Shown in pieces: positions 1 to 54,359 of a stretch of 54,359 nt of DNA. Each line of letters starts with the position of its first letter. Positions within the stretch are counted from its first letter, which is position 1. Below the pieces are notes generated by a model, which saw only the letters and a program-made list of their open reading frames with translations, ran no database searches and was not told the DNA's origin. Origin of the DNA: Inquilinus limosus (lineage in GTDB: Bacteria; Pseudomonadota; Alphaproteobacteria; DSM-16000; Inquilinaceae); assembly GCA_019508225.1 (NCBI GenBank), contig JAEKLZ010000157.1:1-54359 (forward strand), in the 5' to 3' direction. A program made the translations under genes and the position numbers.

Positions 1-1158
<1,158 letters not shown>

Positions 1159-1159
1159 G

Positions 1160-1204
1160 GATACGTTACGTATCATTCTTTCGTGAGTCAATACGGAACG
1201 TATC
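1160..1204 (-). promoter_or_regulatory. PL-like sigma70 promoter of the sRNA overlapped by two operators
   Basis: -35 TTGACT (1186-1191), 17-bp spacer, -10 TAACGT (1163-1168). Operators are ATACG-tta-CGTAT (1161-1173) and ATACG-gaa-CGTAT (1191-1203). Confidence 0.75.
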
Positions 1205-1210
1205 TACCCT

Positions 1211-1816
1211 CTAGTCGCGCATCACCCATTTGACCGGCACGGCCCACTCGATCGCGACGTCGGAGATCAGGGGGGCGTTGTAGCTGAACAGGGTGAAGAA
1301 GCCGGGGGCGCCGCCGCGCATCAGGATCTTGACGAAGGTCCGGCCGTCGGCCAGGCGGATCACGCATTCGCGGCCGATCAACTGGTCCGGATCGGCCTGC
1401 ACATTGCGGTAGTAGATGATGTCGCGGTCGCGGAAGGCGGGCGCCATCGAATCGCCGCGGACGATGACGGCGACCGTGTGCTCGTCGGCCGCCGGTGGGG
1501 CGTCCGCCTCATCGATCCGCTCGGTCGACTGGTCGCCCTCGAACATGTGGATCTCGGCGCCGGCGCCGACATGGCCCACCACCGGCACCATCGGGCGCAG
1601 GCCCGCCGGCGCGCCCTCACCGGTCAACAGCCAGGCCTCGGAGACGCCGAAGGCGGCGGCATAGCGCCCGGCGGCGTCACGGCGCAGCCCGCGCAGCCCG
1701 GATTCATGGGCGCGATAGGTGATCGGGCTCCAGCCGAAGGCGCGGGCGGCGTCGGCCGCGGTCTCGTACCCGGCCTTGGTCCGCGCCAGGACCAGGCGTT
1801 GATGTGGTTCCAGCAT
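1211..1816 (-). CDS. Phage CI-like repressor (XRE HTH plus S24 autocleavage peptidase)
   Basis: N-terminal HTH (YETAADAARAFGWSPITYRAHESG...VSEAWLLTGEG), Ala-Gly cleavage site (VGHVGAG), catalytic Ser (VRGDSM) and Lys (TFVK). The ORF track starts it at 1825; the ATG at 1816 fits the promoter geometry better. Confidence 0.9.
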   Translation of the reverse strand: MLEPHQRLVLARTKAGYETAADAARAFGWSPITYRAHESGLRGLRRDAAGRYAAAFGVSEAWLLTGEGAPAGLRPMVPVVGHVGAGAEIHMFEGDQSTERIDEADAPPAADEHTVAVIVRGDSMAPAFRDRDIIYYRNVQADPDQLIGRECVIRLADGRTFVKILMRGGAPGFFTLFSYNAPLISDVAIEWAVPVKWVMRD

Positions 1817-1825
1817 GCGCGGCAT

Positions 1826-1898
1826 TTAGCACGTTTTGTAATCCAGTGACAATTCGTTTCGTATTGCCTTAACGAGCTACGAAACGTATCGTCAATCC
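1826..1898. promoter_or_regulatory. Divergent PRM/PR-like control region with three operators
   Basis: Operators at 1829-1841 (degenerate), 1852-1864 (ATTCG-ttt-CGTAT) and 1877-1889 (CTACG-aaa-CGTAT). Plus-strand promoter TTGCCT(1864-1869)-N17-TATCGT(1887-1892). Minus-strand TTGTCA(1847-1852)-N18-TAAATG. Confidence 0.7.
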
Positions 1899-2168
1899 AT
1901 GGAACACGCGATCACGAGCTTCGATGACCTGTTCGCTCGGTGGCCGAGGCAGGGTCATCTCTCCACCGATCTCGGCGTCTCGCCGCAGCATCTGCGGATG
2001 ATGCGGGTGCGCCGGTCGGTCCCGGTGCGCTTCTGGCCGCGCTTCGTCGCCGCGGCCGCCCGGCGCGGCATCGCCGGTGTCGACTACGACCTGCTGGTCC
2101 GGCTGCACGCCGAGGAGGCATCGCAGCGCCCTCGACGCCACTCAACCCCATCACGGAGAAAACCATGA
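1899..2168 (+). CDS. Cro-like small DNA-binding protein
   Basis: Short HTH-like protein divergent from the CI-like gene (SFDDLFARWP...LSTDLGVS...RRSVPVRFWPRFVAAA), typical of alphaproteobacterial prophage Cro proteins. Confidence 0.7.
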   Translation: MEHAITSFDDLFARWPRQGHLSTDLGVSPQHLRMMRVRRSVPVRFWPRFVAAAARRGIAGVDYDLLVRLHAEEASQRPRRHSTPSRRKP

Positions 2169-2392
2169 GCACCCTGCCGACCCTCGATGAGATCGAGGGC
2201 ATGCCGATCGCCGCAGTCGCGGCACTGCCGGCCGAAGCGTTGGCGCAGCTGGTCGACGACCTGGTCGTGCTGGTCGAGCACAGCCGCCGGCTGCAGGCGG
2301 TGATCGCCGCCGCGCTGGCCTTGCGCAGCGGCGGGCCGGTCATCCGGCTCGCCGGCGGCCAAGCGGCTGACGCGACGCGGTGGCTGCGATGA
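2165..2392 (+). CDS. Phage-like hypothetical protein (75 aa, MSTLPTLDEIEGMPIAAVAALPAEAL...)
   Basis: RBS GGAGA and an ATGA overlap with the cro stop. The N-terminus resembles early-region hypothetical proteins of alphaproteobacterial prophages. Confidence 0.65.
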   Translation: MSTLPTLDEIEGMPIAAVAALPAEALAQLVDDLVVLVEHSRRLQAVIAAALALRSGGPVIRLAGGQAADATRWLR

Positions 2393-2586
2393 GCGAGCTG
2401 CGCAGCAGCCTGTCGCGCCGCCAGCCGCGCCCGCCGATGGAAGCCGAGCAGCTGCGCCGGATGCGGGCCGCGGCCTGGCAGGGGCAGGGTATCGTCGTGA
2501 TCCGGCCGGAGGACGTCGAGGACGATTGGATCCGCCAGGCGATCGTGAACGAGGCCGACCGGCTGTACGGCAAGCGGAAGCCGTGA
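2389..2586 (+). CDS. Phage-like hypothetical protein (65 aa)
   Basis: ATGA overlap with the previous gene. The motif AWxxQGIVVIxPEDVxDDWxRQAIVNEADRLYG is prophage-like. Confidence 0.65.
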   Translation: MSELRSSLSRRQPRPPMEAEQLRRMRAAAWQGQGIVVIRPEDVEDDWIRQAIVNEADRLYGKRKP

Positions 2587-2599
2587 CCGGGCCCGGTTG

Positions 2600-3073
2600 C
2601 TAGGCCTTGCCGCCGAACAGCGCCTCGGCCCGTCGCCTCATCTCCTCCGGCGGCACGTCCTCGATATGGCTGGAGATGCTCCAGACATGGCCGAAGGGAT
2701 CGACCACCGTGCCCAGCCGGTCGCCGTAGAACTGGTCGGCGACCGGCCGTGACAGCGTGGCGCCCGCGGCCAGCGCCCGTTCCACCACCGCGTCGACATC
2801 CTCGACATAGAGATGCAGCGACACCGGTGTGCCGCCGATCGCGGACGGGCTGGACCAGCCCATCTCCGGCATCTCGTCGGCCAGCATGACCAGGCTGCCG
2901 CCGATCAGCAGCTCGGCATGACCGATGGTGCCGCCCGGCGCAGCCATGCGCAGCCGCTCGGTGGCGCCGAAGGCGGTTCGGTAGAAGTCGATCGCCGCGG
3001 CGGCACCGCGAACGATGAGATACGGGGTGACGGTCGGATAGCCGTCCGGAATCGGCTTCACCTGAGCGGCCAT
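2600..3073 (-). CDS. VOC/glyoxalase family protein (PhnB-like)
   Basis: PYLIVRGAAAAIDFY...HAELLIG...LYVEDVD...DQFYGDR.G.VVDPFGHVW; strong RBS AGGGAGGAGG. Confidence 0.92.
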   Translation of the reverse strand: MAAQVKPIPDGYPTVTPYLIVRGAAAAIDFYRTAFGATERLRMAAPGGTIGHAELLIGGSLVMLADEMPEMGWSSPSAIGGTPVSLHLYVEDVDAVVERALAAGATLSRPVADQFYGDRLGTVVDPFGHVWSISSHIEDVPPEEMRRRAEALFGGKA

Positions 3074-3161
3074 GGCCTCCTCCCTGAGATAGATTGCGGC
3101 GCGTTCGACCGCGCCCTGCCGGCGATCATACAGGATGCGCGCCGGGGCGGGCAGGGTGGGG

Positions 3162-3911
3162 TCAGGCCGTGGTGACGACCGGGGTTTCCTGCAGCAGCTC
3201 CGTCACGGTCCGGATGATGCGGTCCGGCCGGACCATCGAGCCGGCCGGCAATCCTTCGCCCGGTCCGTCGACCCAGATCGCATGGATGCCCAGGCGCTGC
3301 GGTGCCGCCACTTCCCATTCCAGATTGTCGCCGACCATCCAGGTTTCGGCGGGGTCGACCCCCAGCACCTGCAGGGCGTGACGGTAGGCCCGCTCCTCCG
3401 GCTTGCCGAAGCCGTGCTCGCCCTCGATCTGGATGTGATCGAACCGATGCGCCAGGTCGAAGCGCCCGATCTTGGCGCGCTGCCCTTCGGCCGAACCGTT
3501 GGTGACCAGCGCCAGCCGCACGCCGCGGGCCCGGAAGCCGTCGACCACGGCATGGGCATCGGGAAACAGGTGCATCTGCTCGTCGCGATAGGCGGTGAAG
3601 CGGTCGGCGAGGCGGCGAAGGATATCGGGGCCCGGCACGGGGCGGCCAGAGGCGGTGAGGGTATCGAACGCCCCGGCCACGATCACCCGCCTGGCCTCGC
3701 CGATCCGCTGGCGCCAGATCCGATGACGCTCCGCATCCGCCCAGAAGCCGCGGGCAAAGGCGCCGACCGCGGCAGCAATCTCGGCCGAGGTCCACGGACC
3801 TAGATCCTCCGAGAACTCGGCAGTCACGGCGAGCCAGGCCGCATCCGGCCGGCCATAGGCGGAGATCAGCGTCTCGTCGAGGTCGAACAGGATGGCGCGT
3901 GGCAGCAGCAT
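3162..3911 (-). CDS. HAD-superfamily hydrolase
   Basis: Motif I FDLDETL, motif II LVTNG, motif III GKP, motif IV MVGDNLEWE. Confidence 0.92.
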   Translation of the reverse strand: MLLPRAILFDLDETLISAYGRPDAAWLAVTAEFSEDLGPWTSAEIAAAVGAFARGFWADAERHRIWRQRIGEARRVIVAGAFDTLTASGRPVPGPDILRRLADRFTAYRDEQMHLFPDAHAVVDGFRARGVRLALVTNGSAEGQRAKIGRFDLAHRFDHIQIEGEHGFGKPEERAYRHALQVLGVDPAETWMVGDNLEWEVAAPQRLGIHAIWVDGPGEGLPAGSMVRPDRIIRTVTELLQETPVVTTA

Positions 3912-4004
3912 CGGTGGGCCGTTGGTGCGCGGAGAAACGATGCATTTGCGCCGGGTCCGCTGTCAGGCGCAAGCGGGCCGGCGGACAGCCGGCCACCCAG
4001 ACGG

Positions 4005-5678
4005 TCACTGACGCGGCGGTTTCGCCCGTGGCGCCGAGTGCTTCGGGGCGGAGCGGTGGGGACGATCCTCCTCGATCCGGATGTGCCGGTCCTGCGCGTC
4101 CGGCCGGCGGATCGAGGAGGCGAAGCGGCCGGCGGCGTGGCGGGCGATTTCGACCCGGCTCTGCCGCTCGGCGATCTCGATCCGGCCGATCTCGGCCTTG
4201 GTGACATGGCCGCGGCGGCACAGGAAGGGCAGCAGCCAGCGCGGATCGGCATTGTTGGCGCGGCCGACATTCATCCGGAACCAGACCGCCTCGTCGCCGC
4301 CCTCGTGGGACGGGCCACCCTCACGGGTGGGACGGGGCGGGCGCCGATCGGCCGAGGCGGACCGCTCCGGCGGCGGCGACAATTCCTCGGGCGCGGGAAG
4401 CAGGCTGCGATGCAGGCGGACCAGGGCGACGGCGAGATCCTCGGCGCTGCGCTCGGCCAACAGGGCGCGAGCGCCCGCCAGATCCTCCTCCGTCGCCGGC
4501 TCGGCCAGGATGGTCTCCTGGGCCAGCCGAGCCTGGTCACGGGCCCGGATCTCGTCCGCCGCCGGCGGCGGCGACCAGACCGCCTCGATCCGGGCGGCGC
4601 CGAGCAGCCGTTCCGCCTGGTGGCGGCGGTTGTACGGCACCAGCACGACGCTGACGCCCTTGCGCCCGGCCCGGCCGGTCCGGCCGCTGCGATGCTGCAG
4701 GACCTGCGCGTCGTGCGGCAGTTCGGCATGGATGACCAGGCCGAGATCCGGCAGGTCGAGCCCGCGCGCCGCGACGTCGGTGGCGACGCAGACTCGCGCC
4801 CGGCCATCGCGCAGCGCCTGCAGTGCCCGGTTGCGCTCGACCTGACTCAGCTCGCCCGACAGCGCCGCCACGGCGAAGCCGCGTTCGAGCAGGTTGCCCT
4901 GCAGGCGGCGGACCGCCTCGCGAGTCGAGCAGAACACGATGGCCCCGCCTGCCTCGAAGAAGCGCAGGATATTGACGACGGCGCGCTCCGTCTCGTGCGG
5001 GGCGACCGGCATGGCCCTGTATTCGATGTCGCGATGCGGCTCGTCGCGCGACGACATGGCGATGCGCAGGGCATCGTGCTGGAAGCGCCGGGCGAGAGCG
5101 ATGATCTCCTTCGGCAGCGTCGCCGAGAACAGCAGGGTCCGACGCTCCGCCGGGGCCGCGTCGAGGATCGCCTCGAGATCCTCGCGGAAGCCGAGGTCGA
5201 GCATCTCGTCGGCCTCGTCCAGCACCACGGCGCGCAAGGCCGAAAGGTCGAGCTGGCCGCGCTCGATATGATCGCGCAGGCGCCCGGGCGTGCCGACGAC
5301 GATGTGGCAGCCGGCCGCGAGCAGGCGCTGCTCGCGCCGGGCGTCCATGCCGCCGACGCAGGCGAGGACACGGCCTCCCGCCGGCTGGTACAGCCACTCC
5401 AGCTCGCGCTGCACCTGCAGCGCCAGCTCGCGGGTCGGAGCGATCACCAGGGCGACCGGCGCTCCACCCGGAGCGAGACGCTCGGCATCGCCGAGCAGCG
5501 TGCTGCCGAGGGCCAGGCCATAGGCCACGGTCTTGCCCGATCCGGTCTGGGCCGAGACCAGCAGGTCGCGGTCGGCGTTCTCGGATTGCAGCACCGCGGC
5601 CTGGACCGGCGTGGGCTCGGCATAGCCGCGCTCGGATAGGGCGCGCAGCAGGCTGGCAGGGGCGGGGGAGAAAGGCAT
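4005..5678 (-). CDS. deaD: DEAD-box RNA helicase with C-terminal DbpA-type RNA-binding domain (DeaD/CsdA-like)
   Basis: Q motif PTPVQ, AQTGSGKT, PTRELA, TPGR, DEAD, SAT, ARGLD, HRSGRTGRAG and C-terminal WFRMNVGR...IGRIEI. Start placed at MPFSP. Confidence 0.92.
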   Translation of the reverse strand: MPFSPAPASLLRALSERGYAEPTPVQAAVLQSENADRDLLVSAQTGSGKTVAYGLALGSTLLGDAERLAPGGAPVALVIAPTRELALQVQRELEWLYQPAGGRVLACVGGMDARREQRLLAAGCHIVVGTPGRLRDHIERGQLDLSALRAVVLDEADEMLDLGFREDLEAILDAAPAERRTLLFSATLPKEIIALARRFQHDALRIAMSSRDEPHRDIEYRAMPVAPHETERAVVNILRFFEAGGAIVFCSTREAVRRLQGNLLERGFAVAALSGELSQVERNRALQALRDGRARVCVATDVAARGLDLPDLGLVIHAELPHDAQVLQHRSGRTGRAGRKGVSVVLVPYNRRHQAERLLGAARIEAVWSPPPAADEIRARDQARLAQETILAEPATEEDLAGARALLAERSAEDLAVALVRLHRSLLPAPEELSPPPERSASADRRPPRPTREGGPSHEGGDEAVWFRMNVGRANNADPRWLLPFLCRRGHVTKAEIGRIEIAERQSRVEIARHAAGRFASSIRRPDAQDRHIRIEEDRPHRSAPKHSAPRAKPPRQ

Positions 5679-5924
5679 GTCGCACGAGACCCTTGTTTCG
5701 AGCCGTGGCGGACACTGCTCCTGATGGGGGATCCCGATCTTCCGGAATGCCGAAAGACGGCCTCCGCATCGCTGCGGGCCGGTCCAACGGCGGAAGATCC
5801 CTGGATCACCGCGTGCATCGATACGCGAACCGAGCGCCGCGCACAAGGGCAGGGCTGTCAGCGGGGGTGCGACAGCTTGGCCCGCCATCCACCTCTATGT
5901 CGGGACGCCGAGCCGGGGCGGGAC

Positions 5925-6073
5925 GCGGCCTCCATCGTCTTCCGGATGTTCTCGACCAGCACATGGGCGTACTTCGCCGTCGCTGCTCGGTTCTTCGTGC
6001 CCGTGCTGCCATGAAGTCGCAGGCCCCGGACGACGAAGTCGTAGTGGTCGTGCGGCTTCCCCTTCGGCTTGCG
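5925..6073 (-). pseudogene. Fragment resembling the N-terminus of an alphaproteobacterial phage integrase
   Basis: RKPKGKPHDHYDFVVRGLRLHGSTGTKNRAAT resembles the KPKGSPYYxYDFxxxGxRFxGSTG pattern; no catalytic domain follows. Confidence 0.5.
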
Positions 6074-6142
6074 ATGTGGATTGAGCGCCCATGCCTCCTC
6101 CAGTCGCGAACTTGCCCGGCGGGCGGCCGCTAGCGGCATCGA

Positions 6143-6241
6143 AGGCGGCATCTGAAGACTGCCTACAACATGACGCCGGACGAGTATCGCGAGCGCTGGG
6201 GCTTGCCAGCCGACGACCCGATGGTCACGCCGAACCATACC
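6143..6241 (+). pseudogene. mucR: Internal fragment of a MucR/Ros regulator
   Basis: RRHLKTAYNMTPDEYRERWGLPADDPMVTPNH matches the MucR C-terminal signature LKRHLxTxYxMTPxEYRxxWGLPxDYPMVAPNY. The zinc-finger cysteines and N-terminus are absent. Confidence 0.8.
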
Positions 6242-6244
6242 AAC

Positions 6245-6703
6245 CACATGGGCGAGGTCGAATTCGACTGGCCCGCGGCAACACGTCTCGAGGCCGATGA
6301 ACAGCGGCCTATTGTTCGTGCTGAGCACGTTGCCCGGGTGCGGCTCGCCATGCAGCAACTGCTCCGCGGCGCTGCGGTCGGCGATCGTTCGTCTTAGGGT
6401 TCTTAGCATGCTGCCGAGAAGCTCACGGTCCGCTTCGGCGAGCGCCGGAGTCTGGTCACGGCTCGCCACGAGTTGCTGAGCTTCTGCGACCCGATCCGTG
6501 AAGTGCGGCGTGGCGACATCGAGCTTGCGCATACCGGCATGCAGCCGCTCGAGGGCCTGCGCGTAGTCGGCCGGCGCGACCCCGCGAGCCGTCGCAGGCG
6601 CGTAGTAGGTCCACAGCGTCACCGCGTCGTCGACCGTCAGGCCAAGCGCTGAGGCGATTGACATTGCCGCGGCCACCGCACGCGAAACCTCAGCTGCCTG
6701 CAA
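6245..6703 (-). pseudogene. Aminoglycoside-phosphotransferase/kinase family gene remnant
   Basis: LLHGEPHPGNVL Brenner motif and FIGLETCCRGPVEFDLAH. The N-lobe looks internally deleted (GLTVDDA|VTLWTYY) and the C-terminus is missing. Confidence 0.7.
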
Positions 6704-6989
6704 GGGACGGCTCCGTCCGCACCTACTCGGGTGTGGGCTACTACGGCACCAAGCGTTTCCTGTCACTCGCCGACCTTGCCCGACGGCAAGGTCGGCTTTG
6801 CGTCGAACCCAGAGCGCTTGCCGACCCCGATCGTCTGCAAGGGGTAACATACCAAGAATCGTGCCTTGTCATCGCGGTCGCTCATGGCGCGGTTCAGTCG
6901 GCCCCTCGGCAGCAGGAGCGAAATCTGCCGTGCGGTACGGCCTACGCAAACGACTCCGATGGCCCAACAGCGCACATGCACACGTCAGC

Positions 6990-8219
6990 TCACAATGGGC
7001 CGGCGCCGACGATCGGTCGCTTTTCGAAGCCGCGGAAGCTCTTGCGCGCCAGCGGCAGCAGTGTCGCCGTCAGATAGGCCGTCCCGGTCAGCAGCAGCGC
7101 GGCGGGAAGGCCGAGACCGCTGACCAGCGCGCCGCCGAACAGACCGCCGAAGGGGATCAGGGTCCAGCACAAGGCCATGGCCATCGACGAGACGCGGCCC
7201 ATCAAGGGCTTGGGGATCCGCTCGAACATCACGGCCGACAGGATCGGATTGAGGAAACCGGAGGCAAACCCGCCGATCGCCAGGGTGGCGAAGGCCAGGG
7301 CGAGCGGCACGTCCATCGCGAGGACGAGAAAACGCGGAAATCCGGTCAGGAGGAACGCGGCCGTGTAGACGATGAGGCGCGGCATCCGTTCGCCGATGGA
7401 CGCGGCAATGGCCGCACCCACCATGGAGCTGCCGGAGAACACGGCCAGCATCGCCCCCAGCAGTTCGGGGCCGTGGCCCGCATCCAATGTCCAGACCGGC
7501 AGCAGGACGGCATGAAAGGCCTGGTCCAGGAGATTGGTGGCCGCCACCATGACGACGATGCCCATCAGCACCGCATCCCGGCGCAGAAAGGTCCAGCCTT
7601 CCAGCAGGTCCCGGCCATAGGACGCCCTTGCCGCGACGGGGATGTGGCGCAGCACGGGGATGCCCACCCCGACGATCAGGGCGGCGACGGCGAAGGTGCC
7701 GGCGTTGAAGACAAGGGCCTGGGCCGGACCGATCACGGCGATCAGTGCGCCGGCGCCGGCCGCCCCGACCGTCGATGCCAGCCTTTCGATGGTGCCGACG
7801 ACGCCGGTCACCCGTTCCAGCGGCACGGCCGCCAGCTCGGCAATGTCCGGAACCATCGCTTGCTTGGCCGCGTCGGACGGACCGCGCAGCACGCCGAGGG
7901 CAAAGACGATCGGAAGCAGGACCGGGACGGTGAGCATGCCCAGCAGATGCAGCAGGGGCACCAGCCCGACCACGACCACCGAGGCCGCATCGCAGACGAT
8001 CGCGATCCGCTTGGGGCCGACCCGGTCGATCAGCGGACCGCCCAGCGCCTTGGCGACGACATAGGGCAGCATCTCCGTCATCGCCACCAGCCCGGTCGAC
8101 ACCGGGCTGCCCGTCGTGCTCAGCACCAGCCAGGGAATGGCGATCGTCGACAGCCTCGTGCCGGAAATCGAGAAGGTCTCGGCGACGGCCAAAGCGAGAA
8201 AGGGCGCGCGCGTGCTCAT
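6990..8219 (-). CDS. MFS transporter (DHA3/macrolide-efflux-like)
   Basis: About 12 hydrophobic segments, motif A GPLIDRVGPKR, and ERIPKPLMGRV in the C-terminal half. Confidence 0.92.
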   Translation of the reverse strand: MSTRAPFLALAVAETFSISGTRLSTIAIPWLVLSTTGSPVSTGLVAMTEMLPYVVAKALGGPLIDRVGPKRIAIVCDAASVVVVGLVPLLHLLGMLTVPVLLPIVFALGVLRGPSDAAKQAMVPDIAELAAVPLERVTGVVGTIERLASTVGAAGAGALIAVIGPAQALVFNAGTFAVAALIVGVGIPVLRHIPVAARASYGRDLLEGWTFLRRDAVLMGIVVMVAATNLLDQAFHAVLLPVWTLDAGHGPELLGAMLAVFSGSSMVGAAIAASIGERMPRLIVYTAAFLLTGFPRFLVLAMDVPLALAFATLAIGGFASGFLNPILSAVMFERIPKPLMGRVSSMAMALCWTLIPFGGLFGGALVSGLGLPAALLLTGTAYLTATLLPLARKSFRGFEKRPIVGAGPL

Positions 8220-8860
8220 GGCTCGTCATCCTCCTCGCGGTGCGGGATGCGGCCCGGATAGGGAAAGGCGCGCAGCATGATCGTGAAGGGCGCCATGTCC
8301 GGGGGCATCGGTTCCCCCAAAGGCGGGGCGTCCCGCATCGCCTCCAGCATGATGTCGGTCAGCCGCCGGGTCAGGGCCTCGGCCTGCTGCGCCGTCAGCG
8401 GGACGGTGATGTCGCTGGCCGTGCTGGCCTTGCGCCACCGGGCCGGCAGCTCGGCATATTCCTCGACGGCCTGCTGCATCTGGCCGACCTGCAGGGACAG
8501 CGATGCCTGGGTGAAGGCGACGCCCGCATCCAGTTCCGCGCCTTCGACGTCGGTCTCGAGCACGGATGTCAGTTCGTGGCTGGCGCGCCACCAGCGGTCG
8601 CGGCGCGACGGCCCCGGCTTGTCCTCGATGAAGCCATGCTGGGCCAGCTGGCGGAGGTGATAGCTCGTCGCGCCGCTATTGAGTCCCAGCCGCGCCGCCA
8701 GCTGCGTGGCGGTGGCTGGGCCATCGACCCTGAGCATGCCCAGCATCCGCAATCGAACCGGATGCGCCAGCGCCTTGAGGGCTGTCGGATCAGGAACGAC
8801 CCGACGGACGTTGCGGGGCGCGGTCGCAGGGGCAGGTGGCTGGGGCAGGAAAGGGCTCAT
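8216..8860 (-). CDS. ArsR-family winged-helix regulator
   Basis: LKALAHPVRLRML...ATATQLAARLGLNSGATSYHLRQLAQHGFIE...RWWRA; ATGA-coupled to the MFS gene. Confidence 0.9.
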   Translation of the reverse strand: MSPFLPQPPAPATAPRNVRRVVPDPTALKALAHPVRLRMLGMLRVDGPATATQLAARLGLNSGATSYHLRQLAQHGFIEDKPGPSRRDRWWRASHELTSVLETDVEGAELDAGVAFTQASLSLQVGQMQQAVEEYAELPARWRKASTASDITVPLTAQQAEALTRRLTDIMLEAMRDAPPLGEPMPPDMAPFTIMLRAFPYPGRIPHREEDDEP

Positions 8861-8877
8861 CCTCCGGACACTAATTC

Positions 8878-8909
8878 TACAAAGGTATATTTGCAAATGT
8901 TTGTTTGCA
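8878..8909. promoter_or_regulatory. Two overlapping palindromic operators T(A/G)CAAA-N6-TTTGCA
   Basis: TACAAA-ggtata-TTTGCA (8878-8895) and TGCAAA-tgtttg-TTTGCA (8892-8909), directly upstream of the ArsR gene. Confidence 0.6.
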
Positions 8910-9121
8910 TTCTGGATCTGAACGCGCTGTGGGGTGATCCGGAATGGTCCGCGCGAGACCTCTGTGCGGGGTCGGTGGTCCCGGGGGGCGTCGCAGGAGA
9001 TTCGGATCGGTCTCTCCGGCAGTGCCGGTCGGGCATGCCGACGGGCTCGATATGCACGCTCAGATCAACGCTGCGGCCGGCCGGCGCGGGCACGAAGGCG
9101 GTGATCGGACACGGGGCAACA

Positions 9122-9156
9122 GAAAAGCCCGCACCGCCTCGAGGGCGATGCGGGCT
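9122..9156 (-). terminator. Rho-independent terminator downstream of the DING-like gene
   Basis: AGCCCGCA...TGCGGGCT stem followed by a T-run on the minus strand. A second perfect 11-bp hairpin lies at 9168-9193. Confidence 0.75.
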
Positions 9157-9208
9157 GGCTTGAGACCGGTGAGGATCCGTCGGGATCCTCACCAAGCCTT
9201 CATGGCCA

Positions 9209-10582
9209 TTACGGGCAGGTGGTGATGCCGGTGCTGACCCAGCTGTTCGCCGCGGTCTTGACGGTCGAGGGCAGCGGCGCGAAGGCGGAGTTCCGCGCCA
9301 GGGTGTCGTAGGTGCCGCCTGCGGTGTAGCCCGCGACGAAGGCCTTCAGCGCGGTGACCTTGGCCGCCGAGGCGTAGCAGCCGTAGAGGTTGACCAGCGT
9401 GAAGCCGGCCGCCGGATAGGCGGTCGAGCCGGTCGGGTTGCGCATCGCGGCAGTGTCGGCCGCGGTGCCCCAGGCCGCCTGGGTGTTGGTCGACGGCACG
9501 ATGAAGGAAGCGGTGGCCGCCGTGGTGTAGGTCGGGGCCGGCGGACGGGGGGTGTCACCCGAGATCGGACCGCCATTGTTGTAGTCGAACTGGTTCTGCA
9601 GGTTGGCAGCGACCGGCGCCGGGCTGATCGCCGGGGTGGTCGACTGCTGCGTGTAGTCCGGGCTGACGTAGCCGATCGCGCCGGAGGTCGCGGCGACAGC
9701 CTTCGCGACGCCGTCGCTGCCGGTGGCCGCGGTGAAGGCCGCGGGCCAGGTCACGGTGGTGCCGACGTTGGTGGCGGTCCAGGTGGCCAGGTTGCCGGCG
9801 GCGTGGCTGGTGGTCTTGTCGGCCGTCCCGTTGCACACCGTCGCCAGGTGGCGCGAGAACAGGAAGGTCGTGCCGCTCGAATCCGCGCGGCGATAGACCT
9901 TGATCGGAAGGCTGGAGGTCAGCGCCACGCCGCCGTTGTCGGCGGTCAGGATCGGGTCGTTCCAGTTGGTGATGGCGCCGGTGAAGATGCCGCAATAGGC
10001 GCGGCGCGACAGCCACAGGCCGCTCGACCCGCCGGTCGTCGCCTTGGTGCCGCTCGGGACGGCATGGTTGATGGTGAGGCCGGTGGCGTTGAACGCGATC
10101 GCGACCGGGCTGCCCACGGTCGGGATCTGGATGCCGGCGCCGCGGGTCGGCTGCACGGTGCTGGTGTACTGGCTGACCTGGGCGGCGGTCAGGATCGCGT
10201 CGCTGGCGGCGAAATCGAAGAACGCCGAGCCCGCGCCGTAGCCGTTGGTGCCTTCGGCATAGGCGATGAACGAGCTTTCATAGGGCAGGAGGGCCGGCGT
10301 CGCGTTCGGCGACTGCTGGGCGAGGAACGCGGTCAGGCCCGCGCCGCTGCCCAGGGAGGCGAAGGCGATGCAGTTCGCGCTGGCCGGGTTGCAGCTGGTG
10401 AAGCCCACGCCGGCGAAGTTGTCGAACCAGGAACTGGTGCCGGTTGCGGCGCGATACAGGTTGAACGGCAGGGTGGCGCCGGCGCCGTAGATCGCACCCG
10501 CGGCCGAAGCCGGGGCGGCGTTGATCAGCAGAGCGCCCGCGGCGAGCGCGAGCAGGCTGCAGGTCTTCAGACGGATGGACAA
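9209..10582 (-). CDS. Secreted DING-type (PstS-superfamily) phosphate-binding protein
   Basis: Signal peptide ending in ASA. The mature start AGAIYGAGATLP compares with DINGGGATLP. Also GSGAG, FAASD, YCGIFTGAITNW, RADSSGTT, GYVSPDY and YPAAGFT..LYGCY. TTG start with RBS AGGAAGGAG. Confidence 0.88.
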   Translation of the reverse strand: MSIRLKTCSLLALAAGALLINAAPASAAGAIYGAGATLPFNLYRAATGTSSWFDNFAGVGFTSCNPASANCIAFASLGSGAGLTAFLAQQSPNATPALLPYESSFIAYAEGTNGYGAGSAFFDFAASDAILTAAQVSQYTSTVQPTRGAGIQIPTVGSPVAIAFNATGLTINHAVPSGTKATTGGSSGLWLSRRAYCGIFTGAITNWNDPILTADNGGVALTSSLPIKVYRRADSSGTTFLFSRHLATVCNGTADKTTSHAAGNLATWTATNVGTTVTWPAAFTAATGSDGVAKAVAATSGAIGYVSPDYTQQSTTPAISPAPVAANLQNQFDYNNGGPISGDTPRPPAPTYTTAATASFIVPSTNTQAAWGTAADTAAMRNPTGSTAYPAAGFTLVNLYGCYASAAKVTALKAFVAGYTAGGTYDTLARNSAFAPLPSTVKTAANSWVSTGITTCP

Positions 10583-10907
10583 AGTGTCGTCTCCTTCCTG
10601 ACGTATCGATGAGCCGGTGGCCGCGGGATCGCGGCCACTCGTCCTGGAAAAGGCGTGTCCTATCGACCCGCCTCTTTATTTGACCGCCCTTTCGGAAGAT
10701 CAGCGGATCGTCGTTGCAAGACTCGACCATTCCGATCGCATGATTCCAAATTAACCCTGATGAATCCGTGATCGATTCTTTGAGAATTCGTGACATGAGT
10801 TCTAAGTATTTTTAGATAAATACGTAAATATGGTAACAAGTCTGCGCCGAAAGCAAATGAGTTCCAGGTGACTATTTGCTTCCGAAAGCCATTCCGTGAT
10901 GGCTGGA

Positions 10908-11708
10908 TCAGAGGACGAAGTCGGCGGCGGCGAGAATGCCGACCCCGTGGACTTCGATCTGGAGATCCGCCGTCTTGTCGCCATTCACATCGGCCTGGAC
11001 CAGCACGGTCGACGCATCGACCAGCTCGATGCGCAGCTGGCCGGCATGGCCGCCGAAGGCGTCGGTGCCGATGAAGGCGAACGCCTGGTTGCCGCGGGCG
11101 CCGCTGTCGGCATCGATCGCCGAGAGATCGATCAGGTCGTGATCAGCGGTCGAGAAATCCTGGATGATGTCGGCCGCACTCGGCGTGCTCTGCGAGACGC
11201 CGCCGTACACGAAGGTGTCGCTGCCGGCGCCGCCGGCGAGCTGGTCCTGGCCGGCGCCGCCGGTGATGACGTCGTTGCCGTTGCCGCCGTCGATGAAGTC
11301 GTCGCCGGCGCCGCCATTCAGCGTGTCGTTGCCATTGTCGCCGAACAGTGAGTCACGGCCATCCCCGCCGAGCACCACGTCGTCGCCGCTGTTGGCGAAG
11401 ATGGTGTCGTCGCCGGCGCCGCCATGCAGGACGTCGGTGTCGAGGCCACCGCCGATGGTGTCGTCGCCGACGCCGCCGTCGACAACGTTCAGGCCGTCGC
11501 CGGCGTCGATGGAATCGGCCCCGGCGCCGCCCAGGATGACGTCGTTGCCGTCATTGCCGTAGAGGGCATCGTCGCCGTTGCCGCCGTCGATGATGTCGCT
11601 GCCGGCGCCGCCCTCGATCTGGTCGTTGCCGTCCTGGCCGAAGATGATGTCGGTGTTGTCGGTGCCGGTGATGATGTCATCGCCGGCGGTTCCGTTAATC
11701 AGATTCAT
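10908..11708 (-). CDS. RTX-type Ca2+-binding repeat protein with a serralysin-like C-terminal domain
   Basis: More than 15 GGxGxDx(L/I)x nonapeptides and a C-terminal DIIQDFS..DLIDLSAIDAD...QAFAFIG...ADLQIEV...AADFVL. No Sec signal and no catalytic domain. Confidence 0.9.
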   Translation of the reverse strand: MNLINGTAGDDIITGTDNTDIIFGQDGNDQIEGGAGSDIIDGGNGDDALYGNDGNDVILGGAGADSIDAGDGLNVVDGGVGDDTIGGGLDTDVLHGGAGDDTIFANSGDDVVLGGDGRDSLFGDNGNDTLNGGAGDDFIDGGNGNDVITGGAGQDQLAGGAGSDTFVYGGVSQSTPSAADIIQDFSTADHDLIDLSAIDADSGARGNQAFAFIGTDAFGGHAGQLRIELVDASTVLVQADVNGDKTADLQIEVHGVGILAAADFVL

Positions 11709-11977
11709 GATTCTCCCCCGATATATCGGTCTTCGATCATGCTGCTGCCCGAGAGCGACCTGGGTGGCCCAGCGTCAGAAGGGCGCGGAATCGGGCATAT
11801 GATCTGCAAGATCTCGCCGGACCATCACTCAGACCTTATAGTGATTCTGTTTCAGGCCAGAGACTCTGTAATGACCAAATCAAATAATTTACAATTCATC
11901 TTAGAAATATACTGTTAATTTGTAAAAAAACTATCGAGATAATTCAGAAGCATGTCGGGTTTTGTGAATTTTAAATG

Positions 11978-13849
11978 TCAGGTTCTGCGGAATCTCCGAA
12001 AAATGGTAACTGAAAACATCGAGACCATAATCAGAATTGGGATGGCTGCGAGATTCAGCCAGATCAGCCGCCGCTCGATCGTCTCCACATCCTGGCGCAG
12101 CTGCTGCCTGACCTCGCGCAGCTCCTGGCGGGTGGCGACGATCCTGGTGCGCAGCGCCTCGATCCCCTGGCGCGACGGTTCGGCGCCGCCCTCGGCCCCC
12201 TGCGCCGCCGCCATGTCGCGCTGAAACTGGGCCAGCCGTTCGGTCAGCGCGGTCTCGCTGTCCTGCAGCCGAGCCGCGGCCGCGCGGCCGATCTCGGCGA
12301 TCCGGGTGAAGGGCCGGGCGCCCGCCGCCCGGTTGCGCAGCGCCGACAGGTCCTGCGTCCCCGACAGCTCCTCCAGCAGGGCCAGCAGGAAGTCGCCATT
12401 GGCAGCGAAGGCCCGCGCCGGCTGCCCGGGCTGGCCGCGGGCCACCCAGAAGCGGTCGTCCAGGATGTCGGTGTCGGCGATCGCCACGAGGTCGAGCGCG
12501 TCGGTCTCCAGCTTTCGCCCAGGGGGCGGTGTGCCGTCGACGGCGACGCCGTCCGGCAGCTGGTCGGCGAAGGCGCTGCGGGCATGGCCGGCGACCCGTG
12601 CCGCCAGCACCAGCCGCTCGCTGCCGGACGGGTGCGCGGCCCACAGCTTCTGCGGGTCGGTGCGCGGCACGATCTCGTCGACATCGACCGGGATCCCGTG
12701 GTCGCCGGTGAACAGCAGCGGCGAGAAATGCGTGGTCGCGCCCATCAGCGGCCGCAGGATGCCGGCGGTGCCGACCGTGATCGGCCCCAGCCCAGCGAAG
12801 GCCGGGTCCGCGGCGTCGCGGTTCTTCTCGCCCAGTGTCAGCCACACCAGGTGCTGCAGCTGCAGCGGCCGGCCGTCGTCGCGCCGGACGGTGATGCTGG
12901 AGGCGAGGTCGCGGTCGCCCGCCACCCGGCCGATATCGAGCTGCAGCCCCCAGCTCGGCCCGAACAGGCCGAGGGTGGAGAAGGAGGCGCCGCGCGCCGC
13001 CTGGTCCGGCAGCCGCTCCGCCGCTGCCTCGGACAGCGGGTCGACCAGCACCAGGGCGCGGCCGCCGGCCATCAGGAACTGGTCGATCGCGTATTGCGCA
13101 GCCGGCGGCAGGTCGCGCGGATGCACCAGCAGCAGCACGTCGATCACGGCGGGGTCCAGCGCCGCGGTGCCCTTGGCCGACAGGTCGGCGATCGTGACTG
13201 GCTTGACGTCGAAATCCGCCTGCATGTCGCGATAGGCGGTGAAGGCCGGCAGCACCCGGCCGCCGAAAGCCAGCGCGCCGCCCAGCGGCAAGGTGCTGAC
13301 CACCGCCACCTGGCGCCGGTCCGGTGACGCCAGGCGGGCGATCATGCGGGTCAGCTGCAGGTCGAGGCTCGGCTCTTCCTCAGGCCGCAGAAAGGGAATG
13401 GCGACCCGGTCGGCGGCCGTGCTGCCGACCAAGCCGAAATAGACCGGGTCGCCGCCCTTGGCCAGCGGCAGGCCCAGCAGCCCGTCCTGCACGGCGTGGT
13501 CCTCGGCGTCGCTGAACGGCTCCGGCGTCTCGCGCTGCAGGATCAGCCGGTCGCCGGCGGCGGCGGCATAATCCTCCAGCCGCGCCTCGACCCGGCGGGC
13601 ATAGCCGGCCAAAGCGGGGGAGCTGGCGGCGATCCGGTCGGAGACGACGAAGCGCAGCGTCACCGGCTGGTGTAGATCGTCCAGCACGGCGCGGCTGGCG
13701 GCGTCGAGGGCGTGGCGGCGATCCTCGCTGAGGTCCAGCCGGTATCCGCGCAGGGCGCCGTCGGCCCACAGATTGACGCCGACTGTGGCGGCCAGCGCCA
13801 GGGCCAGGATGGCAAGGCCGGTCAGGCGGTGTCGGAGCGGGCGTCGCAT
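11978..13849 (-). CDS. GldG-family ABC-transporter auxiliary component
   Basis: N-terminal TM, RLDLSED, PEPFSDAED, YFGLVGS, IDQFLMAGGRALVLVDP, ADTDILDDRFW, ANGDF, a coiled coil and a C-terminal TM. An alternative GTG start at 13858 overlaps the permease stop. Confidence 0.88.
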   Translation of the reverse strand: MRRPLRHRLTGLAILALALAATVGVNLWADGALRGYRLDLSEDRRHALDAASRAVLDDLHQPVTLRFVVSDRIAASSPALAGYARRVEARLEDYAAAAGDRLILQRETPEPFSDAEDHAVQDGLLGLPLAKGGDPVYFGLVGSTAADRVAIPFLRPEEEPSLDLQLTRMIARLASPDRRQVAVVSTLPLGGALAFGGRVLPAFTAYRDMQADFDVKPVTIADLSAKGTAALDPAVIDVLLLVHPRDLPPAAQYAIDQFLMAGGRALVLVDPLSEAAAERLPDQAARGASFSTLGLFGPSWGLQLDIGRVAGDRDLASSITVRRDDGRPLQLQHLVWLTLGEKNRDAADPAFAGLGPITVGTAGILRPLMGATTHFSPLLFTGDHGIPVDVDEIVPRTDPQKLWAAHPSGSERLVLAARVAGHARSAFADQLPDGVAVDGTPPPGRKLETDALDLVAIADTDILDDRFWVARGQPGQPARAFAANGDFLLALLEELSGTQDLSALRNRAAGARPFTRIAEIGRAAAARLQDSETALTERLAQFQRDMAAAQGAEGGAEPSRQGIEALRTRIVATRQELREVRQQLRQDVETIERRLIWLNLAAIPILIMVSMFSVTIFRRFRRT

Positions 13850-13854
13850 CGCCG

Positions 13855-14589
13855 TCACCCCGCCCGCCGCAGGCCGAGCACCACCGACGCCGCGAACAGG
13901 AAGAAGGCGATGACGGTGGCGAAGAAGGCGAGGTCGCGCAGGTCGACCACGCCGCGCGCGATCGGCCGGAAATGCGGCAGCACGCCGAACACCGCCAGCG
14001 CGTCGGCGATCCCGGCGGGCAGCCGGTCGCCCAGGAGGCCAGCCAGCGCCGGCGCGCCCGGGATGGTGACGAGGAGGCAGAGGGCGATGCCGAGGATGAA
14101 AGCCACCACCTGGTTGCGGGTCACGGCGCTGGCGGCGGAGGCGACGGCGAGATACAGGCCGGCGACCATCAGGCTGCCGGCATAACCGGCGACGATCACC
14201 CGATGGTCGGGAGTGCCCAGCCAGGCGACGGTCAGCCACATCGGGAAGGTCAGGGCCAGGGCCAAGGCCATCACCGCCCAGCCGGCCGCGAACTTGGCCA
14301 GGACCGCGGCGCCGGGGCCGATCGGCAGGGTGAACAGCAGCTCGGCCGTGCCGCTGCGCGCCTCCTCGGCCCACAGCCGCATGGCGAGGGCGGGGGCCAG
14401 CAGCAGGTACAGCCAGGGCAGGAAGGCGAAGAACGGCTCCAGGTCAGCCTCGCCGCGGCCGAAGAAGTCGCCGGCATAGATCGGCAGCGCCCCGGCCAGG
14501 ACCAGGAAGACGATGACGAAGATGGCGGCGATCGGCGTGGCGAAATAGCCCGCCAGCTCGCGCCGGAACAGGGCGAGGCCGGCGCGCAT
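13855..14589 (-). CDS. GldF-like ABC-2 permease
   Basis: FRRELAGYFATPIA, LAMRLWAEEARSGTAELLFTLPI, TRNQVVAFI, HFRPIARGVVDLRDL. Confidence 0.92.
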   Translation of the reverse strand: MRAGLALFRRELAGYFATPIAAIFVIVFLVLAGALPIYAGDFFGRGEADLEPFFAFLPWLYLLLAPALAMRLWAEEARSGTAELLFTLPIGPGAAVLAKFAAGWAVMALALALTFPMWLTVAWLGTPDHRVIVAGYAGSLMVAGLYLAVASAASAVTRNQVVAFILGIALCLLVTIPGAPALAGLLGDRLPAGIADALAVFGVLPHFRPIARGVVDLRDLAFFATVIAFFLFAASVVLGLRRAG

Positions 14590-14590
14590 C

Positions 14591-15331
14591 TCAGGCGGCC
14601 TCCGCCGGGCGCGGCGCGTCCGGCAGGGTGAGGGCGCGGAACAGCCCGGCCAGGCGGCCGTCGGGCGAGCGCGCGGCGAGCGCCGCCGGGGTGTCGTCGG
14701 CGCGGATCCGGCCGGCGGCCAGGATCACGGCACGGCTGCACATCGCCTCGACCTCCTCCAGCACATGGGTGGAGACCAGGATCGCCTTGTCCCGGCCCAT
14801 CTCGCGGATGGCGTTGTGCATCTGCTGCTTCTGGTTGGGGTCGAGGCCGTCGGTCGGTTCGTCCAGGATCAGGATCGGCGGGTCCGGCAGCAGCGCCGCG
14901 GCCAGGGCGGTGCGCCGCCGATAGCCCTTGGACAGGGTCTCGATCGGCCGGCGCAGCATGGGCCCGAGCTCGACCCGCTCGGCCGCCGCTTCCACCGCCG
15001 CACGGCGGGCCCGGCCGGCCAGCCCGTGCACGCCGGCGACGAAGCTCAGCAGACCAGCCGGCGTCATCTCGGGGTACAGTGGCGCGCCCTCGGGCAGATA
15101 GCCGAGCCGCCGCCGTGCCGCGATCGGCCGCCGCCGGACATCGATGCCGTCCAGCGCGGCGGTGCCGTCATCCGGCTCGAGATAGCCGGCCAGCATGCGC
15201 AGCAGCGTCGACTTGCCGGCGCCGTTCGGGCCGAGCAGGCCGACCACCTCGCCGCGCCCGACTTCGAGCGAGACGTCGGCGACCGCGATCACGGAGCCGA
15301 AGCGGCGATGCAGATGCTCGGCGCGGATCAT
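14591..15331 (-). CDS. GldA-like ABC ATP-binding protein
   Basis: Walker A GPNGAGKS, signature LSKGY, Walker B ILILDEPTDGLDP, H-loop STH. Confidence 0.95.
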   Translation of the reverse strand: MIRAEHLHRRFGSVIAVADVSLEVGRGEVVGLLGPNGAGKSTLLRMLAGYLEPDDGTAALDGIDVRRRPIAARRRLGYLPEGAPLYPEMTPAGLLSFVAGVHGLAGRARRAAVEAAAERVELGPMLRRPIETLSKGYRRRTALAAALLPDPPILILDEPTDGLDPNQKQQMHNAIREMGRDKAILVSTHVLEEVEAMCSRAVILAAGRIRADDTPAALAARSPDGRLAGLFRALTLPDAPRPAEAA

Positions 15332-15340
15332 GCCCGGCGC

Positions 15341-15709
15341 CTAGGCCGCCGCCGGGGCGGCGGTGCTGCCCGGGATGTCGGCGATGGGGCCGAAAGTCTG
15401 CTCGTAGGAGGCCACGGTCTCGGCCAGCTTGCGCGCCAGGTCCTTCATCGTCACCGGGCTCATCGCCAGGCTGACCAGCCATTCCGTGGCCATCGGCTCG
15501 GCGGAGGGCGAGGGGCCGGCCCCGACGACGATGCGGCCGCGGCCGACCAGCAGTTGCGCCTCCGCCGCATTGGCGGTCAGGTGGAACAGCGAGAAGTAGC
15601 GGGTGTCGGGGGAGAAGCGCTCGGCCGCCCCGTTGGCGGCGCCGCTCGCGGTGCCCGGCTGGGTCTGCTGCGTGGTCATGATCGTCTCCATCGGTTCCGT
15701 TCGGGTCAC
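15341..15709 (-). CDS. Small cytoplasmic protein, DUF3467-like
   Basis: ATGA-coupled to the PPIase gene. The C-terminal pattern LAMSPVTMKDLARKLAETVASYEQTFGPI is DUF3467-like. No signal peptide. Confidence 0.6.
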   Translation of the reverse strand: MTRTEPMETIMTTQQTQPGTASGAANGAAERFSPDTRYFSLFHLTANAAEAQLLVGRGRIVVGAGPSPSAEPMATEWLVSLAMSPVTMKDLARKLAETVASYEQTFGPIADIPGSTAAPAAA

Positions 15710-16626
15710 TGGGTCGGGGCGGCGGGGGCCGCCGGCGCCAGTCGGGACAGGACCTCCGCCACCGCGATCTCGTTGATGGCCGGCGGGGCTGCGCCGACCA
15801 GGCCTTCGACGTATCGGCGCCGCAGATCCGCCGTCTGTTGCCGCCGCAGCGCCTCGACCAGCAGCGGCCGGACCTCGTCGAAGTCCTGCACCCGCGACTC
15901 CTTGCGGTCGATCAGGCGAAGCAGGTGCCAGCCGGCCTGACTGCGGATCGGTGCGCTGACGGCGCCCTTGTCCAGCCCGGCCACCGCCTGGCGGATCTCG
16001 GGCACCAACTGGTCCTCGGACACCCAGCCCATGTCGCCGCCACTATCAGCGCTGTCCCTGTGCTGCGAGAATTGCCGCGCCAGGGCGGCGAAATCGGCGC
16101 CGCGGGCCCGGGCCTTCCGGCGCAGGTCGCCGATCTGGTCCTCCGCCGCCGCGGCCGCCTCCGCCGAGGCGCCCTGCGGCACCGGCAGGAAGATCTGGGC
16201 CAGGCGCACCTGCGCCGACGCCACGAAACGGGCGGTGTTGTCGTCATAGATCCTGCGCAGGTCGGTCTCCGGCGGCTCCGCAGCCGGCGGCTCTGACCTG
16301 GCGGCGAGCCAGGTCTCGACGATCACCTGCTGCCGCGCCTGATCGATCATCGCCGCCACCTCGGGCCGGTCGGCCCAGTTGGCCTTGGCCGCCTCGGCGA
16401 CGACGGCGCGGCGCGTCAGCTCGGCTCGGATCAGCCCGTCCAGCGCCTCGCGGCTGGTCACCGCCTGGGCCCGGATCTCGGGCGAGAGGCCGCGCAGGAA
16501 GGTCTCGATCTCGGACGGCGACAGGCCGATCGCACCCATCCGGGCGACCGGCTCGGGCTGCTGCGCCATCGCGGCCGGCGCGACGCCGAGCGCGAGCAGC
16601 GTGGCAAGGACCGGGAGGTGCCTCAC
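15706..16626 (-). CDS. Periplasmic parvulin (PpiC-type) peptidyl-prolyl isomerase
   Basis: Signal peptide; VRLAQIFL...FAALARQFS...SADSGGDMGWV...GAVSAPIRSQAGWHLLRL. Confidence 0.92.
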   Translation of the reverse strand: MRHLPVLATLLALGVAPAAMAQQPEPVARMGAIGLSPSEIETFLRGLSPEIRAQAVTSREALDGLIRAELTRRAVVAEAAKANWADRPEVAAMIDQARQQVIVETWLAARSEPPAAEPPETDLRRIYDDNTARFVASAQVRLAQIFLPVPQGASAEAAAAAEDQIGDLRRKARARGADFAALARQFSQHRDSADSGGDMGWVSEDQLVPEIRQAVAGLDKGAVSAPIRSQAGWHLLRLIDRKESRVQDFDEVRPLLVEALRRQQTADLRRRYVEGLVGAAPPAINEIAVAEVLSRLAPAAPAAPTQ

Positions 16627-17282
16627 TTCGACGGCTTCCGGTAGCGGGCGTCGGTCAGCTTGTCCTGCAGGTCCTGGATGATGTTCTCCATCTCGACGCT
16701 CTTGAGCTGGGTGAAGGGCTCGTTCTGCGTCAGCACGTCGCCGAGATCCTTGCCGTCATAGGCGGCCAGCACCTCGCGGCCGACCTTGTAGAGCTGGTCG
16801 TTGCTGGCCTGGCAGGCCTTGAGGAAGCCCGCGGTCTGGTCGAAGCCTGCCTGGGCCGTCGCCCGCCGTCCCTCGGTGTCGTGCAACTGGCCCTGGGTAC
16901 GGCCGAGGCTGCGCCGGGTCTGGTCCAGCTCGCCCCGGGTCGTCTCCAGCGTCTTGGCCGCGGTGTCCAGCTCGGCCTGCAGCCCGTCCGCCTTCTCGGT
17001 GGCGGCGTCCAGCCGGCCCTGGACCTGGCCGATCTGGGTGCGCAGCTGCTTGGCCTCGGCGTCGCGGGTGGCGATGGTCTGCTGCGCCTGGCTCAGCTGC
17101 GACTGCAGCGCCGTGGCTTGGCTCTGGGCGGTGCGCAGGTCGACCGTGGCCCGGCGCAGCGCCTCGCGCAGCTTGGCGACGTCGCTCTCCTCCTGCGCCG
17201 CGGCCGGGGCCGCGAGGCCGGTCAGCACGGCGAGACACAGGATCGCGGCCGGGATCGTCCGAAGGCGGGTGGCGAACGTCAT
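16623..17282 (-). CDS. Exported coiled-coil protein of unknown function
   Basis: Signal peptide (AAA-QEE), a long heptad-rich region, and C-terminal CQASNxxLY...EPFTQLKSVEMEN. Coupled to its neighbours. Confidence 0.8.
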   Translation of the reverse strand: MTFATRLRTIPAAILCLAVLTGLAAPAAAQEESDVAKLREALRRATVDLRTAQSQATALQSQLSQAQQTIATRDAEAKQLRTQIGQVQGRLDAATEKADGLQAELDTAAKTLETTRGELDQTRRSLGRTQGQLHDTEGRRATAQAGFDQTAGFLKACQASNDQLYKVGREVLAAYDGKDLGDVLTQNEPFTQLKSVEMENIIQDLQDKLTDARYRKPSK

Positions 17283-17295
17283 GTCGTTCCCTCCG

Positions 17296-18915
17296 TCAGA
17301 AGCGGGCGTTGAGGTCGAGCATCAGCGTGTCGACGGAGAATTTCGGACCGCTGATCGCGTCGCTGCTCAGCCAGCGCAGTCCCAGCCAGACATCGTCGAC
17401 GACGCCGTAATTGCCGGCCAGGATGTAGCCCTTGGCGTTGGTGCCGCCATTGTGGAAGTCGCTGTCGGTGAAGGCGTCGATCACCGAATCCGATTCCAGA
17501 TACTTGTAGGTGAAGCTGGCGTTCCAGTCGTTGCCGTGCCGGATGTCGGGATGGCCGACCAGGACGCGGGCGAGATAAGCCATGTTGCCGCTCTTGCGGC
17601 CATCCTCGGCGACACGGGCCGAGACCTTGTCCTTGTCGTAGCCGAGATTGGCGACCAGGTCGCCGGTCACCACGATGTGGATCGGATCGAAGACCGACAC
17701 GTCGAGCGAGGTGGTGACGTTCAGCTCCTGGAACTTCGAGGCCAAGCCGAAGGCGACCAGATCGTCGTCGTCGGTGGCGGGGTTGCCCTTGTCGCCGACG
17801 TCCCACAGGCTGTTGCCCCTCTGCATGAAGGACGGCAGCGAGGTGTTGCGGCGGCGGTCGTCGAGATCGGTCGCCCGCGGGTCGCCAAGCACGTTGTTGA
17901 AGTCGTAATAGGCGACGCCGAGCTTCAGCGTGGCGTCGTCATAGGGCCGCCAGTTGACGCCGATCTGGCCGCCATACAGCACCTGATCGCGTGAGGAGAA
18001 GGCCATCTCCTTCAGCGGGAACAGACCGACCGCGCCCCAGGCGTCCAGCTGGTCCAGCACCGGCTGGCGGTAGCCCAGCGCGATGCCGTCGAAATTGACG
18101 TCCTCGTCCCACACCAGGTCGGTCGAGTAGAACGGGTTGCCGAAGCGGCCGGCATCGACCTTCAGCGTCCCACCCGTGTCCAGCGCGTCGCCCTCGTACT
18201 GCACATAGGCGCGATCCAGGTTGAAGCTCTTGTTGCCCAGCGCCGTCGACAGGTCGGCGTTGGTCGAGACCGGGTCGAGCTCGTTGCCGGTGGCCAGGCG
18301 GATATCGGTGCTGAAGCCTTCGCCGAGATCGGCCCGGACGCCGAGGCGGGCGCGGACTTGGCCGCGATAGCGGTCATCGCGGGTGTTCGTCAGCGGCGGG
18401 AAGGTCTGAGCGTCGTTGATGCCGGTGCCGTAGCCGTCATTGTTGAGCCTCTGGAAGTCGAGGAACTCGGCGTTGTTCGGGTCGTAGTAGTCGGCCCGGC
18501 CGCGCACCCGGACGTCGCCGTACAGCTTCACCTTGTCGAGCCAGGCCGGCAGCGTGCCGGGATCGCCCCAGCGCTCGGTCTTGGCCTGGGCCAGCACCTC
18601 CTGCTTGACCTGATCGCGGATCTGGTTGCGCACCACCTCCGGCACATAGGGCACCCGCACCGTGCCCGGCGGGGTGCCGGGCGGCACCGCCTGACCGCTG
18701 GCCCGCTGGTTCGCCTCGGCCGCCCGCGCCTCCTGCTCGGCCTGGGTCAGCAGCACCTGCGCCTTGTCGCGCGACAGAATGCCCTCCTGGACCAGCAGCC
18801 GGATCAGGGCCAGGGTCGTCGACTGCTCGGTCGGGGTCTGGCCATGGGCCGTGCCGACGGCGAGTACGCCGATTGCGACGGCGAGGCCGGTGCGCTTGAA
18901 CATCAGATCCCTCAT
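17296..18915 (-). CDS. Putative outer-membrane porin (Porin_5-like) with an N-terminal periplasmic extension
   Basis: Signal peptide, LIRLLVQEGILS, VRVPYVPEVVR, GDVRVR, RARLG, RLATG, FTDSDFHNGGTNAKG and a terminal beta-signal LDLNARF. Confidence 0.85.
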   Translation of the reverse strand: MRDLMFKRTGLAVAIGVLAVGTAHGQTPTEQSTTLALIRLLVQEGILSRDKAQVLLTQAEQEARAAEANQRASGQAVPPGTPPGTVRVPYVPEVVRNQIRDQVKQEVLAQAKTERWGDPGTLPAWLDKVKLYGDVRVRGRADYYDPNNAEFLDFQRLNNDGYGTGINDAQTFPPLTNTRDDRYRGQVRARLGVRADLGEGFSTDIRLATGNELDPVSTNADLSTALGNKSFNLDRAYVQYEGDALDTGGTLKVDAGRFGNPFYSTDLVWDEDVNFDGIALGYRQPVLDQLDAWGAVGLFPLKEMAFSSRDQVLYGGQIGVNWRPYDDATLKLGVAYYDFNNVLGDPRATDLDDRRRNTSLPSFMQRGNSLWDVGDKGNPATDDDDLVAFGLASKFQELNVTTSLDVSVFDPIHIVVTGDLVANLGYDKDKVSARVAEDGRKSGNMAYLARVLVGHPDIRHGNDWNASFTYKYLESDSVIDAFTDSDFHNGGTNAKGYILAGNYGVVDDVWLGLRWLSSDAISGPKFSVDTLMLDLNARF

Positions 18916-19643
18916 GCCCTGGACTGCTGGATGTTGAGCTGGATGCGAAGGGTCACCGGCGTGCCGCTCGGCGGCGCCTGGCCGAAGGAGCCGAGGCGGC
19001 GCACCGCCTCGACCACGGCGTTGTCGACCGACGGGTCGCCGCAGGATTGCGCCAGGCGGATCTGGCCGATGCGCCCGTCCGACCCAACCGAGATGGCAAG
19101 CACCACCGAGGCGCGGCGGCCGCGCACCGTTTCGCTGCCGTCGACGGCGCGGCGCAGGGTCGCGTCGCGCTGCGCCGCACGCTGGGATTCGACGAAGGCG
19201 TACTGGCCGTAACCGCCGCCCCCGCCGCCACCCCCGCCGGTGCCCAGCCCGGTGCCGCCCTTGCGCGCGGTCAGGCAGGCGGCGCCGGCGCAGGCCTCGC
19301 CTTCAGCGTCCAGCGCATCGTCGCCCGGCGCCTTGTCCTTCGGCCCCGGCGCCTCGGGCTTCGGCTCTTCCGGCTTCGGCTCCGGCTTGGCTTCCTGCAC
19401 CGGCTCGGGCTCCTTGATCTCCGGCGTCTTGACGTCCTCCGGCGGCTTGATCTCGGGCTCCGGAGGAGGAGGAGGGGGCGGCGGTGGCGGCAGCTCGACC
19501 ATCTGGATCGGCGGCGGCTGGCGCGGCGCTTGCACCGGCTTGCCGCGCAGCACGGCCGCGCCGAGCACGATCACGGCGGCGACCAGGGCCAGGCCCATGC
19601 CCGCCCACGCGATCCGCCGGATCCAGTTGGGACGCTCTTCCAT
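18912..19643 (-). CDS. TonB/TolA-like energy transducer
   Basis: Single N-terminal TM, Pro/Glu/Lys-rich linker, and a C-terminal domain ISVGSDGRIGQIRLAQSCGDPSVDNAVVEAV. Confidence 0.85.
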   Translation of the reverse strand: MEERPNWIRRIAWAGMGLALVAAVIVLGAAVLRGKPVQAPRQPPPIQMVELPPPPPPPPPPEPEIKPPEDVKTPEIKEPEPVQEAKPEPKPEEPKPEAPGPKDKAPGDDALDAEGEACAGAACLTARKGGTGLGTGGGGGGGGGYGQYAFVESQRAAQRDATLRRAVDGSETVRGRRASVVLAISVGSDGRIGQIRLAQSCGDPSVDNAVVEAVRRLGSFGQAPPSGTPVTLRIQLNIQQSRA

Positions 19644-19652
19644 CGGCCGGGC

Positions 19653-20060
19653 TCAGCTCGTCGCCGGGCGCTGCGAGACCAGGCCGACCTGCTGCACGCC
19701 GACGCGGCGCAGCAGGTCCAGCACATCCATCACCCGGGCGTATTGCACCGCCTGGTCGGCCTTGATCACCACCGGGAAGTCGGGGACGGTCGCCTTGATC
19801 TGGGCGATCCGGCTCTCCAGCTCCGGCATCGTCATCGGGATGGTGTCGAGGTAGACCTGCCCTTTGTTGTCGATCGAGATCGCCCGCATCTGCGGCTGCG
19901 ACATGCTCGCCGCGGCGCTGGCCTTGGGCAGGTTGACCTCGATGCCCTGCACCGCAGCCGTCGTCATGATGATGAAGATCAGCAGCAGCACGTAGGCCAG
20001 GTCGAGCATCGGCGTGACGTTGATGTCGTCATACGGCTTGTTTTCCGACTGGACCTGCAT
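19653..20060 (-). CDS. exbD: ExbD/TolR family protein
   Basis: INVTPMLDLAYVLLLIFII with the conserved TM Asp; VNLPKA; VVIKADQAVQYARVMDVL. Confidence 0.93.
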   Translation of the reverse strand: MQVQSENKPYDDINVTPMLDLAYVLLLIFIIMTTAAVQGIEVNLPKASAAASMSQPQMRAISIDNKGQVYLDTIPMTMPELESRIAQIKATVPDFPVVIKADQAVQYARVMDVLDLLRRVGVQQVGLVSQRPATS

Positions 20061-20069
20061 GACGGATCC

Positions 20070-22049
20070 TCAGCGCGCATAGAATTCTGCCATCTTCGTC
20101 GTGAACTCATCGACGAAGACCTGCATGTCGGCGGTGATGTCGCGGATCCGGCTGGCCAGGTAGTTGTAGCCAAAGAGAGCTGGGATCGCGACGGCGAGGC
20201 CGGCGACGGTGGCGACCAGCGCGCCGGCGATGCCGGGCGCGATCGAGTTGATGTTGACCTGGCCGGATTCCGCGATCGCGGCGAAGGTGATCATGACGCC
20301 GACCACGGTGCCGAGCAGCCCGAGGAACGGCCCGCCGGAGATGGCGATTGTCAGCACCACCATCAGCCGGTTGGCACGCTGGATCTCCCGCGTCAGGGTC
20401 GCGTCCAGCGTGGCGCGGATCGCCGCGATGGATTCCGGCGACAGCACCAGCCGGCCCGGCTTGCCGCGCGCCGCCTTGGCCCGGTGGGTGATCTCCTCGG
20501 CGCCGACATGGTACAGCCGGTACAGCGAGGCGTTGCGGTAGGTCTTCGCCTCGGTGCCCCCCGCCAGCCGGGCGGGCGCCGTGGCGTCGTCCGGGTCGCC
20601 CTGGTCGAGCGCGGCGAGATCGGCCACCAGCCGGCGGAACGGCACCAGGAAGCGCTTGTTGGCGCCGTCGACCCGGTTGACGTAGCCGATCTTCGACACC
20701 ATCACCACCCAGCTCAGCACCAGCATCAGGCCCAGGAACCCGATCACCGCCCAGCCGTCGACCGTGACCGAGGCAAGGATCGCGTTGAAATGGCCGAGGT
20801 CGAAGCCCGAGCCCTCCTCGTCGGTGCCGAAGGCCAGCAGCTTGCTGTCGGCCGCGGCGCTGCGGGCGGCCAGCAGGATCGCCGGGCCCGGCCGCGCCAC
20901 GGCGGCGATCTCCAGCTCGTCCAGCTCGCCGACGTAATGGGCGAAGACGGGGGCGGGCGGGGCCACGGGAGCCGGGGCCGGGGCCTCGGCCGGTGGCGTG
21001 GCGCCTGATGCGGTTCCCGGCGCGGGCACAGCGCCCGGCACCGCTTCTGCTGCCGGCGGCGCGACCGGCTCGGGGGGTGGTGGGCGGACGAAGGGGCCGC
21101 CCAGGATGGCGGCGCCAGCCAGGGCCGGCACGGCGACCGAACCGGTCCCGGCCGGCCGACCGTCGACATACAGCGTCACCTGCCCGGCGGCGACGGTGAC
21201 GGCGAGATGGGTCCAGGTCCCGGCGGCCACCGGGGCCGCGGCGGCGATGCGCTGCGGCCCGGCGCCGGCGTCGACGCTGACGAAGGGCGTCGCCTGGTCG
21301 AGGCCGATGGCCAGGCCGCCGGACTGGATCAGGCCGGCCGCCGCCTCCTTCTCATAGATCACGGCGTTGGGCTGCAGCGTGCCGGGCTTGACCCAGGCCG
21401 ACCAGGTGAAGGCGCCGCCCTGCGGCACCGCCAGGCTGGGCGTCGCCGGCAGCATCACCGTGCCATTGCCGTCGAAGCCGATGCCGCCGGCGATGAAGGA
21501 GGCGTCGACCTTGGGTGCGGTCGACTGCGCCGCGTTGTTGGCGTAGCCGGTGCTGTCGAGCGGCAGGGACCCGGGCTCGGTGAAGTGCCAGACCAGGGCC
21601 TGGGCGGCGTCGTAGCCGGCCTTGGCGTTGCTGGTGCCGGTCGCCTTGTCATTGCCCCAGTACAGCCAGATGGTCTGCGGCTTGTCGGCGGCGGCGTTCG
21701 GCAGGTCGACCCAGATCAGGCCCATCTCGAACAGGTTGTCGAACTTCTCGATGTGGAAATTCAGCGGGGTCTTGTCGTCCTCGGCGATCACGCGGAGGTC
21801 CGAGCCGTCATCCTTGGCGGCGAGGAAGTTGAAGTTGCCGGCGGACAGGCGGACCAGCACCTGCGCCCGCCCGGCCATGCCGGGGACGGCGCCGGCACTC
21901 GGGCCGAGATCGACGGTGATCGGCTTGCGCAGCGTCCATTCGCTGTTCCACCAGGCCGAGGCGGCCTGGGGCGTCAGCAGCAGCGCCAGCAGGGCGGCCA
22001 GGAGCAGCCGGACAGTCGGGAGCGGGCGGGTCGGGAGGAAGCGTCTCAT
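20070..22049 (-). CDS. exbB: DUF2341 + LamG (concanavalin-like) + MotA/TolQ/ExbB fusion protein
   Basis: Signal peptide, WWNSEWTLRKPI and DGSDLRV (DUF2341), FTWSAWVKP...WTHLAVT...LYVDG (LamG), and GPFLGLLGTVVGVM...ALVATVAGLAVAIPA (ExbB). Confidence 0.9.
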   Translation of the reverse strand: MRRFLPTRPLPTVRLLLAALLALLLTPQAASAWWNSEWTLRKPITVDLGPSAGAVPGMAGRAQVLVRLSAGNFNFLAAKDDGSDLRVIAEDDKTPLNFHIEKFDNLFEMGLIWVDLPNAAADKPQTIWLYWGNDKATGTSNAKAGYDAAQALVWHFTEPGSLPLDSTGYANNAAQSTAPKVDASFIAGGIGFDGNGTVMLPATPSLAVPQGGAFTWSAWVKPGTLQPNAVIYEKEAAAGLIQSGGLAIGLDQATPFVSVDAGAGPQRIAAAAPVAAGTWTHLAVTVAAGQVTLYVDGRPAGTGSVAVPALAGAAILGGPFVRPPPPEPVAPPAAEAVPGAVPAPGTASGATPPAEAPAPAPVAPPAPVFAHYVGELDELEIAAVARPGPAILLAARSAAADSKLLAFGTDEEGSGFDLGHFNAILASVTVDGWAVIGFLGLMLVLSWVVMVSKIGYVNRVDGANKRFLVPFRRLVADLAALDQGDPDDATAPARLAGGTEAKTYRNASLYRLYHVGAEEITHRAKAARGKPGRLVLSPESIAAIRATLDATLTREIQRANRLMVVLTIAISGGPFLGLLGTVVGVMITFAAIAESGQVNINSIAPGIAGALVATVAGLAVAIPALFGYNYLASRIRDITADMQVFVDEFTTKMAEFYAR

Positions 22050-22067
22050 GCTCGGATCGGTCCGGGG

Positions 22068-23702
22068 TCAGAGGCTGGCGCCGAGGGTGAACAGGATGCG
22101 GATGTCGTCCGCCTTGGTGTCGCTGGCGTCGATCAGCGGCACCGCGAGGTCGACCGACCCGGTGAGGTGGTTCAGCAGCTTGACCCGCGTGCCGAAGCCG
22201 ATGCTGGCCAGCTGGAACTCGTCGTCCTGGCCGGGATTGGCGTCCTGCAGCCACAGCTCGGCGTAGTCGCCATAACCGTAGACGCGCCAGTCCTCGACCA
22301 GCGACGGGTCGATCCAATGGTTGAGATTGGGCGTGGTCAGGCGCAGCGCGGCGATCCAGCCATTGTCGCCGAGCTCCTCGGATTCGACATAGCCGGGCAA
22401 GGTCGAGACGCCGCCGGCGCTGAACTGCTCGTTGCTGATCAGCGGCTGGCTGGCCAACTGGCCGTCCAGCCGCGCCGTCAGCTCGAAATCGGCGGGCAGG
22501 GCCTGTTGCCGCTCCAGGCTGGCGCGGTAATAGGCGAAATCGCCGGAGGCGCCGCTGCGCTTCTGCGCGAACTTGTCGTCGGGGTCGCCCAGGCCGCGCA
22601 GCCCGAAGGTGGCGGACAGGCTGGCCGTGGTCACGCCCTGCGTGTCTGGCCGGGTGGCGTTGTACTCGATCGTCGCCGTGGTGTAGGTGATCGGGGTCTT
22701 CGACTGGATCCCGCCGAACTCCTGGCTCTCGCCGAAATCCTTCCAGTCCATGCCCAGCATGAGCGTCTGGTAGAAGTCCGGCAGCCCGGGCAGCGGCAGC
22801 ACGCCGCGCGCGCCGATCACGGTGCCATCGCCGAGCACGTTCACCCCGCCCAGCGTCGCCACGTTGGAGCGGGAGGAGATGCCGTACAGCACCAGGCTCT
22901 GCTTCCACTCCGGGATGCGGGCCGTGTAGGTCGCCGCGATCGCCGAGGTCTGGTCCGGGTCCTCCGGCGCAGTGGTGTATTGCAGCGAGAACGAGTGGCC
23001 GAGCTGCCAGAGATTGTCGTAGCCGACCGAGCCGGAGACGCGCAGATGCTTGGTGCCGGCGCTGTACTGGTTGTTCAGCTCGATCGAGGCCTGGAACGGC
23101 GATTCGTCCTCGACATTCAGGTCTGCATCGACCGTCCCCGGCTCCGTCCCCGCCTTCAACTGCGGCGTCACGGTGCGGCCCGGCAGCCGGTTCAGCACCT
23201 CCGAGTCGCGCTGGATCCCGGCCAGCTGCGGCACCGTGCCCTCGGCCAGGGACGGCGCCGCGTCCTTGATCCGGCCGAGCGCGTAGTAGCGCGAGTTGCG
23301 CACCCGCAGGCGCCCGACCCGGGCCTCGGCCACCTCGAGCCGGACCACGCCCTCGCGCACCGTCTGTTCCGGGATGTTGACGGCGACGGTGATATAGCCG
23401 CGGTCGGCGTATCGCTTCTCCAGCGCGGCGCGGGCGCCCTCGACGTCATCGATGGTCTTGTCCGGTCCCAGGAACGGATAGATCGCCTCCTCGATGTCGA
23501 CCACCGGCAGCACGGTGTTGCCCTGGACCTGGTACTCCAGGATGTCGAAGCGGCTGGCGGCAGGGGGCGTGGCAGCGGCCACCGCCGGCTCGCCCGGCGT
23601 CGCCGGTGCCTCGGGCGCCGCCGCCTGGGCCGCGGCCGCCAGCAGCGACATACCCGTCGCCCAGCCGGCCACGGCCAACCTCGACCCCCACCTCGGCCTC
23701 AT
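22068..23702 (-). CDS. ShlB/FhaC/HecB (TpsB) Omp85-family transporter
   Basis: Signal peptide, POTRA domains (FDILEYQVQGNTVL...ALEKRYADRGY..V.V.IPEQ), and barrel loop 6 EQFSAGGVSTLPGY. Start at MRPRW after RBS GGAGG. Confidence 0.92.
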   Translation of the reverse strand: MRPRWGSRLAVAGWATGMSLLAAAAQAAAPEAPATPGEPAVAAATPPAASRFDILEYQVQGNTVLPVVDIEEAIYPFLGPDKTIDDVEGARAALEKRYADRGYITVAVNIPEQTVREGVVRLEVAEARVGRLRVRNSRYYALGRIKDAAPSLAEGTVPQLAGIQRDSEVLNRLPGRTVTPQLKAGTEPGTVDADLNVEDESPFQASIELNNQYSAGTKHLRVSGSVGYDNLWQLGHSFSLQYTTAPEDPDQTSAIAATYTARIPEWKQSLVLYGISSRSNVATLGGVNVLGDGTVIGARGVLPLPGLPDFYQTLMLGMDWKDFGESQEFGGIQSKTPITYTTATIEYNATRPDTQGVTTASLSATFGLRGLGDPDDKFAQKRSGASGDFAYYRASLERQQALPADFELTARLDGQLASQPLISNEQFSAGGVSTLPGYVESEELGDNGWIAALRLTTPNLNHWIDPSLVEDWRVYGYGDYAELWLQDANPGQDDEFQLASIGFGTRVKLLNHLTGSVDLAVPLIDASDTKADDIRILFTLGASL

Positions 23703-23956
23703 GGATCCCCCTCCGTCGGCCCCGGCCCGATCTGGGCAAAAAATGCAATAAAACACCATACAGCCGCCGTTCTGCCAATTCAGAAAGGCGAATGTTTCGA
23801 TCATTTGTCTAGAAGACTGACTAGCACATACATACAGATGCGTTCAATCACACTTTGAAAGCTTAGGAAGAGTTTCGTGTGGACAATTTTGTACATGTTC
23901 ATAGAAATGAAACGTTGAATTTTTAAGAAAAAAGGCGGAAGACGAATTCTTATAAC

Positions 23957-23974
23957 TTGTCATCCTTTTGTCAT
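23957..23974 (+). promoter_or_regulatory. Pho-box-like direct repeat
   Basis: TTGTCAT-cctt-TTGTCAT with 11-bp period, in the AT-rich region upstream of the TpsB operon; orientation is opposite to the operon. Confidence 0.5.
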
Positions 23975-24169
23975 GTTCTGCGAAATCGGCGGCTTGACGG
24001 ACCTGCCGGCGCGGCTGGGAGACCGCGTCCGGACGGTTGCGCGATCAGCGGTCTCAATGGGCACGGGAAGCAGCCCGAAGCCGCAGGTGAACTTCTGCGT
24101 GCGGCAGCGGCCATAGACGATGCGGATCTCCGGCCGCATCGCTCCGGCAGGTCGGCCGCCGCGGCCGCC

Positions 24170-27100
24170 TCAGCCCCCCTCGTAGCCGAGGAAGGAGCCG
24201 GTGATCAGCAGCGGCGGCGCTTCGTCGTTCGGCTTGGCGCCGCGTTCGGCCTGATCGCGCACCTGCTGCTCGATCGCCCTCGTGGCCTGGGCGGCGACGT
24301 CGCTGGTGCCGGCGATCGAGGCCGGGTTCACCGGCGCCGTCGGCAGGCCCACCGCCTGGCCGCCGACCTGGATGTTGTCGGCGTTCAGCACCTGCAGCGC
24401 GAAGACGTTGAAGTTGCCGGAGACGCGGATACCGCCCTCGCCGGCATTGATCACGCCGTTGGGGGCGTAGAGATCGACGTCGCCGGGCTCCTGCAGCGCG
24501 CCGATGCCGCTGCCGCTGACGATGCCGCCCGGCTCAACCTGCAGCGTGCCGTTCAGGCTGAGGCGCACGACCGCCGGGGCCGTGGAGATCGCGGCGCGCG
24601 ACCCGAGGCCGGCATCGATGTCGCCGAAGGAGGACCACATCAGGATATCGCCGCCGCTGGCGGTCAGGGCGCGGGAGGAGCGGATCAGGATGTCGTCATG
24701 GGCGAAGACCCGGATGGCGCCGCCCAGTACCGTCCACAGGCCGGAATCGTTGGCGTCCTTCCTGGGCGCGCCGACCTCGGAGGTGGCCACCCCGAGTTGG
24801 ATGCCGCCGCCGGGCAGCAGGATCGAGAGGTCGCCCCCGCGCTCGGTCTTGATCTGGCTTCCACGCATGGTGATGTCGCCGGACCAGCCGTCACCGGGGA
24901 ACAGCGTGTCGGCGGCGGCGTAGCCGCGATCGGTGGCACCGAAGCGGGGGCTGGACGCGTCGTTGGCCTCACGGCCGGAGGCGCGCAGTTCGCCGAACAG
25001 GATGTCCTGCAGCAGCGGGTCCTGCTGCTCCGGCGCCAACGCCTTGAGCAGGGCGAAGGCGGTGGCGGCGTCCAGCCCGCTGCGGCCGGTCACGGCCTGG
25101 ACGTAGCTGATCATCTGCGCCGTATAGAGCGACCCGCCGGGGCCTGCCAGGTACGGATCCAGCTCGGCGTAGTGCGCCGGGTCCAGGTAGCGGGTCATGA
25201 AGGCGATGCGATCCGTCTGGCCGCTGCCCAGCCCGGCGAGCACGGTGATGTCGGCCCCCTGATCCGGCAGCACCGAGGTGCGCAGGTTGCCGTCGGTCAG
25301 AATGCCGGCACCATAGCCGAGATCGATGTTCCGTCCGGCGCCGACCTCCAGCCGCCCCGGGCCGCCGACCTTGATCTGCGCGCTCAAGTCCGGCTCGAGG
25401 CCCCCGTTCGTCGTCAGGTCGATGTCGCGTCCGGCCTGGACAAGGGTGACATCCCCCGGATTGGTGTTCGTGGCTCTGATCGAGAGATCGGCAACGTCCG
25501 AACCGGCGCGCAGTCGCAGGCTCTTCGGCACGATCAGCTGGTAGGCGCCGGTGGGGACCGCACCCCGTATGTCGCCGTCGACGGCGTAGATCCGCGCCGG
25601 ATCGAGGTCGCCGACATGCCGGCCGGCCTGGTCCGGGGCTCCGAGAGTGGCGAAGTACGCCTTCGCGAACTGATCCTCTTCACTCGCAGGGGTACCGATC
25701 GACCGTGTGATGGAGACCGGGCTCAGCGGCGTCGGCTCGAACTGCGGCAGGGCATCCGCCATCGACACAAACCCGATGGTGGCCGGCCTTGGCGCCGTCG
25801 GGTCTCCATTCGCCCGGAACAGCACGTCGTTTTCCGACAGCAGCTCCAACGTGCCACGGTCGGCACCGGCCAGGATCATGCCGCCATCGACCAGGATGTC
25901 GCCGCCGAAGGAGACGGCTCGGACGGTCGAGGGATAAATCAACGCATATTGCGCGGCCGACTGGCCCTGCAACGGCGAGCCCAGAGCCATGGCGGCAACG
26001 GCATTGCCATCGTTGCCGAACCTGATGTCGCCGCCGATCGAGTCGAGGCTGACGGCGCTGCGGGCGCCACGGGAAAAGAAGCCGCCGGTGGACGCCCCGT
26101 CATCGGAGAGATCGGGATCCTGCCGCATGGACGTTGGCAGCATCATCGGATCGGCCACGGTCTCGATGGTCAGGTCGCCACGGCTGCGCAGCTTGAAGGC
26201 GGTGTCGCCGCCCGCCAGGATCGTGCGCGGGGCGTAGGTACCCTGATTGAAGTTCGAGTCCGTTATCGTGACCGACGCGCCGCCCTTGATGGCGCCGCCG
26301 GATTCGATGGCCGCGTCGCCGCGGCCGACATAGTAGACGCCGCTGACGATGTCGCCGAGCGCGTCGACCGTCAGGCTGCCGCCGTTGCGGACATTGACGG
26401 AGCCGCCGGAGACCCAGCCGACGGTCGGGATCGCCGCTGACAGGTTGCGGATCTGATCGCCGGCGCGCAACGAGACATTGCCGCCGGCCAGGGCACCGAC
26501 CCCCTGCTGGAAACCCGCGAAGTCGATCCACCAGGCGGTCGCCAGCCCCTTGTCGCCGTTCGCGTCGCCCTGGCGCCAGACATAGTCCGTGATCAGCTGG
26601 GCCGACGGCACGCCGTACAGGCTGCCGCGGGCGTCGATGCCGATGTCGCCGCCGCCGGTCGGGAAGGCGGCGTCCGGATAGCGCGCCGGGTCCAGCAGGC
26701 CGCCCGGAACATCCATGATCGGCCGTCCGGCCGTATAGACCACCGCCTGCGGGATCGGCGTGAAGAAGTCCGGTCCCAGATTCGTATCGGACCTGGCGCC
26801 CAGCACGAAATCGCCGGCCGCGGCGATGTCGATGTCCCCGATGCCGGTGCGGATGCGCAGGGCCCGGTTCGCCGTGACCGAATCGACGATCACGCTGCCC
26901 TTGCCGGCGGCGAGGTCGGCGGCCGACAGCAGGGCCAGCGGGTCGGCGCCGGAGAGGTCGGCGCCGGCGACCAGGCGGTAGGACCAGCTGTCGCCGCCTG
27001 CGAGCTGGTTTCCGTCCACGGTGGTGAAGCCGTCGCTGAGGCTGCCCAGGAAGGTCAGGTCGCCGCCGGCGCGCAGGGTCAGGACGCCCGAGGCGCCGTC

Positions 27101-30100
27101 GCGGCCCTGCATCAGGGCGTGCAGGTCCAGATCCGCGTCCAGCGTCATGTCGCCGGCGCTGCGCAGCTCGACGCCCGCCCGGGCGGTGACGCCGGGACCG
27201 AAACGATCCCTGATCGTGCCGGCCACGTTCTTCGCGGCGAAATCATCGAGATCGACCTGGATGATCGAGCCGTCGACCACCGGGGTGTCGTAGGCCTTGT
27301 ACGCCTCGACCGTGATCTCCCGGGCGCCGCCGATGCCGCTGCCGATCTCGGTGATCGCGACATCGCTGTCGCCGTTGGTGCGCGGCGCGCGGAGATGCAC
27401 GGTGCCGGTGGCGCCGCCGGCACCGACCGAGATGGCCGAGCCGGACTGCAGGTCGAGCCGGCCGCCGTCGCCGGCCGCCAGCAGCACCGAGCCGCCCTTG
27501 CCGGCTGTGTCGGCCGCGGTGCCGGAGGCGTTCAGCACCGCCCCGTTCGCCAGGGTCAGGGTCCTGCCCGCCGCCAGGCGGATGTCGCCACCGGCGGCGC
27601 CGCCGGCATTGATCGTGCCGCCGATGGTGAGATTGCCGCTGTCGGCCGACAGCACGAAGTCGCGGGTGGTGACGGTATGGCCGGCGCTGAGCGAGACGTC
27701 GCCGCTTCGGATGCGCAGCCGCTGCGCCTCGGCGAAGCCGGCCACGGCCAGCTTGCCGGCCAGCGTGTCGAAGCCGCCGTCGAGCCGGCCGAGGTCGAGA
27801 TCGACCTGGCCATGGCGGGTGCCGGTCGCCGAGCGCGCGTCGATCGTGCCGTCGGCGATGAACCGGCCATGCGCCGCGTCGACGATGAGGCGTCCGGCAT
27901 CGCCGCCCGGGCCGCCGCCGATGGCGATGGTGCCGCCGCCCGCCAGGACGACGTCGCCCTGGGCCGAGGACAGCTTGACCACGCCGCCGGGGGCGTAGCG
28001 GGTCTGGTCGTAGAAGTGGCGCTCGACGCCGGCGGCATCGACCGTGGCGTTGCCGGCGATCTCGAGATTGCGGATTGCCGACGCCTCCAGGATGCCGGCG
28101 CGGACCTCCAGCAGCCCGGCGAGGGCTATGGTGTCGCCGGACAGGCGCAGCCGGCCGCCGATATCATCGAACTCCGGCAGGTTGGGGACGGTCCGCCCGG
28201 TGAAGGCCAGGGCGCCGCCGGCCTCGATGGCGTTGTCCGATCCGGCGCCGGCCGACAGCGCGGCGGCGGTCAGGGTCAGCGCCCCATCCGCCCGCAGGCG
28301 GTTGGGGCGGGTGTCGCCGCCGCTGCCCGGGGAGGCGTTGGTCGCGGTGTCGAGGCCGCTGGTGCCGACGATCCGCTCATCGGCCGCGAGCGTCGTCGCA
28401 CCGAAGCCGGCGATGCGGACCGGGCCGTCCGCCAAGTCGATCCGGCCGGTGCCTTCGACCGGCTTGCCGCTGTCCATCCGCGTCGTGGCGTTGATGGTCA
28501 GGCTGCCGCCGGCCATGTCGACCGGCAGGCCGCTGGCATTGCCGGTGTTGCGCAGCTGCACCGCACCGGCATTGATCGTGGCGTTGCCGCCATGGCCGAC
28601 CAGCAGCGGGCTGTCCAGCGACAGTGTCCGCAGCGACGTTCCCTGGCCGGCGCCGATGCTGACGTCGCCGTAGAAGTCGATGCTGTTGTAGCCGCGCAGG
28701 GTCAGGGTCTCGGTCTGCGCCAGCACGCCCAGCGTGCCGTCGCGGAACACCAGGCCGCCCGTGCCCGTCGGGGCGTCGCCGAAGCTGATCTGCTTGGCGG
28801 CGGCATCGATGGCGCGGTCGCCGCGAATCCGGGTGGAGGCCAGGAGACTGTCGCCGGTGGCGTCGAGCGCCAGGCTGCCCGAGGCCAGCACCGCCGCGCC
28901 GTCCTGGATCGTCAGCGACCCGTCGAAGCCGAGGAAGCCGGTGCGCACCACATCGACCCGGTCGCCGGTCGATACGCGCAGCAGCGCGCTGTCGCCGCTG
29001 ATGCGCAGCGTGCCGGCCGGGCCGGCATCGGCCCCCGTGGCGCGGACGACGCTGCCCGACTCGACCGTCAGCGTATTGCCGGCGGCCAGCAGGATCTCCG
29101 GCCCCTCCAGCGCCGTGCCCGGGTTGCGGATCACGACGTTGCTGGCCACGACCTGGACCTGAGTGCCGCCGCGCGGATCGTCCGACGTGACCTGGGCCGG
29201 GCTGCGCTCACCGCCGATGAACAGGCTGCCGACGCCGAAATCGTTCAGCTGTCCGGCCTGCAGCAGCAGATAGCCCTGATCCGTCAGGTCCTGGGTGTCG
29301 GCGCCCTCGGACACCACCGCGATCTTGGCGGTGGCGATGTCGAACCGGCCCAGCTGTCCGCCTTCGGCCGGCGTGAACTTGGCGGTGCCGTCCAGCCGCA
29401 GCGTCTCGGCGGCGTTGGCCACCAGCGTGCCGCCGTCGAGCGTCAGGACCGGCACGGGAATGACCCCGGTATCGGTCTTCTGGCGCTCCAGGAACGCCTC
29501 GGACCGGAAGAAGCTGTTGGCCGCGTAGTTGTCATACTGCGCGCGCTGGCGCAGCACCGCGCCGGATTCGACCTGGAAGCCGCTCCAGCGCGAATCGGAG
29601 ATCGAGGTGTTGAGGACGGAGCGGCGGCCGGCGACATAGCCGCTGCCGTCGGGCGCCCGGCCGTTCATCGCCGGCAGCCTGTCGAGGACGCCGTTGACGG
29701 CCCGCACCCGGTAGGCGCCGGGCATCAGCGCATAGCGCGCGGGCAGCAGCACATAGGTGCCGGCCGGCAGGCCGCCGCCGCCCGACAGATAGACCCGGTC
29801 GCCCACCCGCAGATTCGTGTTGGCGCCCTGGTTCAAGGCCTGGCGCGACGCGAAGGCCGTGGACGGGACGACCGGGACGTCCTGGTCGAAGTGGATGTCG
29901 CCGGCCTGGACGGTGGCTTGATAGCCCGAATAGTAGGGGTCCCAGGGGGCATAGCCGTCATAGTCCGGGATCACGGCGAAGCTGTTGGGGTCGGCCAGGA
30001 CGTCGGACGGTCCGCCCAGCCCCGCCACAAACTCGTTGGCCAGCAGCTCGCCGCCGCCGCTGACATCGATCACGGCCCCGTCCCGGACGTCCACATCGGT

Positions 30101-33100
30101 GCCGCGCAGCCGCACCTCCTTGGTCGGGGCGCCCGCAATCGACTGGCCGCCATTGCCGGGATTGAACCACAGCGAGCCGTTCTGGACATAGCCGTAGGGC
30201 ACCGTCAGCCCCTTGGCGGACACCGAGGTCACGCTGCCCCGGCCGAGGGTCACCGCGCTGAGGCCGCTGTCGAGCCCCAGGACGATCCGGCCCAGGGGCG
30301 CGCGGATGGTGCCGTTCTGGACGATCGTCGGCGCGGCGATGGTCAGGATGCCGCCGATCGACAGCGGCATCGCGGCCTTGCCGTTCGGCTGCACCGTGAC
30401 CTTGCCCAGGGCGTTGACGGTGAAATTCTGGTCGGTGTCGGGGTAGATCTGCGCCGCCTGGAGCATCAGGTTGCCGGCCGTGCTCAGCGTGCCGAGATTG
30501 CTGCCCGCGACGCCCGCGAAGCGGATGTCGCCCCGGCTCTGGAGACGGACCGTCCCGAAGCCGCCGAAGAGGCGGTCCTTGTAGATGCCCTCGCCGGTCT
30601 CCGGATCGGAATCGACCTGCATGTGGTAGAGGCTGCCGAAGCGGAACGTGCCGCCATTGATGTCGATCAGGTCCGCCAGGATCGAGAGCTGGGTCGCCGG
30701 GCTGAGGATGCGGTCGCCGAGCGCGAGTGCCTGCCAGTCCAGCGCGCTGCCCGTCCGTTCGAAGCTGGTGTTGGTCAGCGCCACCCGCGGCGCCTGCAGC
30801 ACCACCCTGGCGCCGGTCCGTCCCCGCGCCGGCGTGGCGCCGATCGCGTAGGCCGCGATCTGGATCTCGCGGCCCAGCTTCACCGTGACGTCGCCGTTGA
30901 AATTGACGATGTTGTCGGAGCCCATCACCCAGGTGTCGAAGCCCCCGCCCATCACATTGTCCGCGGCGACGTAGCCCTGGCCAGCATGGCGCAGCAGCGT
31001 GTCCGGGTCGTAGCCATCCTTCGCGCCGGCGGAAAGACCGGACTGCCGGATGTTGAGCACCCGCACCAGATCGGGCGGCAGGCCGATCCTGTTGTTCCCG
31101 TTCCGCGTTCCCTGCCGCATCTCCGTGATCAGCGTGCCGCCCTCGGCCCCCACGCCGCCGCCGCGCCCCAGCAGGGTGCCGTCGAGATACAGCCCGTCAC
31201 TGGCGGTCAGCCGGATCGTGCCGCCGTTGCTGGCGACGGTCCGCGACCGCAGCTTCAGCCCGTACATGGTCATGCTGCGCAGGTCGAGCCGGGTCGAGGC
31301 GCCGGACACGTCGAGCACCGCGCCGCGCTCGACGGCCACGGCGCCGTTATAGGCGTTCAGCGTGATGGTGCCGCCATCCAGCACCGTGCCGCGGCGGGTC
31401 CCGTCCGTCGTCGGGTCCAGCCTGACCGCGCCGCGGGCCAGCAGCCGGCCGGTGGCGCCGATGCGGACGCCGGCTTCCGGGTCATAGACCGCCAGCGGGG
31501 TCTGCAATCCCGTGTCCGGGTCGGTGAGGAGTTCCGTGTCGACGGTGACACCGCCCAGCAGCGTGATCTGCCCGGCCGGGGTGTCGATGGTGCCGTCCAC
31601 CCGCACCGTGCGCGCCGCCACCGCGGTGACCGAGCCGCCCATTCCCATGCGCACAACCGAACCCCGGCCGAACACGACGCTGCCGCCGCCCTCATAGGAC
31701 CGGCCGTTGTCGTCCACCCCGTCGACACCGTGATCGTCCGCCCGCAGGTCGCTGCCGCGCGCGATCAGGGTCAGCGACCCGGCCGGCCGCAGCTCCTCCG
31801 GCAGCACGTCCAGGCTGGCGAAGCCGAACACGTCGCCGCCGCCGGCGCGCCGCAGATAGTCGGGGTTCAGGCGCAGGGTCGGCGCCGCCGGTGTCACCAC
31901 CGCGCCCGGCGCCACGGTCACGCCGCGATAGCCCTGCAGCGTCACGTCGCTGAAGCCGCCGCGGCTCAGGAAACCAGGATCCAGCACCAATGCCCCGTCC
32001 GGCGCCAGCCCGCCGCCGATCCAGATCCGGTCGGTGCGGATGGTCAGCTTGCCGCCGCGGTCGAGGCCGTAGCCGAGGATGTCTCCGCCCAGCACCAGCT
32101 TGCCGGCGCTGGGCCGGATCGCCGTGCTCTGGTCGATGAAGCGGCTGGTGGCCAGCCGCACCTCGCCACCATTGCCCTTGGTCAGGGACCCGTCGGCGGC
32201 GACCCAGCCGCCCGCAGAGACGTCGATCAGGCTGCCGCGCGCGATCCTCAGGGTCTTCAGCGCGCTCAGGTCGATCGTGCCGCCGTCGGGCAGGGCGGCG
32301 CCCACCGGACCCGTTCCGCCCGGAGACGGGTTGCCGTTCGCGTCGACCCGGTCGTTCACCCACTGTCCGCGCGCAGTCAGCCGTGCGCCCGCGGCCAGGG
32401 TGACGTCCCGGGCGGCCAGGGTGATGGTGCCCGACGGCGTCTCGATCGCGCCGGCAATGGTGATGGCGCCGAACTGATCGAGAATTCCCTCCGCGTCGTA
32501 CAGATTGGGGGGCGCGACCTCCGGCCTGGACCGCAGGTCGACCGACCCGCCCGGGGCGGTGCGCAGGGTCACGCCGCGCGCCACCGCGATGTCGCCGCCC
32601 GCGGTCGTCACCGCGATCTCGTCCACCCCGCCGTTGCCGACGAGCGACGGGGCGATCACCAGCCGGTTGCGCAGGTTGTCCGGCAGTGCATCGCCGGATC
32701 CGAACCCTTCCGCCAGCCCCGACCCGCGGGCGCCGAAGGTGACGTCGACCGGCCGCCGCAGGGTCAAGGTCAGGCTGCCCAGCCCCGGCAGCTGGTCGCG
32801 CGACCGCTGCCGTGCCCCCGGCGTGGTCCCGCCGCTGATCCGGCCGTCGAGCACAGCGGCGCCCGTGCCGATGCTGACCGCGCCGGCGGCCATACCGTCG
32901 GTATAGCCGGCTTCCCAGCGCGGACCGTAGATCTGCTGCTGCGCGTAACGGTCCTCGGCGAAGGCGACGTACTGGATATCCGGCGTCGCCTGGCTGATGT
33001 CGTAGACCCGGCCGTCGGCCCCGACCAGCTGGGTGGTGTCGAGCCAGCCGCCGCGATATCGCACCTGGCCGCCGGAGACATTGATCGCGGCACCGTCGCG

Positions 33101-34780
33101 GATCACCACCTCACCGGACTCGGCGGTCTTGGACGAGATCGACACCGTGCCGCCGACGGCGCTGCGCTCCACCGCCGTGCGGCCGATGCTCTTGAGATAA
33201 TCGCCGATGCTGCCGATCGGCGATCCGTCGCGGACATCGACATTGACCGTCTTGCCGAACAGGAAGCCGTCGCGCTGCAGCGGCGAGTTCAGCTCGTTGT
33301 TGCGCAGCTTGATCGCGATCTGGTTGCGCTCCATCGCCACCTCGGTCGAGGTGGTGCCGGACACGTCGATCAGGCTGCCATTCTCCATGGTGAAACGGTT
33401 CGGCGAGCCGTCGAACGGCGCCTCCACGATCTGGACCGTGACGTCGCCCGCCGGGGCCTGGATCTTCGACCCCCGCTCCATGGTCCCGGCGCCGGCGACG
33501 ACCTGGACCCTGGAATGCTCGAACTGCTCGGCATCGGTGATGGTGTCGGTGCCGTCCTCCGGCAGGATGGTCGTCGCGCTGCCGCGGCCGAAGGTGATCC
33601 TGCCGGGGCTATTCCGCTGAAACAGTATGTTGCTTTGGTCGTAGCTGGGGTCTGCGGCGGCCTTGAGCAGGATCGAGCCGCCGGCCCGGACCGCGGTGGT
33701 CGCCGAAAGCCGGCCGTTCTGTGCGATCAGCAGACTGGAAATCGAAATATTGCCGCCGCGCGGCGTGTCGATCGTTCCGGTGTTCACCACCCAGTTGGCG
33801 GTCGGCGAGTCACGGTCGGTCACGGAATCGACCTCGATCGCGACCCCGCGCGGATACTTCTGGTCCGACGGCGTCGCGACCGAGTTTGCCGGATAGATGT
33901 AGATCCTGCGACCGGCGCCGATCACCACCTGTCCGGCCGGGGCGCGGATCGTGCCGGCATTCACCACCGACCCGCCCAGCAGCATGACGCTGCTGTTGTC
34001 CGGGCCCTGGATCAGGGCGCCGCGCTCGACCTTGATCTGGCCGGGCTCGCCGTCGCCATCGGCCGTGAACACCGGGAGGAACTTGCCGCCGGCATCCTTC
34101 GGAGTGTCCAGAAGACCGCGGTTGAACTGGTCCTCGCTGATGCTCAGCGACGACGCCACCAGATTGCGGACATTGACCCGGGCGCCGTTGCCGAAGATGA
34201 CGCCGTTCTGGTTGATCAGATAGACATGGCCGTCGGCCTTCAGCGCGCCATCGATGCGCGACGGGTCGGCCTGGCCGATGCGGTTCAGCACCGCCCAGTC
34301 CCGGTTGCCCTTCTGGTCGAACCGTACCGTCTCGTCGCCGGCGATGTTGAACCGGTTCCAGTCGATGACCGCCTTCGGCTTCAACTGCTCGATGGTCATC
34401 AGCTTGTTGGTCGCGTCCACCACCGGATTGTTGGCGGACGCGTTCTGGATCCGGTTCAGGCTCATGCCGCTGAACAGGACCTTCGGCGCGCCGGCCGAGG
34501 CAGCGCGGGACAGGGCCCTATCGACCGCGCTGTTGCCGCCGCCGCCATTGCCGCCGCCACTCGAGCTCGAGGTGGCGCTGTCGCCGCGCACCAGCCGCAT
34601 GCCGACGATCTTGGTGCTGTCGGCCCGCGCCGGCTCGGACATGGCGCCGAAGGCCGCCAGCCCGGCGAGCAGGGCAACTGCGCTGCAGCTCAGCCGCAGC
34701 CGCCGCGGCAGCAGGCCGGGAGTCGATGGGGCGGTGGCGAGACGATGGGACGGGCGAGTCGGGACGCCAATGCCGGCCAT
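24170..34780 (-). CDS. Giant filamentous-haemagglutinin-family TpsA exoprotein (3536 aa) with DUF3739-type C-terminus
   Basis: Signal peptide ending in ARA, TPS domain (IDWNRFNI...VLNRI...GHVYLINQNGVIFG), long beta-helix-type repeats, LPAGTYVLLPARYAL, and C-terminal GDILMWSSFGDIDAG...GSGIG...VDLYAPNGVINAGEGGIRVSGN. Confidence 0.93.
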   Translation of the reverse strand: MAGIGVPTRPSHRLATAPSTPGLLPRRLRLSCSAVALLAGLAAFGAMSEPARADSTKIVGMRLVRGDSATSSSSGGGNGGGGNSAVDRALSRAASAGAPKVLFSGMSLNRIQNASANNPVVDATNKLMTIEQLKPKAVIDWNRFNIAGDETVRFDQKGNRDWAVLNRIGQADPSRIDGALKADGHVYLINQNGVIFGNGARVNVRNLVASSLSISEDQFNRGLLDTPKDAGGKFLPVFTADGDGEPGQIKVERGALIQGPDNSSVMLLGGSVVNAGTIRAPAGQVVIGAGRRIYIYPANSVATPSDQKYPRGVAIEVDSVTDRDSPTANWVVNTGTIDTPRGGNISISSLLIAQNGRLSATTAVRAGGSILLKAAADPSYDQSNILFQRNSPGRITFGRGSATTILPEDGTDTITDAEQFEHSRVQVVAGAGTMERGSKIQAPAGDVTVQIVEAPFDGSPNRFTMENGSLIDVSGTTSTEVAMERNQIAIKLRNNELNSPLQRDGFLFGKTVNVDVRDGSPIGSIGDYLKSIGRTAVERSAVGGTVSISSKTAESGEVVIRDGAAINVSGGQVRYRGGWLDTTQLVGADGRVYDISQATPDIQYVAFAEDRYAQQQIYGPRWEAGYTDGMAAGAVSIGTGAAVLDGRISGGTTPGARQRSRDQLPGLGSLTLTLRRPVDVTFGARGSGLAEGFGSGDALPDNLRNRLVIAPSLVGNGGVDEIAVTTAGGDIAVARGVTLRTAPGGSVDLRSRPEVAPPNLYDAEGILDQFGAITIAGAIETPSGTITLAARDVTLAAGARLTARGQWVNDRVDANGNPSPGGTGPVGAALPDGGTIDLSALKTLRIARGSLIDVSAGGWVAADGSLTKGNGGEVRLATSRFIDQSTAIRPSAGKLVLGGDILGYGLDRGGKLTIRTDRIWIGGGLAPDGALVLDPGFLSRGGFSDVTLQGYRGVTVAPGAVVTPAAPTLRLNPDYLRRAGGGDVFGFASLDVLPEELRPAGSLTLIARGSDLRADDHGVDGVDDNGRSYEGGGSVVFGRGSVVRMGMGGSVTAVAARTVRVDGTIDTPAGQITLLGGVTVDTELLTDPDTGLQTPLAVYDPEAGVRIGATGRLLARGAVRLDPTTDGTRRGTVLDGGTITLNAYNGAVAVERGAVLDVSGASTRLDLRSMTMYGLKLRSRTVASNGGTIRLTASDGLYLDGTLLGRGGGVGAEGGTLITEMRQGTRNGNNRIGLPPDLVRVLNIRQSGLSAGAKDGYDPDTLLRHAGQGYVAADNVMGGGFDTWVMGSDNIVNFNGDVTVKLGREIQIAAYAIGATPARGRTGARVVLQAPRVALTNTSFERTGSALDWQALALGDRILSPATQLSILADLIDINGGTFRFGSLYHMQVDSDPETGEGIYKDRLFGGFGTVRLQSRGDIRFAGVAGSNLGTLSTAGNLMLQAAQIYPDTDQNFTVNALGKVTVQPNGKAAMPLSIGGILTIAAPTIVQNGTIRAPLGRIVLGLDSGLSAVTLGRGSVTSVSAKGLTVPYGYVQNGSLWFNPGNGGQSIAGAPTKEVRLRGTDVDVRDGAVIDVSGGGELLANEFVAGLGGPSDVLADPNSFAVIPDYDGYAPWDPYYSGYQATVQAGDIHFDQDVPVVPSTAFASRQALNQGANTNLRVGDRVYLSGGGGLPAGTYVLLPARYALMPGAYRVRAVNGVLDRLPAMNGRAPDGSGYVAGRRSVLNTSISDSRWSGFQVESGAVLRQRAQYDNYAANSFFRSEAFLERQKTDTGVIPVPVLTLDGGTLVANAAETLRLDGTAKFTPAEGGQLGRFDIATAKIAVVSEGADTQDLTDQGYLLLQAGQLNDFGVGSLFIGGERSPAQVTSDDPRGGTQVQVVASNVVIRNPGTALEGPEILLAAGNTLTVESGSVVRATGADAGPAGTLRISGDSALLRVSTGDRVDVVRTGFLGFDGSLTIQDGAAVLASGSLALDATGDSLLASTRIRGDRAIDAAAKQISFGDAPTGTGGLVFRDGTLGVLAQTETLTLRGYNSIDFYGDVSIGAGQGTSLRTLSLDSPLLVGHGGNATINAGAVQLRNTGNASGLPVDMAGGSLTINATTRMDSGKPVEGTGRIDLADGPVRIAGFGATTLAADERIVGTSGLDTATNASPGSGGDTRPNRLRADGALTLTAAALSAGAGSDNAIEAGGALAFTGRTVPNLPEFDDIGGRLRLSGDTIALAGLLEVRAGILEASAIRNLEIAGNATVDAAGVERHFYDQTRYAPGGVVKLSSAQGDVVLAGGGTIAIGGGPGGDAGRLIVDAAHGRFIADGTIDARSATGTRHGQVDLDLGRLDGGFDTLAGKLAVAGFAEAQRLRIRSGDVSLSAGHTVTTRDFVLSADSGNLTIGGTINAGGAAGGDIRLAAGRTLTLANGAVLNASGTAADTAGKGGSVLLAAGDGGRLDLQSGSAISVGAGGATGTVHLRAPRTNGDSDVAITEIGSGIGGAREITVEAYKAYDTPVVDGSIIQVDLDDFAAKNVAGTIRDRFGPGVTARAGVELRSAGDMTLDADLDLHALMQGRDGASGVLTLRAGGDLTFLGSLSDGFTTVDGNQLAGGDSWSYRLVAGADLSGADPLALLSAADLAAGKGSVIVDSVTANRALRIRTGIGDIDIAAAGDFVLGARSDTNLGPDFFTPIPQAVVYTAGRPIMDVPGGLLDPARYPDAAFPTGGGDIGIDARGSLYGVPSAQLITDYVWRQGDANGDKGLATAWWIDFAGFQQGVGALAGGNVSLRAGDQIRNLSAAIPTVGWVSGGSVNVRNGGSLTVDALGDIVSGVYYVGRGDAAIESGGAIKGGASVTITDSNFNQGTYAPRTILAGGDTAFKLRSRGDLTIETVADPMMLPTSMRQDPDLSDDGASTGGFFSRGARSAVSLDSIGGDIRFGNDGNAVAAMALGSPLQGQSAAQYALIYPSTVRAVSFGGDILVDGGMILAGADRGTLELLSENDVLFRANGDPTAPRPATIGFVSMADALPQFEPTPLSPVSITRSIGTPASEEDQFAKAYFATLGAPDQAGRHVGDLDPARIYAVDGDIRGAVPTGAYQLIVPKSLRLRAGSDVADLSIRATNTNPGDVTLVQAGRDIDLTTNGGLEPDLSAQIKVGGPGRLEVGAGRNIDLGYGAGILTDGNLRTSVLPDQGADITVLAGLGSGQTDRIAFMTRYLDPAHYAELDPYLAGPGGSLYTAQMISYVQAVTGRSGLDAATAFALLKALAPEQQDPLLQDILFGELRASGREANDASSPRFGATDRGYAAADTLFPGDGWSGDITMRGSQIKTERGGDLSILLPGGGIQLGVATSEVGAPRKDANDSGLWTVLGGAIRVFAHDDILIRSSRALTASGGDILMWSSFGDIDAGLGSRAAISTAPAVVRLSLNGTLQVEPGGIVSGSGIGALQEPGDVDLYAPNGVINAGEGGIRVSGNFNVFALQVLNADNIQVGGQAVGLPTAPVNPASIAGTSDVAAQATRAIEQQVRDQAERGAKPNDEAPPLLITGSFLGYEGG

Positions 34781-34871
34781 CTGGGCTGCTCCGGGCTTTA
34801 AAATGGATATTCGGCGCGCGTTATCCTTCCTGTCCTACCGGGGACGCCGCGTGTCCTGCCATCCCGGGCCG

Positions 34872-34889
34872 GTGAAATTTTCGTGACGC
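34872..34889 (-). promoter_or_regulatory. Pho-box-like direct repeat upstream of the giant TpsA gene
   Basis: Minus strand GCGTCAC-gaaa-ATTTCAC (11-bp period), ~90 bp upstream of the start and in the sense orientation. Confidence 0.45.
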
Positions 34890-34936
34890 CGCTTCGGTGC
34901 GTTCCTCTGCTCCCCGAGGTGCGGCTCCGGCCGCGA

Positions 34937-35530
34937 TCATCGCTGCGCCTTGGTCTGCACACGAAGGCCGTCGACGAAGACGTCCAGCAGCCTGAGCACG
35001 GTCTTCTGCCAGCCGGGCTGGTCGTGCATGTAGCACATACCCACGAGCGCGCGCAGGAGGTCCTCGGCGCTGATGTCGGGGCGGATCTCGCCGGCCGAGA
35101 CGGCCTGGTCCAGCAGCGTGCCGGCAGCCCTGGTCAGGCGGTCGAAGGTGTGGGCGTAGAGTTCCGACCGGCCATGCGCCGCAAGCGCCAGCGCTGCCAG
35201 CATGCCCTTCTTCGTCGCGACCAGATCGACGTTGGATCTGAGCCAGGAGCGCAGGGCATCGACGGGCGCCGCCTCTCCCTTCAACTGGTCGGCCAATGCC
35301 CCGAGTTGCTCCACCTCGCGTCGATAGACCGCCTCGAACAGGGCGTCCCGGGTCGGGAAGTGCCGGTACAGGGTCCCGATGCCGACCCCGGCCCGTTTCG
35401 CCACGGCTTCCAGGCTGGCCTCCGGTCCGCCGGCGCTGAACACGACCTTCGCGGCTTCCAGCACGCGCTCGCGATTGCGGGCCGCGTCGGCGCGCGGCTT
35501 CCGGGTGGTCTTTGCCGAGCTCTCTTCCAT
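34937..35530 (-). CDS. TetR/AcrR-family regulator
   Basis: RADAARNRERVLEAA...SLEAVAKRAGVGIGTLYRHFPTR; start MEESS after RBS GAGGA. Confidence 0.93.
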   Translation of the reverse strand: MEESSAKTTRKPRADAARNRERVLEAAKVVFSAGGPEASLEAVAKRAGVGIGTLYRHFPTRDALFEAVYRREVEQLGALADQLKGEAAPVDALRSWLRSNVDLVATKKGMLAALALAAHGRSELYAHTFDRLTRAAGTLLDQAVSAGEIRPDISAEDLLRALVGMCYMHDQPGWQKTVLRLLDVFVDGLRVQTKAQR

Positions 35531-35556
35531 ATTCCTCGTCCGGGCACCCATCCCGC

Positions 35557-35585
35557 TTGAAAAGCGGAGGGACCCTCCGTATATT
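35557..35585 (+). promoter_or_regulatory. sigma70 promoter of the paoABC-like operon with a TetR-type operator in the spacer
   Basis: TTGAAA-N17-TATATT; palindrome CGGAGGG-a-CCCTCCG at 35565-35579. Confidence 0.7.
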
Positions 35586-35733
35586 ATCCGAACGGACACG
35601 CCTTCGAAACGCCCTGTCGATCAAGGCGGGGCGCCCAGTGTCCCCATAGCACGCAAATCCGGCCGTTCCGGCCTCAGCCGCGCGTCTGGCGCGGCCGCCA
35701 TGTCTTCGACGATATCACCGATCGGAGTCCTGC

Positions 35734-36231
35734 ATGAGTTTCTCGATCAGCCTCACCGTGAACGGTGCGCGGCATGACATCGAGCTGGATGATCCGCGGA
35801 TCACCCTGCTGGATCTTCTGCGCGAACGCCTCGACCTGACCGGCACGAAGAAGGGGTGCGACCGCGGCCAGTGCGGTGCCTGCACGGTGCTGGTCGATGG
35901 CCGCCGCATCAATTCGTGCCTGGCGCTCGTGGTCAGCCATGACGGCGCCGACATCCTCACGATCGAGGGCGTTGCCCGCGGTGACGAGCTTCATCCGGTC
36001 CAGGCGGCCTTCATCGCCCATGATGGCTTCCAGTGCGGGTTCTGCACGCCGGGCCAGATCATGAGCGCCATCGGCCTGATCGGGGAAGGCCGGGCCGGCG
36101 ACGACCCGGAACGCATCCGCGAAGGCATGAGCGGCAATCTCTGCCGCTGCGCGGCCTATGCGGGGATCACGGAAGCGGTGCTGGAAGCGCAGAGAAAGCT
36201 GGCCGAAGCCGGCCGGAGGGACGCCGCGTGA
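35734..36231 (+). CDS. paoA: Xanthine-dehydrogenase-family 2Fe-2S subunit (PaoA/YagT-like)
   Basis: GTKKGCDRGQCGACTV...NSCL; QCGFCTPGQ; GNLCRC. Confidence 0.92.
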   Translation: MSFSISLTVNGARHDIELDDPRITLLDLLRERLDLTGTKKGCDRGQCGACTVLVDGRRINSCLALVVSHDGADILTIEGVARGDELHPVQAAFIAHDGFQCGFCTPGQIMSAIGLIGEGRAGDDPERIREGMSGNLCRCAAYAGITEAVLEAQRKLAEAGRRDAA

Positions 36232-37286
36232 ACACCTTCGACTACGTCAGGCCCGCCACGATCTCCGATGCCGTCGCGGCTGCGGCCGAACCGGGGGCCG
36301 CCTATTTCGCGGCCGGCACGAACCTGCTCGACCTGATGAAGGGCGGCGTCTCCCGCCCCGGCCGTCTCGTCGACATCACGCGCCTGCCGGGGCTCGACGG
36401 CATCGAAGCCTTGCCCGATGGGGGGATTCGCATCGGGGCCCTGGTCCGGAATGCCGACCTCGCCCACGATCCGGATTTCGCCCGGAGCTATCCGGCGGTG
36501 GCGGAGGCGCTGCTGTCCGGCGCCTCGGCGCAGCTTCGCAACGCCGCCACGGTCGGCGGCAACCTGCTGCAGCGGACGCGCTGCGCGTATTTCTATGACA
36601 CCGCCGCCGCCTGCAACAGACGCGAGCCGGGCGCGGGCTGCGACGCCCGCGACGGCGAGAACCGGCTGCACGCCGTGCTCGGCTGGAGCGATGGCTGCAT
36701 CGCCACCCATCCTTCCGACTTCTGCGTGCCACTGGTCGCGCTGGATGCCGTGGCGGAGATCGAGGGCAGGGGCGGCCGGCGCGAGATCGCCGTCGAGGAT
36801 CTCCACTGCCTGCCGGGTGCGACGCCCGATCGCGAGAGCGCGCTCGATCCGGGCGACCTGATCGTCGCCATCCGCCTGCCGCCCACGGCCGCCGCATTCT
36901 CCGCTCATGCCCGCTATCTCAAGGTGCGCGAACGCACCTCCTATGCCTTCGCCGTCGTCTCGGCGGCGGCGGCGCTCCGCATCGAGGACGGCACGATCCG
37001 GGAGGCCCGGCTCGCGCTTGGCGGCGTGGCGGCCAAGCCATGGCGCGCCCGGGCAGCGGAGGCTGTCCTCGCCGGCGCCAGGCCGGGTGCGGCTGCCTTC
37101 CGGCAGGCCGCAGAGGCGGCCCTGAGTGACGCCAAGCCGTCCGGGGATAATGCCTACAAGATCGAGCTCGCACGCCGGGTTCTCGTTCGGACTCTGACGC
37201 TCGCCGCGGCCGGAACGCCCGAGCGCCTTCCCGCGCTTCCGGCCTCGCCGTTCTCATCTGCTTGCGGAGCGCGCCACGATGACTGA
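36228..37286 (+). CDS. paoB: Xanthine-dehydrogenase-family FAD subunit (PaoB/YagS-like)
   Basis: GTG start in a GTGA overlap; AAGTNLLDLMK; GASAQLRNAATVGGNLLQRTRCAYFYD...CNRREPGAGC...CIATHPSD (4Fe-4S insert); KVRERTSYAFA. Confidence 0.92.
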   Translation: MNTFDYVRPATISDAVAAAAEPGAAYFAAGTNLLDLMKGGVSRPGRLVDITRLPGLDGIEALPDGGIRIGALVRNADLAHDPDFARSYPAVAEALLSGASAQLRNAATVGGNLLQRTRCAYFYDTAAACNRREPGAGCDARDGENRLHAVLGWSDGCIATHPSDFCVPLVALDAVAEIEGRGGRREIAVEDLHCLPGATPDRESALDPGDLIVAIRLPPTAAAFSAHARYLKVRERTSYAFAVVSAAAALRIEDGTIREARLALGGVAAKPWRARAAEAVLAGARPGAAAFRQAAEAALSDAKPSGDNAYKIELARRVLVRTLTLAAAGTPERLPALPASPFSSACGARHDD

Positions 37287-39546
37287 GATCCGCCCCACAG
37301 CCGCTGCCGCCCACACGCGCCACGGCTCCAGCATCGGCCAGCCGCTGACGCGCCGCGACGGCATCCTGAAGGTCACCGGGGCGGCCCGTTACGCCGCGGA
37401 CAACCACCCGGCGGGAATGCTGTACGCGGTCCTGGCGGTCAGCCGCATCGCCCGCGGCCGGGTGACGGTCCTCGATATCGATGCGGCCAAGGCGCATCCC
37501 AGCGTGATCGAGGTCATGACTCCCGGGAACCGGCCGCCGCTGGCGATGGATCCGGACGAGAAGTCGAACCCGTTCATGTTCCGGATCGACGTGCTGCAGA
37601 ATGACCTGGTGCGCTACGCCAACCAGCCGATCGCGGTGGTGATCGCCGAGACGCTGGAGGCGGCGACGGAGGGCGCGGCGCTGCTGTCGCCGCAATACGA
37701 GACCCTGCCGCCGCGGGTGGGGCTCGACGTCGGAGAGAGCTTCGTGCCGCCGGCCGTCGGTGTCGGCAATCCGGCCCAGGTGGAACGGGGCGAGGTCGAG
37801 GCCACCCTCGCCGGTTCGCCGAACCGCGTCGAGGCGACTTACGAGACGCCCGACCAGTACCACAATGCCATGGAGCCGCACGCCATCGTCGCCGCCTGGG
37901 ACGGCGATGCCCTGTCGATCGATACGCCGAGCCAGGGGCTGGCGATGGCGCAGGGCCGGATCGCGGGGCTGTTCGGCATCCCGCCCGAGAAGATCCACAT
38001 CCGCAGTCCCTTCCTCGGCGGCGGCTTCGGCTCCAAGGGCCTGGTCTCGGGTCCGCAGATCCTCGGTATCCTCGCAGCCCGGCTGGTCGGCCGGCCGGTC
38101 AAGCTGGTGCTCCGCCGCGAACAGATGTACGGGCCGGTCGGCCATCGCGCGCCCTCCCGCCAGACGCTCCGGATCGGCCTCGACGGCGAGGGCCGGATCA
38201 CCGCGCTTGCCCATCACGCGAAGGTGACGTCGAGCAGCTTCGACGATTTCTTCGAGCCGGCAGCCGACGCCTCGCACACGCTCTATGCCAGCCCCGCCAT
38301 CGCCACCTCGCACGAAGTGGTCCGCGTCGACACCGGCACGCCGCTGTTCATGCGGGCGCCCGGGGAAGCCACCGGCTCGATCGCGCTGGAAAGCGCGATC
38401 GACGAGGCGGCCTGGGCCTCCGGGATGGACCCGCTGGCCTTCCGGCTGAAGAACTACGCCGAGGTCGAGCCGATCTCCGGCAAGCCGTTCTCTTCCAAGG
38501 CCCTGCGCGAATGCTATGCGGAGGGCGCGGCGCGCTTCGGCTGGTCGGGGCGGCCGCTCGCGCCGCGGCAGATGCGGGATGAGGCCGGCTTCCTCACCGG
38601 CTGGGGCGTGGGCACCGCGACCTTCCCGGCGCTGATGTTCCAGGCCCAGGCCCGCGCCGTGCTGCGGCGCGACGGCACCGGCGTGATGGAGACCGGCGCC
38701 CAGGATATGGGGCAGGGCGCCTGGACCGCCCTGGCCCAGATCGCGGCCGATGGTCTCGGGCTCGATCTCGATCAGGTGGAGTTCAGGGCCGGCTCATCCG
38801 ATCTCCCGGATGCCGGCATCGCCGGCGGCTCGGCCCACACGGCCACCGCCGGGATGGCGATCCACGGCGCCGGCGCCGCTGTCATCGCCAAGCTGACCGA
38901 TCTGGCGACGGGCGATCAGCGGTCGCCCCTGTTCGGGGCGGGAAATGCCGGGGTGCTGGCGCGAAGCGGCCGCCTGTTCCGCCGCGACGACGAAAGCCGT
39001 AGCGAGAGCTATGTCGACATTCTCGCCCGCGCCGGGCTGGCCGAGCTGGAGGGCCGTGGCAGGAGCGCCGCGGACCCCGCGGCTCAATCAGCCTATGCGA
39101 TGCATGCGCACGGGGCGGTCTTTGCCGAGGTCAAGGTCGACCCCGATCTCGGGCAGATCCGCGTCACCCGCCTCGTCGGCGCCTTTGCAGCCGGGCGGGT
39201 GATCAACCCGCGCCTCGTGCGCAGCCAGTACTATGGCGGCATGATCTGGGGCGTGTCCTTCGCGCTGCACGAGGAGGCGGTGATGGACCGGCGCTCGGGC
39301 CGCATCCTGAATGCCGATCTCGCCGAGTACCACGTTCCGGTGAATGCCGATGTGCCGTCGATCGATGCCCTGATGATCGAGGAGCACGATCCGCATGTGA
39401 ACGCCCTGGGCATCAAGGGGGTCGGGGAGATCGGCATCACCGGCACCGCCGGGGCCGTGGCGAACGCGGTCTGGCACGCCACGGGAACGCGCGTCCGCCG
39501 TTTTCCGATCAGGTTGCGTGACCTGCTGACGACCGCATCGGAGTAG
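37279..39546 (+). CDS. paoC: Xanthine-dehydrogenase-family molybdopterin subunit (PaoC/YagR-like)
   Basis: KVTGAARY, HNAMEPH, LGGGFGSK, MRAPGE, DMGQG, GGS, GIKGVGEIG. Confidence 0.93.
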   Translation: MTEIRPTAAAAHTRHGSSIGQPLTRRDGILKVTGAARYAADNHPAGMLYAVLAVSRIARGRVTVLDIDAAKAHPSVIEVMTPGNRPPLAMDPDEKSNPFMFRIDVLQNDLVRYANQPIAVVIAETLEAATEGAALLSPQYETLPPRVGLDVGESFVPPAVGVGNPAQVERGEVEATLAGSPNRVEATYETPDQYHNAMEPHAIVAAWDGDALSIDTPSQGLAMAQGRIAGLFGIPPEKIHIRSPFLGGGFGSKGLVSGPQILGILAARLVGRPVKLVLRREQMYGPVGHRAPSRQTLRIGLDGEGRITALAHHAKVTSSSFDDFFEPAADASHTLYASPAIATSHEVVRVDTGTPLFMRAPGEATGSIALESAIDEAAWASGMDPLAFRLKNYAEVEPISGKPFSSKALRECYAEGAARFGWSGRPLAPRQMRDEAGFLTGWGVGTATFPALMFQAQARAVLRRDGTGVMETGAQDMGQGAWTALAQIAADGLGLDLDQVEFRAGSSDLPDAGIAGGSAHTATAGMAIHGAGAAVIAKLTDLATGDQRSPLFGAGNAGVLARSGRLFRRDDESRSESYVDILARAGLAELEGRGRSAADPAAQSAYAMHAHGAVFAEVKVDPDLGQIRVTRLVGAFAAGRVINPRLVRSQYYGGMIWGVSFALHEEAVMDRRSGRILNADLAEYHVPVNADVPSIDALMIEEHDPHVNALGIKGVGEIGITGTAGAVANAVWHATGTRVRRFPIRLRDLLTTASE

Positions 39547-39639
39547 GCGGCTGGATGGTGGGCGGTTCGCGTACTCCGCAGGCAACCTGGGGCCATCTTC
39601 AGGTTGACCCCGCTGCGTCCGTCGGGTGCCGTGTCGTGG

Positions 39640-39864
39640 TTGAGGGATATCGCCTCGGCGCGAAGCACTCGTCGCGCCGGATGCCGAGGCCCAGGGCGCC
39701 GCGCAGCGCCTGCAGTTCGGCCCAGCTGACATATCCGAGCTCGGGGCAGCCGAGGCCGAGATCGCAGAGGCCGAAGAGGGTGTCGCCGTCCTCCATCAGT
39801 TCGGTGAGGAGCCAGACGGCCACGCCCAAGGGGCATAGAGCTTCACCACCGGCACGGGGTCATG
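39640..39864 (-). pseudogene. Frameshifted DUF2958-like gene remnant
   Basis: HDPVPVVKLYAP, then a frameshift near 39830, then LGVAVWLLTELMEDGDTLFGLCDLGLGCPELGYVS..EL..LRG.LGLGI.RD. Confidence 0.75.
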
Positions 39865-40341
39865 CCAGGGGCCGGCCGGAATTTGGCGGCCAGCCGCTCG
39901 CACAGGGGATCAGGAGCATGGCGCCGCCTCCAGGATCAGGTCGGCCGCCTGGCTGGCAGCGCGAAAGTGTTCTGCCGAGCCTTCAGAGGGAAACTTAAGC
40001 CTGCTCCGAACACCGCGGCCAGCACGCGAGTAGGGCACGTCACGCGCTCTCCCACGCCTTCAGCGCAGGTCGGTCGGTACCTTAGTGATTACAGTGCTGT
40101 CCGTCCCGTCGCTCGGCATCCACTGTGTGAGAAGCGCCATGACCGCACGCGGCTCGATACCGGCGCTCCCGTGACTGATGGTGAGCGTCTGCGACCTTGG
40201 CGCAGCCCTGACTACGATGTACGGGACCGTTCATGGTATCGACATCGACGAGCACAGCGCGCCGACAGGTCAGAATGGACAAGCCGGGACAGCGCCCATA
40301 CCCTTCGTCAAGCTAGAAATTGCTAAAAGAGGTTAAACGCC

Positions 40342-43179
40342 GTGGTCGACGCGTCCGCCTTGCGCGAACGCGCCTTTTCGTTCGGCCCTTTCCGCCTCCT
40401 TCCGTCTCGGCAGCTCCTTCTGGAGGGGGAAAGGCCAGTGCGTTTGGGCAATCGGTCCCTGGAGATCCTGACCGCACTGGTCGAACGTCCGGGCGAGTTG
40501 GTCACCAAGACAGAATTGATGGCCCGTGTTTGGCCCGGTATCGTCGTCGAAGAAGCCAATCTCAGGGTCCAGATCACGGCGCTGAGAAAAGCGCTCGGCG
40601 AAGGTCGGCCCGGACATCGCTATGTCGCGAATGTTTCGGGCCGCGGCTACCGCTTTGTTGCTTCGGTGAAGCCCTGCGAGCCGGTAGCGGTGGCTCAGAG
40701 CTCCGCCGTCCAGCGCATGCACAATTTGCCACCTTCTTTGATCCGGACAGTCGGCCGCGCCGATACTGTCGGTGCGTTGCTGAGGCATCTGCAGCAGCAC
40801 CGGCTTGTCTCCATCGTCGGGGCCGGGGGCATCGGCAAGACAACCGTTGCGCTCGCCGCAGCCGACACCCTGATGTCTGCTTATGACCATGGGATCTGGT
40901 TCGTCGATCTGGCACCGTTGCGCGATCCTCGACTCGTGCCGAGCACTCTGGCGTCGGCGCTCGGGCTGACAATTCGCTCACAGGAAATCGTCAAGGGGGT
41001 AATGAACTATCTGCGGGATAAGCGATTGCTGATCCTGCTCGACAATTGCGAGCATGTCATCGGGGCCGCGGCCTCTGTGGCGGAGCGGATCATGACCGAC
41101 GCTCCGGCCGCGCACATCCTGGCGACGAGCCGTGAACCGCTGCGGTCGAGACATGAACACGTGCACCGCCTGCCGCCGCTGGCGAGCCCGCCCTACCGGT
41201 CCGACCCGACGGCAGCCGAGGCGCTCAGCTTTCCGGCGGTGCAGCTCTTTGTCGAACGCGCAACGGCCAGCCGGGAGGATTTCGAGCTCAGCGATCTCGA
41301 CGCGCCCATCGTTTCGGATATCTGCCGCAGGCTGGACGGGATCGCACTCGCGATCGAGCTCGCGGCCGCACGCATCGATGCATTCGGGATCCGCCAGCTC
41401 GCGGCTCTTCTCGACGATGGATTCCCGTTGAGGAACCTGGGCAGAAGGACTGCTCCGCCGCGGCAGCAGACCCTGGCCGCGACATTCGATTGGAGCTACG
41501 AGCTGCTGCTCGAGGATGAGCGCATCATCCTGCGACGCCTGTCCATTTTCGCCAGCGATTTCACGCTCGAATCCGCCTACGCCGTAGCGGCAGATGGCAA
41601 GGTCGCTGTGTCGGAGATCGTGGAGGGGATGGCAAACCTGGTGGCGAAATCGCTGATCTCCGCAGATGTGAGCGGTGTCGCCACGCAATACCGTTTGCTC
41701 GACACGACGCGTGCTTACGCTCTCCTGAAGCTCGCCGAGGCCGGAGAAGCCCAACTCGTCGCCCGACTTCATGCCGGGCATCACCGGGATCTGTTGGCAC
41801 GGGCGGCGACCGAATTGGAGACGCGTTCCGACGCCGACTGGCTGGCAGCTTACGGCCGCAAGATCGATGACGTTCGCGCTGCGCTGGACTGGGCGTTCTC
41901 TGCGGATGGAGACCGCTCTATCGGCGTGTCGTTGACCGTCACGGCGATTGACCTATGGATGCATCTCTCGTTGTGGGGTGAATGCTGTTTGTGCATTGAG
42001 CGGGCACTCGCCGAGGAGCCGGGTCGAGTCCGGGAGAGCGATCAGATGAAGCTCTATGCCGCCCTCAGTATATCGCTCCGCCGTATCAGCGGGCCAAAAT
42101 ATGACGTCGGATTTTCCTGGAATAAAGTGCTTCATATAGCCGAGAGGCTTAATGACAAAGAGTATAGGCTGCAAGCACTTTGGGGGTTATCCAGCTATCA
42201 TCGCTCTCGTGGAAGTCATCGAGCGGCATTGAGGCTCGCAGAGATGTGTCGCGATGCTGCGGGCGAAATCGACAACTCTGCTGTTCAACTCGCGGCCGAT
42301 AGACTGATTGCTGGTGCGCTCTTCCATTTGGGACGCCACGACGACGCACGGCGCATCGTCGATCGCTTCCTCGCGCAATATCGCAGCCCGGTTCAAGCGG
42401 CGAATCATGCCCGCTTTCCATATGACCAACGGGTCAGGGCGTTCGGAATTCTGTCCAATATTCTCTGGTTGCAAGGATACCCGGATCAGGCGTTACACAC
42501 GGCGGAAACTGCCGTACGAGAGGCTCAAACCAAGCTTGGGAGATCGGCTCTCTCTGACGTTCTCATCCACTGGCCTCTAGCAGTCGCACTATACGTTGGG
42601 GATTGGGCCGGTGCCGAACGCTTGCTCATCATCATCAGAGAGAATTTGGCGAACCAGCCGCTGGGTATCCAGCACGCGACGGCAAATTGTCTGGAAGGCG
42701 TGCTGCTCATCCAGCGGGGCGATGTCATTGGGGTGCCGCTGCTACGCAGGGCGGTCGATGAGCTTCGCGAGGCGGCGTTTCTCATGCGTCTCCCAGCGCA
42801 TCTTGGCACCCTGGCGCAGGGGCTGATGCTGGACGGGCAGGCCGTGCAAGCCCGCAACGTGATCGATGAAGCGATCGAGATGTCCGAGCGAAATGAGGAG
42901 CGCTGGTGCCTCCCGGAATTGCTTCGCATCAAAGGCGAGCTCCAGCAATCGGAGGAGCACTGTCGGCAGGCGATTGACCTCGCGCGGCGGCAGGGCGCCT
43001 TATCATGGGAACTTAGGGCCGCCACGAGCCTGGCTCAGCTCTGGTACCGGAGCGACCATATTGCGGACGCTCACGAGCTCCTCTCCTCCGTCTACGATCG
43101 CTTTACAGAGGGCTACGAGACGCGTGATCTCAGGACAGCCGGCGCGTGGATCGGCAGGCGTCGGCCGCGTCAGGGTTGA
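40342..43179 (+). CDS. Large regulator: OmpR-type winged helix + NB-ARC-like ATPase + TPR-like C-terminus
   Basis: FSFGPFRL...LVERPGELVTKTELMARVWP...EANLRVQITALRKAL; GAGGIGKTT; LLDNCEH; ATSREPL; LDGIALAIELAAAR; QGALSWELRAATSLA. Confidence 0.92.
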   Translation: MVDASALRERAFSFGPFRLLPSRQLLLEGERPVRLGNRSLEILTALVERPGELVTKTELMARVWPGIVVEEANLRVQITALRKALGEGRPGHRYVANVSGRGYRFVASVKPCEPVAVAQSSAVQRMHNLPPSLIRTVGRADTVGALLRHLQQHRLVSIVGAGGIGKTTVALAAADTLMSAYDHGIWFVDLAPLRDPRLVPSTLASALGLTIRSQEIVKGVMNYLRDKRLLILLDNCEHVIGAAASVAERIMTDAPAAHILATSREPLRSRHEHVHRLPPLASPPYRSDPTAAEALSFPAVQLFVERATASREDFELSDLDAPIVSDICRRLDGIALAIELAAARIDAFGIRQLAALLDDGFPLRNLGRRTAPPRQQTLAATFDWSYELLLEDERIILRRLSIFASDFTLESAYAVAADGKVAVSEIVEGMANLVAKSLISADVSGVATQYRLLDTTRAYALLKLAEAGEAQLVARLHAGHHRDLLARAATELETRSDADWLAAYGRKIDDVRAALDWAFSADGDRSIGVSLTVTAIDLWMHLSLWGECCLCIERALAEEPGRVRESDQMKLYAALSISLRRISGPKYDVGFSWNKVLHIAERLNDKEYRLQALWGLSSYHRSRGSHRAALRLAEMCRDAAGEIDNSAVQLAADRLIAGALFHLGRHDDARRIVDRFLAQYRSPVQAANHARFPYDQRVRAFGILSNILWLQGYPDQALHTAETAVREAQTKLGRSALSDVLIHWPLAVALYVGDWAGAERLLIIIRENLANQPLGIQHATANCLEGVLLIQRGDVIGVPLLRRAVDELREAAFLMRLPAHLGTLAQGLMLDGQAVQARNVIDEAIEMSERNEERWCLPELLRIKGELQQSEEHCRQAIDLARRQGALSWELRAATSLAQLWYRSDHIADAHELLSSVYDRFTEGYETRDLRTAGAWIGRRRPRQG

Positions 43180-43655
43180 TGGGGCGTATCACGCCGGCTG
43201 CAACGATGCTTGGCGCGTGAGCCCGGTCCGACGGCGTATCGGCCACCGTCTCGGTCGGGCGAGGCGCATCGGCCGTTATGGGAGGGAAGTATGCGGTAGT
43301 CGCCGCTTCTCTGGCCAAGGACTTTGCCCCTCGACGCGCTAGCGGAGCTGGGCACAATTTTTTCCTTTCTTTACCAGAGTAAACTCACTGCCAGCCTGCG
43401 TTGCACGCATTATTCCGGCAACGTGTCATCGAGCGATGCCACGTCTTTATCAAAGCTCTTTGCCATGAGGGTTTTCGATCACGTCGCGTTCGGCGGAGCA
43501 CCAAAATGAAGCGGCGCTTGTTGTGCCCCGCGGCGCGGAACGTCGCGACCATGCGGTTTCGATCCCAGTGATGCAGATCTGGCCCGACGCCGTCGGGCCG
43601 TCCCATGACGAACCCTATGTCGAGGTCTTCAAGATTGGCTTGAGAGGATCCAGCG

Positions 43656-44441
43656 ATGCAAGCGTCGAGCGACCGTCACGATCCTGAGTATGACCATGCC
43701 GAGTTCAGCCGAGCCACCGCCAGCATCGACACGGTCACGATGATGGAGCTGTCTCACGAGAACCGGCTCGCGACCCTGGGTTATCTCGCCGCCTCGATCA
43801 CCCATGAGATGAAGCAGCCCATTGCCGCAGCTGTGACCAATGCCATGGCGGGCCTGCGTTGGCTCGACCGCCCGCGGCCCGACTTGGACAGGGCTCGGGC
43901 GGCCTTCGATCGTATCGTCCGGGACAGCAATCGCGCGAGCAACACGCTCGGCCGGATCCGGGCCTTGATCAGGAAGGCGCCGGCCCAGACCGATCGCCTG
44001 GAGATCAATGAAGCGATCCGCGAGGTGATCGAGCTCACCTGTCGCGAAACGACGAAGAACGCGATCTCGGTGCGGACAGACTTCGCGGATGGTTTGCCGC
44101 TGATCGAAGGCGATCGGGTCCAACTGCAACAGGTTGCCCTCAACCTGGTCATCAATGCGGTCGAAGCCATGAGCGGGGTCAGCGCGGGAGCGCGAGAGCT
44201 GCTGGTCAGCACCGGTCGGACCGAAACAGGCGAAGTGCGTGTGGCGGTGCGGGATTCCGGCCCGGGCGTCGACCCGAACAGTGTGAACCGGCTGTTCGAG
44301 GCCTTCTACACAACGAAGCCCAGCGGGACGGGCATAGGCTTGGCGATCTGTCGCTCGATCGTCGAGGCGCACGGGGGCCGGCTGTGGTTCGAGACGAATC
44401 AGCCGCAAGGAGCCGTCTTTCAATTCGCAGTGCCGACCTAG
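43656..44441 (+). CDS. Histidine kinase core (HisKA + HATPase, NodV/FixL-like) lacking a sensor domain; possibly a remnant
   Basis: H-box ASITHEMKQP, N-box QVALNLVINAVEAM, G1 DSGPG, F-box FEAFYTTK, G2 GTGIGL. Only ~30 residues precede the DHp domain. Confidence 0.82.
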   Translation: MQASSDRHDPEYDHAEFSRATASIDTVTMMELSHENRLATLGYLAASITHEMKQPIAAAVTNAMAGLRWLDRPRPDLDRARAAFDRIVRDSNRASNTLGRIRALIRKAPAQTDRLEINEAIREVIELTCRETTKNAISVRTDFADGLPLIEGDRVQLQQVALNLVINAVEAMSGVSAGARELLVSTGRTETGEVRVAVRDSGPGVDPNSVNRLFEAFYTTKPSGTGIGLAICRSIVEAHGGRLWFETNQPQGAVFQFAVPT

Positions 44442-44597
44442 CTGCGCCGCTTCGGCCGGGCACCACTCCTGCCGGGCACGTCGGCACCCGCGGGCGAATG
44501 GTTCGCCGGCGGCTGAGCCAGCCCGGCTGTGTTATGGCCAATGGCGCCCCAATTCCACTGTCGTTCGGCGCCGGCGGGCGTTTCGCAGGCGGTAGAC

Positions 44598-44612
44598 AAA
44601 CCCAGGTATAGG
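44598..44612 (-). promoter_or_regulatory. Copy of a 15-bp motif (CCTATACCTGGGTTT) shared with 47967-47981
   Basis: 14/15 identity to the site in the transporter/hydrolase divergent region; A(T/A)AC-N4-GT(T/A)T core. Confidence 0.45.
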
Positions 44613-44659
44613 CGCCACGGGCATGAGGGCGGTTCAGGCAGCCGTCAGCCGACGTGGCG

Positions 44660-45043
44660 TCAGTTCGGTCGGGACTCCGGCGGCAGCGCCGAGGCCAGAC
44701 ATCCGATCAGCACCCCGATATCGACCGACTTCTCCAGAAATCCATGGGCGCCCCCGGCCAGGGCTTTCGATCGCGTCGCCGCGTCGGTGTCGGAGGTCAT
44801 GAAGACCATCGGGGAGGGACTGCCCTCGGCATTCAGCAGGGCCTGCAGATCGAGGCCGGTCATGCCCCCCATCCACACGTCGACGATCATGCAGTCAACC
44901 GCGGCCCGGCCGGGAAAGGCCAGGAACGCCTCGGCCGAAGCAAAGGGCAGGGCGCGATAGCCCTGCGAGGAGAGGAGATCCTCCAGCGCCTCGCGAATGG
45001 CGTAATCATCGTCAATGATGGCGATGACGGGGAACTGAGACAC
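44660..45043 (-). CDS. Single-domain response regulator (receiver only)
   Basis: IAIIDDD, IVDVWM (phospho-Asp), VFMTS, FLEK. Confidence 0.88.
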   Translation of the reverse strand: MSQFPVIAIIDDDYAIREALEDLLSSQGYRALPFASAEAFLAFPGRAAVDCMIVDVWMGGMTGLDLQALLNAEGSPSPMVFMTSDTDAATRSKALAGGAHGFLEKSVDIGVLIGCLASALPPESRPN

Positions 45044-45167
45044 GATACCTCCGAGGACAGCGAAACGGGACTATGGCTCGCTGTCCTGGATAGCTGATCT
45101 GCCAGAAGTCCGATACCATACGCATGTAGAGGGCGGGGCGTCCATTAGTCCAGCGCATGTAAAATGC

Positions 45168-45800
45168 TCAACGCTCCAGTAATTCGGATTTCCGAACCAG
45201 GTCGGCGACCGACCGGACACCCATTTTTCGCATGACGTTGCCACGGTGCAGCTTGACAGTGATCTCACTGATGCCGAGCAGGCCGGCGATCTGCTTGTTC
45301 ATCAGCCCCTTGACCACTGCCGCCATGACCTCGGCCTCGCGCGGGGTCAGGGTGGCGGCCAGCGCCGCCACCTGCTTCGCCGCCGCGGCATCCCGGCGCT
45401 GCGCCATGTCCTTGTCGATGGCGGTGGCCACCGCGTCCAGCATGTCCTGGTCGCGGAAAGGCTTGGTCAGGAAATCCAGGGCCCCGGCCTTCATCGCCCG
45501 CACGCTCATCGGGATGTCGCCATGGCCGGTCATGAAGATGATCGGGCGGGTGTTGCCGCTGCGCGCCAGCTGGGCCTGCAGGTCCAGCCCGCTCAAGCCC
45601 GGCAGGCGGACGTCAAGGATCAGGCAGCCGGGCCGGTCGCTCGGGGTGGCGTCCAGCAGCTCCCGGGTCGACCCGAAGCTTTTCGCCTCGATCCCGACCG
45701 AGCGCAGCAGGTCGGTCAGCGCCTCGCGGATGCCCTCGTCGTCGTCGACGATCAGGACGAGGGGCGTGTCGGTGGATGTCGCCGCGGCTGATGCGCTCAT
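45168..45800 (-). CDS. FixJ/NodW/StyR-type response regulator (REC + LuxR HTH)
   Basis: IVDDD, ILDVRLPG, FMTGHGDIPMSVRAMKAGALDFLTKPF, LTPRE...GLMNKQIA..LGISEITVKLHRGNVMRKM. Confidence 0.93.
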   Translation of the reverse strand: MSASAAATSTDTPLVLIVDDDEGIREALTDLLRSVGIEAKSFGSTRELLDATPSDRPGCLILDVRLPGLSGLDLQAQLARSGNTRPIIFMTGHGDIPMSVRAMKAGALDFLTKPFRDQDMLDAVATAIDKDMAQRRDAAAAKQVAALAATLTPREAEVMAAVVKGLMNKQIAGLLGISEITVKLHRGNVMRKMGVRSVADLVRKSELLER

Positions 45801-46012
45801 GACATTTACGTGGTGTCGCAGTCCGCCGACAGCGCGAACTCGAATACCGCTCCCCATGCTTGTTATGTCTGGCCGTCGATCGAAACCCGGACCTGCTTGA
45901 CGAAAGACCGATGATGAGCCTGGGGCCGGCGCCACCAACCGTCAAGCTGCCGGGCGCCCCGCATGGGCCGAATCCCAAGCCCAGAGAACCCGATGCCGAT
46001 CGGAGGCGCCGG

Positions 46013-46792
46013 TCAGAGGGCCATGCCGCCCGAAACCTCGATCCGCTGGGCATTCACCCACCGGTGATCCTCCGACAACAGGGACGCAATCATGGGGCCG
46101 ATATCTTCCGGCAACCCGGTCCGCCCGAGAGCCGTCATGTCCGCCACCCGCTTGTTCAGCTCGGGATTGTCCCGAACCATCCCGCCGCTGAAATCGGTCG
46201 CAATGGCGCCAGGCGCGACCGTGTTGACGGCGATCCGCCGTGGCCCCAGCTCCTTTGCCATATAGCGGGTCAGCACCTCGACCGCTCCCTTCATCGACGC
46301 GTAGGCACCGCTGCCCGGTATCGTGATGCGTGTCAGCCCGGTGGAGATGTTCACGATGCGCCCGCCGTCATTGATGAGCGGCAGCAGCTTCTGTGTGAGA
46401 AAGAAGACGCCCTTGAAATGAATATTGTAGAGCGCGTCGAGCTCCTCCTCGGTCGTGCTCTCGAACGCATTGTGGTGGGATATGCCGGCGTTGTTCACGA
46501 GGTAGTCGAACCGCTGGGCGCCAAGCTCGACCAACGCGGCCGCGAGGTTGGGCACGAACGCGCCGATCGATCCGGTATTGCCGGTATCGAGCTGCAGCGC
46601 CAAGGCCTTGCCGCCGGCTTCCGTAGCAAGTTCGCTCACCTTGTCCGCCTCTGCCCTGCTGGTGTTGTAGGTGAAGACGGACTCGACCCCGCGCTTGGCG
46701 AGATTCAGGACAATCGAGCGGCCCAGGCCTCGGCTGCCGCCTGTGACGACCGCGATTTTCCGAGGCCCGGTCAAAGACATGGTGCTGATCAT
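46013..46792 (-). CDS. Short-chain dehydrogenase/reductase
   Basis: TGGSRGLG, VNNAG, YASMK (YxxxK), APGAIATDF; RBS AAGGAG. Confidence 0.93.
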   Translation of the reverse strand: MISTMSLTGPRKIAVVTGGSRGLGRSIVLNLAKRGVESVFTYNTSRAEADKVSELATEAGGKALALQLDTGNTGSIGAFVPNLAAALVELGAQRFDYLVNNAGISHHNAFESTTEEELDALYNIHFKGVFFLTQKLLPLINDGGRIVNISTGLTRITIPGSGAYASMKGAVEVLTRYMAKELGPRRIAVNTVAPGAIATDFSGGMVRDNPELNKRVADMTALGRTGLPEDIGPMIASLLSEDHRWVNAQRIEVSGGMAL

Positions 46793-46863
46793 CTTTGCAC
46801 TCCTTCTTGGATGATGGCGCATGACGATGCAGGTGCAACGCTGTGGTTCGACGGAGATCCGCG

Positions 46864-47817
46864 TTACCGCGGGAAGAGCACGGCAATGGTGATTGCCATT
46901 GTCACGATGCTGAACACGGTGCTGGCGATGACCATGGATCCCGCCGTCTGCGAATCCAGGCGGTAGTTCACGGCGAACAGGATGCCGAAGAACCCTGACG
47001 GCACGGCCGCCAGCAGAATGGCCACCTTCGCGGTTTCGGCCGAGACCGGCAGGATGAACACGATCGCGGCGGTCAGCAGCGGCCGGATGACGTCGGCCGC
47101 TCCGGTCGCCCTGACGACTTTCCAATCCAGCCGGAAGGACTGGCCCGACAGGACCAGGCCGGTGAGGAACAGCGCGACGCCGGCGGCGGCATGCCCGATC
47201 AGCAGCAGGCAGGCGTCGGCGACCGGGCCGAGCTTCAACTGCAACAGCGAGAGCGCGATGCCGAGCACCGGAGCCAGGACGACAGGCTTGGTCAGCGCGC
47301 GCCGGAGAGCTCCGAGAATCCGCGTGGTCATCGGTCCGGCGGCGGCACCGTCCTTCGCGCCATAGACTTCGAGGAGGATCAGCGTGAGCGGGCTGACGAG
47401 AATGGAGCCGGCCGCCAGGGTGACCGCGACCGGCACAGTCCCGGTCGGGCCGAGCACCGCGGACACGATGGGGAGCCCGACACCCGCGAGATTCGGAAAG
47501 GCGATCGTCAGCGCCTGGAGCGCGGCGTCCTCCTTGCCGACCTTCGAGGTTGCATGCTGAAAGAAGTACCATGCCAGGTACAGCAGCAGCATGACGCCGC
47601 CGGAGATCGCGAAGAGCGGCATCTGAGCCAGCATTTCGCTGCGCGGTGCCGAGGCCGTCGCCGCAAACACGGATGCTGGCAGCGCGAAATCCATCACCAG
47701 CTTGTTCAGGCTGTCGACCTGATGGTTCTCGACGATGTGCATTCGTCCGGCGGCATAGCCGAGCCCCATCACGAAGAACACCGGCGCCAGCGCCAGCAGG
47801 ATTGCGTCAGACAACAC
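46864..47817 (-). CDS. mdcF: AEC-family transporter, probable malonate transporter
   Basis: About 10 TM segments, LNKLVMDFALPA, FPNLAGVGLP, AAVPSG. GTG start after GAGGAGG. Adjacent to the mdc operon. Confidence 0.75.
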   Translation of the reverse strand: MLSDAILLALAPVFFVMGLGYAAGRMHIVENHQVDSLNKLVMDFALPASVFAATASAPRSEMLAQMPLFAISGGVMLLLYLAWYFFQHATSKVGKEDAALQALTIAFPNLAGVGLPIVSAVLGPTGTVPVAVTLAAGSILVSPLTLILLEVYGAKDGAAAGPMTTRILGALRRALTKPVVLAPVLGIALSLLQLKLGPVADACLLLIGHAAAGVALFLTGLVLSGQSFRLDWKVVRATGAADVIRPLLTAAIVFILPVSAETAKVAILLAAVPSGFFGILFAVNYRLDSQTAGSMVIASTVFSIVTMAITIAVLFPR

Positions 47818-47966
47818 GGCAACGACCTCCTCTTGCGGATAACAGCGGCGATGCGCAGGCCCATCGCCGCGCAGCCCGTCCACGTCATCGGTCAAGGTTA
47901 GGGACGAAGCCGGACGCCGCTCCATCGCACGTTGGATCGTCGTTACCCCGTGTTCGTAGGGCCGGA

Positions 47967-47981
47967 CCTATACCTAGGTTT
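47967..47981 (+). promoter_or_regulatory. Putative response-regulator binding site CCTATACCTAGGTTT
   Basis: Near-identical to 44598-44612. Weaker copies at 48047-48059 and 48121-48132. Resembles StyR/TodT-type AAAC-N4-GTTT boxes. Confidence 0.45.
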
Positions 47982-48213
47982 CGGGCGCTGTTTCGAACCG
48001 ACCATTCCGGCCTGCCGGTCGGGGGCGCTGAACCAGTCTTCGGCCCCATACCAAAGTCTCTGTCCGGCGACCGGAAGTCAGGGGCCCGGCAGCCCTGCCG
48101 TCCAATGGAGGGCGGGCAGGGGACCGCCGTATCGTTCATCTCGTGGTCTCGACGACGCTCCTTCCGGGTCGCTCGGAGACCACTCCCGATGCTCAAACAA
48201 TCGAGGTGGTCTC

Positions 48214-49011
48214 ATGTCCGCGTTCCACAGCAAGCGCATCCTCCTGCTGGCATCGCTGCTGGCCTCCGTCGCCCCCGCCGCCGCGTCGGCCGCTCCTGCC
48301 GCGCCGATCAAGAACATCGTGCTGGTCCACGGCGCCTGGGTCGACGCCTCCGGCTGGAAGCCGGTCTACGACATCCTGAGCCGGGATGGCTTCCACGTGA
48401 CCATGGTGCAGCAGCCGCTGACCAGCCTGGCCGACGACGTCGCCGCCACCAAGCGGGTCCTCGACCAGCAGGATGGGCCGACCGTCCTGGTGGCCCACAG
48501 CTACGGCGGGTCGATCATCACCGAAGCCGGCGATGACCCGCATGTCGCGGCCTTGGTCTATGTCGCGGCGCATGCGCCCGATGTCGGCGAGGACGAAGCC
48601 GCCCTCGGCAAGAAGACGCCGAGCGTCACCTCACAGGTGCCCGGCGCGGTGGTGAAGACGGCGGACGGCTATACCTATCTGCGGCCGGACCTCTTCCCCT
48701 CCCATTTCGCCGCCGACCTGCCGCTCGACCAGGCGAAGTTCGAGGCGCAGTCCCAGGTCCTGACCGCGGCGGCGGTGTTCTCCACCCCGATGACCGTGGC
48801 CGCCTGGAAGACCAAGCCGAGCTGGGGCATCGTCGCCGGCGCCGACAAGATCATCAACCCGGACCTCGAGCGCTTCTACTACGAGCGCGCCCACAGCCAC
48901 GTCACCGTGCTCGAGGGCGCCAGCCACTCGGTCTACGAATCCCGCCCGAAGGAGGTCGCCGCCGTCATCGAGCAGGCGGCTCGGTCGGCTGAGACGGTCG
49001 CAGCCAAATAG
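48214..49011 (+). CDS. Exported alpha/beta hydrolase
   Basis: Signal peptide; VLVHGAW; nucleophile AHSYGG; DKII; ASHSV. Confidence 0.92.
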   Translation: MSAFHSKRILLLASLLASVAPAAASAAPAAPIKNIVLVHGAWVDASGWKPVYDILSRDGFHVTMVQQPLTSLADDVAATKRVLDQQDGPTVLVAHSYGGSIITEAGDDPHVAALVYVAAHAPDVGEDEAALGKKTPSVTSQVPGAVVKTADGYTYLRPDLFPSHFAADLPLDQAKFEAQSQVLTAAAVFSTPMTVAAWKTKPSWGIVAGADKIINPDLERFYYERAHSHVTVLEGASHSVYESRPKEVAAVIEQAARSAETVAAK

Positions 49012-49022
49012 GCCGCTCCCGC

Positions 49023-49049
49023 CGCCCGGCCCGTCAGGCGGGCCGGGCG
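49023..49049. repeat. Intercistronic 11-bp perfect hairpin
   Basis: CGCCCGGCCCG-tcagg-CGGGCCGGGCG with no U-tract. Confidence 0.6.
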
Positions 49050-49094
49050 AGCCAATCCGATCTCTCCCCAGCACAGTCGACGGAGGTGCGTGCG

Positions 49095-50768
49095 ATGACC
49101 GTCCAATCGAAGGTCCCGGCGCAGCGCGAATGGGATACCGGGAGGCAATCCCGCGAGCAGCGCCTAGCTGCGGCCGGCCGCTATGCCAAAGGCAAGCTGG
49201 TCGCGCCCGATGATGCGACCAGGCTGCTCGAGGCGGTGATCCGCCCGGGGGACCGCGTCTGCCTGGAGGGCGACAACCAGAAGCAGGCGGATTTCCTCGC
49301 GCGCTGTCTTGCCGCGGTGGACCCGAACATCGTCCGGGACCTCCACATCGTGCAGTCCGGGCTGGTCCTCGCCGAGCATCTCGACCTGTTCGAGGCCGGG
49401 ATCGCCCGCCGGCTCGATTTCTCCTATTCCGGCCCGCAGGGCGCCGCGCTGGCACGGACGCTCAATGCCGGAAAGATCGAGCTCGGCGCGATCCACACCT
49501 ATCTCGAGCTGTTCTCGCGCTACTTCGTCGACCTGACACCGCATGTGGCGCTGACCGTCGCGCGCTGCGCCGACCGCGACGGCAACCTCTATATGGGTCC
49601 GAACACGGAAGACTCTCCCGTGGTGATCGAGGCCACGGCGTTCAAGCAGGGCATCGTCATCGCCCAGGTGAACGAGATCGTCGACAAGGTGCCGCGGGTC
49701 GACGTGCCCGGCGACCGCGTCGACTTCGTGGTCGTCGCGCCCGAGACCTTCTATGTCGAGCCCCTGTTCACCCGCGACCCGGCGCAGATCACCGAGACCC
49801 AGATCCTGACCGGGATGCTGGCGATCCGCGGGATCTACGAAGAATACGGAGTCCGGCGGCTGAACCACGGCATCGGGTTCAACACCGCCGCGATCGAGCT
49901 GCTGCTGCCGACCTATGCCGAGCGGCTCGGCCTGAAGGGGCGCATCGCGACCCATTTCGCCCTGAATCCGCATCCCACCCTGATCCCGGCGATCGAGACC
50001 GGCTGGGTGCAGCAGGTCCACAGCTTCGGGTCGGAGGTGGGCATGGACGCGTATATGCGCGCCCGCCCGGACATCTTCTTCACCGGCCGGGACGGTTCGA
50101 TGGCGTCGAACCGCATGTACTGCCAGGCCGCCGGCCTGTACGCGACCGACCTGTTCATCGGGTCGACCCTGCAGATCGACCTGCAGGGCAACAGCTCGAC
50201 CGTCACGCGCAACCGGATCGCGGGGTTCGGCGGCGCGCCGAACATGGGCTCCGACCCGCATGGCCGACGCCATGCCAGCGAAGCCTGGCTGAAGGCGGGG
50301 CGCGAAGCGGCGGACGGGCAGATGCAGCAATTGCCGCGCGGCCGCAAGCTGGTGGTCCAGATCGTCGAGACCTTCGGCGAGAAGCTGGTCCCGACCTTCG
50401 TCGAGCAGCTCGACAGCATCCAGCTCGCCGAGGCGCTCCACCTCGATCTGCCGCCGGTGATGATCTATGGCGACGACGTGACCCACATCGTCACGGAGGA
50501 GGGAATCGCGAACCTCCTGCTGTGCCGCACCGCCTATGAGCGCGAGCAGGCGATCCGCGGCGTGGCCGGGTACACGCCGGTGGGCCGCGCCCGCGACCGC
50601 CGCGTTGTGGAGGAGCTGCGGGCCCGCAAGGTCGTCCGCCGGCCGGAAGATCTCGGCATCGATCCGCTCGACACTCACAAGAGCCTGCTCGCCGCGCACT
50701 CCGTCAAGGATCTGATGCACTGGTCGGGCAATCTCTACGACCCGCCCCGCAAATTCCGGAACTGGTAG
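49095..50768 (+). CDS. mdcA: Malonate decarboxylase alpha subunit
   Basis: GDRVCLEGDNQKQADFL, IHTYLELF, GPNTED, NHGIGFNTAAIELLLPTY, GFGGAPNMG, YDPPRKFRNW. Confidence 0.97.
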   Translation: MTVQSKVPAQREWDTGRQSREQRLAAAGRYAKGKLVAPDDATRLLEAVIRPGDRVCLEGDNQKQADFLARCLAAVDPNIVRDLHIVQSGLVLAEHLDLFEAGIARRLDFSYSGPQGAALARTLNAGKIELGAIHTYLELFSRYFVDLTPHVALTVARCADRDGNLYMGPNTEDSPVVIEATAFKQGIVIAQVNEIVDKVPRVDVPGDRVDFVVVAPETFYVEPLFTRDPAQITETQILTGMLAIRGIYEEYGVRRLNHGIGFNTAAIELLLPTYAERLGLKGRIATHFALNPHPTLIPAIETGWVQQVHSFGSEVGMDAYMRARPDIFFTGRDGSMASNRMYCQAAGLYATDLFIGSTLQIDLQGNSSTVTRNRIAGFGGAPNMGSDPHGRRHASEAWLKAGREAADGQMQQLPRGRKLVVQIVETFGEKLVPTFVEQLDSIQLAEALHLDLPPVMIYGDDVTHIVTEEGIANLLLCRTAYEREQAIRGVAGYTPVGRARDRRVVEELRARKVVRRPEDLGIDPLDTHKSLLAAHSVKDLMHWSGNLYDPPRKFRNW

Positions 50769-50777
50769 GAGGCTGCC

Positions 50778-51092
50778 ATGGTGATCATCAAGCTTCGATA
50801 CGCCCCCGGCCGCCCGGCTGCGGGGCAGGCCCGGAGCGCCATCGTCGGCGTCGTCGCGTCCGGCAATCTCGAAGTGCTGCTCGAACGCGCGTTGCCGGAC
50901 ACCGAATGCTCGGTCGAGATCGCCACGCCGGTGCGCGGCTATGACGAGGTGTGGAAGGCGGTCGTCGCCGACTTCGTCGAGCGTGCCTCCCCGGGCGGGC
51001 TCCGCATCTCGATCAATGACGGCGGGGCCCGGCCGGACACGGTGGCGCTGCGGCTGGTGCAGGGCGTCAGGATGATGGAGGCGGCACGATGA
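50778..51092 (+). CDS. mdcC: Malonate decarboxylase acyl-carrier (delta) subunit
   Basis: GVVASGNLEVL (prosthetic-group Ser); INDGGARPDTVALRL. Confidence 0.95.
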   Translation: MVIIKLRYAPGRPAAGQARSAIVGVVASGNLEVLLERALPDTECSVEIATPVRGYDEVWKAVVADFVERASPGGLRISINDGGARPDTVALRLVQGVRMMEAAR

Positions 51093-52021
51093 ATGACAAT
51101 GCGATCCGCCAGTCCGCCAGCCAAGAGTCCGCGAGCTGGTTCCTGGCCTCCGCCCGCGAGCGCCTCGCCGGCCTGCTCGATCCGGACAGCTTCATCGAGA
51201 TCCTGCCGCCGTCGGACCGCGTGCAGAGCCCTCACCTGGCGCTGTTCGATCTTCCTGCCGCGTTCGACGACGGCATGATCGTCGGGCGCGGGCGCCTCGA
51301 CGGCCGGGAGGTGCTGGTCGCCGCCCAGGAGGGGCAGTTCATGGGCGGCACCTTCGCCGAGGTGAGCGGGGCGAAGCTGGTCGGCCTGCTTCGGGCGGCG
51401 CGCGACCGTGCCGATCTCCCCGTCCTGCTGCTGCTCGACAGCGGCGGCGTGCGGCTGCAGGAGGCCAATGCCGGCGAGCTCGCCGTCGCCGAGGTGATGC
51501 GGGCGATCGCCGAAGCCCGCAGCGCCGGCGTCGCGGTGATCGCCCTGGTCGGTGGGCGTTCCGGGGCGTTCGGCGGCGCCGGACTGACCGCCGCCACCTG
51601 CTCGCGGATCGCGATCTCCGAGCAGGGACGGCTCGGGGTCACTGGCCCCGAGGTGATCGAGACCAATCAGGGCGTCGAGGAGTTCGACTCCAAGGACAAG
51701 GCCCTGGTCTGGAGCGTCACCGGCGGCCGGACGCGCCGCCTGATCGGGGGCGCCGACGCCTATGCCATGGACACGATGGCCGGCTTTCGCGGGGCCGCGC
51801 TCGCCCTGCTCGACCGGGTGCCGGCCTTCGACCTGCGGACGCTGCAGGCCGAGCAGGAAAGGCTCGCGGCGCGGCAGGCCCGGCTCGGCGGCTGCAGCAG
51901 CGCCACCGAGATGTGGGCCATCCTCGGCATCGCCGATCCGGAGGGCGTTCGGGACATGGACGACGAGGCGTTCGCCGCACTCGCCGCCAAGGTGAAAGGA
52001 CTGGATCATGACGGTCGATGA
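51089..52021 (+). CDS. mdcD: Malonate decarboxylase beta subunit
   Basis: AAQEGQFMGG, DSGGVRLQEANAGE, GPEVIETNQGVEEFDS. Confidence 0.95.
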   Translation: MNDNAIRQSASQESASWFLASARERLAGLLDPDSFIEILPPSDRVQSPHLALFDLPAAFDDGMIVGRGRLDGREVLVAAQEGQFMGGTFAEVSGAKLVGLLRAARDRADLPVLLLLDSGGVRLQEANAGELAVAEVMRAIAEARSAGVAVIALVGGRSGAFGGAGLTAATCSRIAISEQGRLGVTGPEVIETNQGVEEFDSKDKALVWSVTGGRTRRLIGGADAYAMDTMAGFRGAALALLDRVPAFDLRTLQAEQERLAARQARLGGCSSATEMWAILGIADPEGVRDMDDEAFAALAAKVKGLDHDGR

Positions 52022-52748
52022 GATCCTGGCGGGTCTGTTCCCCGCCGGGCACGATGTGGTCGTGCGCCCCGACAAGCTGATCCTGGGGACCGGTCGCCGC
52101 GAGAATGGCGGCACGGTCGAGGTGATCGGCATCGCCGATGGAGAGCCGCTCGGGATCGACGGCGTCCTGCCCCTCGCCGAACGGGTGCTGCGTGTGATCG
52201 CGGCCGGTGGCGACACGCCGATCCTGGTGATGGTGGACACGCGCAGCCAGCGCATGGCCCGTCGCGACGAGATGCTCGGCCTCAACGAATATCTCGCGCA
52301 TCTCGCCAAATGCCTGCTGCTGGCCAGCCGGGAAGGGCATCGCACGGTCGGGCTGAACCACGGCAAGGCGGCCGCCGGTGCGTTTCTGGCCACCGGGCTG
52401 GCGACGGCCATCCTCGTCGCCTTGCCGGGCGCGGAGCCCGCCGTCATGGACCTGCCGTCGATGGCACGGGTCACGAAATTGCCGGAAGACAAGCTTCGGG
52501 CGCTGTCGCAGACGACCCCCGTCTTCGCGCCTGGCCTCGCCTCCATGACCGAGGTCGGAGCGGTGGCGGAGATCTGGGACCCGCGCCAGCCGCTCGTCAC
52601 CCAGCTCGAAGCGGCCCTGGCGGCCAGCTCGGGCCATGATGCCAGGGATGCGCTGGGAGCGAAGCGCGGCGGCCGGCGCCTGGCGTCGGGACTGGCCCGG
52701 CGCGTGGCGGAGCAGGTCGTCGAGAGCGGTCATGCCGCAGCGCCATGA
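52008..52748 (+). CDS. mdcE: Malonate decarboxylase gamma subunit
   Basis: PILVMVDTRSQRMARRDEMLGLN, GAFLATG, VMDLPSMARVTK, PVFAPG. Confidence 0.93.
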   Translation: MTVDEILAGLFPAGHDVVVRPDKLILGTGRRENGGTVEVIGIADGEPLGIDGVLPLAERVLRVIAAGGDTPILVMVDTRSQRMARRDEMLGLNEYLAHLAKCLLLASREGHRTVGLNHGKAAAGAFLATGLATAILVALPGAEPAVMDLPSMARVTKLPEDKLRALSQTTPVFAPGLASMTEVGAVAEIWDPRQPLVTQLEAALAASSGHDARDALGAKRGGRRLASGLARRVAEQVVESGHAAAP

Positions 52749-53397
52749 CCTGCTGCGCGTGATGCCGGGCGGGTGGCCGGCGGTGCTGGCCGCATCGCCC
52801 GGCTTCCAGGACCTGGAGTACGGGCCGCGCCGGCTCGTCGCCGGCTGGGCGGAACGCGGCTGGCCGGTGATCGCACGCCGCCCGGCCGCCGAGGAGGGGG
52901 AGGGCGGCGTCGCCGTCGGCCTGCCCCTGCCACCGGCCTACGGCAAGCTGCGTCTCGCACTGTCCATCCCCGCCGAGCTGGTGACGGAGCCCGTCGCCGC
53001 CGTCCCGCTCAGCGCGGCGGTGGCCTCCGTCCCCGCCGCCTGGCGGTCCCAGGTGGACGGGCTGATCGCCCTGGGCGAGCGGCTGGCGTTGGCCCCGCTT
53101 CTGTTTGGGGCGCTGCTCTGGCAACGCCTGACGGGTCTGCCCTATCTGCGGTCCGGATCGGATATCGACCTGATCTGGCCCAGGCCGAAGGCGGAGATCC
53201 TGCCCGATCTGCTCGACGGCCTCGACCGGCTGGACATGACCGGCCCGGTCCGGCTCGACGGCGAGATCGCGCTGGACGCCGGAAGCGGGGTGAACTGGCG
53301 GGAGCTGCGGCAGGAATTCCGCCGGCCCGGCGGCGCCGTGCTCGTCAAATCCATGGACGGAGCGGACATCCGATGCGTGCACACCCTCTTCGCCTGA
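52732..53397 (+). CDS. mdcG: Malonate decarboxylase holo-ACP synthase (phosphoribosyl-dephospho-CoA transferase)
   Basis: RHDLL, WPVIARR, GLPLPP..GKLR, FGALLWQ.LTGLPYL...SDIDL, RLDGE, VNWRE. Confidence 0.93.
   Translation: MPQRHDLLRVMPGGWPAVLAASPGFQDLEYGPRRLVAGWAERGWPVIARRPAAEEGEGGVAVGLPLPPAYGKLRLALSIPAELVTEPVAAVPLSAAVASVPAAWRSQVDGLIALGERLALAPLLFGALLWQRLTGLPYLRSGSDIDLIWPRPKAEILPDLLDGLDRLDMTGPVRLDGEIALDAGSGVNWRELRQEFRRPGGAVLVKSMDGADIRCVHTLFA
53204..53334 (+). repeat. 131-bp direct repeat, copy 1 (inside mdcG)
   Basis: Identical to 54229-54359 except for one base (53330 G vs 54355 A). Confidence 0.95.
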
Positions 53398-54359
53398 GCC
53401 GTCCGGCGCCGGACGCCGGCATTGCGCCCCAGCGGCAGGTATCCGTCCTTCCCGTTGCGGTCGCCGAGCGGCTGGGCGACATCGCTTCCGCGGCCCTCGT
53501 CGCCGAGCTGGAGACTTGGCCGAAGCCCGGCCTGGTGAGTCATGTCGACAGCGGCAGTCATGACGACATGGACCACACCACCTTCCGTCGCAGCGCCGGT
53601 GCGATCCGCCCCTTCTTTGCCCGCCTGGCGATCGCCGGCGCGGCGGGGGCGGAGATGGAGCTGCTCCGCCAGATCGGCCGGGACGCCGAGGAGGCGATGC
53701 TCGCCGCCACAGGCGGCGTGAACACCCACCGAGGTGCCATCTTCGGCCTGGGGCTGCTCTGCGCCGCAGCCGGAGCAGCCTCGGCGGAAGGCGCGCCGGC
53801 GCGCCTGTCGGCCACGCAGCTGACGGATATCGTCGCCCGGCGCTGGGGCGACGATATCCTGCGCGGTCCGATCCCGCTCCGCAGCAACGGCAGCGGCGTG
53901 TTGCGCCGGTTCGGGGCGGGGGGCGCCCGCGCGGAAGCCGCGGCAGGATTCCCGCAACTCCGAGGGATCGGGCTGCCGGGTCTCCGGCGGGGACGCGCTC
54001 TCGCTGGTGACGAGGGCGCCGCGCGCGTCCAGGCCATCTTCGCTCTGATGGCGGAGGTCGAGGACACCAATCTGCTTCATCGCGGCGGCAGTGCGGGCTT
54101 GCAGGACGCGCAAGATGCTGCGCGACGGTTCCTGGATGACGGCGGCGTGGGGCAGGGCGATTGGGAGGCTCGCGCGGTGGTGATCCACCACGAGTTCATC
54201 CGGCGGCGCCTCAGCGCCGGCGGATGCGCCGATCTGCTCGACGGCCTCGACCGGCTGGACATGACCGGCCCGGTCCGGCTCGACGGCGAGATCGCGCTGG
54301 ACGCCGGAAGCGGGGTGAACTGGCGGGAGCTGCGGCAGGAATTCCGCCGGCCCGACGGC
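53373..54359 (+). CDS. mdcB: Triphosphoribosyl-dephospho-CoA synthase; the 3' end is replaced by duplicated mdcG sequence and runs off the window
   Basis: Manual translation: ELETWPKPGLVSHVDSGSHDDMD...AATGGVNTHRGAIFGLGLL...GARAEA...DTNLLHRGG...LSAGGCADLL, then mdcG-derived DGLDRLDMTG. Confidence 0.9.
   Translation, partial: MRAHPLRLSRPAPDAGIAPQRQVSVLPVAVAERLGDIASAALVAELETWPKPGLVSHVDSGSHDDMDHTTFRRSAGAIRPFFARLAIAGAAGAEMELLRQIGRDAEEAMLAATGGVNTHRGAIFGLGLLCAAAGAASAEGAPARLSATQLTDIVARRWGDDILRGPIPLRSNGSGVLRRFGAGGARAEAAAGFPQLRGIGLPGLRRGRALAGDEGAARVQAIFALMAEVEDTNLLHRGGSAGLQDAQDAARRFLDDGGVGQGDWEARAVVIHHEFIRRRLSAGGCADLLDGLDRLDMTGPVRLDGEIALDAGSGVNWRELRQEFRRPDG
54229..54359 (+). repeat. 131-bp direct repeat, copy 2 (window end)
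   Basis: Offset of 1025 bp from copy 1; junction at the shared CCGATCTGCTCG. Confidence 0.95.

What the first reader, a model, noticed from the sequence alone, without database searches (positions are those of the whole stretch)
9209..34889. Candidate multi-component envelope machine: TPS pair + lectin-fused ExbBD-TonB motor + porin + PPIase + Gld-type ABC, ending in RTX and DING genes
Seen: fourteen co-oriented genes over ~26 kb. The eleven genes from the TpsB to gldG have gaps of at most ~20 bp or 4-bp overlaps, so they form one operon. There is no TonB-dependent receptor, no T2SS and no pstCAB. Known: classical two-partner secretion needs only TpsA and TpsB and no energy transducer. A similar core (PdtA/PdtB, exbB2/exbD2, TonB-like, porin, PPIase, nearby DING-type LapA) forms the phosphate-starvation sigma-VreI regulon of Pseudomonas aeruginosa, where it sits next to the Hxc T2SS; to my knowledge its mechanism is largely unresolved. 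Inference: this is an alphaproteobacterial variant in which a GldAFG ABC module occupies the locus instead of Hxc. It may be a proton-motive-force-energised export/assembly or phosphate-scavenging surface apparatus that has not been described as a unit.
Basis: partly seen in the sequence, partly recalled or inferred. Interest (0 to 1): 0.85.

Follow-up and report, generated by a model that had tools for sequence, protein, structure and literature searches.

The report
Phosphate-starvation fibre, motor and binder island
This 14-gene island joins a giant secreted surface fibre, a proton-driven motor, a stalked outer-membrane pore and a phosphate-binding-type protein; its core matches a widespread cluster that is described but unexplained in Pseudomonas aeruginosa, and it likely works as a surface phosphate-capture device, with the Gld-type ABC genes a local add-on of one genus.

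Summary
Observation confirmed: 14 minus-strand genes, 11 of them tightly coupled, in an Inquilinus genome. The interpretation needs correcting. The conserved unit is TpsA(DUF3739)-TpsB-ExbB(DUF2341-LamG)-ExbD-TonB-Porin_5-coiled coil plus a Cys-rich PstS/DING-fold exoprotein. That exoprotein is a core part, not a tail-end extra: present in 32 of 36 extended beta/gamma/delta loci and 6 of 10 other alphaproteobacterial loci, and found in no porin-negative genome searched. GldAFG, RTX and a small ORF occur at the locus only in Inquilinus (1 of 99 surveyed loci, itself Inquilinus); 14 of 18 other carriers lack GldG altogether, and this genome has a complete T2SS elsewhere, so GldAFG does not replace Hxc. 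The porin models as a plugless 16-strand barrel with a periplasmic stalk (closest OmpM1), too small for folded-protein export. Pho-box-like sites precede tpsA and tpsB. The core equals the P. aeruginosa pdtA-pdtB-exbB2D2-tonB4-PA0696/97 cluster, published as function unknown; this scan met it four times before on other DNA. Best reading (0.4): motor-assisted surface phosphate capture. New variant of a known kind.

The parts
34872..34889 (-). Pho-box-like 11-bp-period repeat upstream of tpsA (predicted PhoB site)
   Evidence: among the top 29 sites of the genome on a recalled-consensus score; 0 of 200 shuffles reach it; conserved in 4 of 4 aligned Inquilinus copies
24170..34780 (-). tpsA: 3536-aa PdtA-like TpsA fibre; signal peptide, TPS domain, long beta-helix, C-terminal DUF3739
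   Evidence: Pfam TPS E 1e-22, DUF3739 E 1.7e-31; model of last 640 aa pLDDT 84, beta-solenoid with helical insertion; no enzyme or toxin domain in four Pfam slices
24173..24214 (-). conserved short hydrophobic strand motif at the unstructured extreme C-terminus of TpsA (candidate partner-binding tail; divergent in Inquilinus)
   Evidence: family pattern in 48 of 68 complete C-termini vs 0.4% of upstream windows; low pLDDT tail after a linker
23957..23974 (+). Pho-box-like site upstream of tpsB, in reverse orientation to the gene
   Evidence: tied best score genome-wide; both half-sites kept in 5 of 5 Inquilinus copies; 5 of 7 high-scoring sites in foreign loci are also reversed
22068..23702 (-). 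tpsB: Omp85 transporter (longest ORF starts at 23804)
   Evidence: POTRA_2 and ShlB; start
20070..22049 (-). exbB with signal peptide and periplasmic DUF2341 + LamG domains
   Evidence: three TM helices and the conserved channel motifs
19653..20060 (-). exbD with the conserved TM aspartate
18912..19643 (-). tonB-like: TM anchor, Pro-rich linker, TonB_C
   Evidence: TonB_C E 3.8e-8, TIGR01352 over cut-off
17296..18915 (-). Porin_5 protein: predicted plugless 16-strand barrel with N-terminal periplasmic helical stalk
   Evidence: PF16930 E 1e-176; model pLDDT 87.7; best fold match OmpM1, Z 26.4, rmsd 3.0, 306 aligned, Foldseek E 4e-15
16623..17282 (-). exported coiled-coil protein (PA0697-like position), core gene
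   Evidence: 84 of 99 loci; conserved C-terminal block; no family
15706..16626 (-). exported PpiC-type PPIase, optional
   Evidence: Rotamase; 11 of 99 loci
15341..15709 (-). 122-aa ORF, DUF3467-like by a weak lead; Inquilinus-only at this locus
   Evidence: Atlas score 0.88, lead only; 87-97% identical in six relatives
14591..15331 (-). GldA-like ABC ATPase
   Evidence: TIGR03522 best hit but below cut-off; Walker A/B and His motif present
13855..14589 (-). GldF-like ABC-2 permease
   Evidence: TIGR03518 below cut-off; six TM segments
11978..13858 (-). GldG-like two-TM auxiliary protein; no DUF4340 partner in the genome
11964..11981 (-). weaker Pho-box-like site upstream of the RTX gene (doubtful)
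   Evidence: top 79 genome-wide but 17 of 200 shuffles reach it and it is kept only in the closest relative
10908..11708 (-). RTX-repeat-only protein with serralysin-like C-terminus, no signal peptide and no catalytic domain; likely T1SS substrate
   Evidence: T1SS elsewhere
9209..10582 (-). DING-like phosphate-binding-fold exoprotein with signal peptide; core subunit
   Evidence: best PDB hit PfluDING E 2e-23; eight phosphate-binding positions and four cysteines placed by alignment or motif
9126..9156 (-). intrinsic-terminator-like hairpin closing the island
   Evidence: 13-pair stem plus T run; consensus match only

Best explanation
The island encodes a conserved envelope module (giant TpsA fibre, TpsB, ExbBD-TonB motor, stalked porin, coiled-coil protein, PstS/DING-fold exoprotein) that is likely switched on by PhoB and likely captures phosphate at the cell surface. 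Shown here: gene content, conservation, the exoprotein's core status and binding-site residues, intact motor motifs. Predicted: the porin's fold, the Pho boxes. Inferred and untested: TpsB secretes TpsA, which stays anchored with its C-terminal tail in the periplasm; the DING-like protein leaves by Sec and the separately encoded T2SS and docks on the fibre or porin like a hemophore; TonB, driven by ExbBD, pulls on the TpsA tail or the porin stalk to unload phosphate through the porin to periplasmic PstS. GldAFG, the small ORF and the RTX gene are Inquilinus recruits not needed by the core.
For: Core conserved: ExbB 87, ExbD 87, coiled coil 84, TpsA 74 of 99 porin loci, many misses at contig ends; tpsB in 33 of 36 loci extended upstream. 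Phosphate-binder: 32 of 36 extended loci (16 training, 16 new), profile hits PstS structures E 2e-9 and the DING-like alignment at 96.4% probability; this family in 2 of 401 genomes, both at the porin locus; the DING-like family in 3 of 201, all porin-positive; absent from 4 of 4 Inquilinus genomes tested that lack the core; second copy between tpsA and tpsB in 3 of 4 relatives. Pho-like sites; 7 of 30 foreign upstream regions vs 0.5 expected. In P. aeruginosa the pdtA and phdA promoters need PhoB (PMC4971064 passages), PdtA and PA0696 are among the most induced proteins in low phosphate (PMC9769906 passages), and PstS/DING sit on surface appendages (PMC3949141, PMC2242829 passages).
Against: No physical interaction was tested. 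A general-size porin passes phosphate without a motor, so the need for energy is unexplained. 3 of 14 unbiased carriers (G290, G306, G351) showed no DING-like gene at the locus and 3 more were undecidable. 23 of 30 foreign upstream regions had no strong Pho-like site, and the site before the window's DING gene scored at chance (126 of 200 shuffles). The motor genes are missing beside the porin in G362, L058 and L132. The Inquilinus TpsA tail does not fit the TonB-box-like pattern, and that pattern found only 1 of 4 control TBDTs. PMC3949141 says a scavenging role of bacterial DING proteins lacks direct support. Loci are related and some recur between samples, so counts are not independent events.
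Confidence: 0.4

Rival explanations
1. Energised biogenesis machine (closest to the first reader): the motor, coiled coil, porin stalk and PPIase help secrete, fold, anchor or release the very large TpsA and display the DING-like and PEP-CTERM proteins; no uptake role.
For: TpsA is 3500-5100 aa; PPIase, DsbC-like, CAAX and PEP-CTERM genes recur nearby (PEP-CTERM-like tails in 19 of 99 loci, and 15 of 36 upstream stretches); conserved disordered TpsA tail.
Against: Type V secretion is described as needing no gradient (PMC5422565 passages); the 16-strand plugless barrel is too small for folded cargo (inference); LapA/DING is exported by a T2SS in P. aeruginosa and this genome has one; exosortase is in only 4 of 14 carriers against 83 of 401 overall, none in G000.
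Confidence: 0.25
2. Motor-driven adhesin for attachment, aggregation or surface movement under phosphate limitation, working like Agl-Glt or the T9SS gliding track; the binder sticks the fibre to phosphate minerals.
For: Motor + TonB-like + coiled coil + barrel + giant adhesin anatomy; duplicated exbD in several loci and EPS/XrtA genes nearby in 13 of 95 loci; GldAFG-like genes here.
Against: The likeness to gliding systems is recalled, not tested; Gld hits are below equivalog cut-offs; GldAFG is absent from most carriers.
Confidence: 0.17
3. Surface sensor: fibre and binder detect an outside ligand and signal through TonB-like proteins to a VreA/FecR/ECF cascade.
For: FecR-like genes in 8 of 95 loci plus L131, L133, L151, L155, G485; VreA lacks a barrel and its inducing signal is unknown.
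Against: No VreA/VreI-like match in G000; most loci lack the cascade.
Confidence: 0.08
4. Outer-membrane tether or remodelling device (OmpM1/Tol-like) used when phospholipids are replaced during phosphate starvation; TPS and DING genes are co-regulated passengers.
For: Porin closest to the tether OmpM1; ExbB/ExbD score best against TolQ/TolR models, below cut-off.
Against: TpsA, TpsB and the binder travel with the porin almost everywhere; patchy, plasmid-borne distribution (14 of 400 genomes; 12 near-full-length plasmid or chromid records); a shared fold shows no function.
Confidence: 0.1

Closest known systems
P. aeruginosa PAO1 pdtA (PA0690), phdA-pdtB-exbB2-exbD2-tonB4-PA0696-PA0701, with lapA and hxc (PUMA3/sigma-VreI, PhoB regulon)
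   Same: Same families in the same order (TpsB, ExbB, ExbD, TonB, porin, PA0697-like, PPIase), separate promoters before tpsA and the tpsB operon, DING-type neighbour, Pho-like boxes. Published as uncharacterised (PMC7035377); its conservation in several genera including R. palustris was noted in PMC2729926.
   Different: No phdA, YbjN, LysR, vreAIR or adjacent hxc; adds gldAFG without DUF4340, a DUF3467-like ORF and an RTX-repeat gene; DING lies downstream or is duplicated. PAO1 sequences were not fetched: homology rests on family order and on loci with the PAO1 layout (G099, G245, L133) that the window's proteins hit.
HxuABC of Haemophilus (TpsA captures a binding protein and feeds a TonB-dependent transporter)
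   Same: TPS fibre coupled to TonB-driven nutrient capture (PMC5422565 passage).
   Different: Here the barrel is a plugless 16-strand porin, not a TBDT; the motor is dedicated and the binding protein is self-made.
OmpM1 of Veillonella parvula
   Same: 16-strand barrel with N-terminal periplasmic stalk (Z 26.4).
   Different: No SLH domain found; 17% identity; tied to a motor and TPS pair.
DING proteins (PfluDING, LapA, HPBP)
   Same: Phosphate-binding residues, disulfide cysteines, signal peptide.
   Different: No DINGGG N-terminus; longer, with extra cysteines; beta/gamma/delta loci carry a more distant subfamily.
GldAFG ABC module (Flavobacterium; common proteobacterial gldAFG-DUF4340)
   Same: ATPase, ABC-2 permease, GldG-type auxiliary protein.
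   Different: Below the Gld equivalog cut-offs; lacks the DUF4340 gene that adjoins 4 of 4 copies in three relatives; fused to the porin operon only in Inquilinus.

Membership tests
Two-partner secretion (type Vb) | TpsA with signal peptide, TPS domain and beta-helix | tested here: met
Two-partner secretion (type Vb) | Adjacent Omp85 TpsB with POTRA | tested here: met
Two-partner secretion (type Vb) | TpsB-dependent secretion of TpsA | not testable with these tools
   needs mutants
PdtAB-exbB2D2-tonB4-PA0696/97 cluster | Same core families in the same order | tested here: met
PdtAB-exbB2D2-tonB4-PA0696/97 cluster | Direct sequence homology to the PAO1 proteins | not tested
   PAO1 sequences not fetched; indirect through G099, G245, L133
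PdtAB-exbB2D2-tonB4-PA0696/97 cluster | Pho boxes before tpsA and the tpsB operon | tested here: met
   motif recalled, binding not shown
PUMA3 (vreAIR) regulon | Linked VreA, VreI, VreR | tested here: not met
   no VreA-like or VreI-like tblastn hit in G000 at E 1e-6; one unrelated-locus FecR hit; genome 93.8% complete
TonB-ExbB-ExbD motor | ExbB channel motifs, ExbD TM Asp, anchored TonB_C | tested here: met
   residue roles recalled
TonB-dependent transporter uptake | 22-strand barrel with plug domain | tested here: not met
   model shows 16 long strands and a helical N-terminus; no Plug or TBDT Pfam hit
TonB-dependent transporter uptake | TonB box on the energised partner | tested here: inconclusive
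   recalled pattern in 18 of 68 TpsA tails vs 2.9% background, not in the Inquilinus tail, and in only 1 of 4 control TBDTs
DING proteins | Eight phosphate-binding residues | tested here: met
   T37, L38, S79, D128, R232, S236, G237, T238 (S79 by motif only)
DING proteins | Four cysteines for two disulfides | tested here: met
   C197, C250, C402 aligned, C456 by position
DING proteins | DINGGG N-terminal signature | tested here: not met
   hence filed as DING-like
Bacteroidota GldAFG gliding module | Scores over TIGR03522/03518/03521 cut-offs | tested here: not met
   230/403, 162/289, 44/390 bits
Proteobacterial gldAFG-DUF4340 module | Adjacent DUF4340 gene | tested here: not met
   none in G000 or G007; adjacent in 4 of 4 copies in G014, G028, G030
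Dedicated PEP-CTERM export system | Co-occurrence with exosortase | tested here: not met
   4 of 14 carriers vs 83 of 401 overall; none in G000
Agl-Glt or T9SS motility machinery | Homology to Glt/Spr/GldLM components | not tested
   recalled analogy only

The most novel reading that the evidence does not exclude
A distinct class of TonB-powered nutrient uptake without a TonB-dependent receptor: a secreted 'phosphatophore' (DING/PstS fold) is caught on a giant TPS fibre and unloaded by a dedicated motor acting on the fibre's periplasmic tail or a stalked porin, across at least two phyla. This would give a function to DING proteins and to PA0693-PA0697 at once, and be the first energised two-partner system.
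Probability: 0.25. Interest if true: 0.88.

Novelty: new variant of a known kind. Interest (0 to 1): 0.55.

Why it matters
The P. aeruginosa copy is induced in phosphate starvation and infection, yet its motor and porin genes are still listed as unknown, and the role of bacterial DING proteins is open. Showing that a phosphate-binding-fold exoprotein is a near-obligate and apparently exclusive partner of the module turns both questions into one testable model, with two named candidate TonB targets.

Tried and rejected
GldAFG as Hxc replacement or general component: rejected. Dedicated PEP-CTERM exporter: rejected at genome level. Porin as TBDT or protein channel: rejected on the model. Expression: no RNA holder listed, no evidence either way. 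RNA elements, including the c-di-GMP riboswitch noted in an earlier finding: only three sub-threshold matches inside the RTX repeats. TpsA C-terminal model: no PDB match at E 0.001, weak beta-helix rows only; not evidence of a new fold. Porin sequence profile against PDB: only a weak OmpM1 hit. Coiled-coil protein in the Atlas: unnamed clusters only. Porin tree: quick tree of 33 of 54 intended rows; the Inquilinus pair is a long branch with weak placement, no donor can be named. L027's 'DING' hit is a classical PstS and the PstS genes in L174 and L179 were not counted as the binder. The beta/gamma binder profile did not hit the window's DING directly; the link is profile-profile. Literature searches found no paper giving a mechanism for the motor/porin genes or describing the binder as a core part; the library is open-access only. 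PMC8929069 and PMC12382080 passages held nothing relevant.
Full report
Observation. The 14 genes and their spacings are as reported. Porin homologues at 88-96% identity are named Inquilinus. Porin_5 is in 7 of 41 relatives searched, including G000 and 6 of 12 same-genus genomes. All six carry the same order as far as their contigs reach; three of the four with the tpsA-tpsB interval have a second DING-like gene there, one of them interrupted by a stop. GldG over cut-off is in exactly these seven Inquilinus genomes and in 14 porin-negative relatives, and the DING-like gene is missing from 4 of 4 core-less Inquilinus genomes tested: within the genus the stretch is gained or lost as one island, which is one event, not seven.

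How wide is the unit. Full-length Porin_5 is in 14 of 400 Pseudomonadota besides G000, 5 of 400 alphaproteobacteria in a second draw, one of them partial, 80 further loci from beta-, gamma- and deltaproteobacteria (best 80 of 434, biased towards Thiobacillus-like genomes), 28 metagenome loci and 15 plasmid or chromid records. In 99 loci (15 + 80 + 4) the window's proteins found ExbB 87, ExbD 87, coiled coil 84, TpsA 74, PPIase 11, and GldG, GldF, RTX and the small ORF once each, in the Inquilinus record L018. TpsB (24 of 99) was mostly beyond the 10-kb flank: 33 of 36 loci extended upstream have it (of 38 searched, one with a short upstream contig and one already complete were dropped). In ten non-Inquilinus alphaproteobacterial loci GldAFG is present 0 times and a DING-like gene 6 times. 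GldG is absent from 14 of 18 other carriers and far from the locus in the other four. Ordinary gldAFG modules have a DUF4340 neighbour in 4 of 4 copies in three relatives; G000 and G007 have none. G000 has a T2SS, a T1SS, the pst-pho cluster and five TBDT matches elsewhere. GldAFG is therefore a genus-level recruit and not a stand-in for Hxc.

The binder is core. The window's protein is closest to PfluDING (E 2e-23), with the eight phosphate-binding positions listed in PMC7922408 and four cysteines, but without the DINGGG start. A match to it lies within 25 kb of the porin in 9 of 18 other carriers; four of the remaining nine have the locus on a short contig or near a contig end. In the 36 extended loci a Cys-rich exported protein, mostly directly before tpsB, was found in 32 (16 used to train the profile, 16 new). 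Its alignment A5 hits PstS structures (E 2e-9), Pfam PBP_like_2 in 5 of 19 members and the DING-like alignment A6 (96.4%). A5 matched 2 of 401 genomes, both at the porin locus (one is in the alignment); A6 matched 3 of 201 at E 1e-30, G000 and two porin-positive genomes.

Regulation. On a recalled Pho-box consensus the site at 23957 ties for best in the 5.9-Mb genome, that at 34889 is in the top 29, that at 11981 in the top 79, and the pstS control in the top 192. The first two are conserved in relatives and beat 200 of 200 shuffles; the RTX site is weak and the DING upstream region scores at chance. Seven of 30 foreign upstream regions hold a strong site against 0.5 expected, five reversed like the window's tpsB site (starts were estimated). 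No vreAIR-like set was found in G000, so direct PhoB control is the inference.

Anatomy. ExbB and ExbD keep the channel motifs and the aspartate; ExbB has a signal peptide and periplasmic DUF2341-LamG domains, described as of unknown role in PMC12505986. The porin model (pLDDT 87.7) has three N-terminal helices, a conserved short strand and a 16-strand barrel without plug, closest to OmpM1. The TpsA C-terminal model is a beta-solenoid through DUF3739, then a low-confidence linker, helix and tail. The tail carries a conserved strand motif in 48 of 68 complete C-termini; a TonB-box-like pattern fits 18 of 68 against 2.9% background, but not the Inquilinus tail, and found only 1 of 4 control TBDTs: a lead only. 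A periplasmic C-terminus has precedent in FhaB (title of a reference listed in PMC5422565; paper not read).

Other neighbours. PEP-CTERM, CAAX, EPS/XrtA, ankyrin, PhoX, phytase-like, T2SS and ECF/FecR genes recur by lineage, several of them phosphate-scavenging types. Exosortase is in 83 of 401 genomes and 4 of 14 carriers, not in G000, so the module is neither needed nor specific for PEP-CTERM proteins. One member of that sample, G364, is unpublished; it adds one to the 83 and to the negative tallies, and no other claim rests on it.

What is known. Papers were read as keyword passages: PMC7035377 (exbB2-exbD2-tonB4 uncharacterised, PA0696-PA0700 unknown), PMC4971064 (promoters, PhoB binding; passages and section 21), PMC2729926 (conserved neighbourhood; single mutants as virulent as wild type in zebrafish; its figure S5 seen as legend only), PMC5422565, PMC9769906, PMC3949141, PMC2242829 (Hxc-dependent surface PstS, 20-nm appendages), PMC7922408. 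The original PdtAB paper was not read. Nine searches found no mechanism in print in this open-access library.

Verdict. A real island; a new variant of a known but unexplained cluster that this scan has met four times on other DNA. Best reading: motor-assisted surface phosphate capture (0.4), ahead of energised fibre biogenesis (0.25), adhesion or movement (0.17), envelope tether (0.10) and sensing (0.08). No interaction or expression was shown. Interest 0.55.

Noticed in passing
window 23740-23870 (- strand, before tpsB): An AT-rich non-coding stretch of about 130 nt is far more conserved across five Inquilinus copies than its surroundings, including a separate conserved block about 70 nt downstream of the Pho-like site; likely promoter plus a second regulator site; no Rfam match.
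   Followed up: partly
window 10757-10794 (- strand, before the DING-like gene): Conserved footprint with repeated TCA units in six Inquilinus copies that does not score as a standard Pho box.
   Followed up: partly
L012:15021-16466 (G007): The extra DING-like copy between tpsA and tpsB carries an in-frame TAG; DING copies diverge much faster (42-95%) than the core genes.
   Followed up: no
L133 (NZ_CP084804.1) 1-25304: A complete vreAIR-pdtA-pdtB-exbBD-tonB-porin-YbjN-PPIase-LysR cluster on a conjugative Klebsiella quasipneumoniae plasmid beside IS elements and an arsenic-resistance operon; shows the module is mobile.
   Followed up: partly
L021-L097, between porin and coiled-coil genes: An ankyrin-repeat protein is inserted in or near 37 of 95 loci, mainly betaproteobacterial; several Rhodocyclales-type loci have two exbD genes.
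   Followed up: no
G362, L058, L132: Motor-less arrangements: tpsB or the TPS pair next to the porin without adjacent exbBD-tonB.
   Followed up: no
window 35734-39546 (+) and 49086-52748 (+): Ordinary neighbours: molybdopterin oxidoreductase subunits and a malonate decarboxylase cluster; a winged-helix STAND/TPR regulator at 40342-43179.
   Followed up: no
window 31-8896: S24-type repressor-like gene, glyoxalase, DEAD-box helicase, a decayed-looking phosphotransferase frame, and an ArsR-MFS pair flank the island; the ArsR-MFS and TetR flanks were not found beside the island in relatives.
   Followed up: no
G000 C511:26000-35900 and C78:14190-20854: The other two secretin loci look like a type III secretion cluster and a Tad pilus cluster (read from translations, not scanned).
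   Followed up: no
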